Origin: Methanomassiliicoccales archaeon
Lineage (GTDB): Archaea; Thermoplasmatota; Thermoplasmata; Methanomassiliicoccales; UBA472
Reading direction: 5' to 3'
Assembly (NCBI GenBank): GCA_026394375.1
Contig: JAPKYJ010000013.1
Coordinates: 2,089-66,088, forward strand
Length of the DNA: 64,000 nt
Of this stretch, positions 1 through 64,000 are shown one piece after another; positions within the stretch are counted from its first letter, which is position 1; each line of letters begins with the position of its first letter. Both the position numbers and the translations under genes were made by a program. The notes beneath the pieces were generated by a model. The model worked only from the letters and a program-made list of their open reading frames with translations. It did not search any database and was not told the origin of the DNA.

Positions 1-610
1 ATTGCAGCCGCTGCAGGACGTGCGAGCCGAGCACGGTCAGATCCTCCGTCGGAAGGATCGATGCTGCCAGCTCATCGAAGAGCATGCTTGCGTTGGCTGG
101 AATCTCTTCATCTCCCTTCCAGACGATCGCGGTAACGGGCATCTTTGGAAAGACCAACAGTCTGATACCTGCGTCACCGAGCGGTACTCGTTCTCCGTGC
201 AACACCTCTCCGGCCCGAAGCATTCTGCCTGGATCGCTCCCGTATTCCTCTGCCAGACGGTCGAGCACCCGTTTATTGAACGCCTCCAAATAGACTGGAC
301 CGCCGGGAGCTTGAGCGAAGGACATCGGTCGCCCGGTCAGCGGCCGTTCATCGCACCCCAACAGATAGTGGAGGGCCAGGACCTGCAGATGCGGTTGGAC
401 CTGTACTCCGTCCTCGAACATCGTCCTATCTGCTGGGCGCATCCTGAACGACGTGGATAGATGACGGAGATCCAGCTCATCCTCTTGGAGGTCGCAAAGG
501 GACACTCTCGCGACATCTCCTAGGTCCAAATGGGACAAGGCGTCCCAGGCGAGATCGAGCGCATCGTCGTACTTTCCTCTTCCGTTCTTTGTCTCAGGCA
601 TCGGGTTCAT
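1..610 (-). CDS. DUF3786-like protein (partial; C-terminus lies beyond window start)
   Basis: Absent from the ORF track because it has no stop inside the window. My manual minus-strand translation from ATG 610-608 stays open for 203 codons: MNPMPETKNGRGKYDDALDLAWDAL...QVLALHYLLGCDERPLTGRPMSFAQAPGGPVYLEAFNKRVLDRL...IRLLVFPKMPVTAIVWKGDEE. The pattern recalls DUF3786 proteins that accompany corrinoid/acetyl-CoA pathway genes. The ATG overlaps the stop of the upstream gene (ATGA at 607-610). Confidence 0.55.
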   Translation of the reverse strand, partial: MNPMPETKNGRGKYDDALDLAWDALSHLDLGDVARVSLCDLQEDELDLRHLSTSFRMRPADRTMFEDGVQVQPHLQVLALHYLLGCDERPLTGRPMSFAQAPGGPVYLEAFNKRVLDRLAEEYGSDPGRMLRAGEVLHGERVPLGDAGIRLLVFPKMPVTAIVWKGDEEIPANASMLFDELAASILPTEDLTVLGSHVLQRLQ

Positions 611-1449
611 GATCGATCCCTCACCATGATGTCCACGACCTCGTCAGCGGTGCGGAATTCGATGCCCAGTTCCGCTATGCCCTCAAGCAACTTACGCAGG
701 TTCCGCAGATTCATCTCCACCTGCATCTCGTCCAGGAGGCCGTGGCCGTACGTCTCCACTATGTGCCAGCTGTGCGTGGCCAAGATCAAGCATCCCGCTT
801 TCAGCGATTCGGCCATGGCGACATAGTCGGAAGGTGAGCGTTCCCCTTCATGCATGGGCCAGAGGTAGGAGACGATACGTTTTCGTTTGGCGTCCTTGCC
901 TTCCGCCACCGGCAGTTCCCAAAGACCTTCATCCAATCTCCACGGGTCGATCCTGCCCTTTTCAATGCGCTTGACCTTGGAGGAATCGTAGCGGAATCCT
1001 TCCTTGGCCAGTATGGCGAGGGTTTCGCTGCTCGTGTGCAGGTAGGGAGCGCGGAACCCGGAAGGCCGGCGGCCAGAAATGTCCTCCACAATGGAAGCGC
1101 TCTCCCTCACGACCTCAGCGGTCTCCGGTCCCGTCAAGCAGATGCCTGTGGTCTCGCCAGTGAGATCCTCATGGCAGACGCCATGACAGGCGACCTCGTG
1201 CTTCGACAGCAACGATCGCACGTCCATGTGCTTGGCCAGAGCGCGCAGCGTATCCCCTTCGAGGAAGAATGTGGCATGGATCTCCAACTCGTCCAGGACG
1301 TTGACCAGTATTTCCAGCCCTCTTGCGGACGAGGTGTAGCGGGCCGCGGTCTCGCCTGTCTTGCCAGGAGAGGAAGCGGCGTCGTAGCGTCCCTCCTCGG
1401 CCACGTTCACATCTCTATCCACGTCCACGGTGAAGACCGCGTTGCGCAC
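607..1449 (-). CDS. polysaccharide deacetylase (NodB-homology) family protein
   Basis: From track ORF 607..1725. Motifs AVFTVDVDRD, IHATFFLEGD, ACHGVCHED and GFRAPY fit NodB-type deacetylases. The track start at 1725 would run over the hdrA-like start and both promoters. I prefer the in-frame GTG at 1449, which is preceded by GGAGGGGGATAGGAGG and lies about 25 nt below a TATA-like box. ATG 1551 is an alternative. Confidence 0.6.
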   Translation of the reverse strand: MRNAVFTVDVDRDVNVAEEGRYDAASSPGKTGETAARYTSSARGLEILVNVLDELEIHATFFLEGDTLRALAKHMDVRSLLSKHEVACHGVCHEDLTGETTGICLTGPETAEVVRESASIVEDISGRRPSGFRAPYLHTSSETLAILAKEGFRYDSSKVKRIEKGRIDPWRLDEGLWELPVAEGKDAKRKRIVSYLWPMHEGERSPSDYVAMAESLKAGCLILATHSWHIVETYGHGLLDEMQVEMNLRNLRKLLEGIAELGIEFRTADEVVDIMVRDRS

Positions 1450-1468
1450 GTTCCTCCTATCCCCCTCC

Positions 1469-1477
1469 AAATATAAT
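1469..1477 (-). promoter_or_regulatory. TATA-like box for the deacetylase/DUF3786 operon
   Basis: Reads ATTATATTT on the minus strand, about 20-28 nt upstream of the candidate GTG start at 1449. Confidence 0.3.
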
Positions 1478-1520
1478 CCGCTTTCTGCGCTTCGATAGGA
1501 CCAAGTCCGAAGCTGGCAAC

Positions 1521-1530
1521 CTATAAGAAT
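1521..1530 (+). promoter_or_regulatory. TATA-like box for the hdrA-mvhD-metVF operon
   Basis: CTATAAGAAT lies 26-35 nt upstream of ATG 1556. This spacing implies a leaderless or near-leaderless mRNA. Confidence 0.35.
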
Positions 1531-1555
1531 CCAGAAGGCGTGGCATCGCATGTAG

Positions 1556-2629
1556 ATGAAAGAAACGATAAAACCAGTGAATGCCAGGTCACGGACTGTG
1601 GCCATCATCGGAGGGGGCGTCGCCGGGCTCTCGGCGGCGGTGCAGTTGGCGGAGAAGGGGATCAGGCCAGTCATATTGGAGAGCGAGCCCGAGCTTGGTG
1701 GCAAGGTCAAGGCATACGGCTGCAAGGGCGTGCGGGAGTGCGTTCATTGCGACGTGTGCCTCAGTGTCAACTTGATTAAGGAAGTGAAACGCCTGGGCGT
1801 GGAGCGGTTCAAGGGCGCCAAGGTCCTTTCTCTGAGCGGCAGGCCGGGCAGATACCGCCTGCGCCTCAGCGTCGGTGGGTCCTCTTCCACAAGAACGCTC
1901 AGCGTCGGGACGATCATAGTCGCAACGGGTGCCGAGCCGTTCGATCCCTCGGTCGAGAAGCGCCTCTCCCACGGGCGGATCAAGGACGTCATCTCGGCCG
2001 TGGAGGCGGAGCACCAGATCCGTGCCTCGGGCAAGCTGCTCGTCCCTTCCACCGGCATGGCGCCAAAGAGCGTGGCCTTCGTGCAGTGCGTCGGCTCCCG
2101 GGACCTGAGCAAAGGGTCGGGGGCATGTTCCAAGGCCTGCTGCAAGTACTCGTGGAAGATGGCGCAACTGCTGAAGCGCATAGACCCGGAGACATCGATA
2201 CTCTACCTCTTCATGGACTGGCGTCCGGTGGATGCGCAGGACGACATCCGTTCTTGGGCGGCGGGGCAGAAGAACGTGAGGCTGATCCGCTCCCGGCCCT
2301 CCGAAGTTCTGCTCGGCGAAGATGGCAGGCCGGTAGTGAGATTCGCCACCGGCGACGATTCGATCATCGAGGAGGAGGCTGTGGACCTGGTCATCCTTTC
2401 CGTGGGAATGGTCCCTTCTGCAGGTTCGAAGGAGCTCAGCCATGCCCTGAGACTCGAGGAGGACGCCCAGGGCTTCATTCTCACCAGCGAGCTGGATAGG
2501 CATCAGACCTCAAGACCTGGTGTATACGCAGCCGGCAGCTGCACCGGGTCGAAGGACATCCGGGAGAGCGCCAAGGACGGAGAGAGGGCCGCTGGAGCGG
2601 CTGCGAGATCGCTGGAGGAGATGCAATGA
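1556..2629 (+). CDS. hdrA: HdrA-like FAD-dependent oxidoreductase, N-terminal part of a split HdrA
   Basis: Rossmann FAD motif VAIIGGGVAGLSAAVQLAEKG, cysteine cluster ECVHCDVC, and ...VQCVGSRD...CSKACC... as in heterodisulfide reductase A / thioredoxin-reductase-like domains. Its stop overlaps the next start (ATGA at 2626-2629). Confidence 0.75.
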   Translation: MKETIKPVNARSRTVAIIGGGVAGLSAAVQLAEKGIRPVILESEPELGGKVKAYGCKGVRECVHCDVCLSVNLIKEVKRLGVERFKGAKVLSLSGRPGRYRLRLSVGGSSSTRTLSVGTIIVATGAEPFDPSVEKRLSHGRIKDVISAVEAEHQIRASGKLLVPSTGMAPKSVAFVQCVGSRDLSKGSGACSKACCKYSWKMAQLLKRIDPETSILYLFMDWRPVDAQDDIRSWAAGQKNVRLIRSRPSEVLLGEDGRPVVRFATGDDSIIEEEAVDLVILSVGMVPSAGSKELSHALRLEEDAQGFILTSELDRHQTSRPGVYAAGSCTGSKDIRESAKDGERAAGAAARSLEEMQ

Positions 2630-4203
2630 GCGAGAAGCGTATCGGCGTCTTCATCTGCGAATCTGCGGGCGGAAGCGAGGGATCGCTGGACCTGCGCTCC
2701 CTGGGCAAGCACGTCTCATCCTTGCCAGAGGTCTCGTTCGTTCGCTTCATCGATCAGGTGTGCAAGGAGACTGGTCAGGCCCAGATGCTGCAGGCGTTGA
2801 ATAAGGACGAGGTCGATCGTTTCGTCGTCGCCGCTTGTTCGCCTCTGAGCAAGGAGCGAATGCTGATGCGGTTGGCGGCCGAGGCCGGACTGAACCCTTT
2901 CATGTTCACCATCGCGAACGTCCGCGAGCAGAGCGCCTTCGTTCATTCGAAAGCAGGGGCCGACCTGAAAGCAAAGAGGTTGCTGAGGATGGCCGTGGAG
3001 AAGTGCCGCCTGCTCGCACCAGCGCCTTACGATGTCAGGATCCCTGATAGCAGGACGGTGCTCGTCGTCGGGGACGGCCTGAGGGCGGCCTTGGCGGCGG
3101 AGGATCTGCGAGCCCTCGACCTCGAGGTCATGATACTGGTGGAAGAAGGCATGCTGCGATTGCCTCGCTTTCTCGATCCCACGCTAGCCGAGGCGTTGAA
3201 GCGCAGCGAGGAGGGTTCTCCGATCATATCCGGGCACTTGGCATCACTGGATGGGGTTCCAGGAGCATTCGATGTGCTCACAGAAGGAAAGACCTCCGGA
3301 GCGGTCAGATGCGGTGCGGTGATCATAGCGTTCGATCCTTTGCCCGCGAAGCTCGAAGAAGGTATCATGGGCCCGATGCATTTCGAGGAGCTCATGGCCG
3401 GCGGAGCGCGGCTGCCTCTTTCCCTTGTGATCGTGGTCGACGATTGGAAATCGGAGTTCCACTCACCTCAGGCCATGGAATGGGCCATGCGAACGGCGGT
3501 AGCGGTGCGAACAAGGTCGCCCGAGTCCTCGGTGCGCATCCTTTGTAGGGACATCTCCTCGAGGGGCGAGCTGGAATCGGAACAGCTTCGAGCGCAACGC
3601 CATGGAACAATCTTCATGAGAACGGAACGAGCGCCCACTGTCACCCCCGGAGAAAGAGCGATCGTCAGAACGGTCGACCCCATCGTCGGAGAGCTGGCCC
3701 TGGATGCGGACGCAGTGATTCTGGTTGGTTCAGATCTGAACGCGGGAAGCGCGAGCACCTGTTTCGTTCTTGGGTTGGCGATGCGTCCCGACGGCATGCC
3801 TCGAGAATCGAAGGTAAGGCTGCGCGCTGGGGAGAGTCTGCGGGCCGGGATCTACGTCATCGATCCATGGAGCGAGTGGAGCAGTGGGGACGTCCGATTG
3901 GATTGTGCGGCCGTTGCGGCCAGAGCGGCCGCCCTCCTGCTTTCTCCGGGGATCGAAGAGGGCGGTGCGGTGGCCCAGGTCGAGGCAGGCAAGTGCTCGG
4001 CCTGCCTGAGCTGCGTGCGCATCTGTCCCTATGGTGCACCATACGTCACGGACGAGGGCAAGGCAGAGGTCAGATACGAGCTGTGCCAGGGCTGCGGGAT
4101 GTGCGTGACCTCCTGCCCCGGCAAGGCCATCGACATGCATTGCTACTCCGACGCCCAGATAGCTGCGGAAGGGAAGGCGGCGCTCAAGGAGCCACGTCCA
4201 TGA
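2626..4203 (+). CDS. hdrA: HdrA-like protein, C-terminal part with a 2x[4Fe-4S] ferredoxin domain
   Basis: Contains IGVFICES...DRFVVAACSP (HdrA-type domain), a degenerate second Rossmann segment VLVVGDGLRAALAA, and C-terminal CSACLSCVRICP / CQGCGMCVTSCP ferredoxin motifs. It is translationally coupled on both sides. Confidence 0.75.
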   Translation: MSEKRIGVFICESAGGSEGSLDLRSLGKHVSSLPEVSFVRFIDQVCKETGQAQMLQALNKDEVDRFVVAACSPLSKERMLMRLAAEAGLNPFMFTIANVREQSAFVHSKAGADLKAKRLLRMAVEKCRLLAPAPYDVRIPDSRTVLVVGDGLRAALAAEDLRALDLEVMILVEEGMLRLPRFLDPTLAEALKRSEEGSPIISGHLASLDGVPGAFDVLTEGKTSGAVRCGAVIIAFDPLPAKLEEGIMGPMHFEELMAGGARLPLSLVIVVDDWKSEFHSPQAMEWAMRTAVAVRTRSPESSVRILCRDISSRGELESEQLRAQRHGTIFMRTERAPTVTPGERAIVRTVDPIVGELALDADAVILVGSDLNAGSASTCFVLGLAMRPDGMPRESKVRLRAGESLRAGIYVIDPWSEWSSGDVRLDCAAVAARAAALLLSPGIEEGGAVAQVEAGKCSACLSCVRICPYGAPYVTDEGKAEVRYELCQGCGMCVTSCPGKAIDMHCYSDAQIAAEGKAALKEPRP

Positions 4204-4601
4204 AGATCATCGGCTACGTCTGCTCACACGCCGGCTACGCAGCAGCGGACCTGGCCGGAGAAGAGCGACTGCAATATTCCCCGGACATAATTCTGATCCG
4301 ACTGCCATGTGCCGGTCGGATCGACGTCGTACATTTGCTCAAGGCGTTCCGCGAAGGGGCCGACATGCTCTTCGTGGCGGGATGCCTGGAAGGAAACTGC
4401 CACCATCACTATGGCAATCACGAAGCCAGGAAGCGCGTCGATCAGGCCAAGAGCATCCTGGATGCATTGGGCATGGATGGACGGAGGATAGAGATGTTCT
4501 ACCTTGCCTCCAACCAGGGCTGGAAGTTCAAGGAGATCGCGGATGAGATGATGAGAAGGGCGAGCGAGCTAGGGTCGAACCCACTGGAGGCGAAGGGATG
4601 A
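4200..4601 (+). CDS. mvhD: MvhD/FlpD-like [2Fe-2S] electron-transfer protein
   Basis: Internal ATG at 4200 within track ORF 3867..4601, overlapping the previous stop (ATGA). Sequence MKIIGYVCSHAGY...LPCAGRIDVVHLLKAF..GADMLFVAGCLEGNCHHHYGN is the typical MvhD pattern. Confidence 0.85.
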   Translation: MKIIGYVCSHAGYAAADLAGEERLQYSPDIILIRLPCAGRIDVVHLLKAFREGADMLFVAGCLEGNCHHHYGNHEARKRVDQAKSILDALGMDGRRIEMFYLASNQGWKFKEIADEMMRRASELGSNPLEAKG

Positions 4602-5293
4602 TAATCGGAGAACAGAAGCCGCTCCAGGAGATCTGCGCCATGCTCGAGGGACATCAGCGCATCCTAGTGGCAGGCTGTCGTTCCTGCGTGGCCATTTGCC
4701 TCGCGGGCGGAGAGAAGGAGGTGGGCATCTTGGCGGAGAGCTTGCGCCTGCACTCCGACCTCCGAGGAAGGAATTGGGAGGTGACCGAGTTCACCACGGA
4801 GAGGCAATGCGAGAAAGAGTGGGTGCGTGAGCTCTCCGACCTGGTGGCCAAGAGCGACGCGGTCGTCTCCATCGCTTGCGGGGTTGGGGCGCAAACCATC
4901 CAGGCGCTTTTCCCGGAAGTGAGGGTCCTTCCCGGGCTTAACACTTCGAACATGGGTGCGCCCGAAGAACCGGGCGTTTTCATGGAGAAATGCGGGGGCT
5001 GCGGTGACTGCGTTCTGCATCTGACCGGAGGGATATGTCCCATCGTCCGCTGCGCCAAGAGCCTGCTCAACGGTCCCTGCGGAGGGAGCCAGAACGGCAA
5101 GTGCGAGATCGGTCACGATACGCCCTGTGCCTGGGAGGAGATCTACCACTCGCTCGAGCGCCTTGATCGATTGGACCTGCTGGAGGAGCTGATACCTCCG
5201 AAGAACTGGATGCCCAGCCGTAGCGGCGGACCGAGGAGGATCATCAGGCCGGAGGCGGTCCTGACCAGGGAAGAGAAGGAGATGAGAGGATGA
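4598..5293 (+). CDS. metV: MetV, methylene-THF reductase-associated Cys-rich subunit
   Basis: CGGCGDCVLHLTGGICPIVRCAKSLLNGPCGGSQNGKCE resembles the MTHFR C-terminal-like/MetV family. It lies directly upstream of metF and is coupled to it by an ATGA overlap. Confidence 0.8.
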   Translation: MIIGEQKPLQEICAMLEGHQRILVAGCRSCVAICLAGGEKEVGILAESLRLHSDLRGRNWEVTEFTTERQCEKEWVRELSDLVAKSDAVVSIACGVGAQTIQALFPEVRVLPGLNTSNMGAPEEPGVFMEKCGGCGDCVLHLTGGICPIVRCAKSLLNGPCGGSQNGKCEIGHDTPCAWEEIYHSLERLDRLDLLEELIPPKNWMPSRSGGPRRIIRPEAVLTREEKEMRG

Positions 5294-6210
5294 AGGCGGG
5301 CAGCAACTTGGAGAAGGTGCTTTGCGATGGGAGGTTCGCCGTCACGGCGGAGATCGGGCCGCCCAAGTCCGCCAGCGCCGAGAGCGTCCGTCGACACGCG
5401 AAGGAGATGCGAGGTTGTGCGGACGCCTTCAATCTCACCGACAACCAGATCGCCATGGCCAGGATGTCGTCCATCGCCGCTGCGGTCGTTCTCATCGAGG
5501 AAGGCCTGGAACCGGTCATCCAGATGACCTGTCGGGACAGGAACCGGATCGCCATGCAATCCGATATCCTGGGGGCATCGGCGTTGGGCATTAAGAACGT
5601 GCTTTGCATCAGCGGCGACCATCAAACCTTCGGTAACCAGAAGGAAGCGAAGAACGTGTACGACGTCGACTCCATCCAGGAACTGATGATCCTGCGCAAG
5701 ATGAGGGACGAAGGCCGAGTGTGGAGCGACGAGGAACTGGAAGTAGCTCCAAGACTTTTCCTGGGCGCGGCGGCCAATCCTTTTGCCGATCCATTCGAGT
5801 TCCGGGTCGCCAGGCTGGCAAAGAAGGTGAGGGCGGGAGCGGATTTCGTGCAGACGCAGAGCATCTTCGACATGGAACGCTTCGAAAGGTGGATGGAGCT
5901 CGTTCGGGTCAGGGGGCTGCATGAGGATGTGCATATACTGGCGGGCATCCTGCCGCTGAAATCGCACAGGGTGGCGCTCTACATGAAGAACAAGGTGTCA
6001 GGCATGATCGTTCCCGATGCCATAGTCGAGCGCATGAAGGCGGCCAAGGACCCGAAGGAGGAAGGCATCCGCATCTGCGTAGAGCAGATCGAGCATCTGC
6101 GGAGCATCGAAGGAGTGCATGGCGTGCACATCATGGCGCCCTTGTGGGAAGAGAAGGTGCCAGAGATCGTCCGCAGAGCGAGATTGCGTCCAGATGCTCG
6201 AATCGAGTGA
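5290..6210 (+). CDS. metF: 5,10-methylenetetrahydrofolate reductase
   Basis: 306 aa. Motifs VTAEIGPPK, FNLTDNQ, QMTCRDRNR, ISGDH and FVQTQSIFD are characteristic of MetF-type MTHFR. Confidence 0.9.
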   Translation: MKAGSNLEKVLCDGRFAVTAEIGPPKSASAESVRRHAKEMRGCADAFNLTDNQIAMARMSSIAAAVVLIEEGLEPVIQMTCRDRNRIAMQSDILGASALGIKNVLCISGDHQTFGNQKEAKNVYDVDSIQELMILRKMRDEGRVWSDEELEVAPRLFLGAAANPFADPFEFRVARLAKKVRAGADFVQTQSIFDMERFERWMELVRVRGLHEDVHILAGILPLKSHRVALYMKNKVSGMIVPDAIVERMKAAKDPKEEGIRICVEQIEHLRSIEGVHGVHIMAPLWEEKVPEIVRRARLRPDARIE

Positions 6211-6375
6211 GAGGTATGTGCACCGAGGCTTCAATGAAGACATGTTCTATCCTAGACGGTCTGGAATCATCACTGGTATACGGTCAGGGAGCGAGTCCTT
6301 CGAGGGGGGGCTCCTGGCGCATGAGAAAGTACTTATCTACCTGGAAACGAGGACATAGCAGGACAAGTGAGATCG

Positions 6376-6606
6376 ATGTCGCAGGTCAACCTTGATTGCC
6401 GGGGACAGAACTGCCCCGTTCCTTTGGTGGAAGTGAGGAAGGCGCTGAAGAAAGCGGCCGTCGGGGATGTCATTGAGGTCGTCGGAACACATCCCTCATC
6501 AAAGAAAGAGATACCGATGGCAGTGGACGCGCTGGAGCAGCAGTTGCTGGAAGTGAAGGACAACGGTCCGGAGTGGATCATCCGCATCAAGAAGGTGAAG
6601 GGGTGA
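6376..6606 (+). CDS. tusA: TusA/SirA-like sulfur carrier protein
   Basis: LDCRGQNCPVPLVEVRKALKK carries the CPxP active-site motif. The size (76-79 aa) fits the family. I prefer ATG 6376 over the track GTG 6367. Confidence 0.8.
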   Translation: MSQVNLDCRGQNCPVPLVEVRKALKKAAVGDVIEVVGTHPSSKKEIPMAVDALEQQLLEVKDNGPEWIIRIKKVKG

Positions 6607-6610
6607 TAGA

Positions 6611-7030
6611 GTGACCCAGAAGACGACCATAGTCGTGCACAGCGGCGACATGGACAAGGTGTTCAGCGCATTCATCATCGCCAACGGCTCCATGGCCATG
6701 GGCATGGAGGCTACGCTCTACTTCACTTTCTGGGGTCTCAATCGTCTCAAGAAGGGAGGATTGGACAAAGGCCCCCTCTCCCAGATGAACATGCTTGGCC
6801 TGGGAAGAAGGATGGTCAGGCAGCGGATGGAGAAGGCGAACGTGGCCAAGTTGGAGCAGATGGTCAAGGACTTCAAGGAGCTAGGGGGCAAGATCATCGC
6901 CTGTGAGATGACCATGGAGATCATGGGGATCAAGAAGGAGGACCTCCGGCTGGATTGGATCGATGAGTTCGGTGCCGTGGGCACATACGTGAACGAAGCG
7001 AGGAAATCGGACATCACGCTATTCATCTGA
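6611..7030 (+). CDS. DsrE/DsrF-like family protein (COG2210-type)
   Basis: 139 aa. TIVVHSGDMDKVFSAFIIANG...ATLYFTFWGL...KIIACEMTMEIMG shows the typical DsrE-like fold signature. The GTG start is 4 nt after the tusA stop. Confidence 0.7.
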   Translation: MTQKTTIVVHSGDMDKVFSAFIIANGSMAMGMEATLYFTFWGLNRLKKGGLDKGPLSQMNMLGLGRRMVRQRMEKANVAKLEQMVKDFKELGGKIIACEMTMEIMGIKKEDLRLDWIDEFGAVGTYVNEARKSDITLFI

Positions 7031-7031
7031 G

Positions 7032-8204
7032 GTGTTCTCATTGCCCGACAGGACGATCTACATGGACAACGCCGCCTCCACCAGGCTGGACGGGCGCGTG
7101 CTGGAGGCGATGAAGCCCTATTACTTCGATTCCTATGCGGTGGCGACATCGGAGTTCGGGCATTCCATGGGCATCGAGGCCAAGGAGACGCTGGAAGCAG
7201 CGCGAGTGAAGCTGGCCGAGGCGCTCAAAGCCTCTCCCGAGGAGGTGCTGCTCACTTCCGGGGATACGGAATCAAGCAACCTGGCCCTCAAAGGAGTGAC
7301 CAATGCCCTTGCGGGCAAGAAGGGCAAGCACATCGTCGTATCGAAGATCGAGGACTTTCCTGTTCTGAACAGCGCCAAGGCGTTGGAGAGGTTGGGCTAC
7401 AAGGTCACCTATCTGGGAGTGGACAAAGAGGGCTTCCTGGACCTGGCGGAGCTGGAGCGCTCCATAACCAAGGAAACCGTCCTGGTCTCGATCCAGCACG
7501 CCAACCAGGAGATCGGGACCGTGCAGGACATCGAGGCGATCGGGAAGATCTGCCATGATAGAGGGGCGCTATTCCATACGGACGCCACCCATACGCTCAC
7601 CCGCATTCCATTGGACATGGGCCGAATGGCGGTGGACCTGGCCACGATAACCGCCCACACCATCCACGGTCCAAAAGGGATCGGGGCGCTCTACGTCCGC
7701 AAGGGCACTCCTCTGATGAAATGGATGGACGGCGGGTTCCAGGAGTTCAATCTGCGGGCGGGACTGGAGAACATCCCGGGAGCGATGGGATTCGCCAAAG
7801 CCATAGAACTGGTGACCGAAGAGGAGAACGAGCGCCTCCGCGCCATCCGCGACTCGCTCATAGACAGCTTGCTGAAGCAGGTGCCTCGGACGACCCTGAA
7901 CGGCTCTCGGACCAGGAGGATCCCTCAGAACGCCAACATCACCTTCCACCGCGTGGAGGGCGAGTCGATAACCCTCCATTTGGACATGCGAGGCATCGAG
8001 GTCTCCACCGGCTCGGCCTGCTTCTCCCGGTCGTTGGAGGCCAGCCACGTGATCATGGGCATCGGTGGGGACCACGAGCGGGCGCACGGGTCCATACGAT
8101 ATTCACTGGGCCGATTCAACGACATTAGCGAGGTGCCAGAGGTCGTGAAGGCGATGACGGACATCATCGGAAGATTGCGGAGCATCAGCCCGCTGAAGGA
8201 TTGA
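7032..8204 (+). CDS. iscS: IscS/NifS-like protein (class V aminotransferase fold) lacking the canonical PLP-binding lysine
   Basis: Contains [28 protein letters not shown], and the catalytic-loop [16 protein letters not shown]. The expected SGHK(I)YGPKG reads [19 protein letters not shown] here, with a Thr codon at 7659-7661. Confidence 0.85.
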   Translation: [390 protein letters not shown]

Positions 8205-8217
8205 GGAGGTTCAGAGC

Positions 8218-8856
8218 ATGAAGTTCCCGTACGGAGAGAAGGTTCTGGAGCATTTCAAGAACCCCAAGAACGTGGGCAAGATAGAGGACGCTGACGGAAA
8301 GGCCATCGTGGGAAGCCCGGCATGCGGAGACATGGTGGCGGTGTACCTGAAGATCGATCCGAACGAGAACCGGATCGTGGACGCGAAGTTCGAATCCTAT
8401 GGATGCGCTTCGAACATAGCCACCGGCTCGATCATCACCGAGCTGGCCAAAGGGAAGACCATAGAAGAGGCCAAGAAGATAAGCTGGCAACAGGCCTCGG
8501 AGGCATTGGGCGGGCTGCCGAAGATAAAGGCGCACTGCTCAGTGCTGGCCGTGGAAGGCCTCCGCGAGGCCATCACCAATTACGAGGAGAAGCACGGTCT
8601 GATCAAGGAGCGAGAGCCGACCACGGCGGAGCTGGTGAAGCGCCGCCTCAAGAACGTGATGAATCCGCTCACTGGTCTGGACATCGTTCGCGGCAACCTC
8701 ATCAAGGAAGTGAAGGTGGAGGAGGGGGTGGTCAAGATCTCGGTGGACCTGCCTGAGAGCCACATCTTCGCCAGCAACATCAAGGAAGAGGTCAACGAGC
8801 GCATCGAGACCCTGTGGGACGTGAAGAAGGTGGAGATCAGCTTCAATCCTGCTTAG
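8218..8856 (+). CDS. iscU: IscU/NifU-N Fe-S scaffold fused to a DUF59 (MIP18/SufT-like) domain
   Basis: The N-terminal part has all scaffold ligands (GSPACGDMV, SYGCASNIA, KAHCSVLA). The C-terminal ~85 aa (NPLTGLDIVRGNLIKEVKVEEGVVKISVDL...) looks like a DUF59 domain. Confidence 0.85.
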   Translation: MKFPYGEKVLEHFKNPKNVGKIEDADGKAIVGSPACGDMVAVYLKIDPNENRIVDAKFESYGCASNIATGSIITELAKGKTIEEAKKISWQQASEALGGLPKIKAHCSVLAVEGLREAITNYEEKHGLIKEREPTTAELVKRRLKNVMNPLTGLDIVRGNLIKEVKVEEGVVKISVDLPESHIFASNIKEEVNERIETLWDVKKVEISFNPA

Positions 8857-8871
8857 GTCTGATGGTTTCTC

Positions 8872-10059
8872 TCAGGCTTTCGTTCTGATCGGTCCCCTCA
8901 TCTCGAGCGCGAACACCGCCGCTCCTACTACGAGGAGGGCGGCCGCGAGACCGAACCCAGCTAGGAATGAGATCGCCCCCACCACCATGCCGGTGATCAA
9001 AGGACCGACGGAGTGTCCGATGTCCATCACCGAGCTGAGCACGCCGATGGCCGAGCCATGCGCGGACGAGCCGGCGATCTCCGTCACCAGGGCGGAGGTG
9101 GATGCGGTGACCATGGCCACTGTGAGGCCGAATGCTATGGATAGGATCGCCAGGAGCAAGATGTTCGATGTCAAGGGCATGAGGAACATGGCGACCGCGC
9201 CCAGGATCAGTCCGATGACGATCATCGGAACCCTGCCTTTCTGATCTGAGACCCGGCCCATCAGCGGCTTGAACAGAAGCATGCTCACCACCTGCACGCC
9301 CATGATAGCACCGATGTCCAAAGCATTGAATCCCAGGGACCTGGCGTAGAGGGGGAGGAAAGCCTCGAAAGCGCCCATGGCGAAGTACTGTACCCCTTCC
9401 ATAGAGGAAGTGACCATGATCTTGCGCTCCTGCACCACCTCCTTCAGGGCGGAGAGCATGGAGCCGGAGAACTTCTTCGCTTTGGCGATGGTATCACTGT
9501 CATCCCAGGGAACCAGGAGCGAAAGGGCGAGCGCGACGATGGCGGTGATGCCACAGAGGAGATATAGGGAACCGAAGCTAGCGTAGAAGATCAGGGCTCC
9601 ACCGAGGAACGGCGCGATGAAGCGCCCCGCCATGGTAAAGGAGGAATATGTCCCCAAAGCCTGACCGCGCAGGGACGAGGGGTATCGGTCCGCCACGGCG
9701 GCCATGGCCACGGGCATGAAGATGGCGGTGGCGAACCCGTGGTAGAATCTGACCGCGGCCAGCTGCCAGAGATCCGTCACGAACAGGTAGAAGAAAGGCG
9801 CTGAGGCGAAGATGAGCAGCGAGAGGGTGATGACCTTTGACCTCCCATTTCTATCGGAGTAGGCACCGGCGAAGCTGCTCACCAGAATGCCGGGTATGGG
9901 GCTGATGGCGGATATGAGGCCCACCTGCGCGTCGCTGGCGCCGATGCTCGCTGCCAGAAGCGGAAGGGCGGGGTTCTTGGACATGGTGGAGGTGAATATG
10001 GCCAGAGCTGCCACCACTCCGAGAATGATGAGGAAACGATGAGCCCTCGGATCGGACAT
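8872..10059 (-). CDS. MFS transporter
   Basis: 395 aa with about 12 hydrophobic segments. The loop motif GAYSDRNGRSK between TM2 and TM3 is typical of the major facilitator superfamily. Confidence 0.8.
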   Translation of the reverse strand: MSDPRAHRFLIILGVVAALAIFTSTMSKNPALPLLAASIGASDAQVGLISAISPIPGILVSSFAGAYSDRNGRSKVITLSLLIFASAPFFYLFVTDLWQLAAVRFYHGFATAIFMPVAMAAVADRYPSSLRGQALGTYSSFTMAGRFIAPFLGGALIFYASFGSLYLLCGITAIVALALSLLVPWDDSDTIAKAKKFSGSMLSALKEVVQERKIMVTSSMEGVQYFAMGAFEAFLPLYARSLGFNALDIGAIMGVQVVSMLLFKPLMGRVSDQKGRVPMIVIGLILGAVAMFLMPLTSNILLLAILSIAFGLTVAMVTASTSALVTEIAGSSAHGSAIGVLSSVMDIGHSVGPLITGMVVGAISFLAGFGLAAALLVVGAAVFALEMRGPIRTKA

Positions 10060-10221
10060 ACTGCGCGTCTAATCGTTCCGTTGGGATATGACGCTTTTTG
10101 TGTCTCGGTGGAATACGGCGCTATTTCGACGTCCTTCAAAAGATCAGGCCGTCGCAACACAAAACGGTTCGTTGGTCATGCAGCATGCGATGAAGCCATC
10201 GACATCGCAAGGGGCGGATGA

Positions 10222-10998
10222 TCAAGCGCGCAGGAAATCGTCGCAATAGAGCTTCTGGTTCAGCAGCACTTGTCCGGCCTTGATGGTGCTCATGAGTTCC
10301 TGGTCCTCGGGGTCGCAGATGACGGCGCTCAGGCCTGCGCCCATCAGCATGGCCAGGTAGGTGCGGTTCACCAACGGCCGGTCCTTCGTTCCGTTGGAGA
10401 CGTTGCTCAATCCGACCACCGTTCGAGGGGCAGGTTCGTTCAAGCTCTGGAACATGCGGAGGGCCTCGATGACCTTCAGTCCCTGGTCCTGGGCCGCTTT
10501 CGTCGGCAGGACCAGCGGATCGAGGTATAATCGATCCGGCATGATCTCGTGCTCCATGGCGGTGGTGATCATGAGCATGGCCATCTCCGCGCGCGAGGCA
10601 GCGTCATTGGGGACGCCGCGCTCGTCCATGGTCAAGCAAATGATGTCCGCGTTGTGCTCGCGGGCCAAGGGAAACAGCTTCTCCATCTTCGCTTTCTCCG
10701 CCGTAGTGGAGTTCATGATGGCCCGGTTCCGACAGGCCTTAAGTCCTGCCGTCATGGTCTTGATGCCCGGCGTGTCGATGCTCAGAGGAACGTCGGTCAC
10801 TTCCTGCACGGTCCTTACGAGCCATTCCATCACCGCTGGCCCGTCCTCTCTGCCTGGACCGGTGTTGATGTCCAGTGCTTGCGCTCCCTTGGCGATCTGG
10901 TTCAGCGCATGCTCCTGGATCCATTTCGCGTCCCGCTGGTCGATGGCTTTGGAGACGGAAGAGAAAAGGCCATTGATCCTCTCGCTGATGACGTACAT
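10222..10998 (-). CDS. acsE: methyltetrahydrofolate:corrinoid/iron-sulfur protein methyltransferase (MeTr)
   Basis: From internal ATG 10998, MYVISERINGLFSSVSKAIDQRD...LDINTGP...SIDTPG...NSTTAEK...YLDPLVLP...GLSNVS...LLNQKLYCDDF is colinear with Moorella AcsE as I recall it. The 49-codon track extension up to 11145 has no homologous counterpart. Confidence 0.9.
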   Translation of the reverse strand: MYVISERINGLFSSVSKAIDQRDAKWIQEHALNQIAKGAQALDINTGPGREDGPAVMEWLVRTVQEVTDVPLSIDTPGIKTMTAGLKACRNRAIMNSTTAEKAKMEKLFPLAREHNADIICLTMDERGVPNDAASRAEMAMLMITTAMEHEIMPDRLYLDPLVLPTKAAQDQGLKVIEALRMFQSLNEPAPRTVVGLSNVSNGTKDRPLVNRTYLAMLMGAGLSAVICDPEDQELMSTIKAGQVLLNQKLYCDDFLRA

Positions 10999-11315
10999 GC
11001 TCTTTCCGAGGAAGGTAACGAGCAGCGGACTAAAACGATTGTCCCTCACAAAAGCGCGAGAACAGGAGGAGAAGGCCAAGGGCAAAGGCGCCCTAGGACC
11101 GCGGAAGAACGTTGATTCGAGAACGTCCGAGAGAAGTCTGGCCATGCCTTACTTCTTCTTCGTCGCTTTCTTTTTCTTCGCGCCCGCCACCGACTTACCT
11201 CCATGGAATATACGCGCGAGCCAGCACTTAAACATATCACTCCGATTGCGAAGCGAACGCTTAGAATGGTTTATGTTCAGACGCGCAATATCCTTCCGGC
11301 ATACTGTTCTCAAGT

Positions 11316-12896
11316 ATGCCTCATGATGCGGAGGCGTTTCGTTTGGCCAGGATCGAAAGGGCGCTGATCAGCGTTTCTGACAAGACCGGATTGGTGGAGT
11401 TCGCTCGCGGCTTGAAGGACATGGGTGTGGAGATCATTTCCACGGGCGGGACAGCGGCCCTGTTGGACCGGAGCGGCATTCGCACCATCGGCATCTCCGA
11501 GATCACTGGCTGGCCCGAGATGTTGGATGGCCGCGTGAAGACCCTGCATCCCATCGTGCACGCGGGCATCCTCGCCCGGAGGGATTCCCCGGAGCACATG
11601 CTGCAGTTGGAGAAGTTGAAGATCAAGCGCATCGACATGGTCGTCGCGAACCTCTATCCTTTCAAGGAGACGGTGCTAAAGGGCGCTTCCTTGGACGAGA
11701 TCATCGAGAACATTGACATCGGTGGGCCGAGCATGATCCGGGCCGCGGCCAAGAACTACCAGGGCGTAGCGGTCGTCACCAACCCCTCCAAGTACCAACC
11801 GCTGCTGGAGGAGATGCGCGCCAACGATCGCACGCTGAAGGAGGAGACGCATGAGGCGCTCATGCTCGAGGCCCTGAGGACCACGGCGGTCTACGATTCC
11901 ATGATCTCCACCTACTTGGCCAAGGTCTTTCCATCGGAGCTTTTTCCTTCCACTTACACGCTGGGAATGGAGCGGTCCTACGATCTACGCTACGGCGAGA
12001 ACCCGCAGCAGGAGGCGGCCTTCTACGTCGATCCTTTCTCCATTGGCGTCAGCGTGGGCAGGAGCGAGAAGCTCCATGGGAAGGAGATATCGTACAACAA
12101 CATCCTGGACCTGGAGTCGGCTCTTGAACTGCTGCGGGAGTTCCCTGACAGACCCACGGCGGTGGTGATCAAGCACACCAACCCTTGCGGCATCGCCTCC
12201 GCGGATTCTCTGGCGGATGCGTTCATCACCGCTTACAATGTCGACTCGTTGGCGGCGTTCGGGTGCGTCATCGGGCTGAATCGGGAAGTGGACGTCGCCA
12301 CGGCCGAGCAGATCGCATCGCACTTCGTGGACTGCGTCATCGCACCCGAGTACTCGCCGGAGGCGCTCGTCATCCTCACCAAGAAGAAGAACATCCGCCT
12401 GCTGCGCACCGGAGCGGCCATAGTTCATGATGAAAGGCCGGAGCTGAAGATGAAGAAGGTGAAGGGCGGGCTGCTAGTACAGACCGCTGCCACGAAGCCT
12501 CTTGACCCAGGCACGCTGCGCGTGGTCACCAAGCGCTCCCCCACTGATGAGGAAACGCGGTCCATGCTCTTCGCCTGGAAGGTGTGCAAGCACGTTTGGT
12601 CCAACTCCATCATCCTAGCCAAAGGCGAGCGAGTGGTGGGCATCGGGGCGGGACAGATGAGCCGGGTGGATTCTGCCATGATCGCTGCTTACAAGGCCAA
12701 GGAGGGTGCCAGAGGGGCGGCCATGGCCTCGGACGCCTTCTTCCCCTTCAGGGATGGGATCGACGAGGCGGCCAAGGCTGGCGTCACCGCCGTCATCCAG
12801 CCTGGTGGTTCCATCCGGGATGAAGAGGTCATCAAGGCGGCGGACGAGCACGACATGGCAATGGTTTTCACAGGTGTGAGGATCTTCAGACATTGA
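11316..12896 (+). CDS. purH: bifunctional AICAR transformylase / IMP cyclohydrolase
   Basis: 526 aa. Motifs [36 protein letters not shown] and FFPFRDG are present. Confidence 0.95.
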
Positions 12897-12961
12897 GCGC
12901 TCCGCCCGCGCTCGACGAAAAAAACAATACCCCGAGCAGGAATGCTTTCTCAGGGATTCAA

Positions 12962-13411
12962 ATGGTGGGACCACAAGAGAACGAGGTCATTGAGCAATCA
13001 TTGGAGAATGTGGACGCAGCGAAGGGCATGGCGGGCTTGCAGCGCAAGTACGACGTATTTTTCACCAACAACGGGATCGCGATGCTGGTGGTGGAAGGGG
13101 CGGCCAAGGTGGGAGTGAGTGCAGGCCCAGCAACGCATTTCATAAACAAGGCCATTTCCCAGAAGCGGGCGGAGAACACACGAGTTGGATACCAAGGGAT
13201 GTCTCTGAAGGAGATGCTGGCAAAGAACGACAAGAGCGTCTACTTCCCGTACTCGGACGTGAAAAGCATCAGCTTAAAGAAGAGCTTGATGGGAGCCGCG
13301 CTCACATTCGAGGTCCCGGACAGCAAGTACAACTGCCGCTTCTCGAAAGAGCAGATGGGCTCGGCAGAGCGGGCGATCGCCGATCGCCTGGCCGCAAAGG
13401 TCGTGCAGTGA
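12962..13411 (+). CDS. hypothetical protein
   Basis: From track ORF 12893..13411. I prefer ATG 12962 over the TTG that overlaps the purH stop. I recognise no motif. Confidence 0.4.
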   Translation: MVGPQENEVIEQSLENVDAAKGMAGLQRKYDVFFTNNGIAMLVVEGAAKVGVSAGPATHFINKAISQKRAENTRVGYQGMSLKEMLAKNDKSVYFPYSDVKSISLKKSLMGAALTFEVPDSKYNCRFSKEQMGSAERAIADRLAAKVVQ

Positions 13412-13562
13412 TCTGAGGGCGCTTGGTAACTGAGGATCGAGGTGAGCTTCAGAGCAAGCCAGTGTCCTCCGGAAGAAGGTCTCAGACCCAGATGGGCGCG
13501 GGGTCGCTCATCGGGCTCAGCGTTATCTATTCCTCCAGGCAATCCGGGGGCGAGGTGAGCGG

Positions 13563-14135
13563 ATGAAGAAGTCCCTAGGCGCACGCACCCTTCTATATCC
13601 AACGCCAGTGCTAGTGATCGGAACCTATGATAAGCAGGTAAAACCCAACGCCATGACCGCAGCCTGGGGCGGCATCTGTTGCTCCGACCCTCCTTGCGTT
13701 TCGATCTCGTTGCGCAAGGCCACTTACTCCTATGGCAATATCATGGAGCAGGGCGCGTTCTCTGTGAACGTTCCATCCGAGCAGTACGTTGCGGAGGTTG
13801 ACTACTTCGGCACCGTCAGCGGTCGGGACGAGGATAAGTTCGCCGCCACCAGGCTCACCCCAGTGCGCTCGCAGCTCGTCAACGCCCCCTACATCGAGGA
13901 GTTCCCCCTGGTGCTGGAGTGCGAGATGCTGCACGCCAATGAGATAGGATTGCACACGCAATTCGTCGGCGAGATAAAGGACGTTAAGGTGCAGGAGGAG
14001 CTGGCAGAGAAGAAGGGCGATGGGCTGATCAAGATGATCCGTCCTCTCATATACGCTCCGGACGACCGCAGCTACTATGCGGTGGGAGCGCAGCTCGCAA
14101 AGGCGTTCCAGGAAGGCAACAGGTTTAAGAAATGA
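13563..14135 (+). CDS. flavin reductase-like (flavoredoxin) domain protein
   Basis: [14 protein letters not shown]...[10 protein letters not shown]...FSVNVP...GRDEDKF...PLVLECE matches the flavin-reductase-like FMN-binding fold. Confidence 0.8.
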
Positions 14136-14150
14136 GACGAGAGAGCGCGT

Positions 14151-15119
14151 TCAGTGCTCGTGCTCTTCCTCGTTTGCTCCAACGGGTCGGCGGAACACGC
14201 AGACCTCGTCCTGGCAAGCTTCGTACTCAAGTTGCAGTGTGGTGTGCGAAATCCTGAACTTCTCCATCAGAAGGCGTTCGCAGTCCTTGACGATGCAAGA
14301 GCACGCGCTCACCGGCTGGTCGTTCACCTGAAGGTGCGCGCTCATGGCGTAGACGCCCGAACCCAACGTCCAAGCATGAATGTCATGCACGTCCACCACT
14401 CCGGGCACCATCTTCATCTCCTTCCTGAGCTCAGCCAGGTCCAGGTTTCCGGGCGTGAACTCCAATAGGATGTACGCGGACTGCATGACTATCCTCACAG
14501 ACCCGTACAGGATGACCACGCCGATGACCAGGCTGATGGCCGGATCGGCGATCCTCAGCCCGAAGAAGTAGATGAGCAGCGCGCTGACGATGACGCCCAC
14601 GGAAGAGAGCATGTCGCCCAGCACATGCAGGAACGCGCCCTTCACATTGAGGTTTTCCCTCGCCCCTCGACGGAGCAGGAGAGCTGCGGCCACGTTGGCC
14701 GCCAGACCGGCCACCGCCACCAGGAGCATTAGCTGGGACTCGATCTCCACCGGGTTCTGGATGCGCGCGATCGCCTCGTACATGATGATGATGGAGACGA
14801 CCCCAAGCCCCACTCCGTTGATCAGGGCCACCAGGATCTCAGCTCGCAAATAACCGAACGTCTGCTTCTCGTTGGCCATGCGCATGGCCACAACCCCCGC
14901 CCAAAGGCTGAGGGCCAGAGCGAGGACGTCCGTGAACATGTGGCCGGAATCGGAGATGAGGGCCAGGCTTCCGCTCAGGAAGCCTCCGAAGAGCTCGACC
15001 ACCGCGAACGTGAGGGTGATGGCGAGGGCGATGAGCAAGGGACGGGTGGAACGTCCGTTCCCCCTCAGTCCATCGTCGAGATGGCCATGCATCGGAAGAA
15101 ATAACACATCGCCGAGCAT
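14151..15119 (-). CDS. cation diffusion facilitator (Zn/Co/Cd efflux) transporter
   Basis: Six TM segments, HMFTDV and HVLGDM metal-site motifs, and a C-terminal cytoplasmic domain with a His-rich tail (EEEHEH). Confidence 0.9.
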   Translation of the reverse strand: MLGDVLFLPMHGHLDDGLRGNGRSTRPLLIALAITLTFAVVELFGGFLSGSLALISDSGHMFTDVLALALSLWAGVVAMRMANEKQTFGYLRAEILVALINGVGLGVVSIIIMYEAIARIQNPVEIESQLMLLVAVAGLAANVAAALLLRRGARENLNVKGAFLHVLGDMLSSVGVIVSALLIYFFGLRIADPAISLVIGVVILYGSVRIVMQSAYILLEFTPGNLDLAELRKEMKMVPGVVDVHDIHAWTLGSGVYAMSAHLQVNDQPVSACSCIVKDCERLLMEKFRISHTTLQLEYEACQDEVCVFRRPVGANEEEHEH

Positions 15120-15166
15120 AAGAGCTATTGTACTCTTGAGCCTCGTTCAACTTCCTGGCCGCTGAC

Positions 15167-15199
15167 AAGAGCATTAAGTAATGGCAGAAAAATGCTCTT
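15167..15199. promoter_or_regulatory. perfect 9-bp inverted repeat (candidate operator) bracketing the promoter of the RACo operon
   Basis: AAGAGCATT (15167-15175), a 15-nt spacer containing TAAGTAAT, then AATGCTCTT (15191-15199). It ends 7 nt before ATG 15206. Confidence 0.45.
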
Positions 15200-15205
15200 C
15201 ATCAA

Positions 15206-17071
15206 ATGAAGTTCAAGGTATGCTTCCTTCCCGATCACGTGGTGGCCGAGTTCGTTCGCGGCACCACCGTTCTCGACGCCGCCTCCAAGGCGGGAGTGGA
15301 GATCCAGTCCACCTGCGGCGGAAAGGGGGAGTGCCGCAAGTGCAAGGTGATCGTGGAAGGCGAGGCGGAGATGGCCGCCGACACCAAGCTGGACAAGGAG
15401 CTCATTGAAAAGGGCTATAGGCTCGCTTGTCAGACCTACGTCACCGGGGATATCACCGTTCATGTACCAGAGGAAGCCAGGGTGAAAGAGGGCCAGATAC
15501 TGACCACTCATTCTTCCTTCCGGCCAAAGAAGCTCGAGCCCATGACCCGCGCGCTCGAGTTGCATCTGCCCCACCCGGGCCAAAAAGACAACCTTGGCGA
15601 CCTGGAACGGCTGGCCAGAGCACTAGGCAAGGAAGCGGGTCAACTCCGACCGCCGGTCGATCTGCTGCGTCTTCTCCCCCGCAGGCTAAGAGATCTGGAC
15701 TGGAAGGTGAACGCGCTGCTGGCGGCGGATGATTTGGGCGGGGAGCTGTTGGACATCCTACCCGAAGGAAGCTGCCATCTGGGCGCCGCCCTGGACATCG
15801 GCACGACCACTGTGGTACTTTCTCTGGTGGACCTGGAGAAAGGGGACATCATCTCCACTGCTTCGGACTACAACAAGCAGATGCGCCTGGGTGACGACGT
15901 GATCACGCGCATCTCCTACGCCGAGGAGGGAGGGTTGGAGGAGCTGCGGGAGCAGGTGCTGCAGACGATCAATCAGCTCGTGCTCTCCGCCAGAGCGAAT
16001 GCGCCCAAGCTCGTGGCCGACTGCGACATCTCCGCTCTTTCGGTGGCAGGCAATACTACCATGATACATCTGTTCCTGGGCCTGGAACCGAAGCATATCC
16101 GATATGATCCCTACGTCCCGACGACCAACGTGCCTCCCCTGCTCAGAGGGAAGGACACGGGCCTGGTCATGCACCCAGAGGGTCTGGTGTACTGCATTCC
16201 GGGCAGAGCTAGCTTCGTAGGCGGGGATGTCACGGCGGACGTCATCGCCTCGGGAATGCATGGACGCTCGGAACTCGCCCTGCTCATCGACGTCGGCACC
16301 AACGGCGAGGTCGTGCTCGGCAACCAGGAGTTCTTGGTGGGTTGCTCTACCTCCGCCGGACCGGCGTTCGAAGGCGGCGAGGTGGCCTGCGGCATGCGAG
16401 CCATGAGCGGAGCCATCGAGAAGGTCTGCATAGATGAGGAGCTGGAGACGCAGCTGAGCGTCATCGGGGACGCACAGCCCTTAGGCGTGTGCGGCTCCGG
16501 TCTGATAGACCTCCTGGCGCAGATGTTCCGCTGCGGGCTGGTGGACCGCAAGGGACGCATCCAGGGTGGCAAGTGGCCCCGCGTCAGGCAGACCGAGATA
16601 GGCCCGGAATACGTGGTGGCCTTCGCCGAGCAGGGCAAGGCCAAGAAACGGGAGATTGTCATCCATGAGGACGACATCGCCAACCTCATCCGCACCAAGG
16701 CGGCGCTGTACGCAGGATGCAGCGTGCTGCTCAAGAGCGTGGACAAGGAGTTCTCGCAGCTCGACCGCGTGTACATAGCCGGCGGCTTCGGCAACTACAT
16801 CGGGATCGAGAACGCCATCCTCATCGGACTGCTGCCAGATCTGCCCCGGGACAGATTCGAGTTCATCGGCAACGGAGCATTGGCGGGCGCGGTGCAGACG
16901 CTCCTCTCAGCGGAGAAGAGACTGGAGGCTAGGCAGGTCTATGATGACATGACCTACATCGAGCTGAGCAACTCCCAGCTCTTCTTCAACGAGTTCTCCT
17001 CCGCTTCCTTCTTGCCGCATACGGACCTGGAACGCTTTCCTTCCGTGGCGAGACAGCTAGGGAAGAAGTGA
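15206..17071 (+). CDS. reductive activator of corrinoid Fe-S protein (RACo; 2Fe-2S ferredoxin + ASKHA ATPase, DUF4445)
   Basis: The N-terminus has a plant-type ferredoxin Cys pattern (STCGGKGECRKCKV...LACQT). It is followed by a ~500-aa ASKHA-like body (LDIGTTTVV..., IDVGTNGEV..., AGGFGNYI). Confidence 0.85.
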   Translation: MKFKVCFLPDHVVAEFVRGTTVLDAASKAGVEIQSTCGGKGECRKCKVIVEGEAEMAADTKLDKELIEKGYRLACQTYVTGDITVHVPEEARVKEGQILTTHSSFRPKKLEPMTRALELHLPHPGQKDNLGDLERLARALGKEAGQLRPPVDLLRLLPRRLRDLDWKVNALLAADDLGGELLDILPEGSCHLGAALDIGTTTVVLSLVDLEKGDIISTASDYNKQMRLGDDVITRISYAEEGGLEELREQVLQTINQLVLSARANAPKLVADCDISALSVAGNTTMIHLFLGLEPKHIRYDPYVPTTNVPPLLRGKDTGLVMHPEGLVYCIPGRASFVGGDVTADVIASGMHGRSELALLIDVGTNGEVVLGNQEFLVGCSTSAGPAFEGGEVACGMRAMSGAIEKVCIDEELETQLSVIGDAQPLGVCGSGLIDLLAQMFRCGLVDRKGRIQGGKWPRVRQTEIGPEYVVAFAEQGKAKKREIVIHEDDIANLIRTKAALYAGCSVLLKSVDKEFSQLDRVYIAGGFGNYIGIENAILIGLLPDLPRDRFEFIGNGALAGAVQTLLSAEKRLEARQVYDDMTYIELSNSQLFFNEFSSASFLPHTDLERFPSVARQLGKK

Positions 17072-17160
17072 TCGGTTGCGAGGTCCTAGGAGGGCTTCGC
17101 GGTCCACGTCAGGCAAAATGGCAAAGGCTTTATCAAATGCGAGCGGAATGTGCGGGAAGC

Positions 17161-18189
17161 ATGTCCTGGAACTGCCTGCCGTTGTGCATCGGCTCATTGC
17201 CACATGACGATCCAGCGAAGGCGGTGGACCTGGTCCTCCGGCATCTCAAGCGCATTCCGTACTGGCCGCAGCTTCCTGCCTTGGGGTTCAGGGAGAACAT
17301 GTACGCTCAGTATTCGATCAAGCTGCCCGGCGCCCGCATCGACGAGGAAGGCAAGCGCATCATCGTCGACCTCGCCAACTACGATCCTCATGAGTTCTAC
17401 GAGGCGGTGATCTCGGAGGACCTGGAGCATTTCGCTCTTCCCCGGGAGAGCTTCCACGGACTGCATGAACTGCTATCTCGCCTTATGCCGGAGGAGGCCG
17501 TGGCAATCAAAGGCCAGGTGACCGGACCGGTGAGCCTGGGGCTGCAGGTCTTCGACTTCACGGGCAAATCGGTCATCTATGACGACGCCTACGGCGAGAT
17601 CGTGCGCAAGAACCTCAACCTCATGTTGCGCTGGCAAGAGTCCAAGCTCCGGGAGAAATGCCCCCGGACCATCATGTTCCTGGATGAGCCGTCGCTTTCG
17701 CTGGTCGGCACGCCGTTCGCAGCCATATCCCCCTCTCAGGTCAAGGCCTGGATCGACGAGGTGTTCGAGGGGGCCAAAGGCTGCAAGGGACTGCATTGCT
17801 GCGGCAATACCGATTGGCCGACGGTCCTGGACACGAAGATCGACATCCTGTCTTTCGACGCCTACAGCTACGGTCACACCATCTCCCTCTATCCGGGAGA
17901 AGTGACTTCGTTCCTCGATCGCGGGGGCACCATCGCCTGGGGAATGGTGCCGAACAGCGAGGAGACGTTGAACGCAGAGACGATGGGCTCGTTGCTGGAG
18001 AGATTCGATTCATCCATCGAAAGACTGGTGGCCAAGGGCATCCCCCGGAGTAAGATCGTGGAGAACTCGCTCGTGACCCCTCAGTGCGGCCTAGGCGGGC
18101 TGAGCGAAGAGCTGAGCGAGACGACCGTACGGACGCTGGTCTCCCTTTCGGAGGAGTTCCGCAAGCGCAACGAGCTGGAGGAGGCATGA
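17161..18189 (+). CDS. MetE-like (cobalamin-independent methionine synthase catalytic-domain / URO-D superfamily) methyltransferase
   Basis: GSLPHDDPAKAVDLV...IPYWPQLP, and Zn-ligand-like GLHCCGNTDW and VTPQCGLGG. The track ORF starts at GTG 17068, overlapping the RACo stop. In-frame ATGs at 17137 and 17161 fit the family N-terminus better, so the start is uncertain. Confidence 0.65.
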   Translation: MSWNCLPLCIGSLPHDDPAKAVDLVLRHLKRIPYWPQLPALGFRENMYAQYSIKLPGARIDEEGKRIIVDLANYDPHEFYEAVISEDLEHFALPRESFHGLHELLSRLMPEEAVAIKGQVTGPVSLGLQVFDFTGKSVIYDDAYGEIVRKNLNLMLRWQESKLREKCPRTIMFLDEPSLSLVGTPFAAISPSQVKAWIDEVFEGAKGCKGLHCCGNTDWPTVLDTKIDILSFDAYSYGHTISLYPGEVTSFLDRGGTIAWGMVPNSEETLNAETMGSLLERFDSSIERLVAKGIPRSKIVENSLVTPQCGLGGLSEELSETTVRTLVSLSEEFRKRNELEEA

Positions 18190-18938
18190 GCTTCCGCATC
18201 GCCGTGGCGGGGAAAGGAGGAGTGGGAAAATCCACCTTGGCCGCGCTGCTGGTGCGCGCACTCCATGACCGATCAAAGAAAATCATCATGGCCGTGGACG
18301 CCGATCCGAACTCCAACCTGGGAGAGAAGCTCGGGGTCAAGGTGGAGAAGACCATCGGCGACCTGCGAGAGGAGCTGCTGAAAAAAGCGGACGAACTTCC
18401 TGCTGGTCAAAGCAAGCAAGAGTATGTGCGTTATCAGATGCAGCTTGCCCTGATGGAAGGGGAGGGGTTCGATCTGCTCACCATGGGGCGGCCGGAAGGG
18501 CAGGGATGCTACTGCTACATCAACAACATCCTGCGCACCTTCCTGGACATGGCCATGGACGATTACGAGTACGTGGTCATAGACAACGAGGCGGGCATGG
18601 AGCACCTCTCCCGCCGAACGACCAAGAGCATGGACGTTCTGCTGCTCGTGTCCGATCCGACCAAGGTCGGATTGGAGACGGCGAGGAGGTTGCTGGATCT
18701 GTCGAAGGCCATGGAGATCAAGGTCGGCACCTCGCTTCTTATCGTGAATCGAGCAAAGAAGCCGTTGGACCCAGGGCTGGATGAGCTGATATGCTCTGCG
18801 GGATTCGACCGCGTGGAATTGGTGCCTCAGGACCCAGAAGTGGAACGAGCGGCTTCGATGGGCCAGTCCCTGATCGGCATCGCCCCGGAGAACGCGGTGC
18901 TCAAGCGAGTGGGCGAGATTGCGTGGCTGCTCGTTTGA
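18186..18938 (+). CDS. cooC: CooC/AcsF-type Ni-insertion ATPase
   Basis: Internal ATG 18186 overlaps the previous stop (ATGA). It has the deviant Walker A motif AGKGGVGKST, a DADPNSN segment and the Ni-binding CxC motif (GQGCYCY). Confidence 0.85.
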   Translation: MSFRIAVAGKGGVGKSTLAALLVRALHDRSKKIIMAVDADPNSNLGEKLGVKVEKTIGDLREELLKKADELPAGQSKQEYVRYQMQLALMEGEGFDLLTMGRPEGQGCYCYINNILRTFLDMAMDDYEYVVIDNEAGMEHLSRRTTKSMDVLLLVSDPTKVGLETARRLLDLSKAMEIKVGTSLLIVNRAKKPLDPGLDELICSAGFDRVELVPQDPEVERAASMGQSLIGIAPENAVLKRVGEIAWLLV

Positions 18939-19338
18939 TATCAGGGCGCACGAAATAACTATTATCCAGCTCGGGGCTCTTCATTCGGGATCTGATTTGA
19001 CAGAAGCGAAGTCGGATGCGTCCGTCAGTTTCCGCAAAGGGCTGATCGTCTTCGCAGCGGCTGCGCTCCTTTACGTCATCTTGTTGGCAGGGGAGCTCGT
19101 CTTTTCGGTCTTTCGGGTCTCTGGTGTGATCATCATCTTTTTCTTCGATATGTTGTTGTGGATAGTGGCAACGATATTTATCCTGGGCGCGGTGGCCGAT
19201 GCCATGCGGGCGCGCGGTCAGAAGATAGAAGGTCAGAAAGCATCTTCGCCGTTGGCCGCTTGGTCGCTCCTTGCATTGGATCTCGTCAGCTTCGTTCTGG
19301 TCATGGTCTTCACCTTCACGCCCCGAAGTCTCACATAA
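18919..19338 (+). CDS. hypothetical small membrane protein
   Basis: Three or four hydrophobic segments (LIVFAAAALLYVILLAG, VIIIFFFDMLLWIVATIFILGAV, LLALDLVSFVLVMVF). The start is uncertain (TTG 18919 or TTG near 18996). It lies between the convergent acs operons. Confidence 0.3.
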   Translation: MRGCSFDIRAHEITIIQLGALHSGSDLTEAKSDASVSFRKGLIVFAAAALLYVILLAGELVFSVFRVSGVIIIFFFDMLLWIVATIFILGAVADAMRARGQKIEGQKASSPLAAWSLLALDLVSFVLVMVFTFTPRSLT

Positions 19339-19388
19339 TCATCCAGACGTTGCCAGGCCTGAAGTATGATTGGGCTGCCGAAGTTGTC

Positions 19389-20714
19389 CTAGAGCGACTT
19401 CAGGAATCTCGGCAACCCGCTCGATTCCTTAGGCCCTACGATGATCTTGAGCCCGGTCACATCCTGCAGCTTGCCGCTCATGCGCGTGACCATGCCCGGA
19501 ATGACCAGTTCTCCTCTCTTCGTCTTCTGCTTCGCGCCGGATGCTTCCAGCGCCTTGGCCATGCTCTCAGGGGTCAGCTTCCCCGCAGCGAAGGCGGTCA
19601 TCACGCTCAGCCCTTCCGTGTCCACGACCAGCAGCCAGGCTGGCACCTTGCTCTTCTCGATGTCCGCCAGCACGGTGAAATATGTGAGCGAGAAATTGGT
19701 GGTGAAGAGGATGGGCGAGCTCTCGTTAGCATTGTTGACCGGATACACTCCCGGCTTCACCTGGATGGGCACCTGCGGATCGGTGTAGATGTTCTGTCGA
19801 AGCACGAACAGGGGTAAGGCCTGCGCCTCCGTCAGCTCATCGAAGAGCACGATGCTGCCATACTTCATGGTCGCCACCATGCCCATGAGCGTTCCATGCT
19901 GTCCTTCTCCCGCCTGGACCAGTATCGGGTAGCCGAGCCCGCGGAACAGCCGTTTCACGGACACCTTCCTGATGATGGACGACCTTTCCAGCAGCGTCTT
20001 CATGTCCCGGGCGCCGAAATCCAGCACCAGCTCCTCCACGCCGGTAGCCTTGACCTTGGCCACCAGGTCGGCGAGTTCGTTGAGACCTTTCTCTTCGCGT
20101 ACCACCAGGGGGCACTTGAGCTCCTTGGCCACGGCGCTCATGGCCTCATAGTTCTTAATTTCCGCGCCGTGCAGTAGAGGCTTCCTGTCAGCGATCTTCG
20201 ATGCTGCCGCCCTCATCGCTTCTGCGGAGGAAGTGATGAGAACCAGGGGTTCCTCGGTCCTCGAAGCCACCAACTCCGACGCCCGGACGAACTTCTCCCG
20301 GTCACTGGAATCATTGCGCACCGCCAGAGCGTCCAAGCACAGTACCTGGCCCACGCGCTCGAAGCTCATCTTCCTGGCCTTCTCGAGCTTCTGAGCGATC
20401 TCTTCCTGGGAGAGTGAATCGGAGATCACCAGGGCGAACGCCACCGGATGGAAGAACTTCTTCTCGTGGCGATAGAGTTCGGTCTCATCGCCCATCTCGA
20501 TTGTCTTCTTGCCAGTCCCGAACTTGATCATGCGGATGGGCGGCGCGGCGCTGGCGGCGAACTGCGCCTTCGCCTCGTCCGAAAGGAATGGACAATCCTC
20601 CAACTTCGCTTTGGAGTTGGCGATCTGCATGGCGAACGCCAAGCACGTGGGGTAGTTGCATTTGCCACAGTTCTTCTTGGGCAGGAACTTGAAGACCTCG
20701 ATGGCGGTGGGCAT
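19389..20714 (-). CDS. acsC: corrinoid iron-sulfur protein, large subunit
   Basis: The N-terminal [4Fe-4S] motif is KKNCGKCNYPTCLAFAMQIANSKAKLEDCP. Size is 441 aa. It directly abuts the acsD stop (TGAATG). Confidence 0.9.
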   Translation of the reverse strand: MPTAIEVFKFLPKKNCGKCNYPTCLAFAMQIANSKAKLEDCPFLSDEAKAQFAASAAPPIRMIKFGTGKKTIEMGDETELYRHEKKFFHPVAFALVISDSLSQEEIAQKLEKARKMSFERVGQVLCLDALAVRNDSSDREKFVRASELVASRTEEPLVLITSSAEAMRAAASKIADRKPLLHGAEIKNYEAMSAVAKELKCPLVVREEKGLNELADLVAKVKATGVEELVLDFGARDMKTLLERSSIIRKVSVKRLFRGLGYPILVQAGEGQHGTLMGMVATMKYGSIVLFDELTEAQALPLFVLRQNIYTDPQVPIQVKPGVYPVNNANESSPILFTTNFSLTYFTVLADIEKSKVPAWLLVVDTEGLSVMTAFAAGKLTPESMAKALEASGAKQKTKRGELVIPGMVTRMSGKLQDVTGLKIIVGPKESSGLPRFLKSL

Positions 20715-21671
20715 TCACTTCCCTCCGCTCAGCTCGTTGATCGAGTCCTTGAGGATGCGTGCCGCCGCCGGGCTTCGGACGATGAGGATGTCCGCTCCGG
20801 CAAGCAGAGCGGCCAGCCCGGTGGTCGCCTCCCATAGTACGGCTCTATCCCTCAGGCCGTCATGGCCCTCGATCTCCTCTATCGCCTCTTTGGATTTCCA
20901 GGCGACGGAGGTGTCGCAGACCAAGGGCACTTGCAGCATGCCATCGCCCATCAGAGCGGCGATGCGGATCCGTTCCATGACGGAATAGGTGTACTCCAGC
21001 CCCATGCCCAGCGATGCCATGAGCGGGTCGGTGATGATCTGGTCCTTGCGCACGCCGAAGTCGGTGAGCAAGATGTTGATCTGCTTGGCCAGATTGATAT
21101 CTAGATTCGAAAACGAAATGATGTCGTGGTCGTTGGCCATGGCCACGGCGGAAAGGGATTTGTATGCCGATTCCTCGGCGTGTCCGAGCAGTATTCGCTC
21201 CTTGGCGGCCAAGTTCCCGACCGCTTCCATGACCTTGGCGTCCTTCTCCTCGTGACCGCAGCCGTAGACGATAAGGGGGACGTCCACGGCCTCGAGCACC
21301 GCTTTCACGATGTTCGCCGCTTCTTCGGGCGTACGATTCTCTTCCTCCGGACTGGTGGAGTGCAATTTCAGGCACACCAGATCGACGCCGCTGTTCTGCA
21401 CCCACTTGCGCGCCCAGGCGGCCGGATCTTGAACTACGTCCCCGAGTTCATTCGCAACCTGGAGCGGCAGTTCGCCCGGCCGGTCGAGCACTTCGCCTGC
21501 GATGAGAGGCCGGTTGGGCATCTGCGCCTCGTAGGAGAGGAAGGGCATGCCCGCTTCGCCTCCGACTTGGAGAGGGAGTGAGCGCGTTCCGCCCTGCTCC
21601 TTGCTCTTGCCCAGGGCGACCGTGCCTATCCTTCCGCTCCATTTCTCCTTGGGGACCGGAACCTCGACCAT
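20715..21671 (-). CDS. acsD: corrinoid iron-sulfur protein, small subunit
   Basis: TIM-barrel-like sequence ...VDLVCLKLHSTSP...VPLIVYGCGHEEKD...FSNLDINLAKQ... I prefer ATG 21671 (MVEVPVPKEKW), which has GGAG 8 nt upstream and sits 14 nt after the CODH::ACS stop. The track start at 21740 would overlap that gene. Confidence 0.9.
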   Translation of the reverse strand: MVEVPVPKEKWSGRIGTVALGKSKEQGGTRSLPLQVGGEAGMPFLSYEAQMPNRPLIAGEVLDRPGELPLQVANELGDVVQDPAAWARKWVQNSGVDLVCLKLHSTSPEEENRTPEEAANIVKAVLEAVDVPLIVYGCGHEEKDAKVMEAVGNLAAKERILLGHAEESAYKSLSAVAMANDHDIISFSNLDINLAKQINILLTDFGVRKDQIITDPLMASLGMGLEYTYSVMERIRIAALMGDGMLQVPLVCDTSVAWKSKEAIEEIEGHDGLRDRAVLWEATTGLAALLAGADILIVRSPAAARILKDSINELSGGK

Positions 21672-21685
21672 GTTGACATCTCCAA

Positions 21686-24600
21686 TCACTGCAGCAGCGG
21701 AGGCATGCTTAGCGCCGGATGGTGCACCTTCACCATCCACTCCACGAGCCCTTCGGCTTCGGTGGTGATCGTCTCATCGGCGATCTTGTCCACGAAGTCC
21801 GGCACGCCCAGCTCCTCCGCTCTCTTCTTCAAAGCGTCCATTATCTGCGTCTTCAGCTCCTTGGGCATCCAGGCGATGCGCAGGAACCCTCCGTCCGCGG
21901 GGATGAACTTCTTGCTCAGGATGTATTTGCGGCCCACGCCGATGAAACCTGGTGTCTGCTTGCCACCGCCTATGCTTCCGGCCAGGGTGGAGAACTTCAT
22001 GCCCACCGGGGTCATGCCCGGGAACTCTCGGTTCACCAGGACGACCGCCTGGGCATCGGCGGTCATGGCCACGATGACCTCGAAGCAGCCGCAGCTGGTC
22101 ATCGGGTCCTCCATCATGGTGTAGGCGTTGAATCGCTCCAGCTTGTGATGCGAAAGCTCGAAGACGGCCTGGTTGACGCCTTTCCATTGCCCCTTGACGG
22201 CATCGATCACCTCGCCCTTCTCAATGGGCTGATTGGGGCCGGTCGGCGAGATCTCTTTGGCTGCCTTGGCGTCGAGCCAGTTGATTGCTCCGCACAATCC
22301 AAGGCGTTCCGGGGTGATGATGCAGATATGGTCTGGGGCAAATGACTGGCATAAAGAGCAACTGAACGCTACGTCCACCGCCTCGTCCGTCAGCCCGGCC
22401 AGACGCTCGTCCCTGGTCTTGTGCTTGGAGAGTGCCTCGGGAAGAAGGGCATCGATCCTCGCTTGGTCGGTGATGATGGTCACCTGCACCCGGGAGATGA
22501 TGTTACCGAACTCAGCCTTGAGCTTGGTGACAAGGATGTCGCCGAAATGCTGGAAGCGAAGGCCAGCGTGAACGGAGTTCTTGCTGAGACGGACCCAGAT
22601 GGTGTTCCGCTGCCCGGTATGCCACGCCCCCTCGGCGAAGTTGATGAACTGATGGATGCGCCGCTCCAGGACGGACTCGAAGTCCTCCTGCATCTTCTTG
22701 CCGTAGACGTCGACGATGATCGCCAGGGGCGTCTTGCCGCCTTCCGGCATCTCATCCACATCCTTTCCGATGAGGGTGATCTTGCCGTCCTCCACCTGCT
22801 CCTCGGGCAGCATGCGCAGCAGCTCGAAGGCGGTGGTCTTGGCCGCTCCTCTCGCTTCTATGTAGGTGTCCGGCCTGCGTACGGTCTCGCCTTCGAACGC
22901 CGGGCCGTAGGCCACCGGTATCTGGACGGGAGCGAGCTTCACCCGGATGTTGCGCAGCTCGATGGCCGTCTGCACCATCTTGTCGTATTCGGGCTGGGAC
23001 ACGAGCTTGTCTGGGACAGCTTCCACGTCCTGATCGGTTATGATCGGGGAGCCGTTGAGAAGCACCGCAAACCCCACCGCGGCTTTGATGGCGTCTATCG
23101 GTCCCAGCTGCAGCACGAAGACCTTAGGCCTTTTTGCCAGGTACTTCTGCAGACGCTCGCGGTCCCCACGCTGCACGTTGCCGAAGGTCAGGGCCGCCCT
23201 TATGGCGAAATTCAGACCGTGTATGACTTGGGTGAACTCTCCCACGGGACAGAGCATGACGTCCAGTCCTACCTTGACGCCCTCATCCTGAAGCTGGCGG
23301 ATGGTGTCGAAGGAGGCGACGATGAGCATGCCCTTGCTCTGGCAGTCGCGCACGATGCGCACCAGCTTCTTGGGGTCTTCCGCCGTCCCCACCAGAACGG
23401 CGCAGCCAGGGATGGTGTCGTCCACGAAGGCGATGCCCAATCCCCGCAAGACCTTGTCAGGGATGAATCCGCAATACGGCGTGCCCTCGTATGGACGCTC
23501 GTTGCGCGAGTACTTCAGCGCCTCGATGATCTCCGCGGCCACCATGGTCGCTTCCCCGGCCAAGAGCGCGTTCTCTATCGTAGGTTCGTGCTTGATGATG
23601 CCCCTGGCCTTGCTCAGAACTGAGGGCATATCGCCCAGGCGATGCACTTCCTTGCCTTCCCAAGCAAGGATGGCCGGGAGAGCGTACCCGGTCTCGGGGA
23701 ACTCCACCTTCTGATCGTAGCCGAAGCGCTCGATCGCCCGAGAGAGCAGCAGGTTCGCGTAGCCGGTGGCGATGATCGCTCCATCGATGGCCATCTGGCA
23801 GAGTCGATCCTTCTCGAGCCTAGGTCCGGATTGTACCTCATAAGAGTTGGACCACTTCATTTTCCAGCGACGCCGCTCCATCTCGTTGAGCAGCTTCTTT
23901 CCTGCCTCGGTCGGATCGGGCTCGTAGATGAACTTCCCACCGAAGACGTCGCCAGCGGTGTTCGTCAGCACCTCCACCACTAGGGGCGACCCGCAAATGT
24001 AGTTGACCATGCCGACATGCACTCCCAGACCGAATGCCACGCACCACGTGCCTAAGGAGACGGCCCTCTCGTGATTCGCTTCCGGGACCGAAACCACGAA
24101 AGGAATGCTGTCCACGTCCACCCTCAGGTGATTGGCTATCTCCGTAGCCAGGTTCATGGCCCGGGTGTTGTCCATGCAAGAGCCCATGTGCCAGACCGGA
24201 GGCAGGGGAACGCCGTTCGCATTCTCCAGGTCGCGGATGAACTTCTTCAGCCCCGGTCCAGCATGCTTCTCCGTTGCCTCGCTAGATAGGAATCCGTTCT
24301 CAGCGAAAGCGCCTGCCGAGCAGCCGGTGGTCAGGACCAGAACATCATTTCTCAGTAGCTCTTTGGCGATGGTGATGTGGCTCGGATCCTGCTCCGTTCT
24401 CTGGTTGTTGCACCCGGACATGAGGGCGATGCCTCTGATCTGCCCTTTCTGCAGGGCATCGATGAGGCACATCATCGGGTCCTCGGGCACGATGCGCGCG
24501 AGGAGCGCCTCGATCTGCTCCAGGCTGAAACCGGTGATTACCTCTGACTTGACGTTTGGAATGTGAACCTTGGAAGGGTCGCGGCGCTTGTAGGCCTCGA

Positions 24601-25762
24601 TGGCCATTCCGACGATGGCCTGGGCGGATTCCTCCGCATCCTCTTCGCGGAATTGGACGTGGGTGTCGTGGGGGATGTGCACGTTGATCATGGTGGTGAC
24701 CACGTCGGTGTGCACGCACTGGCATATCTCCGCCAGGGAAGGCATGATGCACTGGTGGTCTGCGACCAGAAGATCGACCGCTCCCGTGGCCAGGGCCAGC
24801 TCCTGGGAAGCGAAGTTGGCGGCCATGCTCACCCCCTTCCTCATGAGCCTCTCATTGCCTGTGCAACCAATGCCGACGATGTTGATGCCCTTGGCCCCTG
24901 CCTCTCTGGCCTCTTCCTCCATCTTGAGGGCCACGTCCACCATCACCTCGCTCAGGACGGGATTGTGGTCGTGGATGGCGATGTTCACCTCGTCCGCCTT
25001 AGGAGTGCCCAGATCGGCGAAGGTGCGTACCAGATGCGGGGTGCCGAAGAGTATGTCCGAGAGATCAGTAGAGATCTGCATGCCGTCGTAGTCGGCGATG
25101 GCGCATGCCACTCCGGCGAAGATGAGCGAGACGGGATTGGCATCGCAGCCGAGCGAAGTGCGGTGCATGACGTCCGAGATGGCGTGGTCGATGTTGTTCG
25201 GCAATAGGCCATGCTCCTCCAGTAGCCTGCGACGGCGGGCAGTGATGGTGGAAGTGGTGAACTTGAGCGGCTCGGCGCCGAAACGTGCATAGTCGGAGAT
25301 CGCTTCCTCGGTGACCAGGCGCGCCAGCTCATCCTTCCCCTTGCCTGATGGATCGATGCTCAATCGCTTGGCCAACCGTTCAAGCTTGGTCTGGTCATTG
25401 ACCGAGTAAGAGGGAACGCTTCCCTGGATGACCTTGAGCAGAGTCTCGGCGATGTGCCTGCCATGGCCGGAGTGCACCGCCGCTCCCCCAGCGATATGGC
25501 GGACGAGGTTCCACGCGACGATGGTGTAGTCCCTGGCTCCGCAGATTCCCTGATTGGGCCTTCCCTGGAAGGCACTGATGCGGCACGGCCCCTGGAGGCA
25601 ATTGTTGCAGCACACGCCCAGCTCGCCGAAGCCACATTGCGGCTGCATGGCCTCGTAGCGGTCCCGGACGGTGGCAATGTGTTGCTGGGAAGCGATTTCG
25701 ATGCCCTGCTTGGCGCCGGGATCGCTCGTCTTTTCCTTATTGACCTTGCCGTTGGGTTCCAT
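21686..25762 (-). CDS. acsAB: fused Ni-CODH (AcsA/CooS-like) :: acetyl-CoA synthase (AcsB-like), 1358 aa
   Basis: The N-terminal half has CGFGELGVCCNNCLQGPC, IHDHNP, GIGCTGNE, DHQC, SGCNNQ, TGCSAG and MGSCMDN. The C-terminal half is colinear with bacterial AcsB, including SCSLCQSFAPDHICIITPERLGLCG and the A-cluster motif SCGCFEV. It is a single uninterrupted frame. Confidence 0.9.
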   Translation of the reverse strand: MEPNGKVNKEKTSDPGAKQGIEIASQQHIATVRDRYEAMQPQCGFGELGVCCNNCLQGPCRISAFQGRPNQGICGARDYTIVAWNLVRHIAGGAAVHSGHGRHIAETLLKVIQGSVPSYSVNDQTKLERLAKRLSIDPSGKGKDELARLVTEEAISDYARFGAEPLKFTTSTITARRRRLLEEHGLLPNNIDHAISDVMHRTSLGCDANPVSLIFAGVACAIADYDGMQISTDLSDILFGTPHLVRTFADLGTPKADEVNIAIHDHNPVLSEVMVDVALKMEEEAREAGAKGINIVGIGCTGNERLMRKGVSMAANFASQELALATGAVDLLVADHQCIMPSLAEICQCVHTDVVTTMINVHIPHDTHVQFREEDAEESAQAIVGMAIEAYKRRDPSKVHIPNVKSEVITGFSLEQIEALLARIVPEDPMMCLIDALQKGQIRGIALMSGCNNQRTEQDPSHITIAKELLRNDVLVLTTGCSAGAFAENGFLSSEATEKHAGPGLKKFIRDLENANGVPLPPVWHMGSCMDNTRAMNLATEIANHLRVDVDSIPFVVSVPEANHERAVSLGTWCVAFGLGVHVGMVNYICGSPLVVEVLTNTAGDVFGGKFIYEPDPTEAGKKLLNEMERRRWKMKWSNSYEVQSGPRLEKDRLCQMAIDGAIIATGYANLLLSRAIERFGYDQKVEFPETGYALPAILAWEGKEVHRLGDMPSVLSKARGIIKHEPTIENALLAGEATMVAAEIIEALKYSRNERPYEGTPYCGFIPDKVLRGLGIAFVDDTIPGCAVLVGTAEDPKKLVRIVRDCQSKGMLIVASFDTIRQLQDEGVKVGLDVMLCPVGEFTQVIHGLNFAIRAALTFGNVQRGDRERLQKYLAKRPKVFVLQLGPIDAIKAAVGFAVLLNGSPIITDQDVEAVPDKLVSQPEYDKMVQTAIELRNIRVKLAPVQIPVAYGPAFEGETVRRPDTYIEARGAAKTTAFELLRMLPEEQVEDGKITLIGKDVDEMPEGGKTPLAIIVDVYGKKMQEDFESVLERRIHQFINFAEGAWHTGQRNTIWVRLSKNSVHAGLRFQHFGDILVTKLKAEFGNIISRVQVTIITDQARIDALLPEALSKHKTRDERLAGLTDEAVDVAFSCSLCQSFAPDHICIITPERLGLCGAINWLDAKAAKEISPTGPNQPIEKGEVIDAVKGQWKGVNQAVFELSHHKLERFNAYTMMEDPMTSCGCFEVIVAMTADAQAVVLVNREFPGMTPVGMKFSTLAGSIGGGKQTPGFIGVGRKYILSKKFIPADGGFLRIAWMPKELKTQIMDALKKRAEELGVPDFVDKIADETITTEAEGLVEWMVKVHHPALSMPPLLQ

Positions 25763-25817
25763 CTCTGCCTTCTCCAGAAACTAGAGCTGAACGAAGCAGG
25801 AAATCGAAGCGCTTACC

Positions 25818-25827
25818 TTTATAAAAA
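25818..25827. promoter_or_regulatory. TATA-like box in the divergent region between the CODH::ACS gene and the DUF1028 gene
   Basis: TTTATAAAAA lies about 56 nt from ATG 25762 (minus strand). It could also serve the plus-strand gene, so the direction is ambiguous. Confidence 0.35.
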
Positions 25828-25846
25828 GCCCTTGCCTAGTCATCCC

Positions 25847-25874
25847 CTCACCTGGCGCGCCACGCCTAGGTGAG
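25847..25874. promoter_or_regulatory. inverted repeat CTCACCT-N14-AGGTGAG
   Basis: Perfect 7-bp arms at 25847-25853 and 25868-25874, next to the TATA-like box. Confidence 0.3.
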
Positions 25875-25926
25875 ACAATTCATTTCTAATCCGAGGGCGC
25901 TCCTACGTGTGGATGAGGAAGGAGCC

Positions 25927-26880
25927 ATGACAACGAATGATGTAAGTCCCAAATCCACGGCAACAGGTCCACGACCGGTCCATACCTACTCCATCGTGGC
26001 GATCGACAATGAGACGGGGGACATGGGTGTGGCGGTGCAATCGCATTGGTTCTCCGTGGGCAGCGTGGTCGCCTGGGGTGAAGCCGGGGTGGGGGTGGTG
26101 GCGACCCAGGCCTTCGTCAATCCGGCCTTTGGACCGAAGGGGCTCGATCTCATGCGAAGCGGGCTCAGTCCCGCGGAGGCGGTGGACATGCTCCTTCCCT
26201 CAGATGAAGGAAGGGAATCCAGACAGCTTGCTCTCCTGGACACCAAGGGGCGAGTGGCTGCCCACACGGGCAAGGCCTGCATCGCGGAGGCAGGGCACAT
26301 TATCGGCAATGGCTATTCCGTGCAGGCGAACATGATGCTCCGGAGAACGGTCTGGCCTTCCATGGCCCGGGCGTTCGAGAAGGCGCGAGGTCCCTTGGCA
26401 GAGAGAACGTTAGGCGCCTTGGAAGCGGCTGAGAAGGCTGGAGGGGACATCAGAGGAAGACAGTCCGCCGCTCTGTTGGTGGTCCGAGGACGCTCGACCG
26501 GCAGGCCCTGGACAGACCGTCTCGTCGATCTTCGGGTAGATGATTCTCCTGAACCGCTGCTTGAGCTCAAACGCCTCCTCAAAATGCACCGCGCCTACGA
26601 ATCGATGAACCAGGGGGACGAAGAGCTGGAGAAAGGGCACATGCGGGCGGCCATGCGCTGTTATTCCGCCGCCGAGGAGATGTTCCCTGAGAACCTGGAG
26701 ATGCGCTTTTGGCATGGGGTGACACTGGCGAACTGCGGCCGACTGGAAGAGGCGGTCCCTATCCTGAGGCAGGTGTTCGAGGAGGACGATCACTGGCGAG
26801 TGCTTCTGAAGCGCTTGCCAAAGGCTGGAGTGCTGAAAGCAGATGCGAAGTCCCTGCTCGCCATGATCGATGCTAAGTGA
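25927..26880 (+). CDS. DUF1028 (Ntn-hydrolase-like) family protein
   Basis: HTYSIVAIDNETGDMGVAVQSHWFSVGSVVAWGEAGVGVVATQAF is the typical DUF1028 N-terminus. ATG 25927 is preceded by GAGGAAGGAG. Confidence 0.7.
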   Translation: MTTNDVSPKSTATGPRPVHTYSIVAIDNETGDMGVAVQSHWFSVGSVVAWGEAGVGVVATQAFVNPAFGPKGLDLMRSGLSPAEAVDMLLPSDEGRESRQLALLDTKGRVAAHTGKACIAEAGHIIGNGYSVQANMMLRRTVWPSMARAFEKARGPLAERTLGALEAAEKAGGDIRGRQSAALLVVRGRSTGRPWTDRLVDLRVDDSPEPLLELKRLLKMHRAYESMNQGDEELEKGHMRAAMRCYSAAEEMFPENLEMRFWHGVTLANCGRLEEAVPILRQVFEEDDHWRVLLKRLPKAGVLKADAKSLLAMIDAK

Positions 26881-26949
26881 TCATTGGTCCAGAATGTCGC
26901 CTCTGGGAATCTGACGGTATGATCGCTCACATCTGTTGCTGAAGCACGG

Positions 26950-27449
26950 TCATTCGATGACCACTAAGACCTTCCCGCCTTCCACCGCCTCTGCCGGCTT
27001 CACCTTGATCTCCTTGATGGTGCCGTTCACTCCCGCCAATATCTCGTTCTCCATTTTCATCGCTTCCAATATGAGAACGAGGGTGTTGGGGTGCACTTTG
27101 TCCCCCACCTTCACCTTGATGCTGACCACCTTTCCAGGCATAGGGGCGGTGATAGCACCCGCTGCCTCTTTGTGTGCTGCTCCCTCCTCCTCTTCCTTGT
27201 AGCCTTCGGCCCTCTCCAGTTCGATGATCGGTTCGATGCGCACCTTCATCTTCCTCTGGCCCAAGGTGACCTCCGCGCCCTCATCTAGTTCACCGTCGAA
27301 TTGGATGGGAAGGAACTCGCCGTTGACGTTCATTCCCCCCTCCTTGGGCATGCATTTGAACGACGAGTCGCCGATGACCACCTTGTAATCGCCGGCGTTC
27401 TTCTCCACCAGGACCTCGTGCTGCTTGTCGTTGAGGGTGATGCGGAGCT

Positions 27450-27462
<13 letters not shown>
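26950..27462 (-). CDS. biotin carboxyl carrier protein (1.3S-like subunit)
   Basis: The C-terminal biotinyl domain is PMPGKVVSIKVKVGDKV...LILEAMKMENEI. The N-terminus LKLRITLNDKQHEV parallels MKLKVTVNG of the Propionibacterium 1.3S subunit as I recall it. I prefer the GTG start at 27462, which overlaps the 5S stop by 13 nt. Confidence 0.8.
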
Positions 27463-28937
<1,475 letters not shown>

Positions 28938-28947
28938 CCTTCGTACC

Positions 28948-30525
28948 TCACAGGGGCATGTTGCCGTGCTTCTTTGCCGGTCTGGTCTCCCTTTTCCTTT
29001 CTAGGGTGTGCAGGGCGTTAATCAGCTTCGCCCGCGTTTCCCTCGGTTCGATGACGTCGTCGATGTATCCCTTCTCCGCTGCGGTGTAGGGATTCGCCTG
29101 GGTGCGACGATACTCTTGGGCAAGCTCTTCACGCTTCGATTGGGGATCGTCCGCCAGTATGAGCTCCTTCTTGTACACGATGTCTATGGCCTGCTCCGGT
29201 GCCATTATGGCGATCTCCGCCGAAGGCCAGGCTAGGTTGATGTCCGCCCGGATGTGCTTGGAACCCATGACGCAATATGCCCCGCCGAACGCCTTTCGCA
29301 GCACCAGGGTGATCTTGGGCACCGTCGCCTCGCAGTAGGCGTACATGAGCTTGGCCGAGTTGCGGACCATGCCCAGCGTCTCCTGCTCCACGTTCGGCAG
29401 GTAGCCAGGTACGTCCACCAGCGTTACTATGGGAAGGTTGAAGGCGTCGCAGAAGCGGACGAATCGGGCCGCTTTGATGGATGCGTGCGAGTCGATGGTG
29501 CCCGCCAGGACCGAAGGGTGATTGGCCACGATGCCCACCGGCATGCCGTCCAGGCGAGCGAAGCCCACGATGATGTTCCTGGCGTAGTCCTCCTGGACCT
29601 CCAAGAACTCGCCTTCGTCCACCACCTTCTCGATCACTTCATGCATGTTCAATGGCTTGATGGGGTCCTCAGGGATGGCGTCGTTGAGGGCGTCCTCCGT
29701 CCGGTCGGGGGGATCCTTGGTCGGCACGCGGAGCCCTCCTTCCAGGTTGTTGGATGGTAAGTAGGATAGCAGCTTCTTGGCCTTGCGCAGGCACGCGGCC
29801 TCGTCCTCGGTGACGAAGTGCGCGCTTCCAGATTTCGAGGTGTGCACCTCCGCTCCTCCTAGCTCTTCGATGGAGATGTCGATGTTCTGCACCGCCTTGA
29901 TGACGTCCGGCGCGACCACGAACATCTGGCTGGTGCCTTTGACCATGAATGTGAAGTCGCTCAGACCGGGGAAGAAGACCGCCGGGCCGGCGCATGGACC
30001 TAGCACCAGGGAAATGACCGGCACCACTCCCGAGGCAAGAGAGATGCGGAAGAATATCTCGGCGTAGCCGGCGAGCGAATCGATGCCTTCCTGCACCCTC
30101 GCTCCGCCCGAATCATACATACCGATGACCGGACAGCCGGTCTTGGCCGCCAGGTCGATGGCCTTGCAGATCTTGGAGGCGTGCATCTTGCCCACCGAGC
30201 CAGCGAACACGGTGAAGTCCTGCGCGAACACGTACACTTGCTTTCCGTCCACGGTCCCGTGGCCGATGACCACCCCATCGCCGAGGATCTTGTTCTTGTC
30301 CATCCCGAAGGCGTTGCTCTGGTGGGTGAGGAAGGCGTCCAGCTCCACGAAGCTGCCTGGGTCAAGGATGGCCTCGATGCGCTCTCTGGCCGTCATCTTG
30401 CCTTGCTTGTGCTGCTTCTCGATTCTCTCGCTACCCCCACCAGCCTTGGTCCTCCGCCTCAGCTCCCTGAGCTCGCGGATCTCCTTCCTCTCCCTGTTCG
30501 CCTCCTCACTCGGCATCACGCGCAC
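28948..30525 (-). CDS. acyl-CoA carboxyltransferase 12S subunit (methylmalonyl-/propionyl-CoA carboxyltransferase beta family)
   Basis: 525 aa with a duplicated crotonase-like carboxyltransferase pattern (GKMTARERI..., DFTVFAGS, GPCAGPAV, ANHPSVLAGT, AFGGAYCVM). Confidence 0.9.
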   Translation of the reverse strand: MRVMPSEEANRERKEIRELRELRRRTKAGGGSERIEKQHKQGKMTARERIEAILDPGSFVELDAFLTHQSNAFGMDKNKILGDGVVIGHGTVDGKQVYVFAQDFTVFAGSVGKMHASKICKAIDLAAKTGCPVIGMYDSGGARVQEGIDSLAGYAEIFFRISLASGVVPVISLVLGPCAGPAVFFPGLSDFTFMVKGTSQMFVVAPDVIKAVQNIDISIEELGGAEVHTSKSGSAHFVTEDEAACLRKAKKLLSYLPSNNLEGGLRVPTKDPPDRTEDALNDAIPEDPIKPLNMHEVIEKVVDEGEFLEVQEDYARNIIVGFARLDGMPVGIVANHPSVLAGTIDSHASIKAARFVRFCDAFNLPIVTLVDVPGYLPNVEQETLGMVRNSAKLMYAYCEATVPKITLVLRKAFGGAYCVMGSKHIRADINLAWPSAEIAIMAPEQAIDIVYKKELILADDPQSKREELAQEYRRTQANPYTAAEKGYIDDVIEPRETRAKLINALHTLERKRETRPAKKHGNMPL

Positions 30526-30571
30526 GCTCCAGCCACTCGAAATGAATTCACCATTCTATAATAATGCTTTG

Positions 30572-31336
30572 TCATTGGAGGCTCGCCTCCTCGGTCTCGA
30601 GCAATCTCAGGGTGGTCTCGCTCACCCAGCTGAGCTTCACCAGCGGACCTTCATCGCTCCGCACCACCAATCCGCCGTCCTTCAGGACCCGTAAGGCCTT
30701 CCCTCGAACGACCTTTCCGCCAAGGTTCGCCTCCACCTTCCGGCCGAGCACGGAGGAGCGGCGCTTGTACTCGGCCTCGTCCACCTCGCCCTTCTTGAGC
30801 CGAGAATAGAAGCGGTCTAGGTGCTGTAGGATGCTGGCTAGCAGCTGCTCCTGGTCTACCTCGTGGCACGAGGCCGCTCTCAGGGAGACTGCCCTCTCCA
30901 CCTGATCCGTTGCCGGCTCGGCATTCACATTGATGCCGATGCCCAGCACCACGAAGTCCATCCGGTTCAGCTTGCTCACCCCCTCCACGAGGATGCCGCC
31001 CAGCTTCCTTCCCTCCAGCTCCAGGTCGTTGGGCCATTTGACCTGAACCCGGAGGCCGGTGACCTCCTCGATGGCCTGGGCCACCGGCACGCACGAATAC
31101 ACAGTCATGCGCAGCAGCTCCTTGGTGGTGAGCTGCGGTCTGAGGAGTAACGACAGATACAGACCCCCTGGGGGCGAGGACCACGTTCTGCCCAACCTTC
31201 CCTTGCCAGCGCTCTGACTTTCGGCCACGATCACCAATCCCTCAGCTGCCCCCGCTTTTCCTCTGGCCTTGGCCTCGTCGTTGGTGGACGCGACCTCTCC
31301 CTGGTGGACGATGCGGTGCACGATTGTCATCCTCAT
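30572..31336 (-). CDS. birA: biotin-[acetyl-CoA-carboxylase] ligase
   Basis: The motif GKGRLGRTWSSPPGGLYLSLLL is present. There is no N-terminal HTH domain (254 aa). Confidence 0.85.
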   Translation of the reverse strand: MRMTIVHRIVHQGEVASTNDEAKARGKAGAAEGLVIVAESQSAGKGRLGRTWSSPPGGLYLSLLLRPQLTTKELLRMTVYSCVPVAQAIEEVTGLRVQVKWPNDLELEGRKLGGILVEGVSKLNRMDFVVLGIGINVNAEPATDQVERAVSLRAASCHEVDQEQLLASILQHLDRFYSRLKKGEVDEAEYKRRSSVLGRKVEANLGGKVVRGKALRVLKDGGLVVRSDEGPLVKLSWVSETTLRLLETEEASLQ

Positions 31337-31341
31337 CCCGT

Positions 31342-32274
31342 CTAGAATTCTATGGGCTGGAAACTCACCAGCTGGAACTTCCCTTTGAGCCGGGAGATGT
31401 ACTCCTCGGTCTTCGCTTTCAGAGTGCCTAGGTCCCCTGCGTAGCCGCTCGCGTCCGCCACGATGCTCAAGGACATGCGGTCGTAGTAGACCAGCACCTT
31501 GGTCGACACGGAAAGCAGGTTGATACCTTGATCGGCCATGGCCCTGGCGATCTCGAATATCGCTCCTGGCTTGTCAGGGATGATGAAGTCCATGGCCGCC
31601 AGCTTGGCCTTCAGGTCCATCGGGGTCACGGAGAGCACCCAAGAATCCTGGTCTGCGACCATGACCAGCGGGTCGCCGTCCTTCACTCCCTCCAGCGCGC
31701 GCATGTACTCCTCCGGAATGGTGAACTCACCGTTCTGAATCATGCTCGGGGTCTTCTGCAATCGCTTGATGACACGCACCTTGACGGTAGAGCCAGGAGC
31801 TACCACCCCTTTGACATAGCGGTCACTGATGTTCGCCGCTTCTACTACCATGGCGTCCGCCTTGTCCAAGGTGGCGGAGCGCTGCTTCTTGAGATTGTCG
31901 AACTCCTCCCTGAGGACGGTCGAGTCGCCATAGTAGGAGAGATCGACCATCATCTTCCACACCATGCATACGTTGGAGATCATGCTCAAGGAGACCGAGT
32001 TCAGGATGTCGATGTTCCTCTCTCCCAGGAACTTCGCCACCTGAGCGCAGGCTCCGGGAACATCCAGCATGTGGAAGGTGACGGTGCATATCTCGCGATA
32101 GTTCTCAGGGCCGATGGTGGAGAGGACGATCTCGTAGCTCGTCTTTCCATCGTGCTCGTACTTGAACATAGTGCTGAAGACCTGGCTTCCGTCCACCAGA
32201 CCCAGGGGAGCGCCGATGCGCTCGCCAATCCTCACCTTCGAGCCATGCAGCCGACCGAAATCGTGTATGCGCAT
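31342..32274 (-). CDS. hypothetical protein with two ACT-like domains
   Basis: From internal ATG 32274 (MRIHDFGRLHG...). ACT-like segments are VTFHMLDVPGACAQVAKFLGERNIDILNS and FIIPDKPGAIFEIARAMADQGINLLSV. The track extension to 32763 runs through the padR promoter region and is Arg/Leu/His-rich junk. Confidence 0.55.
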   Translation of the reverse strand: MRIHDFGRLHGSKVRIGERIGAPLGLVDGSQVFSTMFKYEHDGKTSYEIVLSTIGPENYREICTVTFHMLDVPGACAQVAKFLGERNIDILNSVSLSMISNVCMVWKMMVDLSYYGDSTVLREEFDNLKKQRSATLDKADAMVVEAANISDRYVKGVVAPGSTVKVRVIKRLQKTPSMIQNGEFTIPEEYMRALEGVKDGDPLVMVADQDSWVLSVTPMDLKAKLAAMDFIIPDKPGAIFEIARAMADQGINLLSVSTKVLVYYDRMSLSIVADASGYAGDLGTLKAKTEEYISRLKGKFQLVSFQPIEF

Positions 32275-32460
32275 TATCCGACCGGGCGCTGAATCCGTTC
32301 TGCCTTGATAAACGTTGTCATGCTCTCTTTCCTTGCATCTGGATGCGCTCGAGTCTGAGGGTTCGAGCACGCGACGTTGGTCGGAGCAAGATACATATAG
32401 GGGCCGCTCATTAGGTGGCGACAAACTAGGTAGATATCTACTTAGAAACCAAGTGATCGG

Positions 32461-33027
32461 ATGACAGCGAAAGCGAAGGGACATCAACCCAAGGCGGGAC
32501 GCGTGAGCCCACTCCAGTCCATCATGCTCATACTCCTGCGGCACAAGCCGATGTACGGCTATGAACTGCTCAAGGTGCTCAGAGAGGAGTTCGAGGACAT
32601 CTGGGTTCCGCAGACCGGCACGGTCTATCCCGCCTTGAAGCGGCTGGAGGAGCGCGGCCTGGTGCTCACCAAGAAGAGGGACGGAACGGAGTACTACCAA
32701 CTCACCAAGGAAGGCGTGGAAACGATGGAGGACATCGTCGGGCATGTCCCCGGAGACATCCACTTCATGATCCGCTACTTTGGGATCCTGGACCGGGCGG
32801 CCAAGGAGATCCGTGGAACGAGCCCATTATCCAAGATGTCCCCCTCTGGCTTTGAGGAGAAGGGGTTCTCAGCCATGTTCGAGGTGGACCGGATGTCCCC
32901 TGAGGAGAAGCTGAGCTTCCTGCGCAAGGTGAGGGAGCGGCATCTCAACAAACTGGCATCCATGCAAGGCGAGCTAGAGGAATTGGAGAGGAAACTGGAA
33001 GGCAAGAAAGGAGCGCAGAAGGAATGA
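32461..33027 (+). CDS. PadR-family transcriptional regulator
   Basis: The winged-helix signature is PMYGYELLKVL...GTVYPALKRLEERGLV. Confidence 0.8.
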   Translation: MTAKAKGHQPKAGRVSPLQSIMLILLRHKPMYGYELLKVLREEFEDIWVPQTGTVYPALKRLEERGLVLTKKRDGTEYYQLTKEGVETMEDIVGHVPGDIHFMIRYFGILDRAAKEIRGTSPLSKMSPSGFEEKGFSAMFEVDRMSPEEKLSFLRKVRERHLNKLASMQGELEELERKLEGKKGAQKE

Positions 33028-34031
33028 GTGCGATAATCGAAGTGAAAGAGCTGTCCAAACGGTTCAGTCCGGAGGTTCTGGCCGTCGATAATATCTCCTT
33101 CTCGGTCGAGGAGGGCGAGATATTCGGCTTCCTCGGTCCGAACGGGGCGGGAAAGACGACGACCATCTCCATTCTCACCACGCTGCTTAAGCCGACAGGC
33201 GGGGTGGCGATGGTCGCGGGCTACGACGTTATGAAGAACGCTACCAAGGTCCGCAGCATCATCGGGCTGGTACCTCAGGACCTGACGGTGGACGACGATC
33301 TGACTGGCCGGGAGAACATGACGCTTCAGGCCGATCTTTATAACGTCCCCCGGCAGGACGCCAAGGAGAGGATCGATAACCTGCTGGGATTGGTGAAGCT
33401 GGAAGATGCGGCGGACCGTATGGTCAAAACATACTCCGGCGGAATGAGGAAGAGATTGGAGCTGGCCGAAGGTCTGATCCACCGACCGAAGGTCCTGTTC
33501 CTGGACGAGCCGACACTAGGGTTGGACGTCCAGACCAGGACGACGATGTGGGAGCACATCCGCGAACTGAAGCAAAAGCATAACATGACGGTTTTCATGA
33601 CCACGCACTATCTGGATGAGGCGGACTCGTTGTGCGACCGCATCGGGATCATCGACCACGGTCGGATCATGGCCCTTGACACCCCCGAGACCTTGAAGAG
33701 GTCGCTCGGCGGGGACGTCATCGAGATGACGATCGATGACGAGAAGGATTTCACTCCAGCGCTCAAGGCGATGGAAGGCGTGCTCGAGGCGAAGAAGGAG
33801 GGCAGCGAGTACCGCGTGAAGGTGCTCAAAGGAGAGCGGGAGATGCCTCAGGTTCTCAAAGCCATCAGCGACGGCGGCGGTACGGTTACGAGCGTCAGCC
33901 TGCATCGTCCCAACCTGGACCAGGTCTTCCTGGAGTACACTGGCCGTTCGCTTAGGGACGCGGAGCAGGCTGGATCCATGAACAAGACCCAGGCCAGGAT
34001 GCAAGCGATTCAGAACCAGAGGAGGCGTTAG
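33024..34031 (+). CDS. ABC transporter ATP-binding protein (DrrA/ABC-2 type)
   Basis: Walker A GPNGAGKTT, signature YSGGMRKRL and Walker B VLFLDEPT. The start overlaps the padR stop. Confidence 0.9.
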   Translation: MSAIIEVKELSKRFSPEVLAVDNISFSVEEGEIFGFLGPNGAGKTTTISILTTLLKPTGGVAMVAGYDVMKNATKVRSIIGLVPQDLTVDDDLTGRENMTLQADLYNVPRQDAKERIDNLLGLVKLEDAADRMVKTYSGGMRKRLELAEGLIHRPKVLFLDEPTLGLDVQTRTTMWEHIRELKQKHNMTVFMTTHYLDEADSLCDRIGIIDHGRIMALDTPETLKRSLGGDVIEMTIDDEKDFTPALKAMEGVLEAKKEGSEYRVKVLKGEREMPQVLKAISDGGGTVTSVSLHRPNLDQVFLEYTGRSLRDAEQAGSMNKTQARMQAIQNQRRR

Positions 34032-34032
34032 G

Positions 34033-34833
34033 GTGCTCCATGAGACTTATGCGCTCACCATCAGGGAGCTGAAGCACTGGTATCGGGTGAGGGTGCAGAT
34101 CCTAATGACCCTCATACAGCCAGTGGTTTGGCTCGGCCTGTTCGGTCAGGCCTTCCAATTGCCCATTCCGCCCAGCGCACTAGGAGGAGCGCCCAACTAC
34201 TTCTCCTACATGGCTATCGGTATGCTTGCCGTCACCACGCTGTTCACCTGCATGTTCGGCGGCTTCTCTCTGGTCTGGGACCGCAGGTTCGGTTTCTTGA
34301 CAAAGCTCAAGGTGGCCCCGATACCGAGAGGAGCGGTCCCACTGTCGAGGATCACAGCAACCATGGTGCGCGCGATGGTCCAGGCCATCATCGTGTTCCT
34401 CATAGCATTGGCCTTCACGCTGATCCCCGGTCTAGTTGGATTGAGCCTCAGCCCGCAGTTCAATGTAGTCGACCTGCTGGGATTGTTCTTCGTGCTGGCC
34501 TTGCTGGCCTTGGCCTTCGCGGCAGTGTTCATATCCATCGCGCTAACGATCGAGAACCAGGAGACGCTGATGGCGGTCGTCAACCTGCTCAACCTGCCGA
34601 TAATGTTCGCCTCGGCGGCGCTGTTCCCGATGACCTTCATGCCTCAATGGCTGCAGACTGTCGCGAACTGCAACCCGCTCACATGGGCGGTCGATGCGGC
34701 GAGGACGTTCGTCTTCCACAGCGCGAGCCCGATCAACCCACTGTGGCTGGACATCACCGCGCTCGCCGTCTTCTGCTCCATCTTGGTGGCGGTGAGCTTC
34801 TATGTCGCGAAGAAGCAGCTGAGCGCGAAGTGA
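34033..34833 (+). CDS. ABC-2 type transporter permease
   Basis: 266 aa with six hydrophobic segments. It starts immediately downstream of the ATPase (GTG 34033). Confidence 0.85.
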   Translation: MLHETYALTIRELKHWYRVRVQILMTLIQPVVWLGLFGQAFQLPIPPSALGGAPNYFSYMAIGMLAVTTLFTCMFGGFSLVWDRRFGFLTKLKVAPIPRGAVPLSRITATMVRAMVQAIIVFLIALAFTLIPGLVGLSLSPQFNVVDLLGLFFVLALLALAFAAVFISIALTIENQETLMAVVNLLNLPIMFASAALFPMTFMPQWLQTVANCNPLTWAVDAARTFVFHSASPINPLWLDITALAVFCSILVAVSFYVAKKQLSAK

Positions 34834-34852
34834 AACCCTTTTCCGTATCTAT

Positions 34853-34877
34853 GGGCGGTTCACCGCCCCTTTCTTTC
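34853..34877. terminator. GC hairpin plus T-rich tract between convergent genes
   Basis: GGGCGG-ttca-CCGCCC (34853-34868) is followed by CTTTCTTTC. Confidence 0.35.
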
Positions 34878-34924
34878 AATTATCCCAGCTTGACGATCAA
34901 GGCTTGATTGCATCTTACTAGCAT

Positions 34925-35731
34925 CTACGTGCGTGCGTCCTCATCCAGCCAGACTCTCAAGTTCTGTACCGCCAGGACGAAATCCTCCGCTCCCGGCGCA
35001 TCGAATACGGGCGCTCCCTCCAGGTCTGCTTCCACCAAGGCCTTGGAATATGGAAGCGTGCTCACAGGTTCCAGACCGAAGTTGTTCCGCAACCCCGCCT
35101 TCATCATCCGTCCTTCCTCCTCAGAGGAGATCTTGTTCATGACCACCGCCACCCTTCCGATGCCCAATTCGGCGGCCATCTGCCCTATCTTCCTCGCTAT
35201 CTCCATGGACCTCTGCCCAGGTTCGATGACCACAAGCATGATATCAACCGAGCGTGCGGTGGACCTCCCCAAATGCTCCAGACCCTCTTCCATGTCCATG
35301 ATCACAATCTCGTCCTCCTCCAGCAGAAGGTGGTCCATGACCCTCTTCAGCAAGGTGGACTCGGGAGAGAAGCAGCCCTCGCCCGCGGTGTTGATCGCGC
35401 CCAGCAGCAAGACCTCTACCTTGTCCGGGCCTTCCACCGAATAGTTCTCCATCAGGTCATTCACCCTTGGATTGAGCTTGAACATGCCGCCATGGCCTTG
35501 TCCGGGACGGGCGCCGGGCTTCTCCTCGATGAGATCGTACATCGAGGCCAGGGGCTTGGCCTTCTCCCTCTCTTTCGGGGGGATGCCGACGGCGGCCATC
35601 AGCGAGGCCGAGGGGTCCGCGTCCACGGCGAGCACTTTCCGACCCTCTCGCGCATACAGCCTGGAGAGCACCGCCGCCACGGTGGTCTTGCCCACCCCTC
35701 TCTTGCCCGATATGGCGATCTTGAGGGGCAT
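34925..35731 (-). CDS. cooC: CooC-family P-loop ATPase paralogue with a degenerate metal motif
   Basis: Walker A SGKRGVGKTT and a DADPSAS segment are present. The position of the CxC Ni motif reads GEGCFSPES: Cys120 at 35372-35374 and Ser122 at 35366-35368. Confidence 0.8.
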   Translation of the reverse strand: MPLKIAISGKRGVGKTTVAAVLSRLYAREGRKVLAVDADPSASLMAAVGIPPKEREKAKPLASMYDLIEEKPGARPGQGHGGMFKLNPRVNDLMENYSVEGPDKVEVLLLGAINTAGEGCFSPESTLLKRVMDHLLLEEDEIVIMDMEEGLEHLGRSTARSVDIMLVVIEPGQRSMEIARKIGQMAAELGIGRVAVVMNKISSEEEGRMMKAGLRNNFGLEPVSTLPYSKALVEADLEGAPVFDAPGAEDFVLAVQNLRVWLDEDART

Positions 35732-35923
35732 TCAATCCCTCATGAAGACGATGCCGTGGCTGAGCAGGTTTGCTTCTTTGAACCTCACGCCCTGCAGCAC
35801 CATCCTCTCGCCGATAAGGCTGACGCACACCGCGTCCTTGCCATCCATGGCGATGCGCGCGACATCGTCCATGACCTTGCGGGCCTCGCCCTCCTCCTCC
35901 AAGAACACCGCTGACTCGCACAT
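35732..35923 (-). CDS. cooT: CooT-family nickel chaperone
   Basis: MCESAVFLEEEGEARKVMDDVARIAMDGKDAVCVSLIGERMVLQGVRFKEANLLSHGIVF fits the ~63-aa CooT pattern (Met-Cys-Glu N-terminus). I therefore prefer the second ATG at 35923 over the track start at 35935. It abuts cooC. Confidence 0.7.
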   Translation of the reverse strand: MCESAVFLEEEGEARKVMDDVARIAMDGKDAVCVSLIGERMVLQGVRFKEANLLSHGIVFMRD

Positions 35924-35988
35924 GTTCGCAAACAAAGCGGGCTGTCGTATTTAATCGTTGTTCGGCTTGTTCCGCCTCCCCACGACCT

Positions 35989-36429
35989 TCATGCCAGGGG
36001 GGTGACGTTCGCTCCAGGCTCGAGCTGCGAAGGCTTGACGCCCTCGCCGTAGAAGATGTACCGGGTCGGCACTCGCCGGTAGAGCCCGGTCCAGTAGCGA
36101 CAGGAGCGACATTTGTAGCCCACCGTCACAGAACCACCGAAGATGGTCTCGTTCTGGATGCGCTTGGTCTTGGAGCCGCACACCGGGCACCTTCCATGGC
36201 GGGACTTCTCTTCCGCCTCCCGGGTCTCGATCTGCACCTTGGCCAGTTTCTTGACCAGCGTCACCTTGCGGATGCGTACCTCCGAGGCGGTGTAATCGAG
36301 GTCCACCCGCTTCAGGCTGGCATTGACCAGCTCCGTGAAGCGGTTCTGAGAGAAGACCGTGCTCTGTTCCCGAAGGGCCTCCTTGATCGCCTCGGCCAAA
36401 ACGTCCGCCTTGGGGATCTTGTAGGGCAT
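35989..36429 (-). CDS. hypothetical zinc-ribbon protein
   Basis: 146 aa with CPVCGSK...N20...CRSCRY (a four-Cys ribbon). I recognise no family. Confidence 0.5.
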   Translation of the reverse strand: MPYKIPKADVLAEAIKEALREQSTVFSQNRFTELVNASLKRVDLDYTASEVRIRKVTLVKKLAKVQIETREAEEKSRHGRCPVCGSKTKRIQNETIFGGSVTVGYKCRSCRYWTGLYRRVPTRYIFYGEGVKPSQLEPGANVTPLA

Positions 36430-36704
36430 CGTTCAGCTAAACACCTTGAAAATAGAATATACTTTCTTGTCCGGCTCGATGCCTCTTTCCTATGCGTAGG
36501 GCAAAGAAACGGAGGATGTCGTGAAGCCTGGCCCGTGCGACACATTGGCGATCCTCGTCAATCAGTATTCTATTCGTTCATAGAAGGCCCCGATAGGTCT
36601 CGTCGTCTTGCTTGCCATAATAAGGCCGAGCCGGTGCCAAGCGATGGCAGGGCACGCACAATGCACATATATGCCCCCCTCCCATGGTTCGGCTGGTGTC
36701 GAGA

Positions 36705-38036
36705 ATGAAGCGCTGCAGGGTCATCATCATGGGGGCGGCCGGTCGGGATTTCCACAACTTCAACACCTTCTTCCGGAACAACGAGCGCTACGAGGTGGTG
36801 GCGTTCACCGCCGCTCAGATCCCTAACATCGATGAAAGGAGGTACCCTCCAGAGCTGGCGGGCAAGCTCTACCCCGATGGCATACCGATACACTCGGAGA
36901 GCGAGCTCACGGCGCTGATGAAGCAGTTCGGCGTGGAGCAAGTGGTGTTCGCCTACAGCGACATCTCTCATCTGGACGTCATGCACTATGCTTCGATCGT
37001 GCTCGCCAACGGAGCGGATTTCCGCCTCATGGGCAATTCGAGCATCGTCCTCAAGTCCAAGGTGCCGGTCATCGCCGTCTGTGCGGTGCGCACTGGCTCG
37101 GGGAAAAGCCAAACGACACGCAAGATCTGCCGGGTGCTGAAGTCGAAGGGGTTAAGGGTCGTGGCGGTACGGCATCCCATGCCCTACGGCGACCTGGTCA
37201 AGCAGACGGTGCAGCGCTTCGCCAACTACGAGGACATGGACCGGTACGAGTGCACCATCGAAGAAAGGGAGGAGTACGAACCTCTCATCGACAACGGCAT
37301 CGTGGTCTACGCAGGCGTCGATTACGAAAAGATACTGCGGGAGGCGGAGAAGGAGGCGGACGTGATCGTCTGGGACGGAGGCAACAACGACACCTCGTTC
37401 TACGCTGCCGACCTCTACATAGTGGTGGCGGACCCTCACAGACCAGGGCACGAGATGATGTACCATCCCGGGGAGACCAACGTCCGAAGGGCGGACGTGG
37501 TCATCGTCAACAAGGTGCAGACCGCCGACCGGCATGATATCCTCACGGTGAAGGACAACATCGCCAAGCTGAACCCGGGGGCGCTCATCATCGAGGCCGC
37601 ATCACCTATAGTTGTCGATGACCCGGCGCTGATCAAAGGGAAGAGAGTGCTGGTGGTGGAGGACGGTCCCACCGTGACTCATGGAGGGATGACCTACGGG
37701 GCCGGGACCATAGCCGCTGAGGATTACGGCGCAGCGGAGATCATCGATCCCAAGCCCCATGCGGTAGGCAGCATCGCGGAAATATATGCCAAGTACAAGC
37801 ACCTGGGCGCCATACTACCGGCTATGGGTTATGGCAAGGAGCAGGTTCGGGAGCTAGAGGAGACCATCAACCGCTCCGGCTGCGATGTCGTGGTCTCCGG
37901 CACACCGGTGGACCTGCGCCGGGTGGTCAAGGTCAACATGCCGATCGTGCGCGTGCGCTACGAACTGGACGAGATCGGGCATCCCACTTTAGACGAGTTG
38001 ATTGAAGCGAGATTGGGCAAGAAGCTGAAGAAGTGA
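36705..38036 (+). CDS. COG2403-type P-loop protein (often annotated 'GTPase' or cyclic-2,3-DPG-synthetase-like)
   Basis: Contains RVIIMGAAGRDFHNFN and the P-loop AVRTGSGKSQTT. ATG 36705 sits about 35 nt after the TATA-like box CATATATG (36665-36672). The specific function is not established from sequence. Confidence 0.55.
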   Translation: MKRCRVIIMGAAGRDFHNFNTFFRNNERYEVVAFTAAQIPNIDERRYPPELAGKLYPDGIPIHSESELTALMKQFGVEQVVFAYSDISHLDVMHYASIVLANGADFRLMGNSSIVLKSKVPVIAVCAVRTGSGKSQTTRKICRVLKSKGLRVVAVRHPMPYGDLVKQTVQRFANYEDMDRYECTIEEREEYEPLIDNGIVVYAGVDYEKILREAEKEADVIVWDGGNNDTSFYAADLYIVVADPHRPGHEMMYHPGETNVRRADVVIVNKVQTADRHDILTVKDNIAKLNPGALIIEAASPIVVDDPALIKGKRVLVVEDGPTVTHGGMTYGAGTIAAEDYGAAEIIDPKPHAVGSIAEIYAKYKHLGAILPAMGYGKEQVRELEETINRSGCDVVVSGTPVDLRRVVKVNMPIVRVRYELDEIGHPTLDELIEARLGKKLKK

Positions 38037-38092
38037 GCTGGGCTGTCTCAACTGAAAAGGATGATATACGCCGCGGGCATCTTCTTGCCCAG

Positions 38093-38180
38093 GCGGGGGT
38101 AGCCAAGCCTGGCCAACGGCGCAGGACTTAAGATTCTGTCCCGAAGGGGTCCGAGGGTTCAAATCCCTCCCCCCGCACCA
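38093..38180 (+). tRNA. tRNA-Leu (anticodon UAA), class II with a 14-nt variable arm, genomically encoded CCA
   Basis: Manual fold gives acceptor GCGGGGG/CCCCCGC, a 3-bp D stem, anticodon stem CAGGA/TTCTG with loop CTTAAGA, variable arm TCCCGAAGGGGTCC, and T arm GAGGG-TTCAAAT-CCCTC. The discriminator is A and CCA is at 38178-38180. Confidence 0.9.
38170..38180 (+). repeat. direct repeat copy 1 (tRNA-Leu 3' end, CCCCCGCACCA)
   Basis: An identical 11-mer recurs at 38777-38787. Confidence 0.6.
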
Positions 38181-38204
38181 CTAAGCATAGCCAGGTTCCC
38201 AACA

Positions 38205-38210
38205 TTTTTT
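38205..38210 (+). terminator. oligo-T tract downstream of tRNA-Leu
   Basis: TTTTTT lies 25 nt after the tRNA. This is an archaeal-style oligo-T terminator. Confidence 0.4.
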
Positions 38211-38349
38211 GTCAATCAGAGGATTTTTGACATCTGGCATCGAGCCAGTCAGGATCTCTGATTAGAATCGTAAGATATGGCTGTCTTTCTGGGATATTAA
38301 AAGGATTAATAGAGTACTCGCTTAATTCACTTATGGATGGTGGCGTTAT

Positions 38350-38580
38350 ATGGAATCTGGGACGCAAAAAAGCATTATGCTTTGGAGGTTAATGAGTTCT
38401 GGCGATGCAAGAAACCACTGTATTGCGATGTTCATTGCTTGCTTTGCAGTTCTAGGCCTGGGCTTTGTAATCGCCCAATTTTTCAACCGTGAACTCGACT
38501 CGATTTTCTACTTCACGGGCGGAATCTTTCTAGGAGTCTCTGAGGTCCTGTATTGGGTATACAAGGGATTGAAATCATGA
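38350..38580 (+). CDS. hypothetical small membrane protein inside the AT-rich islet
   Basis: 76 aa with two hydrophobic segments (CIAMFIACFAVLGLGFVIAQFF, IFYFTGGIFLGVSEVLYWVY). I recognise no homology. Confidence 0.3.
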   Translation: MESGTQKSIMLWRLMSSGDARNHCIAMFIACFAVLGLGFVIAQFFNRELDSIFYFTGGIFLGVSEVLYWVYKGLKS

Positions 38581-38776
38581 TGCATGTCTATCCAGATTCC
38601 GGTCCCTATGCCTGGTACAAGAGCACTCTGCTCAACATCGTGAGCCTTCAGCTGGAGATGATCGACCGACAACTAGGGTCGTAGAAGAAAAAGAAGAAAA
38701 TGGAAGGGATTCATGTCAATCCCCCTCAGTCTGACAATCGTTAATGGCAAACCGGCTACCCATGGTGCGAGGGCTT

Positions 38777-38787
38777 CCCCCGCACCA
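38777..38787 (+). repeat. direct repeat copy 2 (CCCCCGCACCA)
   Basis: Exact copy of the tRNA 3' end. It forms the 3' arm of an 8-bp hairpin, ATGGTGCG-N12-CGCACCAT (38762-38788). Confidence 0.6.
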
Positions 38788-38922
38788 TTTTCCTAGTTGT
38801 AGTATATTGGATAGAAGAATGGGCAGAGGAAAATGGCACCGGCAGGAAGGAGCGGAAGACCCCTCTTCCCTGCGAGTAAGGACGCCAGGATCGAGGGAGT
38901 ATTGGCCTTGCGCTCCGCGTCC

Positions 38923-39345
38923 TCATTCTGTCGTCTTGCCGTCAAAATGCTCTTCCTTGGCGGTCGCATCGGCCTTGGTGCGCCTCACAGTTCCGTCCTG
39001 ATGCTCAGGCGGCGAATAGATCGTGTAGAGCCTAAGGTCGTTCTTCTTCGAGGTATTGATGATATTATGCCTTGCTCCCGCTGGCACAACGACCGCGTAT
39101 CCGTCCTTGACGACGTTCTCGACCCCGTCTATGACGACCATTCCCTTGCCCTCCTCGAACCGGAAGAACTGGTCGACGTCATCGTGGGTCTCCTCACCGA
39201 TGTCCTCGCCCGGACTCAGGCTCATGAGAACAAGCTGGCTGTATTTGCCAGTGTATAGTACGTGGCGGAAATCCTTATTCTTCTTTGTATCTTTCTCGAT
39301 CTTGCCGACAAATCCTTTCTTGGTCTTGGCCGTCGTGTTCAACAC
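38923..39345 (-). CDS. cupin-domain protein
   Basis: GEDIGEETHDDVDQFFRFEEG and VVVPAGARHNI are the two cupin motifs. Confidence 0.75.
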   Translation of the reverse strand: MLNTTAKTKKGFVGKIEKDTKKNKDFRHVLYTGKYSQLVLMSLSPGEDIGEETHDDVDQFFRFEEGKGMVVIDGVENVVKDGYAVVVPAGARHNIINTSKKNDLRLYTIYSPPEHQDGTVRRTKADATAKEEHFDGKTTE

Positions 39346-39658
39346 CTCCGTTCGAATGCTAGCGCATCATGATAGGCCGAAATGCCTTATATATTCGCAG
39401 TCAGGTGCCCTCATCGGCGTTTCTGGGTTTCATTTGGTTTGGCGCATTGGCTGTTGCACTACCATTCGTCCGCGGTTCAGAAAGGAACGATCTTAGCGCT
39501 AGCATGTGGATGAGAATGTTGTGTGTCTACCAGTAGATTCCAAATGAGCGTCCCTCCCCGGCACCTGTGACCTTCAATCTGCATGACTGATATGGCGAGG
39601 TTTGCAGACGGCGAACGCAGATAAACGCAACTGAGAAATCAAAATACTTGGCATCTCA

Positions 39659-40639
39659 ATGGGGGCGGTCGTGGGCGGTCTAACCTACGAGCGGTTATTG
39701 AATAGGACACTGGAATTGTACAGACTGGGGGATTACTCAGGAGCATACGACTTCATTACGCGCAATTCCGAGAAGGTGAACGGCAACGTCGCCCAGGTCT
39801 ACAATTTCCGATACTCTCTGGCAAGTCAAGCCAAGCGATATGATCTGGCACTGGGGCTGATGAGAGAGGCCATCATCGATAGAGGCTTCTGGTATTCCTA
39901 CGACTACCTGATCGAAGACGACGATCTGAGGCCTCTGGGCGGAGATGAGAGGTTCCGTCAGCTGGTCAGCATATGCAAGGAAAGGGAGGACGAAGCCAAA
40001 CGGAACACCAGGCCGGATCTGAAGCTCGTCAACCCAATCGAGGGGCATGGGGACAAGAGACCCCGTCTGTTCATCGCCCTGCATGGGAATCAGCAGAACA
40101 TGCGGCTGGCGGAAGAGAACTGGAGCTCATCTGTCCTGGCCGATTGCATCTTGGCGCTTCCCCAATCATCCCAGATCGATTTTTCAGACGCCTTCGTGTG
40201 GAACGATCTGGAGAAGGGTGCCAGGGAACTGAAAGAGCACGTTGAGAGGATCCTGAGCACATATGACGTAGATCCAGAGAGCACGATCATCGGCGGATTC
40301 TCGGCCGGGGCAAGGCTGGCGTTGTACTCGATCCTCCACGACGTCGTCGACGTCAAAGGCTTCCTCTTCGTCGGGCCATGGTTGCCAGAGATCGACGTCT
40401 GGGAACCTTTGCTGGTCAAACTGAGAAACAAGGGCATCAGAGGTCATGTGATCTGCGGAGACAAGGACGCCGACTGTTTTGAGAGTTCGAACAGGTTCGC
40501 CAAGATGCTTGACCGCGCCGGAGTCGTGAGTCGCTACGACATCGCGAAGGGGATGGACCACGATTTCCCTGATGATTTCAAACAGAACTTGCCACGATTC
40601 ATCAATGATCTCAAGGAATCGCAGGGTCTCGTTGGGTGA
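39659..40639 (+). CDS. alpha/beta hydrolase (carboxylesterase/phospholipase-like) with a helical N-terminal domain
   Basis: Contains LFIALHGNQQN, the nucleophile elbow GGFSAGA, ICGDKDAD and GMDHDF. Confidence 0.6.
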   Translation: MGAVVGGLTYERLLNRTLELYRLGDYSGAYDFITRNSEKVNGNVAQVYNFRYSLASQAKRYDLALGLMREAIIDRGFWYSYDYLIEDDDLRPLGGDERFRQLVSICKEREDEAKRNTRPDLKLVNPIEGHGDKRPRLFIALHGNQQNMRLAEENWSSSVLADCILALPQSSQIDFSDAFVWNDLEKGARELKEHVERILSTYDVDPESTIIGGFSAGARLALYSILHDVVDVKGFLFVGPWLPEIDVWEPLLVKLRNKGIRGHVICGDKDADCFESSNRFAKMLDRAGVVSRYDIAKGMDHDFPDDFKQNLPRFINDLKESQGLVG

Positions 40640-40850
40640 TAATCGTTTTCAAATGGCTATGCACTCTCCACTCGGCCTATCGGGAGCATCGGGGAGAGTG
40701 GGCCCTGATCGTTAGTATCCCCGGTGTGGTTCTACCAGCAGTCGGGACAATCGTACACGCCACGGTCCTGGGTAGACGGCATCAAGTCGCGGGAGGGCAG
40801 GGACGATTCCAGAAGATGTTTCACATCACCTCCTTCCTGATCTCATATTG

Positions 40851-41324
40851 TCACTGAACATGACAGCTTCCTCCGCCGTGTTTCTCGAAGTACTTCTGGT
40901 GGTATTCCTCGGCGATCCAGAACCATTTCGCCGGCTCGACCAGCGTGACGATGGGCTTGTGGAACTTGCCAGACCGAGACATTCTCTCTTTGGAAGCACG
41001 TGCCAGCTCTTCTTGCCCCTCATCGTGGTAGAAGATGACCGAACGGTATTGCGAGCCTCGGTCCGGTCCCTGCCGGTCCAAGGTGGTCGGGTCATGGATG
41101 CTCCAGAAAATGTCAAGCAGTCTCTCGTATGTCACCTTGTCAGGGTCGAAGACCACCTCCGTCACCTCGGCATGCCCGGTCTTGTGGGAGCAGACGTCTT
41201 TGTAGGTGGGGCTGTCATAGTCACCTCCCATATAGCCGACGGCTGTGGACAATACACCAGGAACCTTTTGGAAAGCAGCCTCCACTCCCCAGAAGCATCC
41301 TGCGCCGAAAGTGGCCTTCTGCAA
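40851..41324 (-). CDS. msrA: peptide methionine-S-sulfoxide reductase
   Basis: [12 protein letters not shown]...GYMGG...[14 protein letters not shown]...[16 protein letters not shown]. Confidence 0.95.
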
Positions 41325-41666
41325 TTTCTCTTTATCGAACGATGTTATTGGAACACCGCGTTTGCATCATTGCTCCAGGTACTTAGAGGATTCCAAAACG
41401 GCAAGGTTCTGGGCGATAGGATGGTCGCCCGAGGTTCTATTAGCCAGCACGCGAGCGGCTTGGTTCAAGGGGAGAAGAGCGTGGAGATAACCTGGGTCTC
41501 GGAAGGTACCTCCTGGTTTTGGATAAGGGCGGGAGGCAAGGTCGTGCACATCGATCCCGCATACCGCCGAGGGGATCAAGCGCGCGGCCCTGAGCTCGCG
41601 GAAAAGGCGGTCCGTTCGGTTCCGAGATAGGTTGATGAACGTGCATTCTCTGCCCTTCTGCATATC

Positions 41667-42059
41667 ATGAAATGCTCCCGTTGCGTCCGCTGCTGCCTGG
41701 AAACAAGGATGGAACTCTCAATGGAGGACATCCAACGGCTGGAGGCTCGAGGCTTCTCCAGAAAGGAATTCGCCGAGGAAGGTGAGGATGGGATCATCCG
41801 TTTGCGGAACGTCAATGGAGCCTGCTTCTTTCTCGTGAAGGTGGAGAAACGGTGCCGAACATACTCGTTCCGGCCCCGGGGCTGTGCCATCTACCCGGTC
41901 AACATCACCGAGGACGGGGAGATCGTGGTCGATGATGAATGTCCCCGCGCTTCCACCATCACTGACGCAGAGCTGAAGCGAAAGGGGGAGGAGCTGCGCC
42001 GACTGATATCCAGGATAGATGCGGAAGCGGATTCTAGGCGTTTCCCTAGTGAAGGTTGA
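41667..42059 (+). CDS. YkgJ-family Cys-cluster (CxxCxxCC) protein
   Basis: The N-terminus is MKCSRCVRCC, followed later by GACFFL and RPRGCAIYP. Confidence 0.7.
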   Translation: MKCSRCVRCCLETRMELSMEDIQRLEARGFSRKEFAEEGEDGIIRLRNVNGACFFLVKVEKRCRTYSFRPRGCAIYPVNITEDGEIVVDDECPRASTITDAELKRKGEELRRLISRIDAEADSRRFPSEG

Positions 42060-42096
42060 GACGCCGATGAGCCGGTCAGCGCTTCTCTGCTAGCTT

Positions 42097-43512
42097 CTAC
42101 TGTTTGCTTCTGTACGCGCTCATGCCCTCGGAGAACCGCTTGCGCACTTCCGGGTTCAGGAGGTTGGTGAATATGATGCGTCTCGCCGTCTGGTTGGACC
42201 GGATGATCTTCAGCAGGTCGCCCATTCCTTCCCGGCTCCACCATCCCTTGAGCCATTGAGCGTAGCCCTCGTTCGCCAGAGCTTCCAGCTCCTCTTTGCT
42301 CAGACCGTCTCCGAAGTATTCATAGATGCGGTGGTTGGTCTGCCAGTCGTCCTCCTTGATCATTCCCTGCTGCACCAAGTCAGTCCAAATGGCTGTTCCG
42401 ATGAGGCAGTCGAGGATGTTCACCTGCACCGCATGTGGCCTGGTCTCGCGGATGAAACGAATGGTCTTCTGGATGTCCTCCTTCGTCTCTATGGGCGCGC
42501 CTATGATATAGCCAGTGATGACCAGCATTCCTGCCTTCTTGGCATTGTCGATGGCCTGACGCGTCTTCTCCACCGTGATATGCTTCTTATAGAATTCCAG
42601 CGTCCTCTCGCAGGCGCTCTCCGCTCCGAAGTAGATGACATTGAAGCCCGCCTTCTTCATCGTGCGCAGCAGCTCCGGCTTGGCCGAATCCACCCTGCCC
42701 TCGCAGTAGAACTGCATATGAATGCCCTTCTCGCGGATTAGCTGGCAGATGCGCTCCGCCCGTTTGGGATTGTGCGTGAAGTTGTCGTCCACGATGACGC
42801 AGTTCTTGAATCCCTGGTCGTGCAGCATCTCCATCTCCTGGACCACGTTCTCCGCGCTGCGGGGTCTCCATTTCCTCAAGGAGAAGGCAGCGCAGGAGCA
42901 GTAGGTGCACATGAACGGGCAACCTCTCGACGTGGAGATGGTGGTGAACTTGCCGAAGGTCAGAGGGATGCCCTCGTGAGAGTATCCGTACCGCACATTG
43001 GACAACAGAGAACGGTCCGGGAACGGCAGCGCGTCCAGGTCTTCCACCAATGAGATGGGGTTTCTGTGGACCCGCCCCTCTTTCCGGTAGCTTATTCCCT
43101 CCACGTCGTCCAGCGATTCCTCTCTCTCAAAATGACCTAACAGCTTGACGATGGCATGCTCCGCTTCTCCCTTGACGATGCAATGGACGAAGGGATAGTC
43201 GCGCAGTATCATGTCCGAGGCGAAGGTGGCGTGGTAGCCGCCGAGCACGATCTTGCTTCGCGGTAGTGCCTGGCTCACCTGCTTGAGCGTACCGATGGCC
43301 TCCAGGAAGGTGTGGGTGGAGCAATTCATGCCCACGACATCCGGGGCCTCCTGGACCATCCGTCCGACAAGCTCCTCCCTGGACAATCCCTCGCAGAAAG
43401 CGTCCATCACGGCCACTTCGTCTTTCCGGGCGGCCTTCAAGCTGGAGGCGATGTACAAGAGACCTAGCGGAGGCCACTTCTCCGTCGTCTTTCCCGGGGG
43501 TGTGGACAGCAA
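42097..43512 (-). CDS. B12-binding-domain radical SAM protein
   Basis: The N-terminal Rossmann-like B12 domain is PPLGLLYIASSL...VVGMNCSTHTF...IVLGGYHATF. The radical SAM motif is SRGCPFMCTYCS. Confidence 0.85.
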   Translation of the reverse strand: MLSTPPGKTTEKWPPLGLLYIASSLKAARKDEVAVMDAFCEGLSREELVGRMVQEAPDVVGMNCSTHTFLEAIGTLKQVSQALPRSKIVLGGYHATFASDMILRDYPFVHCIVKGEAEHAIVKLLGHFEREESLDDVEGISYRKEGRVHRNPISLVEDLDALPFPDRSLLSNVRYGYSHEGIPLTFGKFTTISTSRGCPFMCTYCSCAAFSLRKWRPRSAENVVQEMEMLHDQGFKNCVIVDDNFTHNPKRAERICQLIREKGIHMQFYCEGRVDSAKPELLRTMKKAGFNVIYFGAESACERTLEFYKKHITVEKTRQAIDNAKKAGMLVITGYIIGAPIETKEDIQKTIRFIRETRPHAVQVNILDCLIGTAIWTDLVQQGMIKEDDWQTNHRIYEYFGDGLSKEELEALANEGYAQWLKGWWSREGMGDLLKIIRSNQTARRIIFTNLLNPEVRKRFSEGMSAYRSKQ

Positions 43513-43673
43513 CAGCTTGATGGGCTTACTCTCCTAGCTGCGATTTTCCGACAATGCATACGGTTCGCTTTCTTGAATCTTTGCCACGTATCGCATATCT
43601 TAGTTCATCCGGCAACATCCTTTTAGCGGTGAAGCTGCCATCTTTCACATCTGTCGCTAGCTGGAGATAGAGC

Positions 43674-45040
43674 ATGTTCCTGGAGAGGATCGTTTCCGAG
43701 GGTTTGGCCCATTTCTCTTACCTGGCGGGATCGGGGGCGAAGGCATTCGTCGTCGATCCGCGGCGTGATTGCCAGGTGTATGTGGACCTGGCGAATAGAG
43801 AAGGGATGCGGATCACGCACATCTTCGAGACCCCCGCAACGAGGACTACGCCGTAGGTTCCCTGGATCTGGTGCAGCTCACAGGGGCCAAGGTGCTTCAC
43901 GGCCCTGGCCTGGATTGGGAATACGGCGAGGTGCTGTCCGACGGCCAGAGACAGGGCTTCGGGGATCTGGAGCTGGAAGCAGTTCATACCCCTGGCCATA
44001 CCTACGAGAGCATGTCTTACGTGCTTCGAGACATTGGCGCGGGAAGCGAACCGGTCTTCGCTTTCACCGGGGACACCTTGTTCGTGGGCGATGTGGGAAG
44101 GACGGACCTGCTCGGTCCGGAGCACAGGCGCAAGCTCTCGGAGATGCTCTATGACAGCTTGCACAAGCGCCTTCTCATTCTGGGGGATGGTTGCATCATC
44201 GCCCCCGCCCACGGAGCGGGCTCGGTCTGCGGTGGTGACATTGCTGATAGGGCAACGAGCACCATCGGCCTGGAGCGAACTCAGAATCCGCTTGTCCGGC
44301 TGTCGAAGGAGGCTTTCGTGGAACGGAAGATGAAAGAGATACTAGAACGGCCTCCCTATTTCAGCCAAATGGAGATCATGAACCAGCGCAGGCATCTTCC
44401 GCTATCCGGACTGCCGGTACCCCAGCCCCTGGTGCCCGGGGAATTCGCAGAGGCCATTAGCAGCGGGGCGGTGGTGGTGGACACGCGCCTGCCGCACAGC
44501 TATGCGGGCGCGCACATCAAAGGGTCATCGAGCATCTGGATCGACGGCCTGCCGGCCTACGCTTGCTGGCTGCTGCCCTATGATCGATCGCTTCTACTGG
44601 TGGTCGAGGACCAGCAACAGGTGGAGAGAGCGGTGCGAATGCTGGTGCGCATCGGCTACGACAACATCCAGGGCTATCTCCAAGGGGGCATGGTGCAGTG
44701 GTATCGCGAAGGCCTCCCCTACGAATCCACCAAGACCATGGACGTCCACGAGCTGAAGGCTCTGATGTCCAGGGAGGATGTGTTCGTGCTCGACCCCCGT
44801 CCTCACCACGAATGGGCGGAACTGCATCTCGAAGATGCTAAGCATATCTTCGTAGGAGATCTGGAGAAGCATCTGGGGGAGATACCGAAGGACCGACCGG
44901 TCGCCTCGATGTGCAGTGTAGGATTCCAGGGAAGCATGGCGGCCGCGCTGCTACGAGAGAAAGGCTATGACAACGTTGCCGTAGTCATCGGAGGCGTGAA
45001 CGCCTGGAAGGCGGCGGGATATCCAGTGGTAGAACAATAG
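43674..45040 (+). pseudogene. MBL-fold hydrolase with tandem rhodanese domains, interrupted by a 1-nt frameshift
   Basis: Frame 0 (43674..43856) gives MFLERIVSEGLAHFSYLAGS...ITHIFET and then junk to a TAG stop. The frame-2 continuation from 43835 reads RNEDYAVGSLDL...HTPGHT...GDTLFVGDVGRTD...APAHGAG, followed by rhodanese domains with the loop MCSVGFQGS. The two frames join at ACCCCCG (43830-43836). Confidence 0.7.
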
Positions 45041-45110
45041 TCCTTCGACCGGGAGAAACCAGCGGCCGGGTAGGGCTCTTTGTTATTATCCGGTTTATAT
45101 CTGGACCGCA

Positions 45111-45126
45111 TTTGTTTAATAACAAA
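45111..45126. promoter_or_regulatory. palindromic operator candidate upstream of znuA (TTTGTT-TAAT-AACAAA)
   Basis: Perfect 6-bp arms. The palindrome is flanked by TATA-like boxes TTTATATC (45094-45101) and ATATAAAT (45129-45136). ATG 45163 is about 30 nt after the second box. Confidence 0.45.
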
Positions 45127-45162
45127 TCATATAAATGTTATTAACTGTTGGCCTCATCAGAG

Positions 45163-46086
45163 ATGAGGAACCGAAGAAGCAGTAAGGACCTATCATTAGC
45201 GGTGGCGCTATCGGCCTTGATCGTGATAGGGGGCGCCCTGGGCTTCTCTTTGGTGGGGTCTCCCCAAACGGCCTCGGGAAAGCTCCAGGTCATGACCTCC
45301 TTCTATCCTCTCCATTTCTTCGCCAGCCAGATCGGTGGAGATAAGGCGCAGGTGGGGCAGCTCATCCCCGACAACACCGAGCCACACGCCTGGGACCCTC
45401 GACCATCCGACATCATCCGCACAGACCGTTCCTCTATCTTCATCTACAACGGCGCGGGCTTCGAACCCTGGGCGGAAAGCTTCATCTCCTCCCTCGTCAC
45501 CAGGCACATCATTGTGGACACCAGTGTCGGCCTGGTCTCTCCGTCCGGTCCTTCCCAGACGAGAATGGACCCCCATTTCTGGCTCGATCCTCTGAGCGCC
45601 GAGGTGCAGGTGGACAACATATTGAGAGGGTTCTTGGAGGCCGACCCTGCGAACGCCGCCTATTTCCAAGCGAACGCGGACCTCTTGAAGTCCAGGTTGG
45701 ATCAGCTGAACGTCGCCTTCCTTGACGGTCTGCAGAACCGTACCAAGAACGATATCATCACCACTCATGAGGGCTTCGATTACTTGGCCAACCGCTACGG
45801 CTTCCAGGCGCATGCCGCCGTGGGGATAAGCGGCGATCAGCAACCAAGCCCTGCGGACCTCGCGGCCTTGGCCGACCTGGTGAGGAACCTCAACCTGCAC
45901 TACGTCTTCTCGGAGCCGATATTCTCGGACGCGGTCATGCTCACCATCGCGTCGGAGACGGGAGCGCAGGTGCTGGTGCTCGACGGCGTTCACGGCAGGA
46001 CGGGTGTGCATGCTGGCATGGACTATTTCCAGATTATGTATGAGAACTTGAAGAACCTGAGGACCGGACTGGAGGTCAGCCCTTGA
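45163..46086 (+). CDS. znuA: metal (Zn/Mn) ABC transporter substrate-binding protein
   Basis: ZnuA/TroA-like sequence: signal/anchor LSLAVALSALIVIGG, then SFYPL..FA, EPHAWDP, DPHFWLDP and TTHEGFDYLANRYG. I prefer ATG 45163 over TTG 45148. Confidence 0.85.
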   Translation: MRNRRSSKDLSLAVALSALIVIGGALGFSLVGSPQTASGKLQVMTSFYPLHFFASQIGGDKAQVGQLIPDNTEPHAWDPRPSDIIRTDRSSIFIYNGAGFEPWAESFISSLVTRHIIVDTSVGLVSPSGPSQTRMDPHFWLDPLSAEVQVDNILRGFLEADPANAAYFQANADLLKSRLDQLNVAFLDGLQNRTKNDIITTHEGFDYLANRYGFQAHAAVGISGDQQPSPADLAALADLVRNLNLHYVFSEPIFSDAVMLTIASETGAQVLVLDGVHGRTGVHAGMDYFQIMYENLKNLRTGLEVSP

Positions 46087-46853
46087 GTGAGAAGGTGGTG
46101 GAGATCAAGGACCTACAGGTGCGCTTTGGCGGTCTGACCGTGCTAGAAGGGGTGAGCCTGGATGTGGAGCAGGGGGATGTGGTAGGCATCGTCGGCCCCA
46201 ACGGCGGCGGCAAGACCACGCTCCTGAACGCCCTTCTGGGCAACGTACCGATCACCTCGGGGAGCGTCAGGCTGTTCGGGCAGGACCTGAACGGATTCCG
46301 CGATTTCCAGAAGATCGGGTACGTGGCGCAGAACGCCATCCAGTTCGATCCGATATTCCCTGCGACCGTGAGGGAGATAGTGGCCCTGGGCTGCGTTCGG
46401 AGGTCCAACCTGGGACGACTGCTCAAGGACTCGGATTGGGAGGACGTGCAGAGCGCCATCGATCTCGTTGACCTAACGAAGCTGGCCGAACGCAAGATCA
46501 GCGAACTCTCGGGCGGACAGAAGCAACGCATCTTCATCGCTAGGGCATTGGTGCGCAAGCCCAGGCTCCTTATCCTGGACGAGGCGGCCGCCGGCCTGGA
46601 CATCTGCATCCAAGACCAGTTCGTCAAGATCCTGCGAAACCTCAGAAGCCAGGAGGACATGACCATCCTCACGGTCTCGCATGATCTCTCCGGCGTCATG
46701 TGCCAGGCGAACAAGCTGGCGGTCGTCAACCGCAAGGTCTACGTGACCGACATCAACTCGTCAACCGACCCCACGCCCATTCTCCGAGAGGCCTACGGCC
46801 ACCACTTCACCTTCATCTTCCATCACGACCAAAGCACCTGCGAGGGGGAGTGA
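46083..46853 (+). CDS. znuC: metal ABC transporter ATP-binding protein
   Basis: Walker A GPNGGGKTT, signature LSGGQKQR and Walker B LLILDEAA. Confidence 0.9.
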   Translation: MSEKVVEIKDLQVRFGGLTVLEGVSLDVEQGDVVGIVGPNGGGKTTLLNALLGNVPITSGSVRLFGQDLNGFRDFQKIGYVAQNAIQFDPIFPATVREIVALGCVRRSNLGRLLKDSDWEDVQSAIDLVDLTKLAERKISELSGGQKQRIFIARALVRKPRLLILDEAAAGLDICIQDQFVKILRNLRSQEDMTILTVSHDLSGVMCQANKLAVVNRKVYVTDINSSTDPTPILREAYGHHFTFIFHHDQSTCEGE

Positions 46854-46854
46854 C

Positions 46855-47775
46855 ATGGCCGGTTTGGAGGGCCTGTTCTGGGTGTTCCAGTACGATTTCT
46901 TCCTTCGCGCGTATCTCAGCGGAATCTTCGCCGCCCTGCTGTGCTCCATCCTGGGCGTGTTCATCGTGCTGCGGCGCTCCTCGCTCATCGGAGAGGGTAT
47001 CTCTCACCTTTCCTTCGGAGGCATCGCCCTCGGCCTCTTCCTGGCCATCTACCCTCTCTTCACCGCACTTCTCCTTTCCCTCGCGGGCACGTTCGTCATC
47101 TACTTCCTGAACAAGCGCAAGATCGTCTACTCGGAGACGGCCATCGGCCTAATCTTCTCCTTCGGTCTCGCTCTGGGAGCGGTCTTGGCCAGCCTAGCTG
47201 GCGGTTTCAACGTCGACCTGTTCGCTTACCTTTTCGGTTCCATCCTCACCGTCTCCGTTCAGGACCTGACCTTCATCGCTGCGTTGACCGTAGCGGTGCT
47301 GGTGTTCGTGGTGGTATTCTACAAGGAGCTCATGTTCCTGACCTTCGACGAGCAGGGTGCGAGATTATCTGGCATCCCGGTGTTGAAGTTCGAGCTCGCT
47401 TTCAACATACTGGTGGCCTTGACGGTGGTCGTTTCCATCAAGATCGTCGGTTCATTGCTCGTTTCCGCCCTTCTCATCACTCCCGCGGCCTCGGCCATGC
47501 AGTTCTCCCGCTCCTTCCGGAGCACGTTGCTCTCTGCCATGGTCCTCGGGCTTCTGGCGGTCGTGCTCGGCCTCATCGTCTCCTTCGCGGCTGATGTGGC
47601 AAGCGGGGGGGCGATCGTCCTCATCAGCATGGTCATCTTCGTGGTTTGTGTGGCCCTCAAGAAACTGAAAAGGTCAAGGCCGATTAGCACGGAAGTGCCG
47701 AATTGTGAATTCGCAGATGATGACCTTTTACTGGGCTCTGATGAAACGAAGAGGGAGATGGCATCGAAGAAGTGA
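46855..47775 (+). CDS. znuB: metal ABC transporter permease
   Basis: An ABC-3 type membrane protein with about 8 TM segments. It lies directly after znuC. Confidence 0.85.
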   Translation: MAGLEGLFWVFQYDFFLRAYLSGIFAALLCSILGVFIVLRRSSLIGEGISHLSFGGIALGLFLAIYPLFTALLLSLAGTFVIYFLNKRKIVYSETAIGLIFSFGLALGAVLASLAGGFNVDLFAYLFGSILTVSVQDLTFIAALTVAVLVFVVVFYKELMFLTFDEQGARLSGIPVLKFELAFNILVALTVVVSIKIVGSLLVSALLITPAASAMQFSRSFRSTLLSAMVLGLLAVVLGLIVSFAADVASGGAIVLISMVIFVVCVALKKLKRSRPISTEVPNCEFADDDLLLGSDETKREMASKK

Positions 47776-47991
47776 TGTGCGCCCTCGAGAGAATTTGAGG
47801 GCGGGAAGACCTAGCAACTTAACACCCTACACCCAGAGATGAAAACTCTTGCTTGCATTTTCTGTGCAACGTAGTTGACAGTAAATTGCAACAAAATGTG
47901 AAGAACGAAGCACATTATGAGAGGAAGTATCACATTAACGCCCCTTTATGCATATCAGTGAAACGATGTTGCAAGAGCGCCACAACAAGGG

Positions 47992-47999
47992 TTATATAT
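47992..47999 (+). promoter_or_regulatory. TATA-like box for the MT2-like methyltransferase operon
   Basis: TTATATAT lies about 35 nt upstream of ATG 48031. Confidence 0.35.
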
Positions 48000-48030
48000 C
48001 AACAAGTACACTCCCTGACGGGGATTCTAA

Positions 48031-49149
48031 ATGGGCTACGAAGAGCTGTTTCCAGCAATGGACTTGAAGTGGCATGGAAATGCCACCAAGCGGTTCGCAA
48101 GCCCCTTCGTGGATAACCCGCATGACAGGATCGACGTGGACCCGATCATTTTGTCCCACGCCGCCGTGGCATGTGGATATACCATAAGGGACTTCTACGA
48201 GAAGCCTGAGTTGGGAATACACTGCGTCGGCTATATTTCGCAGTTGTATGACCTACTGCCAGTGACGCACTGGTTCTACTCCATGCCATGGACGCGGGAG
48301 CTAGGGCTGAAACTGCAGTACAAAGAAACGTTGCCACCGATTTCCACGGGGCCGATCCTGAAGGAGCCGGGCGACGTTGACAAGCTCAGGGTGATGGACA
48401 AGGAAGAGCTGAAGAAGAACTTCACTCAGATGGAGTTCTATCGGATCTACGAGTATGTGCAGAAGAACCTGCCCATGACGCTCGTTCCGATCTCCTATGG
48501 TTTCGACCTGGTCGGCGCGGCCGCCGAGCTGGTCGGAGTGGAGAACTTCATCATGTGGACCTTCACGGAGCCAGAGGCGGCCAAGAAGCTGGTCAAGATC
48601 TACACCGACACCTCTGTCAACGGTGCGGCAGGCTTGGCCGATAAGTACGGCATGGCGATGCTCATCGTCGGGTCCGTGCTGGCCAACAACGATATCTTCT
48701 CCGATGAGACGGTTGAGGAGTTCTCCGCCAAGATGATGAGATACTACGTCGACCAGTGCTTCAGAAAGGGCGCTGGGCCGCAGGTCTTCTATCACTTGTG
48801 CGGAAACCACGAGACGGACTACAAGGTGTTCAAGGAAAACCTGATTTGGTCTCCGTTCACCGTGTTCCACGTCGGCTACAAGGGCAAGAACGTCTTCCCG
48901 TCCTCCCTGCTCAAGTCGGAGTTCGGACCGATGGCAACCGTCATGGGCACGGTCGACACCAAGCTCATGATCAACCCCAACCCGATGGCGGTTTACAACC
49001 AGGCCAAGGAGCAGCTCCTGGCCGGCCGCGATTCGCCCAAGGGCTACATCCTGGGTAACGCGTGCGAATGCCCACCGTACACACTGCCAGGCAACATGCT
49101 GGCAATGGTCAAGGCGGCGAGGGACTTCGGTACCTACGGGACGTGGTGA
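48031..49149 (+). CDS. URO-D family, MT2-type (MtaA/MtbA-like) methylcobamide methyltransferase
   Basis: 372 aa. The Zn-ligand pattern of MT2 enzymes is present: YHLCGNH (His-x-Cys) and GNACECPP (Cys). The overall layout parallels MtaA as I recall it, but the N-terminal ~100 aa diverge. Confidence 0.75.
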   Translation: MGYEELFPAMDLKWHGNATKRFASPFVDNPHDRIDVDPIILSHAAVACGYTIRDFYEKPELGIHCVGYISQLYDLLPVTHWFYSMPWTRELGLKLQYKETLPPISTGPILKEPGDVDKLRVMDKEELKKNFTQMEFYRIYEYVQKNLPMTLVPISYGFDLVGAAAELVGVENFIMWTFTEPEAAKKLVKIYTDTSVNGAAGLADKYGMAMLIVGSVLANNDIFSDETVEEFSAKMMRYYVDQCFRKGAGPQVFYHLCGNHETDYKVFKENLIWSPFTVFHVGYKGKNVFPSSLLKSEFGPMATVMGTVDTKLMINPNPMAVYNQAKEQLLAGRDSPKGYILGNACECPPYTLPGNMLAMVKAARDFGTYGTW

Positions 49150-49159
49150 GGTGAGCTAG

Positions 49160-49621
49160 ATGGACGTCAAGACAGATGCAGTCAAGGAAATGCTCGGCAA
49201 GAGGGGCCTCAAGGAGGCGGACGTAGAGGACGTCGTCAAGAGCGCCGAATCCGCAAACAAGAAGGTCATCAACAAAGCCACCAACAGATCACTTGCCAAG
49301 AAGGTGGTCAACAACGTGACCATCTACGCGGACTACGGCATCGAGAAGGGCATCCTCAAGTCCCACGCCAACGTGACGTCGGCTTACTCGCACCGCATGA
49401 AGCTCGGCAAGATCGTCAACTCGGGAGTGAAGACCGAGTGGACCTGCGCGGGCTGCGGGCAGCTCACCGGCTCCGGAACCGTGGAGATGACGTACATGAA
49501 CGTCACCAGGAACGGTCCCGCCATCGTTTGCACGAAGTGCAACGACGCCTGGGTGGAGGAATATCTCGCCACCAAGACGCTGGCCGCTGCCGAAGGGCTC
49601 TTCGAGAAGAAGAAGGCATAA
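49160..49621 (+). CDS. hypothetical protein with a C-terminal CxxC...CxxC zinc-ribbon
   Basis: 153 aa with WTCAGCGQ...N27...CTKCNDAW. It starts 10 nt after the MT2-like gene and is followed by a terminator-like hairpin. Confidence 0.5.
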   Translation: MDVKTDAVKEMLGKRGLKEADVEDVVKSAESANKKVINKATNRSLAKKVVNNVTIYADYGIEKGILKSHANVTSAYSHRMKLGKIVNSGVKTEWTCAGCGQLTGSGTVEMTYMNVTRNGPAIVCTKCNDAWVEEYLATKTLAAAEGLFEKKKA

Positions 49622-49629
49622 ACACTTCC

Positions 49630-49670
49630 AAGGCCGCTCACGCGGCCTTCTATCCTACTTTTCATTTTTT
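49630..49670 (+). terminator. hairpin plus T-tracts after the MT2-like bicistron
   Basis: AAGGCCGC-tcac-GCGGCCTT (a perfect 8-bp stem, 49630-49649), followed by TTTT and TTTTTT up to 49670. Confidence 0.5.
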
Positions 49671-49765
49671 CTTTCTCGAGCGTAGCATTTCCATTCTTCC
49701 GCTTCGCTACGCGAAAGGTTGAATAGAATCGAGGTCGTTCGGAGTGTATTCCCAGGTGGCCTAGC

Positions 49766-51130
49766 ATGAGCGAAAAGATAGGGGAGACCAACAGCCTTTG
49801 TCCACAGTGCCTCAAGACCATACCCGCCGTCAAGATCGCGGAGGACGACAAGATCTACCTGGTCAAGACCTGTCCTGAGCACGGCGAATTCAAGGTGCTC
49901 ATTTGGACGGGCGTCGAGGACTACAAGGACCTGTTGCGCTACAAGGCGGAGTTCTCTCGGCCGGCCAAGTACGCGGTCAAGGAGAGCGGGGAATGTCCCC
50001 AGATCTGCGGCCTTTGCCCGGATCACCGGCAGCACACCTGCATCGTCGTGCTCGAAGTGACGAACTCCTGCAATCTTAAGTGCCCCATCTGCTTCGCCAG
50101 CGCCAACGAGAGATACCGCTTCCACCCCAGCCTGGAAGAAATCAAGAAAATGTACGAGACCATCGTTTCTGATGTGCCTCACCCTATATGCATCCAGATA
50201 TCGGGAGGGGAACCGACCATCCGCGACGACCTGCCGGAGATCGTGCGCATGGGAAAGAAGATGGGGGTCGATTATATCGAGGTCAACACCAACGGCGTGC
50301 GCCTCGGTCAGGACATCGAGTATCTGAGATCCATCAAAGAGGCGGGCGTGGACTCGCTCTACTTCTCCTTCGATGGGCTGCATTCGGACATCTACATGAA
50401 GACCTGTGGCAAGGACCTGCTCGAACCAAAGCTCAGGGCCATCGAGAACTGCGCCAAGGTGGGCATGGGCATCACCCTGGTGACGGTAGTCTCGCCGAAC
50501 ATCAACCAGGACAAGGTGGGGGAGGTGATCCAGTTCGCGAAGAAGTGGATCCCCACCGTCAAAGGCATTCATTTCCAGCCAATGAGCTACTTCGGCCGCT
50601 ATCCCATCGACCCGGACAACAAGGACCGCATCACCATTCCTGACCTCTTGCGGGAGATAGAGAAGCAGACCAAGGGCGAACTGCGAGCGGACAACTTCAT
50701 CCCCACCTCCTGCTCGAACGTGCACTGCGACGCCAAGTCCATGTCCGTGCTGATGGAGGATGGTTCGCTGTTCCCGTTGACGCACAGGGCCATGGGACCG
50801 CCCAAGGACACCAAGGAGATCGCCACCAAGACAAGGAAGGAGGTGTCCGATCTCTGGCGGTTCATCGACGAGCAGATGGGCGAACCGGAAACGGAAGAGA
50901 ACACTTGGGGCAGTTTCATCGAGCGGGCCAAGACCAGCTATCTGACCGTGAGCACTATGGCCTTCCAGGATGCTTGGACCGTGGAAACGGAAAGGCTGTG
51001 CAACTGCTGCATTCACACCGTGACGCCGGATGGCAGACTGATTCCATTCTGCCTCTTCAACATCAACTCCAAGGACGGGCGCACGCTCTACCGGCACGAG
51101 ATCTGGTCCAAGTACGGGAAGAAGGATTGA
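49766..51130 (+). CDS. radical SAM protein, COG1964 / Tes (GDGT-MAS, tetraether lipid synthase)-like
   Basis: An N-terminal rubredoxin-like CPQC...N20...CPEHG, the radical SAM motif NSCNLKCPICF with ISGGEPT, and C-terminal Cys clusters (CSNVHC, CNCCIH, FC). The specific function is inferred only from family resemblance. Confidence 0.7.
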   Translation: MSEKIGETNSLCPQCLKTIPAVKIAEDDKIYLVKTCPEHGEFKVLIWTGVEDYKDLLRYKAEFSRPAKYAVKESGECPQICGLCPDHRQHTCIVVLEVTNSCNLKCPICFASANERYRFHPSLEEIKKMYETIVSDVPHPICIQISGGEPTIRDDLPEIVRMGKKMGVDYIEVNTNGVRLGQDIEYLRSIKEAGVDSLYFSFDGLHSDIYMKTCGKDLLEPKLRAIENCAKVGMGITLVTVVSPNINQDKVGEVIQFAKKWIPTVKGIHFQPMSYFGRYPIDPDNKDRITIPDLLREIEKQTKGELRADNFIPTSCSNVHCDAKSMSVLMEDGSLFPLTHRAMGPPKDTKEIATKTRKEVSDLWRFIDEQMGEPETEENTWGSFIERAKTSYLTVSTMAFQDAWTVETERLCNCCIHTVTPDGRLIPFCLFNINSKDGRTLYRHEIWSKYGKKD

Positions 51131-51145
51131 GGGACAAACAATACA

Positions 51146-51451
51146 TCAGCGCGAGGGCTTCTTGCCCACGCTCTTGTAGTACTTGTCGATGATGCTGTTC
51201 ATGTAGTTGGAGACGTTGCGCTGACCCAGCTCCGTAGGGACGATGGGTCCGTGCAGAGGGAACTCCAGGTCGCAGCGTAGGCAGCGGGCCTTCTCGCAGC
51301 TGAACGCCGCCGCCTTGCAGCCAACGCAAGCGATCGCCCGGGACTGGAACAACGAGAACTCGAGGCCGCAGCGCGGGCATTTGATCTTCTGCGTGGTCTT
51401 CATCAACTTCGGCGTTACGCCCATCTGCCTCATGTGCTCGGTCAGTGGCAT
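51146..51451 (-). CDS. hypothetical Cys-rich (double zinc-knuckle) small protein
   Basis: 101 aa with CPRC...CVGC...C...CLRC. It lies downstream of the DUF169 gene on the same strand. Confidence 0.45.
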   Translation of the reverse strand: MPLTEHMRQMGVTPKLMKTTQKIKCPRCGLEFSLFQSRAIACVGCKAAAFSCEKARCLRCDLEFPLHGPIVPTELGQRNVSNYMNSIIDKYYKSVGKKPSR

Positions 51452-51524
51452 GCTTACCCTTGGCGTTGAACGATTTGCTCGTACTTAAATGCTCTCCGGA
51501 GCTTCCTGGATGGGTAAGAAACGA

Positions 51525-52313
51525 TCACTCTAGCTCCGTTCGGCGGGGCTCCATGTCCGGAGCGAAGATCACCGGCCAACGCAGGAACGGTCTGAAAGGA
51601 TGGGAGGAGAAATCCTCCGTCTCTCGAAGCCCTTCCACGATCTGCTCCAATCGCGATTCGTGGAAGGCCACGAGCATCTCCTGCTCTTGCACCAGACCAA
51701 AGGTGCGGTCGCCCACGCAGGGCAGATCGACGAACAGGTTCTTCTCCTGAAAGGCGTGCGCGATCGAGGAGCAGAGCGAGGATTGACCGGTGATCACACT
51801 GCGCACCTCCTCCCCCGCCCAGAAGGCGTAGGCGACGATCAGCCTGAGCGCCTGTGCCGGCGTCACATACATCACCACCACTTCCGGGTCCACTGGCGTC
51901 AGTTCCAGAGGGGCCATCACCAGGGCATCGAAGCGCTTGCCCTCCGCACCGATGACGCCCATCATGTCCTGGATGTGCTTTCCCGCTTCAGCATCCTTGG
52001 CGTACCGCCATGCCACCTCGCCTTCGCTCAGACGACTGGGTGACTTGATTAGGCCGGTGCAAGCGGAGCCCCAAACGCATTTCACGCCTTCTGCAGAGGC
52101 GCCGACCACCCCCTCCTCCCTATAGTATCGCGCCCAAGCGGCCATTTGGCAGGGGGCGGTGTTCTGCAGCTGCCTCAGTCCCTTGATTCCGCTGAGCTCG
52201 CCCGCGCTCGCCAGCAGCTTGACCGCCACCGGTGAAGTGGGCAGGTTGGTGTACTTCTTCAGCTCCGATGAGGCCTTCTTCCAGTCCCTGCCAGCCATGA
52301 GGCGGTAATTCAC
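51525..52313 (-). CDS. DUF169 (COG2043) family protein
   Basis: LPTSPVAVKLL, NTAPCQMAA, VMYVTPAQALRL and GQSSLCSS resemble DUF169 proteins conserved in archaea and anaerobes. Confidence 0.6.
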   Translation of the reverse strand: MNYRLMAGRDWKKASSELKKYTNLPTSPVAVKLLASAGELSGIKGLRQLQNTAPCQMAAWARYYREEGVVGASAEGVKCVWGSACTGLIKSPSRLSEGEVAWRYAKDAEAGKHIQDMMGVIGAEGKRFDALVMAPLELTPVDPEVVVMYVTPAQALRLIVAYAFWAGEEVRSVITGQSSLCSSIAHAFQEKNLFVDLPCVGDRTFGLVQEQEMLVAFHESRLEQIVEGLRETEDFSSHPFRPFLRWPVIFAPDMEPRRTELE

Positions 52314-52425
52314 GGGCAGGCTATTTACCGTTTCTCGAAGTCACGGGAAGAGGACGTTCGTTGCCGTTCCTAGCGAAGCTTCAGGCAAGAGAAGCCTTAA
52401 GTCGCGCCCTTCCGTTTTCCGAGCA

Positions 52426-53877
52426 GTGAATCCGTTCAAGCGGCTGACCATCGCCCTGGCGCGCACCCGACTATCTTCCACGAAGATAGACAAGGGATCG
52501 CGGCATCCCCTGGAGGATTGGATATTGTCCCGGGTGGCGGCCGAGGCGCGAGCGTCCAAGGGCCTCCGGCAGGTCATCGGTACTCCCAGACCAGAGGAGG
52601 TCGACCGCCAGATGCTCCGCGAGTACCAGCTGCACATGTTCCGCAAGCAGATGCGCTACACCGGAGAGAACAGCCCTTTCTACCAGCGTCGGTGGAAGGA
52701 GACAGGATTGAGGCCAGAGGACATCCGCAGCTACGACGACCTATGCAAGGTTCCGGTGACCGAACCGAAGGACCTAGCCGAATCCCCGTTCGAGTTCCTG
52801 TGCGTTTCGCAGACCAAGGTCATGCGGGCCTTCACGACCTCGGGAACGAGCGGAATGCGCAAGCGAATGTTCTACACCCGCAATGACATCTTGAACACCA
52901 TCGACCCCATCGCGGCGGCGCTGAAGAACGTGGGCATGCGCCAGAACGACACCCTCCAGATCATGTTCCCTACGGTGGCGGCCTGGGATCCGGGGCTGAT
53001 GCTCGAAGGGGCGTGCAAGGTAGCCGGCCTGAAGGCGGTCAACTGCAGCAGCATCAACGTGGAAGAGCAGCTGCGATTGATGAGGGAGAATCGCACCACC
53101 ATGATGATCGGCCTCACGTCCTTCATCCACCGCCTGACGCTACTCGCTCGGGAGAAGCACGATCTGCGCTCCTTTGGCATCAAGGCGCTCATATTATCTG
53201 CGGAACCGTTGCCGCAGGTCATGCGCCGCGAGCTGGAAGAGGCTTGGGGCTGCAAGGCCCTTAGCCAGTACGGCATGACGGAGATGGGGCTGGCGACCAC
53301 CATCGAATGCCAGGCCCAGGACGGGCTGCACATCAACGAGGCAGGCTTCCTGGCCGAGGTCATCGACCCGGCCACCGGAGAGCACGTCGGCAACCGCAAG
53401 GAAGGTGAACTGGTGTGGACCAGCCTGATGTTCGAAGGCTCGCCCTTGTTGCGCTATCGCGCCAACGACATCACCTCACCCATCGAACCGCCCTGCGGAT
53501 GCGGCTTCCAGGCGGTGGGCAAGATCGGGGCCATCCGCGGCCGGACGGACATGCAGACCAAGGTGGGTTTCGGGGAGAAGGTCTTCCCTCTGCTTTTCGA
53601 CGAGGCTGTTCTGGGAGTAAGGGGAGTGCTCGGCTACCACCTGATCATCGAGAAGGAGGGGTACAAGGACCGGCTGCGCTTCCAGGTCGAGTACATAGGT
53701 GACGCGAACGAGGGCAGGCGTTCGATCGAGGATGCGCTCCATTCCCTGGACGAGATCAAGTCCGGGTTCGAGAACGACCTACTCGCTCCCGTCGAAGTGG
53801 AGATCCAGCCCCCCGATCAGGAAGGATGGGTGCCCAAGACCCGGACCATCGTCGACAACCGAAAGCAGTACGGATAG
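52426..53877 (+). CDS. phenylacetate-CoA ligase / coenzyme F390 synthetase-like adenylate-forming enzyme
   Basis: SPFYQRRWKETGLRPEDIRSYDDLCKVPVTEPKDL, the AMP-binding motif FTTSGTSGMRKRMFYT and YGMTEMG. The GTG start is uncertain. Confidence 0.8.
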   Translation: MNPFKRLTIALARTRLSSTKIDKGSRHPLEDWILSRVAAEARASKGLRQVIGTPRPEEVDRQMLREYQLHMFRKQMRYTGENSPFYQRRWKETGLRPEDIRSYDDLCKVPVTEPKDLAESPFEFLCVSQTKVMRAFTTSGTSGMRKRMFYTRNDILNTIDPIAAALKNVGMRQNDTLQIMFPTVAAWDPGLMLEGACKVAGLKAVNCSSINVEEQLRLMRENRTTMMIGLTSFIHRLTLLAREKHDLRSFGIKALILSAEPLPQVMRRELEEAWGCKALSQYGMTEMGLATTIECQAQDGLHINEAGFLAEVIDPATGEHVGNRKEGELVWTSLMFEGSPLLRYRANDITSPIEPPCGCGFQAVGKIGAIRGRTDMQTKVGFGEKVFPLLFDEAVLGVRGVLGYHLIIEKEGYKDRLRFQVEYIGDANEGRRSIEDALHSLDEIKSGFENDLLAPVEVEIQPPDQEGWVPKTRTIVDNRKQYG

Positions 53878-54074
53878 GGAGAGCACGAGGCCGCTTGTTG
53901 AGCCAAAAAGCCTCAATGGCGACGAGACCGCGCCCCGGTCCACGCCAGATGAGTCCAGAGATCATTGATTGATCAGAACAATGGTTTGGTTCTTGCTGCG
54001 ATCGGACGATGATAGCGGGTCGATCGGCATCCCTGCGAAAGCCTCTTTTAGCTGTTGGAGGGTGATGGAGACCG

Positions 54075-54665
54075 ATGAAGGTCGGGGTGATATCGGTCCA
54101 GGGGGCATTCCCCGAGCACCTGGCCGCGACGAAGCAGGCCATGCTTTCTCTGGGTCTGAGGGGAAGGGCCGTGGCGGTGAGGCGCAAGAACGACCTGGAC
54201 GGTTCAGATGCCATCATCATCCCCGGTGGCGAGAGCACGGCCATCTCCCGGCTGCTGGTGCGGTTCGGACTGCATGAACGAATCGTGGACATGGCCAAGG
54301 CCGGAACGCCCATCATGGGAACGTGCGCCGGCCTGGTGCTCCTGGCCAAGGAAGGCGATGAAGAAGTGGAGAGGACCGGCACCGCCCTCCTGGGCCTGAT
54401 GGACATGGCCGTGGACCGGAACGCCTTCGGCCGGCAACGCGAATCGTTCGAGGCACCGTTGGACATCAAAGGTCTCGATTCACCTTTTCCAGGAGTGTTC
54501 ATTCGTGCCCCCATGATACGGAAGGTCTGGGGCGAATGCGAGGAGATGTGCCGCTACAATGGAGGGGTGGTCATGGCCAGGCAGGGGAAGATCATCGCCT
54601 TGTCCTTCCATCCCGAGCTCTCGCATGACCTGCGCATGCACCAGATGTTGCTGGAGATGGCGTGA
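54075..54665 (+). CDS. pdxT: pyridoxal 5'-phosphate synthase glutaminase subunit
   Basis: Contains MKVGVISVQGAF.EH, IIPGGESTA, GTCAGLVLL and FHPEL. Confidence 0.9.
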   Translation: MKVGVISVQGAFPEHLAATKQAMLSLGLRGRAVAVRRKNDLDGSDAIIIPGGESTAISRLLVRFGLHERIVDMAKAGTPIMGTCAGLVLLAKEGDEEVERTGTALLGLMDMAVDRNAFGRQRESFEAPLDIKGLDSPFPGVFIRAPMIRKVWGECEEMCRYNGGVVMARQGKIIALSFHPELSHDLRMHQMLLEMA

Positions 54666-54700
54666 GCCGCTGATTGGATATGACAGTGCGCGTTCGGGCA

Positions 54701-55438
54701 TTATGACTTGACGGCTCTGATGATCGCTTCCAGCTTCCCGCCGAACTGGCCGTCCTCGACGACGGTGCCCGTGACGATGATGTCCGCTCCCGCCTTCTTC
54801 AGGGCCGCCGCCTGTTCCGGGCTTCTGATGCCCCCACCCACGATGACCGGTATCTTCAGCTTTGACTTGACAGCCGCCACCATCTCCGATGGGACTGGCT
54901 CTGGTGCTCCGCTGCCCGCTTCATAGTAGACCAGCTCCATGCCCATGAACTGCGCCGCCAGGCCATAGGCCACCGCGGCCTGCAGGTCGTTGCGCTTGAT
55001 GACGTCCGCCTCCCCCACCTCGCCGACCTTCATCCCTGGCTCGACGACCACATAGCCCATGGAGATGGTCTCCAGATCCAGTTTGGCGATGATAGGTGCT
55101 CCGGCCACTTGTTCCCCGATCACGTTCCGGCGGTTGCGGGAGTTGAGCATGCTCATGAAGTAGATGGCGTCGCTATATCGCGAGATGGCGTGGGCGCCCG
55201 AAGGGAAGTAGATCACTGGCACTTTGATGCGTTTCTTGATCGCCAGGACCGTCTGGTCCAGGTTCTCTTGCGTGACATCCGTGGAACCCCCGACCATGAT
55301 GGCGTCCGTGCCCGCCTTCTCCGCCACGGCCGCGATCTCCCCTGCTCTCTCATAGTCCTGCTTGGCCGGATCGATCAGGGTCATGTGCAGCGTATGGTGG
55401 GTTGCCAGTCTTTCCCGGATGTACGCCTTGACGTTCAT
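54701..55438 (-). CDS. geranylgeranylglyceryl phosphate synthase (GGGPS, PcrB family)
   Basis: Contains TLIDPAKQ, DAIMVGGS, YFPSG and PVIVGGGIRSPEQA. The ATG overlaps the stop of the upstream UbiA gene (ATGA at 55435-55438). Confidence 0.9.
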   Translation of the reverse strand: MNVKAYIRERLATHHTLHMTLIDPAKQDYERAGEIAAVAEKAGTDAIMVGGSTDVTQENLDQTVLAIKKRIKVPVIYFPSGAHAISRYSDAIYFMSMLNSRNRRNVIGEQVAGAPIIAKLDLETISMGYVVVEPGMKVGEVGEADVIKRNDLQAAVAYGLAAQFMGMELVYYEAGSGAPEPVPSEMVAAVKSKLKIPVIVGGGIRSPEQAAALKKAGADIIVTGTVVEDGQFGGKLEAIIRAVKS

Positions 55439-56250
55439 GTGATCCCTCCGATGAGGAACGAGACCATGGCGGCTAGCATACCGATCTTGGCCCAGGTCTG
55501 GCCCCTCTTCGGGTTCTGGAAATGAACTATGGATGAGTATATAAATATTGCATCTGCCACCAGGACCGTGGCCAGGTACCAGATGCCGAACACCCCGACT
55601 AGATAGGGTTCGGGGGACATCGCCACCGCGGCTAGGAATGCAGCGCTTCCCACCACGCCCGCCCGCTTCTTGCCCAATCGCTTGGGGAGGGTCGCTCGGT
55701 CATAGTCCCCCTCCATGTCCTGGATGTCTTTGACGATCTCCCGCCCCAGCGTGGCCAAGAAGGCCATGGCGGCGATGGCTACGGTCCTGTCCAGTCCTCC
55801 CACGATCGCACCGCCTAGCAGGAACAGGGCTCCGGTCAGCCAGGCAATGGACAGATTGCCGGCCAGGCCGCGCTTCTTGGTGGCGAGCTCGTACGCCAGC
55901 ACGATGACGATGGCGGAGACCACGATGGCGATGGAAACGAGATCCAGGAGCAAGGAGAGCGCGAGAGATACGACGAAGGCACCGGCCGAAAGGCGGAGCG
56001 CGGTGACCGGTCTCATGCGACCTAAGGGCAATGGGCGTTCGGGATGAGCCACCCGATCCACTTCTCTGTCCAGATAATCGTTGAGCGCGTTGCCGCCGGC
56101 CACGAAGGCGAAGACCACGCCGGAGGCAATGAGCACCTTCTCCCATTGGCTGGTCATGCCCGTGCCGGCGGCGATGAGTACCGCTAGGACCAGGCCGACC
56201 ACGCCCATAGCGCAATTGCCCAATCGGAATATCTGGGCGAACCGATTCAC
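55435..56250 (-). CDS. UbiA-family prenyltransferase, probable digeranylgeranylglyceryl phosphate synthase
   Basis: The Asp-rich motif is NALNDYLDREVDRVAHPERPLP. It has 8-9 TM segments and is coupled to the GGGPS gene. Confidence 0.8.
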   Translation of the reverse strand: MNRFAQIFRLGNCAMGVVGLVLAVLIAAGTGMTSQWEKVLIASGVVFAFVAGGNALNDYLDREVDRVAHPERPLPLGRMRPVTALRLSAGAFVVSLALSLLLDLVSIAIVVSAIVIVLAYELATKKRGLAGNLSIAWLTGALFLLGGAIVGGLDRTVAIAAMAFLATLGREIVKDIQDMEGDYDRATLPKRLGKKRAGVVGSAAFLAAVAMSPEPYLVGVFGIWYLATVLVADAIFIYSSIVHFQNPKRGQTWAKIGMLAAMVSFLIGGIT

Positions 56251-56314
56251 GGGCGCAAATTCGATTCCCGTGCTTTAGCTTTTGCCTGGAGAGTCGGTGG
56301 AAAACCGCTGAACG

Positions 56315-57811
56315 ATGACAGGTTCTAAGCCAAGGTTATATAGCACGCCCTTTGATAAGGGCGAAGGAGTTCACGTGGACCAAGCGGCTGAGATCGAGCT
56401 AGTCCGTTCCCTGGTGGCCAAGCACTTCGCCACCTACGACGTTAAGGTCAGCCTCGATGCGGTGGTGGTCCACATAACCCCTGACGTGTCAAGGTTGGAG
56501 AGAGACTTCGACGACCTGCGCAAGGAGATGGCCGCCAAAGGTTACATCCCCATTCTGGAGTACAAGGGCGGAGAATACTCCGTAGCGGCGGTGCGAAAGC
56601 CTCAGGCCAGGAAAGGACGCAATTGGATCAATCTCGCGCTTCTGGTCGTGACCATGCTCACGACGATCCTATCTGGGGCGTATCTGTGGGCCGGATACTC
56701 TTCCAGCACCGATCTGCTCACCGTGGACAACATCCTCTTTGGCACGGTCTTCTTCGCCATCCCTCTAATGACCATCCTAGGCGTGCATGAGCTTAGCCAC
56801 TACCTCATGTCCAAGCGCCACGGATTGGAAGCTTCCTTGCCTTACTTCATTCCCTCCGTACCACCTCTGGGGACGTTCGGGGCGTTCATCTCCATTCGCG
56901 AGCCCATGCCCAGCAAGAAGGCGCTGGTCGACATTGGTGTGGCTGGGCCCATCGGTGGATTGCTGGTCACTATACCCGTGGCGATCATCGGCCTGTGGCT
57001 CAACGCCCAAGGTGTGCCCAATAACAGCACTCCGCCCGGCGGCTCGATAGTGATTAACTTTCCGTTCTTCTTCAACCTGCTCGCCCTGCTCGTGCCCCAG
57101 CCAGAGGGGATTATGAACATGCATCCTTTGGCTTTCGCGGCCTGGGTAGGATTCTTCGTCACGGCCATCAACCTCCTGCCGGCCGGGCAGTTGGACGGGG
57201 GGCACGTGGCCCGCGGGCTGCTGGGTGACAGGTCCAAGTATCTCAGCTTGGTGACCGTGGGCGTTCTCTTTGCTCTGGGAGTGTTCTTCTACACTGGCTG
57301 GTTGCTGTTCGCTGCCCTTATCGTGTTCCTGGGCATGAAGCATCCCGCTCCGCTCAACGACGTGTCCCGACTCGACGTGAAACGGCTGACCGTGGGGGCC
57401 GTGGCCCTGGTGATCCTGGTAGGATCGTTCGTTGCCGTGCCTATGGAGGAGATACCTCTGGAACAGACGTTCGAGATGCACGTCGTGGGGTTGAACAACA
57501 CATCGGTCTCCGGAGGCCAGCTTGCCTTTTTCAATATGACCTTGAAGAACACCGGCAGCGTGAACATCTCCGTGAGGATGGACGTGAACGACGTCCCCTC
57601 CACTTTCAGTGCCACCCTCTATCCCACCAATTCCAGTTCAGCCAATGCCACCGACAGCCTCTCGGTCAAGATACCGTACAAAGGCACGGCGAACGTGACT
57701 CTCGAGGTGCAGGTGCATTCCTTGGCACTGGCAGGTAAGTACGTGCTGTCCGTCACAGCGGCAACGCAGGGACAGCGGACCACTCAGCGCTTCACCGTCC
57801 AGGTGATCTGA
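56315..57811 (+). CDS. site-2 protease (M50) family metalloprotease with a C-terminal Ig/CARDB-like domain
   Basis: The HExxH motif is HELSHYLMSKRHG, with a second motif NLLPAGQLDGGH. The C-terminus is beta-rich and Asn/Ser/Thr-rich. Confidence 0.8.
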   Translation: MTGSKPRLYSTPFDKGEGVHVDQAAEIELVRSLVAKHFATYDVKVSLDAVVVHITPDVSRLERDFDDLRKEMAAKGYIPILEYKGGEYSVAAVRKPQARKGRNWINLALLVVTMLTTILSGAYLWAGYSSSTDLLTVDNILFGTVFFAIPLMTILGVHELSHYLMSKRHGLEASLPYFIPSVPPLGTFGAFISIREPMPSKKALVDIGVAGPIGGLLVTIPVAIIGLWLNAQGVPNNSTPPGGSIVINFPFFFNLLALLVPQPEGIMNMHPLAFAAWVGFFVTAINLLPAGQLDGGHVARGLLGDRSKYLSLVTVGVLFALGVFFYTGWLLFAALIVFLGMKHPAPLNDVSRLDVKRLTVGAVALVILVGSFVAVPMEEIPLEQTFEMHVVGLNNTSVSGGQLAFFNMTLKNTGSVNISVRMDVNDVPSTFSATLYPTNSSSANATDSLSVKIPYKGTANVTLEVQVHSLALAGKYVLSVTAATQGQRTTQRFTVQVI

Positions 57812-58799
57812 ACAGACAGTAGTGCCGAGTGAGGGACCGGTGCACCCTCTGGGCGTGCTTCTGCTCCAGTCTCAGACCTGCAGCGTCCTGACAACTCCAG
57901 GGCAGGACGATCCCCCCACGCCCTCCCGGCCGCAGGACGTCGGCGATGGAAACCAGCGCGCGGTGGTGCAATTCTAGCATGGGTTCCTTCATGGTGGAGG
58001 CTGATCTCCCGTAAGGTGGGTCCGTGGCCACGGCATCCACCTTGCCGAACGTGCTCAGGACATCCCCCACGTCCACGATCTCCAGACGCTCCCACCGGGC
58101 CGCGAAATGGCGCATGTTCTGGGCACAGCCATCGATCATCTCCGCTGAGAGATCCGAACCGAGGACCTTCGCTCCCATCAACGCGGCTTCGATCAGGATG
58201 CCACCGGTGCCGCAGAAAGGGTCGAGCATGGTCTGCCCTTCGCGCACCTGGGTAAGATTGACCAAGGCCCTAGCGTAGCGAGGGTGGAGCGATATGGGCG
58301 AGAAGAATGGGCGACTTCGTACGTGCCTGGCCTCATACTGATCGCGGTCGATGTGGCCTTCCTCGATGAAGAAATGCAGACGGTCGGAGAGAAGCACACG
58401 CACCGGGACTTCGGCCGAGTCGAGGTCCACGTTCCTTCCTTTGGAGAGCGCCGCCCCTATCTGCTTCGTGAGATCTCGAGCCTGCTCTGGCGTGCTCGTA
58501 CCTTGGTGACGCTTCACCCGGACGCTCACGGATCCCTTTGGCAGTGGCAAACCATCGACGAACGGCTTGAGGTGCTCCCGGTCCACGGAGCCGAGGTAGC
58601 GGCCATACCGGTGGACGAGGGCCAACCTTCGGACGATGTTACCCCGTTCCTCATCCCCGAGCGAACAAGCCACGAAACCAGGGCCTTCCGCCAACAGCTC
58701 AGACCGTCCAGTCTCCGCCTCCAGGCATGAGATGACCTCCGCTCTCGGCAGCGAGGGGTGTTCGCCTGAAAGCTCGAACAGCGTCGCCTGGGGCCTCAT
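57792..58799 (-). CDS. trm11: THUMP-domain tRNA (guanine-N2)-methyltransferase (archaeal Trm11/Trm-G10-like)
   Basis: The SAM motif is LDPFCGTGGILIEAA and the catalytic motif is ATDPPYG. The 3' end overlaps the convergent M50 gene by 20 nt. Confidence 0.8.
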   Translation of the reverse strand: MRPQATLFELSGEHPSLPRAEVISCLEAETGRSELLAEGPGFVACSLGDEERGNIVRRLALVHRYGRYLGSVDREHLKPFVDGLPLPKGSVSVRVKRHQGTSTPEQARDLTKQIGAALSKGRNVDLDSAEVPVRVLLSDRLHFFIEEGHIDRDQYEARHVRSRPFFSPISLHPRYARALVNLTQVREGQTMLDPFCGTGGILIEAALMGAKVLGSDLSAEMIDGCAQNMRHFAARWERLEIVDVGDVLSTFGKVDAVATDPPYGRSASTMKEPMLELHHRALVSIADVLRPGGRGGIVLPWSCQDAAGLRLEQKHAQRVHRSLTRHYCLFRSPGR

Positions 58800-58831
58800 T
58801 CGCTTCCCCTAAGTTCGCGGAGCTATTAAGT

Positions 58832-59773
58832 TCAATCGCGAATGCCTTCCTCGGAAACGCTGAAGACCGCCTCGGCCTCGGGGAGGTTCGGAGAGTCGAC
58901 GAGCCGAGCGATGCGTTTCCCGCCCTTGCTCTTCCGCAGGTAAATCCTGAAGGTGGCCGCGTGCCCTACGATGTGTCCGCCTATTGGTCTGGTGGGATCC
59001 CCGAAGAACGCGTCCGGCTTGGCGGATACTTGATTGGTCACGGCCATGACGGTGTTGTTCAGGTCCCCGAAGCGCAGCAGATTGTGCATGTGCTTGTTGA
59101 GCAGCTGCTGCCTCTCGGCCAATGCGCCTCTTCCCATGTACTCCGCGCGGAAGTGCGCCGTCAGCGAATCGACGATCATGAGACGGATCGGTATGTCCTT
59201 GGCTATCTCCATGGCCTTATCCACCAGTAGCATCTGATGCGAGGAGTTGAACGCCCTCGCCACGTGTATCTTGCGCAGCGTTTCCGCGGGATCCAAGTCC
59301 ATCGCCGTCGCGATCTGCACGATCCTCTCCGGCCGGAAGGTGTTCTCGGTGTCGATGACGATGACCTCGCCCTCCAGCCCGCCCTTGTCGAACGGCATGG
59401 TGGCGTTGACGGCCATCTGGAAGCACAGCTGCGTCTTGCCGCTGCCGAATTCTCCATAGAACTCCACGATGGCTTGGGTCTCGAAGCCGCCGCCCATGAG
59501 CTCATCCAGTGCCTTGGAGCAGGAGGTGAGCTTGCGCATGTTGCGCCGCCTCTCCAGGATCACATCGCCGGGCTCGAACCCTCCCACGTCCGCTGCTTCC
59601 TTGGCAGCGGCGATTATCTTGGTGGCGGCCGCTTCCCCGATCTCGCACGCTTCCGCGAGGTTCTTGGGCGACTCGACCGCTATGGCCATCAAATCAGTGT
59701 AACCGGCGTCCCGCAGCCTCTCGGCCGTTGCAGGCCCAACTCCGGGCAACTCTTCGAGTTTCATCTCAGCCAT
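58832..59773 (-). CDS. radA: DNA repair and recombination protein RadA
   Basis: The HhH motif is [12 protein letters not shown], with Walker [10 protein letters not shown] and Walker B LMIVDS. Confidence 0.95.
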
Positions 59774-59984
59774 CGATGCACCTGCCTTTTACCTATCTTC
59801 AGCGCACTTATAAACATGCTAGAGGGTAGGACGAAAGTGCCCGTTCTCCGGGCCTCGAGGATCTATCACCTGGCGGGAGTATTAAATCGATTCGCTGCAG
59901 TCAGTCTCAACTTCTCCAGCAAGGCTCGTCGACGTCGGGATTGGTGAAAAAGGTTTAAATCCCGCTGCCGTTTAACGGGAGAGC

Positions 59985-60689
59985 ATGGCCAAGAAGAAGA
60001 GGAAGGAAGAGGTGGAGGCGGAGAAGTACGAGTTCAAGCCTCCAGATTTCGACGAGAAGTCCTTCCTCGTGAACGACATCAAAGGCACCAAGATGCTCAT
60101 GGTGGCAGCCCTGCTGGGCATCGTTCTGGGATCGGTAGCATACTTGTTGACCGGCGTCTCGGCCCTGATAGGAGTGGTCGTCCTCTTCGCCGGTGCGTTC
60201 CTGCTCAAGTATGTCCTGCAGATCTTGAGAATCAATACCGAGGGGGTGCAGATGAGAACCCTGGCCGGCAACATCGTTCTGCTGATACTGCTGGGGTTGG
60301 CCATATGGATCATGCTCCTGAATCCTCCCTTCTCCGACCACTTTGCACCAGAATTCAGAAGCAACACTCAGGACTTCCAGCACGCCGCCGAGCCGTGGGA
60401 GAAATACATCGACGCAGGCCACACTCCGATCTATTCGGGGGACGGCGTTCGCATCAATATTACGGTGAGGGACAACGGCCGCATCGCTCACGTCTATGTG
60501 GAGGTGCCAGAGGTCACCACTGGCCAGGTCGAGATGGATCCCAACCTGGTCCCAGGCTCGTACATCTACCAGAACACCTACACTGCGAGCGGTTCGACTG
60601 CCACGTATACATACACCATCACGGCTGTCGATGAGGCCGGCAACAGCGCCACGACGAACGGTGCTTTTGTCGTCAACCCCGTGGTCTAG
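59985..60689 (+). CDS. hypothetical membrane protein with a C-terminal beta-rich extracellular domain
   Basis: A Lys-rich N-terminus, three hydrophobic segments, and a C-terminal Thr/Tyr-rich Ig-like region. A TATA-like GGTTTAAATC lies about 28 nt upstream. Confidence 0.5.
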   Translation: MAKKKRKEEVEAEKYEFKPPDFDEKSFLVNDIKGTKMLMVAALLGIVLGSVAYLLTGVSALIGVVVLFAGAFLLKYVLQILRINTEGVQMRTLAGNIVLLILLGLAIWIMLLNPPFSDHFAPEFRSNTQDFQHAAEPWEKYIDAGHTPIYSGDGVRINITVRDNGRIAHVYVEVPEVTTGQVEMDPNLVPGSYIYQNTYTASGSTATYTYTITAVDEAGNSATTNGAFVVNPVV

Positions 60690-62027
60690 TCATCTCTCCC
60701 AAGGGAGGGTACGGTCCAGGTGCCGGGACAGTGTTCGCTTCATATCGGCCTTCAGCGAACCAGCGGTGTCCCGCACTTCCATTCCTGCGAGGTCCCTGAA
60801 ACTGCTGCCGAGGGCGGCCTTCATCGCCTCTCCCCGCACCAGCTCAGGGGCGCGCCGATACTTGCGCTCGACCAGCGCTACCCAGCGCCCGTTCTCGATG
60901 TAAGGTCCGACGACCGCCTTTCCAGACCATTTCTCCAAGAACCCGACAGCGTGCCCGATCCAGACCGGCGGACCGACATGCTTCATCACCCTTGGCAGCT
61001 CTTCCGCCATGAGCTCGAACACCAAATCCACCCGACCTTCCATGGGATGGGTGCTGGTGGCGACCACAGAGAACTCCCCCGCTTCTAGCGCCGCTTGCAG
61101 ACCCTCCACCGTCTTCTTCATCTGCGGGAAGAGGTCATCATCTATGAGCTTCGGTCGCTTGAGGCTCACCACCAGCAGACTGGTGCCCCTTTTGTCCATC
61201 TCTTTCTTGATCTTCGGCAGCGGCCAGGTCTTCGGCGCCCGGGGAAAGAAGAATCTGATGGACGGGCTGTCCAGGTACGCCTTTGCCGCGTGCTGGAAGC
61301 AGGCCATCGAGTCCATGGAGACGGCGGAAGCCACGTTCCGTGAGGAGTCCACTGGGTCGTAAAAGACCAAGGGTGTGTCAAACCGCTCACCTTTACCCTC
61401 CAGGTCCAGAACCTCTCCTTTTTTCCAGCTTCCCGCTGCCGCCAGAACGGAGCGGAAGTCTCCATACCTCAGGACGAGGAGCTCAACCAGATATCCTGAG
61501 AAGCCTTGCACCTTTGCCTCGGCACCGTACGCCCCGATGCCCTTCATGAACTGCTTGAGCAGGCGCACGTCCGCCTTCTGTTTCTCAGCCAGGTGCGATT
61601 TGATATAAGTGGTATGGAAAGGGGTACGATCGACAGCGGACTTGAGACCGACGGGGCTGGAGATGCGGAAACATGGGACCAGGTCGACCTCGTACCCAGA
61701 GTAGATGCCATGAACGTAGGGGTGCTCGGCGTAGCGCTCTTCTCCTCCCAGAACGCTCTTGCCGATGCCTAGGCCCACTATTTCCAGATCCTTGCGCGAG
61801 GTGCTCTCCGGGAAAAGGATGAACACATCGATGTCGGGCGTGGAGGTATAGGTGTCCTTCGCCACTGAACCCTGGAGGGTAGCCTCCAGAGGCAATCCGG
61901 TGTCGTTGATCGCTTCTAGCACGTGAGCGAGAAGGGTCTTGGCGGCCTTCTCCACCCGCTTTCGACGGGCAGGGGACGGAGACACCCTTCCCAATACCTC
62001 GTTCTCAATATCCATCGACCCGACCAT
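60690..62027 (-). CDS. cca: CCA-adding tRNA nucleotidyltransferase (archaeal class I)
   Basis: Contains LQGSVAKDTYTSTPDIDVFILF, AEHPYVHG and VDLVPC. Size is 445 aa. Confidence 0.9.
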   Translation of the reverse strand: MVGSMDIENEVLGRVSPSPARRKRVEKAAKTLLAHVLEAINDTGLPLEATLQGSVAKDTYTSTPDIDVFILFPESTSRKDLEIVGLGIGKSVLGGEERYAEHPYVHGIYSGYEVDLVPCFRISSPVGLKSAVDRTPFHTTYIKSHLAEKQKADVRLLKQFMKGIGAYGAEAKVQGFSGYLVELLVLRYGDFRSVLAAAGSWKKGEVLDLEGKGERFDTPLVFYDPVDSSRNVASAVSMDSMACFQHAAKAYLDSPSIRFFFPRAPKTWPLPKIKKEMDKRGTSLLVVSLKRPKLIDDDLFPQMKKTVEGLQAALEAGEFSVVATSTHPMEGRVDLVFELMAEELPRVMKHVGPPVWIGHAVGFLEKWSGKAVVGPYIENGRWVALVERKYRRAPELVRGEAMKAALGSSFRDLAGMEVRDTAGSLKADMKRTLSRHLDRTLPWER

Positions 62028-62237
62028 TGACTGCGCTGTGGATAATACTTGCTGCAGAGGCGGGACCCTCGGGCTATGACTGGATGGCGGTCTAGAGAAT
62101 GAGATATATGATGTCTAAGGCCGGTGTGGGGGATTCAAGACAGATGCTTAGGAGGAAAGTTGAGCCACCGACCTCAGACACCGATTTTTCGCCTAGTAAT
62201 GCACTACTATAAGTATTTATGTATTATTCGCATCTGT

Positions 62238-62245
62238 ACAATTGT
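62238..62245. promoter_or_regulatory. palindromic octamer ACAATTGT, copy 1
   Basis: It lies within the 10-mer TACAATTGTT, which is repeated at 62555-62564. Confidence 0.3.
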
Positions 62246-62555
62246 TCTAAAGCGATTCCGATAGGACACCATATCAGGCTGAAGAATCAAGATCTGGCTA
62301 AGCCTTTTAACATTCGCTGAATGATTAACTATGGACTCATGTGTTGCAGAACCGAATCTCGAGGCTGGTATATACGCTTCATGGAGATATGTTAAGATCA
62401 TGCGATTGACTTAGGGGATAGGCTCTGATTCGAAGCGTTTTTTTAGTAACTCATTGGTTGGTAACAACCCAAAATAGGAAACAGGCAATTGCCAATGAAT
62501 GTTCATAGATGCGGATTGGATTTTACGAACACTATATTGACTATTGTTAAATTTT

Positions 62556-62563
62556 ACAATTGT
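62556..62563. promoter_or_regulatory. palindromic octamer ACAATTGT, copy 2, with a flanking ATTGTTAA direct repeat
   Basis: ATTGTTAA occurs at 62543-62550 and 62559-62566 (16-bp phase), about 150 nt upstream of the putative mtaC TATA box. Confidence 0.3.
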
Positions 62564-62711
62564 TAAGCATGGATAAGGCGCATTGAATTACCATTTCAAA
62601 AGCTACAACCTATTAGTATGTATTTAAGCTGTTAAATCTCTATATCAAAGTCTGACATATGTAAAGGAAGCATCGTAGGGAACCTCACCGCAGCGGCGAG
62701 CTGAAGCAAGG

Positions 62712-62720
62712 TTAATATAA
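62712..62720 (+). promoter_or_regulatory. TATA-like box for mtaCB
   Basis: TTAATATAA. The predicted TSS is near 62745, giving a ~90-nt 5' UTR before ATG 62838. The sequence GGGGGGGTTCGTAAGGGGTG precedes the start codon. Confidence 0.4.
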
Positions 62721-62743
62721 GGGGTGTCGCCTGATTTCAATTA

Positions 62744-62780
62744 GAGGTTTTGAGGGTTCGCGAGATCTCTCGAAGACCTC
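62744..62780 (+). promoter_or_regulatory. nested inverted repeats at the predicted 5' end of the mtaCB transcript
   Basis: The outer stem is GAGGTTTT/GAAGACCTC (8 pairs including one G-U). The inner element is the imperfect palindrome CGCGAGATCTCTCG (62759-62772), with the perfect core GAGATCTC. Confidence 0.35.
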
Positions 62781-62837
62781 TCAATACGAACACCTAATAA
62801 CCAGAAATATGGGGGGGGTTCGTAAGGGGTGTGAGAA

Positions 62838-63635
62838 ATGATAGACATAAGTAGTGTAAACTATGAAGAAGTTTTCCGACGCTATGATATCGAGACGGAA
62901 GCCAAAGAGAAGCCTGAAGCGTTGGCCGCAAAGATCTTGGCATCCGTTTCCGACGCCAAGCTGAAGAAGGTCGCTGAGGACGTCGTCTTCATGAACTATA
63001 AGGGCGTGGAAGAAGACGTCAAGGCAGCGCTCGAGAAGACCAAGCCTGAGGACGTGATCGAGAAGGGGCTCGTCAAGGGAATGGATGTCGTCTCAGAATT
63101 ATATGGACGCGGCATCTACTACCTGCCCCAGGTCATGGTGGCTGCAAAGGCGATGGAGCTCGGCATAAAGACCGCTGAGAGTAAGATGAAGGGCGAGAGG
63201 GAGATGAAGGGCACTGTTGTCATGCATGTCGCCGAGGGTGACCCGCACGATATCGGCAAGAACATCGCGGCAGTCCTGCTCAGGTCCAACGGCTACACCG
63301 TGGTCGACATGGGCAGAGATGTGCCGGTTGACGATGTTGTCAAGATGGTCGAGGAAAAGAAGCCCCAGATGGTCACTGGAACAGCACTCATGACCACGAC
63401 CATGTCCGCGTTCCCGACGATCGCAGAAAGGCTCATCGAGAAGGGCATCGAAATCCCATTCGTCTGCGCTGGTGGCGCAGTGAACAGGGTGTTCGTCGAG
63501 TCCTACCCGCTGGGTGTGTACGCCAATAAGGCGGTCCAGGGACCAGTCCTGGCGAGCAAGGCCGTCGAAGGCTGGAACTACCAGAAGTTCAGACTGAAGT
63601 GGGATGAGCTTGTGGGTGCCCATGGAGCAAAGTAA
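62838..63635 (+). CDS. mtaC: methanol-type corrinoid protein (MtaC-like)
   Basis: The B12-binding motif GDPHDIGKNI (DxHxxG) is present, with TGTALMTTTM and CAGGAV. An N-terminal helical cap domain is present; size is 265 aa. Confidence 0.85.
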   Translation: MIDISSVNYEEVFRRYDIETEAKEKPEALAAKILASVSDAKLKKVAEDVVFMNYKGVEEDVKAALEKTKPEDVIEKGLVKGMDVVSELYGRGIYYLPQVMVAAKAMELGIKTAESKMKGEREMKGTVVMHVAEGDPHDIGKNIAAVLLRSNGYTVVDMGRDVPVDDVVKMVEEKKPQMVTGTALMTTTMSAFPTIAERLIEKGIEIPFVCAGGAVNRVFVESYPLGVYANKAVQGPVLASKAVEGWNYQKFRLKWDELVGAHGAK

Positions 63636-63647
63636 GAGGTGATAAAA

Positions 63648-64000
63648 ATGGCATCAATAAAGAGATTCACCAGGATGGAATACAAGAGCGCTGACGAACT
63701 GGTCTTCGGTGAGGCGAAATACCCGGTGACATACGGTCTCGGCCAGAAGGCTGGTGCTGGGCATGTCATCCCCGAAATCAACTTCGCCCCCAGGCCCGGC
63801 GCTAGCAAGAACCCCGAGACCCTGACGAGGGAGTACGTCGACTACATCGCCAAGGACATACTCGACCGCGCTATCACCTTGGGATTCCCACGAGTGCAGC
63901 TGGAGAACGAGCACATATGGCAGATGGTCAACGACCCGCAAAAATTCGAGAAGCCGGTGGTCGCCGGTCAGAAGGAGATCATGGAGAAGTACCACGATGA
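63648..64000 (+). CDS. mtaB: methanol:corrinoid methyltransferase (MtaB), 5'-partial view truncated by the window end
   Basis: Not in the ORF track because it has no stop in the window. Manual translation gives MASIKRFTRMEYKSADELVFGEAKYPVTYGLGQKAGAGHVIPEINFAPRPGASKNPETLTREY...LENEHIWQMVNDP...QKEIMEKYHD, colinear with the Methanosarcina MtaB N-terminus as I recall it. AGGTGA lies 6 nt upstream of the ATG. Confidence 0.85.
   Translation, partial: MASIKRFTRMEYKSADELVFGEAKYPVTYGLGQKAGAGHVIPEINFAPRPGASKNPETLTREYVDYIAKDILDRAITLGFPRVQLENEHIWQMVNDPQKFEKPVVAGQKEIMEKYHD

Follow-up and report, generated by a model that had tools for sequence, protein, structure and literature searches.

Gene Content and Order of the Locus

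The window, by which we mean the whole 64,000-nucleotide stretch that was analyzed, comes from a Methanomassiliicoccales genome that carries mcrA, which marks its host as a methanogen, together with a folate Wood-Ljungdahl cluster. Between positions 1556 and 6210, five genes on one strand encode a 357-residue HdrA FAD core, a 525-residue HdrA-like protein, MvhD, MetV, and MetF. A TATA-like box lies 27–34 nucleotides 5′ of the first start codon, inside a divergent intergenic region of ~100 nucleotides.

1522..1529, + strand: TATA-like box TATAAGAA, read from the sequence, with a putative promoter role
1556..2629, + strand: hdrA core subunit, 357 aa (Pfam Pyr_redox_2, 9e-20; PDB matches 5odc_A and 6tjr_A; residue conservation across loci)
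2626..4203, + strand: second HdrA-like subunit, 525 aa (Pfam Fer4 families only; PDB match; AlphaFold2/Foldseek; family alignments)
4200..4601, + strand: mvhD, 133 aa, [2Fe-2S] adaptor protein (Pfam FlpD/MvhD, 3e-40; NCBIfam VhuD, 3e-41)
4598..5293, + strand: metV, 231 aa, Fe-S subunit of a MetVF-type methylene-THF reductase (Pfam DUF5981/MetV, 1e-35)
5290..6210, + strand: metF, 306 aa, methylene-tetrahydrofolate reductase catalytic subunit (Pfam MTHFR, 4e-40; NCBIfam)

The initial annotation had described five genes in one direction joined by ATGA overlaps, and the Pfam calls and our reading of the junctions (ATGA at four of four) agree with it. The adjacent metV and metF pair a DUF5981 Fe-S subunit with an MTHFR barrel, as in the Moorella/Sporomusa-type reductase. 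MvhD contains four cysteines (C8, C37, C62, and C67), and MetV has 13 that are invariant in the family alignment. The mvhD gene overlaps its neighbors on both sides and sits directly 5′ of metV in all of the loci surveyed; some Bacillota have it as a C-terminal fusion to HdrA.

The same order recurs in about 25 independently assembled Methanomassiliicoccales/Thermoplasmata genomes, at 30–57% protein identity, and no Methanomassiliicoccales locus examined in families f1, f2, f3, f5, and f6 departs from it. Within the same archaeal order, the genomes checked from f7 and f4 have the simpler metVF-only layout or, at the f4 locus, metF alone. Upstream of the operon lie a divergent deacetylase/DUF3786 pair and Fhs, and in relatives FolD and Fhs are found 5′.

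Two Unequal HdrA-like Proteins

[quoted passage not shown] It retains the CKGx5Cx2Cx2C motif (C56/C62/C65/C68), with C65 and C68 aligned to Cys194 and Cys197 of 5odc, the TrxR-domain cluster motif CVGSRD..CSKACC (C178/C191/C195/C196), and E152 and K201, which align to E356 and K409 of the “bifurcating flavin” signature as defined in PMC9430772. The core resembles the 349-residue sHdrA of Hyphomicrobium (6tjr_A, E 3e-30), and its nearest relatives outside its own family are fused HdrAs of 780–1530 residues. The match sits N-terminally in fused HdrAs of 916–950 residues and mid-protein in a class of ~1490 residues, positions consistent with the HdrA architectures published for Sporomusa and Moorella (PMC9430772).

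The 525-residue protein aligns to residues 1–173 and 413–657 of solved HdrA (E 9e-53). It comprises an MvhD-like N-terminal domain (residues 1–130), a TrxR-like body (~140–440), and a C-terminal 2x[4Fe-4S] ferredoxin domain (~445–510). Its AlphaFold2 model (pLDDT 88) has full-length HdrA chains as its top Foldseek matches (TMq 0.77–0.80). The protein keeps the GxGxxA Rossmann motif, but in PDB and family alignments its body has no Cys197 equivalent, no CVGSRD cluster, and no E/K pair; GG(R/K) and GPKDI-type motifs are also absent, and neither the protein nor any of its 18 closest relatives is matched by a Pfam model for FAD or NAD(P) binding. NCBIfam HdrA scores for the HdrA-like proteins fall far under the curated cut-offs.

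On its alignments and predicted fold, then, the 525-residue protein is a whole HdrA fold, a flavin-site-degenerate paralogue, rather than the C-terminal part left over from a single HdrA. The initial annotation had HdrA divided into a FAD-domain protein and a protein ending in a 2x[4Fe-4S] domain. Those two descriptions stand, but the second protein is more than a fragment. The suggestion that its N-terminal cluster site is degenerate likewise holds in part: the CxC motif reads C-E-S, so the second CxC cysteine is lost, but C11, C46, and C71, three of the four canonical cysteines, are invariant in the family. An N-domain cluster, with some low-potential route, may thus survive.

The two proteins are complementary, the core holding C65/C68, CVGSRD..CC, and E152/K201 and its neighbor the N-domain and the C-terminal clusters. 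We infer that the core carries the sole functional flavin, the TrxR-domain [4Fe-4S] cluster, and the Cys197-type cysteine, and that the 525-residue protein has neither a flavin site nor a body cluster site of its own. In the canonical homodimer, what this subunit lacks comes from the other protomer. A similar arrangement is known from the tandem “heterodimeric” HdrA pairs of ANME archaea, HdrA5/6 and HdrA12/13 (Chadwick et al. 2022; PMC9012536), in which the neighboring copy with Cys197 lacks the N-terminal domain, like the 357-residue core. Here C68 corresponds to Cys197 of 5odc_A, and the 525-residue protein has the N-domain and no cysteine in the equivalent stretch. The ANME paralogues, however, are reported to retain all FAD-binding residues, which the 525-residue copy appears not to do, and the ANME-1 pairs are unlinked to metVF; the only MetFV-HdrA-MvhD cluster mentioned in the same paper is that of Ca. 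Syntrophoarchaeum.

Split hdrA genes occur in Actinomycetota and Thermodesulfobacteriota as well, and fused forms are found in bacteria and at two Thermoplasmatota loci (L055 and L070). Although such fused forms exist, there is next to no chance that the two genes are a single hdrA broken by an assembly or sequencing frameshift, a reading raised at the outset as one that would undo the split, because the split, with its 4-nucleotide start/stop overlap, is conserved across the independent assemblies described above and recurs in the two bacterial phyla.

The relatives differ among themselves in one respect. Some orthologous operons have an inserted ferredoxin domain and the CxC motif, some have neither, and some lack the whole N-domain; sister families retain both elements, and the lineage of this operon is without the inserted domain. 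In one archaeal group (L050–L054) the inserted domain is present and the second CxC cysteine is absent, so the two are not strictly linked.

Proposed Electron Path and Redox Partner

Our observations concern the gene content, the domain architecture, the conserved residues, the synteny, and the distribution; from them we propose how a complex might form, with which partner, and along what path and in which direction its electrons might run. We consider it probable (roughly 70%) that the operon encodes a methylene-THF reductase/methyl-THF dehydrogenase in which MetF, MetV, and MvhD join an asymmetric HdrA heterodimer, with a partner encoded elsewhere and no canonical bifurcating reduction of ferredoxin. 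The enzyme would serve the folate-type Wood-Ljungdahl C1 pathway of its methanogenic host. Functionally, it would be an archaeal variant, HdrBC-less at the locus, of an enzyme of acetate-forming bacteria.

The closest counterpart is the HdrCBA-MvhD-MetVF methylene-THF reductase of Sporomusa ovata (Kremp, Roth and Muller 2022; PMC9430772). Its 942-residue HdrA starts with an extra TrxR-like flavin domain that carries E/K; an MvhD-like domain comes next, followed by a second TrxR-like domain, which has no E/K, and by the C-terminal ferredoxin domain. The relationship to the Moorella/Sporomusa enzyme suggested in the initial annotation is borne out by this architecture: the 357- and 525-residue proteins are collinear with its two halves, all domains being in the same order, and together they would be the counterpart of the single fused HdrA. 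MetF, MetV, and MvhD are common to both systems, and the inserted ferredoxin domain is missing from HdrA in both. The differences are that HdrA is one chain in the acetogenic bacterium and two polypeptides in the methanogenic archaeon, that hdrC and hdrB belong to the Sporomusa cluster whereas the archaeal operon lacks both and its contig has no HdrB-like gene, and that two FAD sites are predicted for Sporomusa HdrA but the second archaeal TrxR-like body has no recognizable FAD motifs.

The MetFV-HdrCBA-MvhD complex of Moorella thermoacetica (Mock et al. 2014), in so far as PMC9430772 and PMC9012536 describe it, follows the same MetVF-MvhD-HdrA core logic, and its HdrA is likewise built of two HdrA-like halves that complement each other in N-domain and Cys197. 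According to those descriptions, the 1487-residue Moorella HdrA is enlarged by a further ferredoxin domain and by a GltD-type NAD(P)H/FAD domain. The archaeal proteins have no counterpart: in Pfam and NCBIfam searches, neither HdrA-like protein matches GltD or Fer4_20 or shows an additional NAD(P)H domain. HdrBC is given there as part of both the Moorella operon and the purified complex, in contrast to the archaeal operon. More distant are the MetVF-only (type II) reductases, such as that of Clostridium ljungdahlii (PMC8760232), which share MetF and MetV but have no HdrA or MvhD. In canonical MvhADG-HdrABC (5ODC, 8RVU, PMC13518236), HdrA is a homodimer of one 650-residue chain bearing all four domains, including an inserted 2x[4Fe-4S] domain and a CxC..C..C N-domain, whereas the operon divides the domains between two unequal chains, has no inserted domain, and shows C-E-S in place of CxC. 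Where hydrogenase or HdrBC partners would be expected, the operon has MetVF.

In a cryo-EM study (PMC13518236), the MvhD-type [2Fe-2S] cluster is the input to the flavin, and the low-potential path includes the inserted ferredoxin domain and the A3 cluster of the N-domain. [quoted passage not shown] MetV could dock either on MvhD or at the site normally held by HdrC. The likeliest partner would be an HdrBC/HdrD-type module encoded elsewhere, which would couple the methyl-THF/methylene-THF pair (about −200 mV) to the heterodisulfide/ferredoxin pool and not to NAD(P)H. Because the inserted ferredoxin domain, the canonical low-potential exit, is absent, canonical bifurcating ferredoxin reduction would not be expected in this lineage; the sister families with the inserted domain may perform it.

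HdrB- and HdrC-like genes bear directly on this proposal. The absence of both from the 64-kb window had been noted initially, and profile searches confirm it: there is no Fer4_8 (HdrC-like) match in the window and no CCG (HdrB) domain on the 194-kb contig (C31) that holds the operon. Nor could hdrBC be co-transcribed from just upstream, a second circumstance named at the outset as fatal, because the upstream genes are the divergent deacetylase/DUF3786 pair and Fhs. An HdrB-like neighbor is found at none of 16 well-flanked archaeal loci versus 27 of 32 bacterial loci, and its absence is a consistent trait of the archaeal loci. The rest of the genome, which the initial annotation had proposed to search, contains 12 ORFs with a CCG domain and several that are HdrC-like; among them is an hdrC-hdrB pair that stands by itself (C28:105343–106502). 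With these 12 ORFs in the genome, HdrBC could be recruited in trans.

There is consequently a real, if tentative, prospect that the enzyme is not reduced at all but is an acetogen-type six-subunit MetVF-HdrABC-MvhD complex drawing HdrB and HdrC from an unlinked locus such as the C28 pair. In methanogens, hdrA and hdrBC are commonly unlinked. A survey of bifurcating enzymes assumes such an arrangement for Met complexes (PMC6085437), and the core retains the cluster that contacts HdrC in canonical structures. Against this, the neighboring copy is uniformly gone across the archaeal clade and retained in bacteria, and no particular HdrBC paralogue of the genome could be tied to the operon.

A more radical possibility, which we regard as unlikely, is that the enzyme bifurcates (or confurcates) without any HdrBC. 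MetVF would then occupy HdrCB's position in the structure, and a donor such as H2 would enter via MvhAG docked on MvhD. At the flavin the two electrons would part, one going to ferredoxin and one crossing the core [4Fe-4S] cluster to reach MetV/MetF and methylene-THF. The lack of a CCG gene beside the archaeal loci, the intact E/K signature, the presence of MvhA in the genome (C5), and the inserted domain and CxC of the sister families would all fit, and MetV is, like HdrC, a poly-[4Fe-4S] protein (PMC9430772). But this lineage is missing the inserted domain, the MvhAG locus already has its own mvhD, and the mvhD–metV adjacency and the Bacillota HdrA–MvhD fusions fit MvhD bridging HdrA and MetV at least equally well. 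Moreover, bacterial homologues hold MetVF and an HdrB-like gene together, so that MetVF is no simple replacement for HdrCB there.

Folate C1 Metabolism and Flanking Genes

In acetogen bioenergetics, the identity of the second redox partner of HdrA-containing methylene-THF reductases is a question that still awaits an answer (PMC9430772). What the archaeal operon encodes appears to be a stripped-down enzyme, with a single flavin predicted to be functional, without an NAD(P)H domain, and with no HdrBC encoded next to it, and its close relatives vary only in elements of the ferredoxin branch. These features make it a convenient minimal system, which could address where MetV docks, whether HdrBC is needed, and which parts are required for bifurcation. 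Under our preferred reading, the asymmetric heterodimer with a partner encoded elsewhere, the folate C1 branch of environmental Methanomassiliicoccales, archaea described as lacking cytochromes (PMC10804542), would be wired to Fe-S/heterodisulfide chemistry and not to NAD(P)H, a point of relevance to the methanol disproportionation proposed earlier for this order (PMC6147122).

It is improbable, in our estimate, that the five products form a self-contained HdrBC-free complex passing methyl-THF electrons directly into the heterodisulfide/ferredoxin network. If they did, the complex would close a gap to which Speth and Orphan (2018) drew attention, the lack of a known link between folate-pathway reducing equivalents and ferredoxin. 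Environmental Methanomassiliicoccales could then also disproportionate methyl groups without depending on H2, or live as folate-based autotrophs, and the orthologous operons would constitute a natural series isolating the structural requirements for flavin-based bifurcation.

Downstream of the operon are a gene for a pterin-binding methyltransferase and an ORF that we take to be PurH on its translation alone. In addition, tusA and a dsrE-like gene begin 156 nucleotides after metF and recur downstream at two other loci (L019 and L020). With the similarity of the core to Hyphomicrobium sHdrA (6TJR), whose architecture is likewise core-only, this raises the idea that the HdrA pair serves an sHdr-like sulfur reaction with these relay proteins and not MetVF, which we consider very improbable. 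The sHdr-type gene stands with sHdr hdrB1/B2/C1/C2 and a gene for a lipoate-binding protein, whereas here the core is translationally coupled to mvhD-metVF and not to tusA, sHdr-type hdrB/hdrC genes are absent (no CCG on the contig, no Fer4_8 in the window), and no lbpA was noticed among the ORFs examined. At a further locus (L018) the tusA block lies away from the operon, and the IscS/IscU-type genes that follow tusA suggest a role in Fe-S or thiolation biosynthesis.

Layout and recurrence of the operon

Five genes lie in one direction on the plus strand between 1556 and 6210, and at every junction an ATGA joins the stop of one gene to the start of the next. The initial annotation had described just such a set of 4-nt overlaps, and the description is confirmed by the ORFs, the Pfam matches and our reading of the junctions.

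Features of the operon
1522-1529, upstream of the operon: TATA-like TATAAGAA, from sequence reading
1556-2629, plus strand: core hdrA (357 aa), Pfam Pyr_redox_2 and other FAD Rossmann families
2626-4203, plus strand: second hdrA (525 aa), Pfam 4Fe-4S ferredoxin families only
4200-4601, plus strand: mvhD, Pfam FlpD (MvhD), 3e-40
4598-5293, plus strand: metV, Pfam DUF5981 (MetV), 1e-35
5290-6210, plus strand: metF, Pfam MTHFR (MetF), 4e-40

A polysaccharide deacetylase gene stands upstream on the opposite strand. The folate C1 neighbors are Fhs upstream and, downstream, a gene for a pterin-binding methyltransferase together with a PurH-like ORF. The genome (1.73 Mb, 99.8% complete) carries mcrA, and its nearest relatives are labeled Methanomassiliicoccales or Methanomassiliicoccaceae.

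The division of HdrA is conserved in these relatives. The same five-gene order occurs on three public contigs, also with FolD, Fhs, DUF3786 and the deacetylase upstream, in eleven loci of the order and, by direct check, in three additional genera; scanning species-representative genomes with MetV, in part the same genomes as in the other sets, added 20 further split-type loci. Identity among the five-gene loci is 30-57% for the HdrA parts and 60-85% for MetV and MetF. Conservation of the split across relatives rules out a sequencing frameshift in a single hdrA.

The 120 matches listed in a MetV homologue search were all of the Methanomassiliicoccales type; bacterial loci were reached by scanning genome contigs with a MetV alignment, and the best 80 loci were taken. 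A MetV plus MetF tree, being unrooted and limited to the 80 most similar loci, does not give the direction of transfer. In it, the 20 split-type Methanomassiliicoccales sequences share one branch (SH-aLRT 100), and a branch with support of 95 has all 22 archaeal rows on the same side. Two loci branch among the bacterial sequences despite an archaeal label, L055 (titled Thermoplasmata archaeon bin33) and L070; both have Moorella/Chloroflexi-like fused HdrAs (1470 and 1085 aa) with mvhD-metVF. The label or binning of L055 may be open to doubt, as its 5.16-Mb chromosome is unusual for Thermoplasmata.

MTHFR is present in 76 of the 151 genomes sampled from the order. Because the three genomes checked in family f7 (L118, L119 and L121) carry metV-metF without adjacent hdrA or mvhD, and the locus in family f4 (L120) shows metF alone, MetVF-only and HdrA-coupled reductases both exist within Methanomassiliicoccales.

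Two unequal HdrA proteins

The 357-aa protein matches solved HdrA in the TrxR-like core only (145-235 and 320-565 of the HdrA chain 5odc_A, E 1e-50), the inserted ferredoxin domain being skipped in the alignment, and it also matches the 349-aa sHdrA of Hyphomicrobium (6tjr_A) over the whole length. Counted on the 5odc_A alignment, C65/C68 correspond to Cys194/Cys197, and E152/K201 correspond to E356/K409, the pair used as a marker of bifurcating HdrA flavins (PMC9430772). The TrxR-domain cluster keeps its CVGSRD..CSKACC motif in full. Another core-only HdrA that stands alone, of 357 aa and 34% identical to this one, is encoded elsewhere in the genome (G000:C1:19406-20437; L011:1480-2553); it was judged unrelated, with SAM-dependent methyltransferase and ABC ATPase genes alongside and no MvhD or MetVF nearby. 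In one Methanomassiliicoccaceae MAG, the core hdrA is broken into ORFs of 194 and 187 aa (L041:6495-7503), which may mark a pseudogene or frameshift of that assembly.

In the 525-aa protein, both ends can be aligned to HdrA (1-173 to HdrA 1-173, and 285-524 to HdrA 413-657, E 9e-53). The protein comprises an MvhD-like N-domain, a Rossmann start (VVGDGLRAAL), and the second TrxR half with a C-terminal 2x[4Fe-4S] domain. Its AlphaFold2 model (pLDDT 88, pTM 0.81, 23-sequence alignment) retrieves full-length HdrA chains first in Foldseek (8rvy_A and 7bkd_A, TMq 0.77-0.80), and sHdrA and thioredoxin reductases match its middle part. Yet the body has no Cys197 equivalent, no CVGSRD cluster and no E/K pair, and neither this protein nor its 18 nearest relatives has a FAD-family Pfam match. 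Direct BLAST between the 357- and 525-aa proteins is not significant (E 0.22), and their kinship is visible only via HdrA and via the fold. From sequence and model together, we read the 525-aa protein as a putative flavin-less HdrA paralogue that would keep only two peripheral cluster domains. The initial annotation had HdrA divided into these two proteins; the split and the C-terminal 2x[4Fe-4S] domain stand, but the second protein is an HdrA paralogue with its own N-domain and TrxR-like body. Two fused HdrAs of 895 and 919 aa found with the 525-aa query (P0045 and P0051) lie outside any metVF context and are uninformative.

Whether the pair is called split depends on the reference. HdrA of Sporomusa ovata (942 aa) has two parts, the first an extra N-terminal TrxR-like domain with the E/K signature and the second an MvhD-like domain, another TrxR-like domain that lacks E/K, and a ferredoxin domain at the C terminus, the inserted ferredoxin domain being missing (Kremp et al., PMC9430772). 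The two genes in the window match this protein exactly in order and content, which bears out the proposed link to the Moorella/Sporomusa-type MetVF-HdrA-MvhD enzyme; neither genus is among the 80 best loci, and comparison with both rests on the published description. In an all-against-all search, the best matches of the 357-aa protein beyond its own family are proteins of 780-1530 aa. In the 916-950-aa class it is the N terminus that matches; in the ~1490-aa class the match falls near residues 650-900. Given this gene order and content and these match positions, "split HdrA" is correct relative to the acetogen type. Relative to methanogen HdrA, the pair is a tandem of two unequal paralogues, and it shows the complementary N-domain/Cys197 pattern proposed by Chadwick et al. 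(PMC9012536) to form heterodimers. Bacteria have split forms as well, in Actinomycetota (L098 and L101), Thermodesulfobacteriota (L060) and L056; Anaerolineae have HdrA fusions of 1450-1600 aa, and in two Bacillota MAGs, the core, second HdrA and MvhD are fused in one chain.

HdrB, HdrC and the ferredoxin branch

The 194-kb contig has no CCG domain, the mark of HdrB, and the window contains no Fer4_8 match of the HdrC-like kind, as had been stated for the 64 kb; nor do hdrBC genes lie just outside, the upstream contig holding only Fhs. A profile made from 26 CCG domains of the window's own genome was applied to all loci whose sequence reaches 5 kb or more upstream and 4 kb or more downstream of metV. 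It found a CCG ORF in none of 16 archaeal loci and in 27 of 32 bacterial loci, usually directly after metF. Thus, the missing CCG gene beside the operon is characteristic of the lineage, which is not to say that the enzyme itself lacks HdrBC: a search of the genome found 12 CCG-domain ORFs, with a stand-alone hdrC-hdrB pair on contig C28, alongside ten MvhD domains and roughly ten HdrA paralogues. The proposed reduced HdrA-MvhD-MetVF variant therefore holds as an HdrBC-unlinked locus and only possibly as an enzyme devoid of HdrBC. Poudel et al. listed a Methanomassiliicoccus "Met" homologue with MetF, MetV and MvhD colocalized and HdrABC not (PMC6085437).

A dense Hdr/Mvh island lies at G000:C5:71-15541. 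It encodes two ~1000-aa double-HdrA fusions, with the N-domain half first and then the core half (the reverse of the window pair), two further HdrA paralogues, three MvhD domains, one CCG protein and the large subunit of a [NiFe] hydrogenase, the only clear one.

The elements of the ferredoxin branch vary by lineage.

Inserted ferredoxin domain and N-domain motif
Families f3 and f5 (L026, L028-L032, L036, L038, L039, L042): core of 404-440 aa with inserted 2x[4Fe-4S] domain; N-domain with canonical C-x-C-G (unreadable in L032/L036, where the called ORF of the second HdrA starts past it)
Window's group: core without insert; N-domain C-[ESK]-[SFW], with C11, C46 and C71 invariant
Methanomassiliicoccus-type loci and L035: core without insert; second HdrA without the whole N-domain (the short form, also carried by the cultured Methanomassiliicoccus luminyensis)
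L050-L054: core with insert; N-domain C-R-[AG]-H

The N-terminal cluster site, previously called degenerate, is so only in part, since three cysteines are invariant; which N-domain cysteines ligate the A3 cluster was not found in the open literature. Wherever the insert is missing, so is the second Cys of CxC (15/15). The reverse does not hold strictly, and strict co-variation is rejected by L050-L054, in which the domain occurs but the second Cys does not. At the Lys position of the E/K signature, L029 and L030/L039 (f3) have Gly or Ala, despite the inserted ferredoxin domain and CxC, and bacterial split forms and L050-L054 have Arg.

In the Hdr-Vhu-Fwd structure, the MvhD-type [2Fe-2S] cluster is the input to the flavin, and the N-domain A3 cluster and inserted ferredoxin domain are on the low-potential path (PMC13518236). 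Because of this placement, the window's enzyme is without the canonical ferredoxin exit, as are the Sporomusa and Moorella HdrAs.

Proposed function and downstream genes

Folate pathways are known in Methanomassiliicoccales, and Speth and Orphan proposed methanol disproportionation via methyl-THF oxidation, flagging that nothing was known to link ferredoxin to the NAD(P)H that they assumed (PMC6147122). An HdrA-MvhD-coupled MetVF makes NAD(P)H unnecessary at this step, and for this reason we favor a reading in which the operon product would be an Fe-S-wired methyl-THF/methylene-THF oxidoreductase with its outward partner encoded elsewhere; which way the reaction runs, what the partner is and whether ferredoxin is coupled to it are all inferred. 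The feature is real, its earlier description being accurate but for two nuances, the full HdrA fold of the 525-aa protein and the partial degeneracy of its N-terminal site, and the operon represents an archaeal form, split and with HdrBC unlinked, of a known enzyme of unsettled mechanism. As far as could be found, three points are new: a second HdrA read as flavin-less, a neighboring HdrB-like gene that has been lost uniformly in the archaeal clade, and ferredoxin-branch elements that are present or lost by lineage.

On the same strand, 156 nt past metF, the window encodes TusA (Pfam 4e-21), a DsrE2-like protein (4e-36), an IscS-like ORF and an IscU-type ORF (6367-8856), the last two named from ORF translations and the Pfam labels of matching L019 genes. 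The block also follows the operon in the related loci L019 and L020 and not in L018. In these relatives, metF is directly followed by the gene for a ~370-aa protein that crosses the membrane several times and matches no Pfam family (L018:11555-12655; two copies, L019:11738-12880 and 12940-14073; L020:11662-12804). The gene is missing after the window's metF, and a homologue lies at G000:C24:8363-9436 (32% identity, E 4e-34). As the Sporomusa enzyme is membrane-associated via an unidentified partner, this protein could, by analogy, be relevant to the reductase.

What the first reader, a model, noticed from the sequence alone, without database searches (positions are those of the whole stretch)
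1556..64000. System-level: methanol methyltransferase, folate-type methyl branch and bacterial CODH/ACS co-reside in one archaeal 64-kb segment
Seen: mtaC-mtaB, an MT2-like enzyme, AcsE, MetF/MetV with HdrA/MvhD, CFeSP (AcsC/AcsD), RACo, two CooC, CooT, the fused CODH::ACS, and a THF-dependent PurH. These sit alongside unmistakably archaeal genes (GGGPS, DGGGPS, RadA, class-I CCA enzyme). No mcr, mtr, H4MPT-pathway or cdh-type genes are visible in this window. Inference: methyl groups from methanol could enter a tetrahydrofolate/CFeSP pool and be carbonylated to acetyl-CoA. That would serve either assimilation in a methyl-reducing methanogen or non-methanogenic methylotrophic acetogenesis. Which of these applies depends on genes outside the window.
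Basis: inference. Interest (0 to 1): 0.6.

Follow-up and report, generated by a model that had tools for sequence, protein, structure and literature searches.

The report
Methanogen with folate-type acetyl-CoA pathway
This stretch of a methane-producing archaeon (order Methanomassiliicoccales) really does carry methanol-handling genes beside a complete bacterial-style acetyl-CoA pathway. The combination is genuine and conserved, but it was already described for a close relative in 2018 and is common in this order.

Summary
The contig is not chimeric. The "bacterial-type" segments also have the same tetranucleotide signature as the archaeal housekeeping genes.

The genome (99.8% complete) has mcrBGA, a true mtaA, a stand-alone mtrAH pair, a [NiFe] hydrogenase large subunit beside HdrA-like genes, and Fpo-like and Ehr-like complexes. 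It also has Fhs, FolD, SHMT, and both AMP- and ADP-forming acetyl-CoA synthetases. I found no Mch, molybdopterin enzyme (so no Fdh or Fwd) or MttB. It is therefore an H2-dependent, methanol-reducing methanogen.

This inventory matches the "MALP" genome of Speth & Orphan (2018) wherever I tested it. In a 151-genome sample of the order, ACS is in 96 genomes and McrA in 142.

Three points add to what I found in the literature:
- MtrAH is not co-distributed with ACS.
- The in-window "MT2-like" gene belongs to a DVU_1553-1557-like cluster, not the methanol pathway.
- The CODH/ACS is bacterial in type, but an AU test did not show it nested within Bacteria.

The direction of flux is untested.

The parts
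1556..4203 (+). Two tandem HdrA-like flavo/Fe-S proteins (357 aa and 525 aa)
   Evidence: Pfam Pyr_redox_2 and Fer4. NCBIfam HdrA2 partial matches of 202 and 213 bits, well below cut-off.
4200..4601 (+). MvhD-like [2Fe-2S] protein
   Evidence: PF02662 FlpD, 135 bits. VhuD model, 140 bits. ATGA start/stop overlap at 4200.
4598..6210 (+). MetV (DUF5981) and MetF, methylene-THF reductase
   Evidence: PF12225, 122 bits, and PF02219, 138 bits. 68-83% identical and syntenic in relatives G062 and G035.
10222..11145 (-). AcsE, methyl-THF:CFeSP methyltransferase
   Evidence: PF00809. NF005719 scores 290 bits, above its 259 cut-off.
11316..12896 (+). PurH (AICARFT/IMPCHase), a formyl-THF consumer
   Evidence: PF01808, 369 bits.
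15206..17071 (+). RACo, reductive activator of CFeSP
   Evidence: PF14574, PF17651, PF17650 and Fer2.
17068..18189 (+). Conserved MetE-like protein inside the acs accessory operon (function unproven)
   Evidence: Only a weak PRK00957 methionine-synthase match. 53-74% identical and syntenic in five relatives.
18186..18938 (+). CooC nickel-insertion ATPase 1
   Evidence: CbiA, ParA and NifH-type P-loop families. The GQGCYCY motif is visible in the translation.
19389..21740 (-). CFeSP large (AcsC) and small (AcsD) subunits
   Evidence: PF04060 + PF03599. AcsC matches Moorella 4djd_C at 421 bits over its full length.
21686..25762 (-). Fused CODH::ACS (AcsA-AcsB), 1358 aa
   Evidence: Pfam domains. 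PDB: residues 645-1357 match C. hydrogenoformans and Moorella ACS at 800-810 bits; residues 11-632 match CODH-II at 643 bits. C-cluster and A-cluster ligands are conserved.
34925..35923 (-). CooC paralogue 2 (34925-35731) and CooT (35732-35923)
   Evidence: CbiA and related families. PF10133 CooT scores 41.8 bits, above its 27 cut-off. Translation.
48031..53877 (.). DVU_1553-1557-like cluster: URO-D-family 'MT2-like' protein, DVU_1557-family redox protein, radical-SAM TrsS, DUF169 and DVU_1553-family CoA ligase. Probably not part of the methanol route.
   Evidence: PF01208, 94 bits. MtaA models score only 38-61 bits against cut-offs of 235-400. TrsS scores 549 against 490. The two partner models match only below cut-off: DVU_1557 at 37.5 bits against 60, and DVU_1553 at 261 against 300.
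54701..62027 (-). Archaeal housekeeping block: GGGPS, DGGGPS, (M50 protease on the + strand), methyltransferase, RadA and class-I CCA enzyme
   Evidence: PF01884, PF01040, PF08423, PF09249 and PF21133. Collinear with the acs cluster in G024.
62838..64000 (+). mtaC and the 5' part of mtaB, methanol:corrinoid methyltransferase
   Evidence: B12-binding domains and PF12176. Full-length MtaB (472 aa) scores 718.7 bits on NF040651, just under its 720 cut-off. It is the only MtaB in the genome.

Best explanation
The window is a genuine chromosomal segment of an H2-dependent, methanol-reducing methanogen of the order Methanomassiliicoccales. It closely resembles the published 'MALP / Lake Pavin clade' genome.

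Energy comes from methanol passing through MtaBC and MtaA to methyl-CoM, which MCR reduces to CH4. H2 would supply the electrons through the [NiFe] hydrogenase and HdrA-like genes on contig C5 and the Fpo-like complex.

The folate-type pathway in and around the window is Fhs, FolD, MetFV-HdrA-MvhD, AcsE, CFeSP and the fused CODH::ACS, with RACo, two CooC and CooT for maturation. It most likely serves anabolism. A methyl group derived from methanol reaches CH3-THF. In this genome the probable route is the stand-alone MtrAH pair acting as a CH3-THF:CoM methyltransferase. AcsE passes the methyl to CFeSP. There it is condensed with CO, which the CODH half makes from CO2, and with CoA to give acetyl-CoA.

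The same CH3-THF pool can be oxidised to methylene- and formyl-THF for thymidylate and purines; PurH and Fhs are adjacent. With no formate dehydrogenase, the methyl branch cannot start from CO2.

Shown: gene content, intact catalytic ligands, conservation and co-occurrence with mcr. Inferred: the direction of flux and the route by which methyl enters the folate pool.
For: - Gene identities.
- Catalytic ligands: C-cluster ligands H261, C295, C333, C446, C476 and C526 (CODH-II numbering) and A-cluster ligands C1135, C1138, C1147, C1157 and C1224-G-C1226 are conserved.
- Methanogenesis genes: mcrA, mcrB and mcrG; MtaA on C7; adjacent MtrA and MtrH with a RamA-like activase. MtrH falls below the H4MPT-type cut-off and also hits the THF methyltransferase MtgA.
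- Folate branch outside the window: Fhs lies 26 bp upstream of the window; FolD; SHMT.
- Not found: Mch, any molybdopterin enzyme and MttB, in a genome 99.84% complete.
- Energy genes: [NiFe] hydrogenase large subunit, Fpo-like and Ehr-like complexes, and many CCG proteins.
- Order-wide: ACS in 96 of 151 genomes and McrA in 142 of 151. Only 5 ACS-positive genomes, all fragmented MAGs, lack a McrA hit.
- Not chimeric: synteny with a closed genome and a 1.78-Mb contig; tetranucleotide correlation 0.945-0.978 for the acs segments against 0.957 for the archaeal block.
- Literature: the same gene set and scheme were published for MALP (PMC6147122).
Against:
- The genome also encodes AMP-forming and ADP-forming acetyl-CoA synthetases, so acetate could supply acetyl-CoA instead.
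- The cultured M. luminyensis draws about 84% of its cell carbon from acetate (PMC5688252). I did not establish whether that strain carries the ACS.
- MtrAH is not co-distributed with ACS across the order. Genus g4 has ACS in 8/8 genomes but MtrH in 1/8; g13 has 4/4 against 0/4; g23 has 7/8 against 0/8. MtrAH therefore cannot be the general methyl link.
- Every step of the pathway is reversible.
Confidence: 0.5

Rival explanations
1. The pathway runs mainly in reverse. Acetate is activated by the AMP- or ADP-forming acetyl-CoA synthetase, and CODH::ACS cleaves acetyl-CoA. This supplies CH3-THF and C1 units for methionine, thymidylate and purines, as in Dehalococcoides mccartyi. Alternatively the methyl group passes through MtrAH to CoM for aceticlastic methanogenesis, which is scheme B of Speth & Orphan.
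For: - AMP-ACS (C31:126681-128549) and Acd (C31:149425) lie on the same contig.
- A MetE-like gene is conserved inside the acs operon.
- PurH and Fhs are adjacent.
- M. luminyensis assimilates mostly acetate.
- Several genomes of genus g23 gave only an AcsB-range match, with no CODH-range match listed. That is a Dehalococcoides-like pattern.
- Speth & Orphan proposed this scheme.
Against: - Here the CODH is fused to the ACS with intact C-cluster ligands. That fits tight CO channelling in either direction and does not favour cleavage.
- SHMT already offers a source of C1 units.
- Methanol-derived methyl is a cheaper C1 source.
- Speth & Orphan themselves judged the energetics of aceticlastic growth doubtful, because there are no membrane Mtr subunits and no HdrE.
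Confidence: 0.25
2. [quoted passage not shown] This would run alongside methanogenesis or replace it.
For: - All the enzymes are encoded, including Acd.
- The reaction is exergonic, at about -77 kJ/mol by my own calculation from standard formation energies.
- Non-methanogenic sister lineages (UBA10834) carry the same fused CODH::ACS.
Against: - mcr is retained in almost all ACS-bearing genomes.
- Methanol + H2 to CH4 yields more energy, about -112 kJ/mol.
- Pta/Ack and Rnf were not tested, and there is no Fdh.
- I found no report of acetate production by this order in the papers I searched.
Confidence: 0.1
3. Methanol is disproportionated. Some methyl groups are oxidised through CH3-THF to formate (MetFV-HdrA-MvhD, FolD, Fhs) to supply electrons for methyl-CoM reduction without H2. 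This is scheme C of Speth & Orphan.
For: - The THF branch is complete, with Fhs next to the window.
- MtrAH is present.
- No Fdh was found, so oxidation would stop at formate.
- The scheme was proposed.
Against: - It does not explain the CODH::ACS, CFeSP and AcsE genes.
- The methyl transfer from CoM to THF would be uphill and would have no ion-gradient coupling.
- The authors themselves flagged an unknown link between NAD(P)H and ferredoxin.
- MtrH is missing from many ACS- and MetF-bearing genera.
Confidence: 0.08
4. The co-residence is an assembly or binning artefact that joins bacterial and archaeal DNA.
For: The only support is that the Acs-type genes resemble bacterial enzymes.
Against: - AcsE-PurH is kept in G035 and G062; CODH::ACS-DUF1028 in G035 and G093; PdxT-GGGPS in G024.
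- The fused gene lies in a closed 2.55-Mb genome and on a 1.78-Mb contig.
- GC content and tetranucleotide signature cannot be told apart from the rest of the genome.
- 96 of 151 genomes of the order carry ACS.
Confidence: 0.01

Closest known systems
MALP ('Lake Pavin' clade Methanomassiliicoccales; equivalent to UBA248, related to UBA472), Speth & Orphan 2018, PeerJ (PMC6147122)
   Same: The inventories match wherever I tested. Both have mtaABC, mcrABG, Hdr-type genes with a [NiFe] hydrogenase, an Fpo-like complex, CCG-domain (HdrD-type) proteins and an Ehr-like complex. Both have mtrA and mtrH. Both lack MttB and Fdh. Both have a complete C1-THF pathway, AMP-forming acetyl-CoA synthetase and ACS/CODH (compared).
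   Different: I did not establish whether this is the same species. I did not search for the other Mtr subunits or the pyl genes, which MALP lacks. That paper does not mention the CODH::ACS fusion, the MetFV-HdrA-MvhD module, the Acs (bacterial) type of the enzyme or the order-wide distribution. Its MtrAH-link idea does not generalise, because ACS and MtrH are decoupled in many genera.
Bacterial acetogen Acs system (Moorella thermoacetica, Carboxydothermus hydrogenoformans AcsABCDE + RACo + CooC)
   Same: AcsB has its N-terminal domain and matches at 800-810 bits over the full length. AcsA is CooS-type. AcsC and AcsD match at 421 bits. AcsE is a separate gene. RACo and CooC are present, as are MetF and MetV with HdrA and MvhD.
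   Different: AcsA and AcsB are one polypeptide joined by a connector of about 12 residues. No Fdh was found. No HdrB or HdrC lies next to metFV. The host is an mcr-bearing archaeon. None of the 64 bacterial loci sampled had the N-terminal CODH fusion.
Archaeal ACDS (CdhABCDE) of Methanosarcina and Methanothrix
   Same: The overall chemistry is the same. The CdhC core is homologous: 9c0s_E matches at 361 bits over residues 948-1351 only.
   Different: No CdhA- or CdhB-type subunits are present. The pterin methyltransferase is a separate AcsE rather than a function of CdhD/E. The carrier is inferred to be THF, not H4MPT, because Mch was not found.
Non-methanogenic Thermoplasmata sister orders (UBA10834 / Ca. 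Gimiplasmatales; Zinke et al. 2021)
   Same: They carry the same fused CODH::ACS clade: L038, L039 and L042 are 66-67% identical and branch at the base of one starred clade. H4F Wood-Ljungdahl genes are reported for them.
   Different: Those lineages lack mcr.

Membership tests
Bacterial-type (Acs) CODH/ACS, as opposed to archaeal Cdh/ACDS | AcsB of about 700 aa with the N-terminal domain that archaeal CdhC lacks | tested here: met
   PF18537 + PF03598 + PF19436. The alignment to 7zkj_B and 1oao_C covers residues 645-1357. Archaeal 9c0s_E covers only 948-1351.
Bacterial-type (Acs) CODH/ACS, as opposed to archaeal Cdh/ACDS | CooS/AcsA-type CODH with complete B-, C- and D-cluster ligands | tested here: met
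   646 bits to CODH-II. H261, C295, C333, C446, C476, C526 and the N-terminal Cys motifs are conserved.
Bacterial-type (Acs) CODH/ACS, as opposed to archaeal Cdh/ACDS | Separate methyl-THF:CFeSP methyltransferase AcsE, plus AcsC and AcsD | tested here: met
   NF005719 scores 290 against a cut-off of 259. AcsC matches 4djd_C at 421 bits.
Bacterial-type (Acs) CODH/ACS, as opposed to archaeal Cdh/ACDS | AcsA and AcsB as separate subunits (alpha2beta2) | tested here: not met
   A single 1358-aa ORF with no stop. The fusion is shared by many Thermoplasmatota genomes.
Bacterial-type (Acs) CODH/ACS, as opposed to archaeal Cdh/ACDS | Phylogenetic nesting inside Bacteria (bacterial origin by transfer) | tested here: inconclusive
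   The quick tree places the archaeal clade as sister to a Bacillota clade (SH-aLRT 92). The AU test does not reject bacterial monophyly (p = 0.734), and the constrained tree has a log-likelihood 17.45 higher.
H2-dependent methyl-reducing methanogen (Methanomassiliicoccales type) | mcrABG present | tested here: met
H2-dependent methyl-reducing methanogen (Methanomassiliicoccales type) | Methanol methyltransferase system MtaB, MtaC and MtaA | tested here: met
   MtaB and MtaC in the window. MtaA on C7 scores 348 bits against a cut-off of 244.
H2-dependent methyl-reducing methanogen (Methanomassiliicoccales type) | No H4MPT methyl branch and no Fwd | tested here: met
   No Mch. No molybdopterin enzyme. 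Ftr, Mtd and Mer were not searched individually.
H2-dependent methyl-reducing methanogen (Methanomassiliicoccales type) | Mvh/Hdr plus Fpo-like/HdrD | tested here: met
   [NiFe] hydrogenase large subunit beside HdrA-like genes on C5. Three antiporter-type subunits and a 49-kDa-like subunit on C9. Many CCG proteins. Subunit-level assignment was not done.
Acetogen (Wood-Ljungdahl pathway as energy metabolism) | Formate dehydrogenase to start the methyl branch from CO2 | tested here: not met
   No PF04879 or PF00384 match in a genome 99.84% complete.
Moorella-type MetFV-HdrABC-MvhD methylene-THF reductase | HdrB and HdrC encoded with MetFV, HdrA and MvhD | tested here: not met
   No CCG-domain ORF was found among the window ORFs scanned. 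All CCG hits in G000 lie on other contigs.
MtaA / MT2 methylcobamide:CoM methyltransferase (for the window gene at 48031-49149) | Score above the curated MtaA/CmuA family cut-offs | tested here: not met
   61 against 244, 54 against 235 and 38 against 400 bits. The neighbours best match DVU_1557-family and DVU_1553-family proteins (below cut-off), and TrsS scores above its cut-off.

The most novel reading that the evidence does not exclude
The folate-type pathway with its fused CODH::ACS may be the older, vertically inherited core of this Thermoplasmatota lineage. It is shared with the mcr-less sister orders. Methanogenesis would have been grafted onto it later. [quoted passage not shown] That would make them facultative acetogenic methanogens that need no formate dehydrogenase.
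Probability: 0.1. Interest if true: 0.75.

Novelty: already known. Interest (0 to 1): 0.33.

Why it matters
Papers I read describe Methanomassiliicoccales as lacking the Wood-Ljungdahl pathway, and acetate is assumed to be their carbon source. About two thirds of the sampled species of the order encode an intact folate-type acetyl-CoA synthase together with mcr. If that enzyme works, many free-living members could build biomass from methanol and CO2. They might also divert methyl carbon away from methane. Either would change carbon budgets and isotope interpretations for methylotrophic methanogenesis in wetlands and sediments. The idea itself was published in 2018. What this report adds is scope, the exclusion of an artefact, and limits on the proposed MtrAH link.

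Tried and rejected
Synteny and composition were used instead.
- Adam et al. 2018 (PNAS), on CODH/ACS evolution: not held in the library. Its conclusions are not used as evidence.
- Naming the nearest ACS clusters with the listing of cluster members gave almost no organism names.
- I tried to identify the closed relative G062 as a cultured strain. Its protein cluster holds only MAG and metagenome records. No link to M. luminyensis is claimed.
- 'Nested in Bacteria, sister to Bacillota' from the quick tree is not upheld. The AU test does not reject bacterial monophyly. Three of the presumed CdhC outgroup rows were truncated bacterial-type sequences and were removed.
- HPPK as a marker of folate synthesis was uninformative. 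It is also missing from the archaeal controls Haloferax volcanii, Methanocaldococcus jannaschii and Methanosarcina acetivorans.
- The in-window URO-D gene as the methanol-to-THF or methanol-to-CoM link is rejected on family scores and gene neighbourhood.

Full report
**Observation.** The window is G000:C31:2089-66088, part of a 194.5-kb contig. The genome has 31 contigs and 1.73 Mb, and is rated 99.84% complete and 1.34% contaminated. GC content is 0.57-0.62 throughout, apart from two short dips.

- Two tandem HdrA-like ORFs, then MvhD, MetV and MetF (1556-6210).
- AcsE (10222-11145, minus strand; above NCBIfam's curated cut-off).
- PurH, RACo and CooC.
- AcsC and AcsD.
- A single 1358-aa CODH::ACS ORF (21686-25762, minus strand).
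- A second CooC abutted by a 63-aa CooT (35732-35923).
- A URO-D-family gene (48031).
- GGGPS, DGGGPS, RadA and the class-I CCA enzyme.
- mtaC and mtaB at the window's end. MtaB continues to 472 aa beyond it.

The fused protein keeps all C-cluster ligands, judged against C. hydrogenoformans CODH-II. It also keeps the A-cluster ligands C1135, C1138, C1147, C1157 and C1224-G-C1226. About 12 residues connect the two halves.

I therefore fetched 40-80 kb around the fused gene from five other genomes of the order and compared them with the window's proteins.
- In G062, a closed single-contig 2.55-Mb genome of the same family, window genes from 2 to 38036 are collinear.
- In G024, from another family, the gene lies on a 1.78-Mb contig. 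There the acs cluster is followed by the same URO-D, TrsS, DUF169, CoA-ligase, PdxT, GGGPS, DGGGPS, M50, RadA and CCA series as window 48031-62027.
- The same-genus genomes G035 and G093 keep the MFS-AcsE-PurH and CODH::ACS-DUF1028 junctions.

Tetranucleotide correlation with the rest of the genome is 0.945-0.978 for the acs and metFV segments and 0.957 for the archaeal housekeeping block. Background 5-10-kb chunks average 0.92-0.95. The misassembly reading is refuted, and the genes are compositionally fully at home.

Present:
- mcrB, mcrG and mcrA (C22:10160-14363).
- A bona fide MtaA (C7:2105-3139; 348 bits against a cut-off of 244).
- Adjacent MtrA and MtrH next to a RamA-like activase (C22).
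- A [NiFe] hydrogenase large subunit beside HdrA-like genes (C5).
- An Fpo-like complex (C9) and a second complex-I-like cluster (C24), with many CCG-domain proteins.
- Fhs, 26 bp upstream of the window, FolD and SHMT.
- AMP-forming and ADP-forming acetyl-CoA synthetases on the same contig.

Not found: Mch, any molybdopterin oxidoreductase, so no Fdh or Fwd, and MttB.

The closest fused proteins that carry names come from Methanomassiliicoccales and Methanomassiliicoccaceae MAGs. The organism is therefore an H2-dependent, methanol-reducing methanogen, not a non-methanogenic acetogen.

**Comparison with the literature.** This inventory matches, wherever I tested it, the one published for 'MALP', a 'Lake Pavin clade' Methanomassiliicoccales genome (Speth & Orphan 2018, PMC6147122). 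I did not search for the other Mtr subunits or the pyl genes. That genome has mtaABC, mcrABG, Mvh/Hdr, Fpo-like plus HdrD, an Ehr complex and mtrAH only. It lacks pyl, methylamine methyltransferases and Fdh. It has a complete C1-THF pathway, acetyl-CoA synthetase and ACS/CODH. The authors proposed MtrAH as a CH3-THF:CoM methyltransferase. They discussed H2 + methanol methanogenesis, possible aceticlastic growth, and methanol disproportionation to formate.

Xie et al. 2024 (PMC10804542) also note an H4F branch 'from formate to acetyl-CoA' in the order. Sister orders without mcr are reported to carry H4F Wood-Ljungdahl genes. The system-level idea is thus already in print. Some papers nevertheless still describe Methanomassiliicoccales as lacking the Wood-Ljungdahl pathway.

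**How general is it?** I searched an evenly drawn sample of 151 genomes of the order.
- The CdhC (ACS) domain is present in 96 genomes, spanning 26 of 34 genera. Among high-quality genomes it is in 71 of 119.
- McrA is present in 142 genomes and in all 34 genera.
- Only five ACS-positive genomes lack a McrA hit, and all five are fragmented MAGs.
- The full-length single-ORF fusion occurs in the window's genus and in several other genera and families. Other genera carry a solo AcsB.
- The largest family, f7, mostly lacks ACS (20 of 64).

MtrH is found in 63 of 151 genomes and does not track ACS. Genus g4 has ACS in 8/8 and MtrH in 1/8. Genus g13 has 4/4 against 0/4, g23 7/8 against 0/8, and g24 7/8 against 0/8. 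Conversely, g12 has ACS in 0/5 and MtrH in 5/5. MtrAH may be the methyl bridge in this genome, but it cannot be the general one.

**Bacterial type versus bacterial origin.** The type is clear.
- The ACS half aligns end to end with C. hydrogenoformans and Moorella ACS at 800-810 bits. Archaeal CdhC matches only the core, at 361 bits.
- The CODH half is CooS-type.
- AcsC matches the Moorella CFeSP at 421 bits.
- AcsE is a separate gene.

The origin is not settled. A quick IQ-TREE of 94-97 AcsB sequences included 80 named loci from a genome-contig scan. It makes all 27 archaeal AcsB-type sequences one starred clade. That clade includes UBA10834 and other Thermoplasmata with fused genes at its base. 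Internal branching roughly follows family codes. The free tree places this clade as sister to a Bacillota group (Sporomusa, Neomoorella, Desulfosporosinus), with SH-aLRT support of 92.

However, an AU test does not reject a tree in which all 64 bacterial sequences are monophyletic (p-AU 0.734). That constrained tree actually has a higher likelihood, by 17.45 log units. Sampling was also limited to the 80 best hits, and the CdhC root branches are long. I conclude that the pathway has been in this Thermoplasmatota lineage for a long time. Transfer from Bacteria remains unproven here. None of the 64 bacterial loci had the N-terminal CODH fusion.

**A correction to the gene list.** The in-window 'MT2-like' protein (48031-49149) scores far below the MtaA family cut-offs. 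It is 80-81% identical between families. Its neighbours are a DVU_1557-family redox protein, the radical-SAM protein TrsS (549 bits against a cut-off of 490), DUF169 and a DVU_1553-family CoA ligase; the two DVU-family matches fall below their curated cut-offs. It belongs to that conserved cluster of unknown function and is unlikely to be part of the methanol route.

**Mechanism and rivals.**
- Best reading, about 0.5: anabolic synthesis of acetyl-CoA from a methanol-derived methyl group and CO2. The same CH3-THF pool also feeds C1 biosynthesis.
- Main rival, about 0.25: the reverse, acetyl-CoA cleavage for C1 units or methane. This is supported by the two acetate-activating enzymes, the conserved MetE-like gene in the acs operon and acetate assimilation in M. 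luminyensis (PMC5688252).
- Facultative methanol carbonylation to acetate, about 0.1.
- Methanol disproportionation to formate, about 0.08.
- Chimerism, about 0.01.

Gene content cannot fix the direction of flux. Labelling and expression data are needed.

**Verdict.** The finding is real and conserved but already known. This report adds the exclusion of an artefact, the order-wide counts, the decoupling of MtrAH from ACS, the reassignment of the MT2-like gene, and a cautionary result on 'bacterial origin'.

Noticed in passing
Locus from G035:C53:21485-24895 (same genus); proteins P0002 and P0006: The orthologous CODH::ACS in a same-genus genome is 1894-1896 aa. It carries LAGLIDADG (PF14528) and intein-splicing (PF14890) domains, so an intein sits inside the ACS half.
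   Followed up: no
window 38093-41630: Downstream of tRNA-Leu(TAA) (38093-38180) lies a low-GC stretch (0.53) with an atypical tetranucleotide signature (r = 0.74). Its small ORFs have no family and no counterpart in any of five relatives. It is probably a recently acquired island at the tRNA.
   Followed up: partly
window 48031-53877: A conserved cluster resembling Desulfovibrio DVU_1553-1557: a URO-D-family protein, a DVU_1557-family redox protein, the radical-SAM protein TrsS (related to tetraether synthase Tes, 398 bits), DUF169 and a DVU_1553-family CoA ligase. It lies a few kb from GGGPS and DGGGPS. Its function is unknown.
   Followed up: partly
window 26950-31336: A transcarboxylase-like set lies directly next to CODH::ACS: a 12S-type carboxyltransferase, a 5S-type HMGL/PYC_OADA protein, a biotin carrier and a biotin ligase. 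It is conserved there in family f1 (G062, G035, G093) but not in family f5.
   Followed up: no
window 36684-38036: A 450-aa protein with no Pfam or NCBIfam family is 73-88% identical across two families. That is more conserved than the ACS itself. It always sits beside the CooT-CooC2 pair.
   Followed up: no
window 17068-18189: A MetE-like (URO-D superfamily) gene is translationally coupled between RACo and CooC. It is conserved in all five acs clusters examined, including genomes without MtrH. It is a candidate methyl-CFeSP:thiol methyltransferase.
   Followed up: partly
G000:C31:67862-70242 (just beyond the window's end): Downstream of mtaCB lie a 218-aa mini CFeSP-like protein (Fe-S motif plus the CdhD C-terminal part) and a RamA-like reductive activase. 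Two more RamA-like genes exist, one of them next to mtrAH.
   Followed up: partly
Genus g23 genomes (e.g. G042, G110, G122) and genus g2 genomes: Several g23 genomes gave a single match covering only the AcsB range, with no CODH-range match listed. That is a Dehalococcoides-like 'ACS without CODH' pattern. Genus g2 genomes have an AcsB of about 985 aa with an unexplained N-terminal extension of about 290 aa, plus a separate CooS that is 41% identical.
   Followed up: no
window 2-610: A DUF3786 protein (140 bits) lies between Fhs and the metFV module. It is syntenic in G062 and G035.
   Followed up: no

Follow-up and report, generated by a model that had tools for sequence, protein, structure and literature searches.

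A lysine-less IscS-like protein between sulfur carriers and a fused IscU in a Methanomassiliicoccales archaeon: a candidate docking platform for sulfur relay

What is left for an IscS-like protein to do once the lysine that binds pyridoxal phosphate (PLP) is gone? The locus described here, in a 64,000-nucleotide stretch of DNA from a Methanomassiliicoccales archaeon (the window, to whose positions all coordinates refer), poses this question through a lysine-less protein of the IscS/NifS fold, which we call IscS*. It thereby touches on a wider problem, the supply of sulfur to Fe-S clusters in strict anaerobes, especially methanogens, without or beside cysteine desulfurases. Pfam Aminotran_5 (PF00266) matches residues 9-369 of IscS* with an E-value of 2.1e-72, and the AF2 model (pLDDT 87, pTM 0.88) is matched by Foldseek to NFS1, IscS and NifS at TM-scores of 0.88-0.91; Pfam, AF2 and Foldseek thus agree on a fold-type I, class V aminotransferase fold. 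Against the NCBIfam equivalog models used for the desulfurase test (NifS TIGR03402, IscS TIGR02006 and NF010611), the best score of IscS* is 430.9 bits where the cut-off is 530.75, and it stays below all desulfurase equivalog cut-offs; with 534.8 bits, the canonical paralogue encoded in this genome exceeds one of them. Judged by sequence, IscS* has the fold of the type I cysteine desulfurases, lacks their lysine and belongs to the type represented by IscS1 (MA0808) of Methanosarcina acetivorans.

The missing lysine, pointed out in an earlier note on this DNA, is real. In phmmer alignments, Thr210 stands opposite the Schiff-base lysine of the canonical cysteine desulfurase chains listed from the PDB, and aligning IscS* by MAFFT with the IscS of E. 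coli (MG1655 record) gives the same column, K206; phmmer also pairs it with Asp199 of Archaeoglobus fulgidus IscS2 (4eb5) and with the lysine of its D199K mutant (4r5f). The E. coli segment given in the note agrees with the E. coli IscS sequence. Lysine is found in this column in none of 201 homologues of at least 67% identity, 194 of which have Thr, three Leu, three Ile and one Ser; this count and the 67-78% identity kept across two domains rule out a sequencing error or a chance event.

Five replacements, K206 to T, H104 to D, N155 to Q, Q183 to H and T243 to L (E. coli numbering), are fixed in 90-100% of the 201 sequences. The PLP-stacking His104, present in all seven canonical sequences compared, is Asp in 200 family members; Asn155 is Gln in all 201, Gln183 is His in 199, and Thr243, which is contributed by the other subunit and contacts the cofactor phosphate, is Leu in 180, the canonical sequences having Asn, Gln and Thr at these three columns. 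The family does not retain the full set of PLP-contact residues. Four of these changes (H104 to D108, N155 to Q159, Q183 to H187 and T243 to L245 in IscS*) had escaped the earlier note. IscS* itself bears the complete family signature, D104, Q155, H183, T206, H208 and F329 together with a YAVATSEF insert-like motif, and no compensating lysine was gained among the 22 family-specific signature positions; the lysine of the GPK motif, considered for this part, was rejected, being found in canonical enzymes as well. As many as 33% of the columns of the family alignment are at least 98% conserved, and the pocket columns are more conserved than random column sets, only 374 of 10,000 resamples reaching the pocket mean. 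On this alignment evidence, the lysine loss belongs to a remodelling of the PLP pocket that is fixed in the IscS* family, and we infer that PLP-dependent cysteine desulfuration by IscS* is not possible. As D180, T76 and H205 are retained, S203 is mostly Ser (else Ala or Thr), and A. fulgidus IscS binds pyridoxamine phosphate (PMP) or PLP non-covalently, IscS* may still hold a cofactor in this manner.

The mobile cysteine loop has been kept. Its cysteine, Cys330 in a loop of the SSGSAC type, occurs in all 201 sequences; the earlier note had remarked that this cysteine and other fold motifs are retained. C328, D180 and R354 (E. coli numbering) are invariant across the same family, as are 9 of the 12 loop positions 322-333, among them a family-specific Phe at position 329 (201/201).

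A. fulgidus IscS, cited in the earlier note, belongs to a different lysine-less family, and the true orthologue is MA0808. A. fulgidus IscS2 (AF0564; PDB 4EB5, 4EB7, 4HVK, 4R5F) is the best PDB sequence match of IscS* (E 3.5e-96) and resembles it in the absence of the Schiff-base lysine, the retained Cys loop, the fold (TM about 0.9), the IscU gene that follows and a sulfur-carrier gene ahead, in A. fulgidus that of a 94-aa DsrE-like protein. It differs in its partner, a plain IscU without DUF59, in being about 42-50% identical, and in its signature of K to D, H205 to N and Q183 to A, with the H104, T243 and N155-region contacts largely kept, consistent with bound PMP. This D/N/A pattern at K206, H205 and Q183 is common to all 119 natural A. 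fulgidus-type sequences; IscS* instead has T206, H205 and H183, and D104 and L243 besides. Of the note's statement that the A. fulgidus protein is PLP-free and inactive, the inactivity stands, as the protein forms no PLP-lysine aldimine, whereas PMP is present in the wild-type crystal and PLP was built into the model of the IscS-IscU complex (PMC8918507). Clustered at 50%, the IscS* family is left with a single representative, and the scores drop abruptly from 569 to 429 bits. FastTree sets the A. fulgidus-type and IscS1-type families apart, but the hint of independent lysine losses was dropped, since an approximately unbiased (AU) test fails to reject one clade: the tree with all lysine-less sequences in a single clade exceeds the free quick tree by 3.0 in lnL (p-AU 0.52).

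For MA0808, Deere et al. (2020; PMC7585200) remarked on the absent lysine and proposed a role like that of the A. fulgidus protein, so that the idea of an inactive IscS of this kind is already in print for the orthologue. According to the printed alignment of that paper, MA0808 has the same motifs as IscS* at every diagnostic site, including H(A/S)NQEIG, and its neighbours are those of the window: the DrsE-superfamily protein MA0809, the SirA-like MA0810 and the long, ~24-kDa IscU1 MA0807, with MA0807-MA0810 listed in the legend of Fig. S1 (PMC7585200). The two proteins differ in host, Methanomassiliicoccales in our case, and are about 67-70% identical, an estimate taken from the orthologues of Methanolobus and Methanomethylovorans. 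In FastTree and in an IQ-TREE quick tree, both computed without MA0808, IscS* lies in one clade with Methanosarcinales orthologues, Methanolobus halotolerans included, at a support of 99. Produced alone in E. coli, recombinant M. acetivorans IscS1 ended up in inclusion bodies (PMC7585200). The other pocket changes, the role of the carrier genes and the cross-domain spread are not discussed by Deere et al. (2020; PMC7585200), and our search of the open-access literature yielded no further paper on the cassette.

What, then, are the partners of IscS*? The genes for a TusA-type and a DsrE2-type carrier lie directly upstream and that for an IscU fused to DUF59 directly downstream (Table 1), the whole cassette spanning 6376-8856 and matching the TusA(SirA)-DsrE-IscS-long IscU neighbourhood of the IscS1 type.

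Table 1. Genes and diagnostic codons of the cassette, in window positions
Feature	Position	Strand	Remarks
TusA-type sulfur carrier	6376..6606	+	Pfam TusA 4.3e-21; CPxP motif with acceptor Cys
Soluble DsrE2/DrsE_2-type sulfur carrier	6611..7030	+	139 aa; Pfam DrsE_2 3.9e-36
IscS*	7032..8204	+	GTG start, 390 aa; orthologue of M. acetivorans IscS1 (MA0808)
Asp108 codon GAC	7353..7355	+	column of PLP-stacking His, E. coli H104
Gln159 codon CAG	7506..7508	+	E. coli N155 column
His187 codon CAT	7590..7592	+	E. coli Q183 column
Thr210 codon ACC	7659..7661	+	Schiff-base Lys column, E. coli K206
Leu245 codon CTG	7764..7766	+	E. coli T243 column, cofactor-phosphate contact from other subunit
Cys330 codon TGC	8019..8021	+	loop STGSACFS; E. 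coli C328; persulfide or cluster-ligand cysteine
IscU fused to C-terminal DUF59 (FeS_assembly_P)	8218..8856	+	212 aa; Pfam NifU_N 1e-43, FeS_assembly_P 8.2e-13

The TusA reading frame is open from a GTG at 6367, with the ATG at 6376 as its likely start; the top NCBIfam match of the second carrier is 'sulfur carrier protein DsrE2', below its cut-off; and a GGAGG motif stands 8 nt 5' of the ATG of the IscU::DUF59 gene. The order TusA-DsrE2-IscS*-IscU::DUF59 recurs in 72 of 80 loci of archaea and bacteria, at 67-78% identity, in Methanomassiliicoccales, Methanosarcinales, Methanobacteriaceae, Altiarchaeales, Dehalococcoidia, Anaerolineae, Syntrophales, Nitrospirota, Clostridia and others. The relay cysteines, at least six between carriers and scaffold, are all conserved: Cys16 of TusA in 73 of 74 cassette sequences, Cys98 of DsrE2 (motif IIACEMT, its single conserved cysteine) in 75 of 75, and Cys36, Cys63 and Cys107 of IscU::DUF59, together with His106, at 97-100%. 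As a control, 20 lysine-bearing IscS-IscU loci from the host's taxonomic order were examined, and not one has a TusA or DsrE gene within 3 kb; the HMMs used do pick up unrelated TusA and DsrE genes. Other lysine-less proteins often have no carriers beside them. The separate A. fulgidus-type family offers a parallel that favours the relay, with TusA and/or DsrE directly upstream in five of seven loci, A. fulgidus included; in a third lysine-less group (K to L or V; Thermoplasmata, Nitrososphaerales, Korarchaeota-like), IscU::DUF59 adjoins in 5/5 loci and TusA/DsrE in 1/5. A rule by which lysine loss always goes with TusA/DsrE was rejected on this last count, which also means that a feed by carriers is no general requirement of a lysine-less IscS.

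The structures of E. coli IscS (PDB 3LVJ, 3LVL; Shi et al., 2010) offer a model for contacts within the cassette, the protein having the same fold as IscS* and the same flexible loop, whose Cys328 can reach TusA Cys19 as well as the cysteines of IscU. The central salt bridges of its complex with TusA join R27 and R31 of TusA to E49 and D52 of IscS (PMC2854127). Arg24 of the cassette TusA, equivalent to R27, is Arg in 74/74 sequences, and position 28, equivalent to R31, is Arg or Lys in 74/74; on the other side, the E49 column of the IscS* family holds Glu or Asp in 200/201 and the D52 column Asp or Glu in 157/201. The docking-helix residues E49, D52 and R55 are conserved in the cassette IscS*, while the canonical paralogues vary at IscS positions 45 and 49. 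Unlike IscS*, the E. coli protein works with PLP, making a persulfide that it hands to TusA; with PLP chemistry gone from IscS*, any sulfur that does move between TusA and IscS* must come from TusA. In E. coli, TusA and IscU are never on IscS simultaneously (PMC2854127), which, by analogy, would count against a relay of four proteins.

On balance, we consider IscS* probably not a desulfurase but the docking platform of a four-protein sulfur-relay line, a reading based on the retained IscS fold and mobile Cys loop, on the constant presence of the IscU::DUF59 partner, and on the loss of the Schiff-base lysine and four more pocket residues, whose replacements hardly vary among about 200 homologues from archaea and bacteria. 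Sulfane sulfur would be carried as a persulfide (or thiosulfonate) on Cys98 of DsrE2 and Cys16 of TusA, and TusA would sit on helix alpha2 of the IscS* dimer, in the way that E. coli TusA binds its IscS. The sulfur would then flow opposite to E. coli, from TusA to the loop cysteine Cys330, a direction we assign purely by inference, and the Cys330 loop could swing to IscU to deliver sulfur or, like that of A. fulgidus IscS, to ligate a nascent [2Fe-2S] cluster. The ordinary routes would be left to the canonical IscS-IscU pair, the SufS-like protein and SufB. The earlier note's proposal of a non-catalytic scaffold partner or persulfide acceptor appears well founded in this light, given the at least four further pocket losses, the invariant Cys loop, the IscU, TusA and DsrE2 neighbours and the NCBIfam score below cut-off.

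Does the cell have another desulfurase, as the earlier note asked? The same genome encodes an intact type I IscS adjoining an IscU, plus an intact SufS-like protein and SufB, and a lysine-bearing desulfurase, type I or SufS-like, is present in all genomes checked. Five genomes of a sister genus have no type I IscS-like gene but the lysine-less copy, and no IscU other than the fused one occurs in one of the five (99% complete); these genomes, without a canonical type I IscS, still have a SufS-like protein with intact lysine. The lysine-less copy is thus not redundant. Little, then, speaks for a decaying pseudo-enzyme or a sequencing artefact without function, to which we give next to no credence: the loss of the catalytic lysine, taken alone, might suggest it, but the frame is intact, identity and gene order are held across archaea and bacteria, a third of the columns are nearly invariant, and some complete genomes have no other type I IscS-like gene, so that the conservation data already refute it. 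As at least one lysine-bearing class V desulfurase occurs in every genome examined, and E. coli IscS loads TusA (PMC2854127), cysteine-derived sulfur could still enter via TusA. A desulfurase elsewhere would then charge TusA and DsrE2, with IscS* as a downstream hub to IscU, or the flow would be reversed, from IscU and IscS* to the synthesis of thio-cofactors. We regard this as quite unlikely, considering that the canonical IscS has its own IscU next door, that the sister genus does without any canonical type I IscS and that no gene of the cassette points to a thio-cofactor enzyme.

More weight, though still short of making it likely, is due to a pure scaffold or ligand role, in which IscS* stabilises IscU and Cys330 is the fourth ligand of a [2Fe-2S] cluster built with free sulfide, while the carriers TusA and DsrE2 supply some other acceptor, thiolated cofactors for example, or buffer sulfane sulfur. 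This would follow the precedent of A. fulgidus IscS, and it would suit the four of five K to L/V loci that have IscU::DUF59 but no adjacent TusA/DsrE, the two of seven A. fulgidus-type loci without carriers, and the ability of methanogens to make Fe-S clusters from sulfide, as a review passage has it (Liu et al., 2010, cited in PMC12192291). It leaves the strict four-gene order in two domains, the lack of carriers beside lysine-bearing loci of the host's taxonomic order and the docking residues kept on both partners to be accounted for, and these favour the relay. Highly improbable, in our estimate, is an IscS* that is still an enzyme or ligand binder, its pocket (Asp104, Gln155, His183, His205, Thr206, His208, Asp180) holding pyridoxal or pyridoxamine phosphate non-covalently, or else a metal, iron for instance, or a small molecule of another kind, for some non-classical chemistry. 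The near-invariance of the replaced residues (D 200/201, Q 201/201, H 199/201), the excess of pocket conservation over random columns and the PMP held without lysine by A. fulgidus IscS (PMC8918507) would agree with this; the family has lost the His that stacks on the ring and the Thr that binds the phosphate (Thr243), however, and the conservation may reflect the packing of an empty or collapsed pocket.

The known system closest in outline is the minimal system MIS, MisS-MisU, which, according to reviews, is defined with a cysteine desulfurase (Garcia et al., 2022, via PMC13066941 and PMC12192291). The cassette shares with it the two-gene core of an IscS-like and an IscU-like protein in anaerobic archaea and bacteria, described in these reviews without chaperones or carriers, and differs in lacking the desulfurase lysine and in adding TusA, DsrE2 and the DUF59 fusion. 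It is conceivable, if rather doubtful, that the lysine-less IscS-like proteins form one ancient, PLP-independent branch of MIS, in which all that is left of the desulfurase fold is a dimeric docking platform with a swinging cysteine, loaded in the IscS1 type by TusA/DsrE2 and not through the cleavage of cysteine. Were this so, anaerobes would have a third way, independent of cysteine, of bringing sulfur into Fe-S assembly. The branch may comprise the IscS1 and A. fulgidus types together with the K to L/V lineages of Thermoplasmata, Nitrososphaerales, Korarchaeota and Bathyarchaeia, and the invariant new pocket residues Asp, Gln, His, Thr and His may make up the site of a new ligand, for example iron.

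The current picture of minimal MIS takes an active desulfurase for granted, and hundreds of genes such as the one described here carry the label 'cysteine desulfurase' without the residues for that reaction. The cassette is a genetically testable candidate for a different route, being present in the tractable M. acetivorans as well as in Dehalococcoidia, Syntrophales and many other anaerobes.

What can be said of the protein itself? It matches Aminotran_5 (Pfam, 2.1e-72) and, as the earlier note had claimed, retains the catalytic-loop cysteine (STGSACFS, Cys330) and lacks the Schiff-base lysine. Thr210 lies opposite that lysine in the canonical cysteine desulfurase PDB chains shown by phmmer, and is aligned to Asp199 of Archaeoglobus fulgidus IscS2 (4eb5) and to the mutant lysine of the D199K chain 4r5f; alignment with the E. 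coli (MG1655 record) and A. fulgidus proteins, proposed as a check, confirmed the column, MAFFT placing Thr210 with K206. Its best score against the curated NCBIfam desulfurase models is 430.9 (NifS, cut-off 530.75), and it reaches none of their cut-offs, while the canonical, lysine-bearing paralogue of the same genome passes at 534.8. Its AF2 model (pLDDT 87.2, pTM 0.88), in which weak-confidence stretches are limited to active-site loops 36-44, 234-245 and 331-333, reaches a TM of ~0.9 to NFS1, IscS and A. fulgidus IscS2 in Foldseek; as modelled, the desulfurase fold is intact.

Cassette genes, lysine-column codon and upstream gene pair in the window
Feature	Position	Strand	Remarks
metV-metF	4598-6210		directly upstream of the cassette
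TusA	6376-6606	+	first cassette gene
DsrE2-like	6611-7030	+	second cassette gene
Lysine-less IscS-like ORF	7032..8204	+	GTG start, abuts upstream gene's stop; 390 aa
Thr210 codon ACC	7659-7661	+	Schiff-base Lys column
IscU::DUF59	8218-8856	+	fourth cassette gene

A protein search gave 120 homologues at ≥69% identity, mostly Methanomassiliicoccales by name, with Methermicoccus and bacteria besides. By genome scan, 432 species genomes contain relatives; the 80 best, at 67-78% identity, come from archaea (Methanomassiliicoccales, Methanolobus, Methanomethylovorans, Methanobacteriaceae, Altiarchaeales, a Halobacteria-labelled MAG) and bacteria (Dehalococcoidia, Anaerolineae, Syntrophales, Nitrospirota, Thermotogae, Clostridia). 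Across 201 aligned family sequences, in E. coli numbering, K206 is T in 194, L in 3, I in 3, S in 1 and K in 0; H104 has become D (200), N155 Q (201), Q183 H (199), T243 L (180), Y208 H (201), T/S329 F (201) and D79 S (194), and C328, D180 and R354 (201 each), H205 (197) and T76 (193) are retained. None of the 22 positions setting the family apart from canonical sequences has gained a lysine. The mean conservation of the pocket columns was matched by 374 of 10,000 resamples of random column sets. Thus, judged from these alignments, the fixed replacements and the conservation of the pocket columns above random sets indicate a PLP pocket that was remodelled and then held fixed, and is not in decay.

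The cassette genes are separated by 4, 1 and 13 nt, and their order, TusA-DsrE2-IscS-IscU::DUF59, recurs in 72 of 80 related loci; the exceptions include two cut at a contig end, one rearranged, one with DsrE2 only, and three, all Anaerolineae, in which the IscS-like gene stands alone. In these three (L013, L014, L053) the protein is 71-73% identical, and TusA, DsrE2 and IscU are absent from the fetched flanks. Conserved cysteines occur in TusA (Cys16, 73/74), DsrE2 (Cys98, 75/75) and IscU (Cys36, Cys63 and Cys107, 97-100%); the DUF59 (FeS_assembly_P) domain fused to the window IscU is cysteine-less. The controls were 20 loci of other Methanomassiliicoccales whose IscS bears the lysine, taken with 3-kb flanks. 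IscU adjoins 19 of them, and an HMM search found TusA or DsrE near none, with models built from the cassette alone that still detected unrelated TusA and DsrE genes. The metV-metF pair also precedes the cassette in several Methanomassiliicoccales loci (L011, L015, L018, L033, L046, L088) and not in bacterial ones, and is a lineage-specific neighbourhood outside the cassette proper.

In the E. coli IscS-TusA complex, TusA Cys19 lies ~4 Å from IscS Cys328, the interface centres on the salt-bridge chain R27(TusA)-E49(IscS)-R31(TusA)-D52(IscS), and the IscS loop can also reach IscU, >16 Å away (Shi et al., 2010, PMC2854127). Cassette TusA carries R at the R27 equivalent and R/K at that of R31 (74/74 each); the family has E/D at position 49 in 200/201 sequences, D/E at 52 in 157/201, and R55 in 200/201. 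In canonical archaeal paralogues, unlike the family, position 49 is N, S or G and position 45 is polar. This pattern supports direct TusA docking, although something other than docking may account for the conservation of the TusA arginines.

The earlier note had also asked whether another intact desulfurase exists in the genome (1.73 Mb, 99.8% complete, one SufB). It does: a different contig carries a canonical IscS (SAHKFHGPKG, EHH, STGSAC) beside plain IscU, and a divergent SufS-like gene (SVHKM) is present. At this locus (G000:C17:43892-46741; L001, L091) the IscS-IscU pair is divergent from the adjoining type II SufS-like gene, whose SVHK is intact. Two further adjoining TusA/DsrE2-like pairs lie outside the cassette (G000:C31:120646-120852 region, L092 1291-2166; G000:C25, L094 1089-1704), so the carrier pair recurs as a module in this organism. 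All five other cassette carriers examined (two Methanobacteriaceae MAGs, Altiarchaeales SM1, Methanolobus halotolerans and a complete Dehalococcoidales genome) likewise have a lysine-bearing type I IscS. Within the order, orthologues occur in ~39 of 201 sampled genomes, mostly in the window's own family, and are missing from both other genomes of its genus. Five genomes of a sister genus, 94-99% complete, have no type I IscS-like gene but the lysine-less one, which is therefore not a redundant relic; one of the five has no IscU other than the fused one. That genus still has a SufS-like protein whose SMHKM motif is intact.

The window gene has a published counterpart, IscS1 (MA0808) of Methanosarcina acetivorans, which is stated to lack PLP-binding residues including the essential lysine, and for which its authors suggested a role like that of the A. 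fulgidus protein; Fig. S1 of the same paper lists MA0807 as IscU1 (24 kDa), MA0809 as DrsE superfamily and MA0810 as SirA-like (Deere et al., 2020, PMC7585200). As the motifs printed in its Fig. S2 match those of the window protein, the two are orthologues. The searchable literature yielded no further paper on the cassette genes, and recent reviews still present the minimal ISC system with a cysteine desulfurase (PMC13066941, PMC12192291). The protein belongs to an already known but uncharacterised kind.

A. fulgidus IscS2 is inactive for want of a PLP-Lys aldimine, but its description in the earlier note as PLP-free does not hold, since the wild-type crystal contains PMP and PLP was built into the model of the IscS-IscU D35A complex (PMC8918507). 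In 119 natural sequences of this type (Archaeoglobi, Hadesarchaea, Bathyarchaeia) the fixed pattern, K to D, H205 to N and Q183 to A with H104, T76, D180 and T243 retained, differs from that of the window family and fits non-covalent cofactor binding; the partner is plain IscU instead of IscU::DUF59. Gene orders are DsrE-like, IscS2, IscU in A. fulgidus; TusA, IscS, IscU in Ferroglobus, a Bathyarchaeota chromosome and a JGI contig; and TusA, DsrE2, IscS, IscU in a Hadesarchaeon; two related Bathyarchaeales lack carriers. In A. fulgidus (AE000782.1; L136 4707-6616), a 94-aa DsrE/DrsE_2-family gene lies 9 nt before the crystallised IscS2, a neighbour for which we found no discussion in the accessible literature.

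Lysine-less proteins extend further: 18 of the 150 nearest representatives of 50%-identity clusters lack the residue, as do 119 of 120 proteins listed by a search seeded with P0147 (L 81, V 35), which show several distinct conserved patterns and bear the names Thermoplasmata, Nitrososphaerales, Korarchaeota and Bathyarchaeota. These type I desulfurase-like proteins (P0147, P0391-P0509), with Leu/Val in place of the lysine, make up a large radiation in archaea; in the subgroup THQDQSHLHTC, which retains H104, Q183, H205 and T243, little has been lost save the lysine. Locus L171 (88-4143) reads DsrE2, unknown gene, long IscU, TusA and two tandem class V genes, both without lysine (SAHTMYGPKG, SSNLIHGPKG), the second only with the SAC cysteine loop. 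The window family and the A. fulgidus type stand apart in FastTree, but its deep forks are unsupported, and a single clade of all lysine-less lineages in the trees scores lnL 3.0 above the free quick tree and is not rejected (AU test, p 0.52), so that one ancient loss and several losses are both possible.

Where, then, would the sulfur come from? The protein could be a pure scaffold, with sulfur taken from sulfide. Consistent with this, IscU::DUF59 (209-223 aa) adjoins 5/5 loci of the Leu/Val lineages and TusA/DsrE only 1/5, which limits a relay; as the fusion is also the constant neighbour in the window family, the constant partner of lysine-less IscS is the scaffold, often a DUF59 fusion, and not the carriers. 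Against it stands the carrier pair, which by gene neighbourhood is peculiar to the window family and most of the A. fulgidus type. Sulfur might instead derive from cysteine through another desulfurase, since no genome checked was free of every lysine-bearing one, or the remodelled pocket might hold a new ligand.

The protein keeps its fold, Cys loop and IscU pairing, and the operon, its cysteines and the TusA-docking residues are conserved. With the remodelled pocket, these features favour the earlier reading of a non-catalytic scaffold partner or persulfide acceptor, and desulfurase activity is probably absent. Sulfur would then reach the cassette on TusA and DsrE2, and Cys330 would hand it to IscU or else ligate the cluster.
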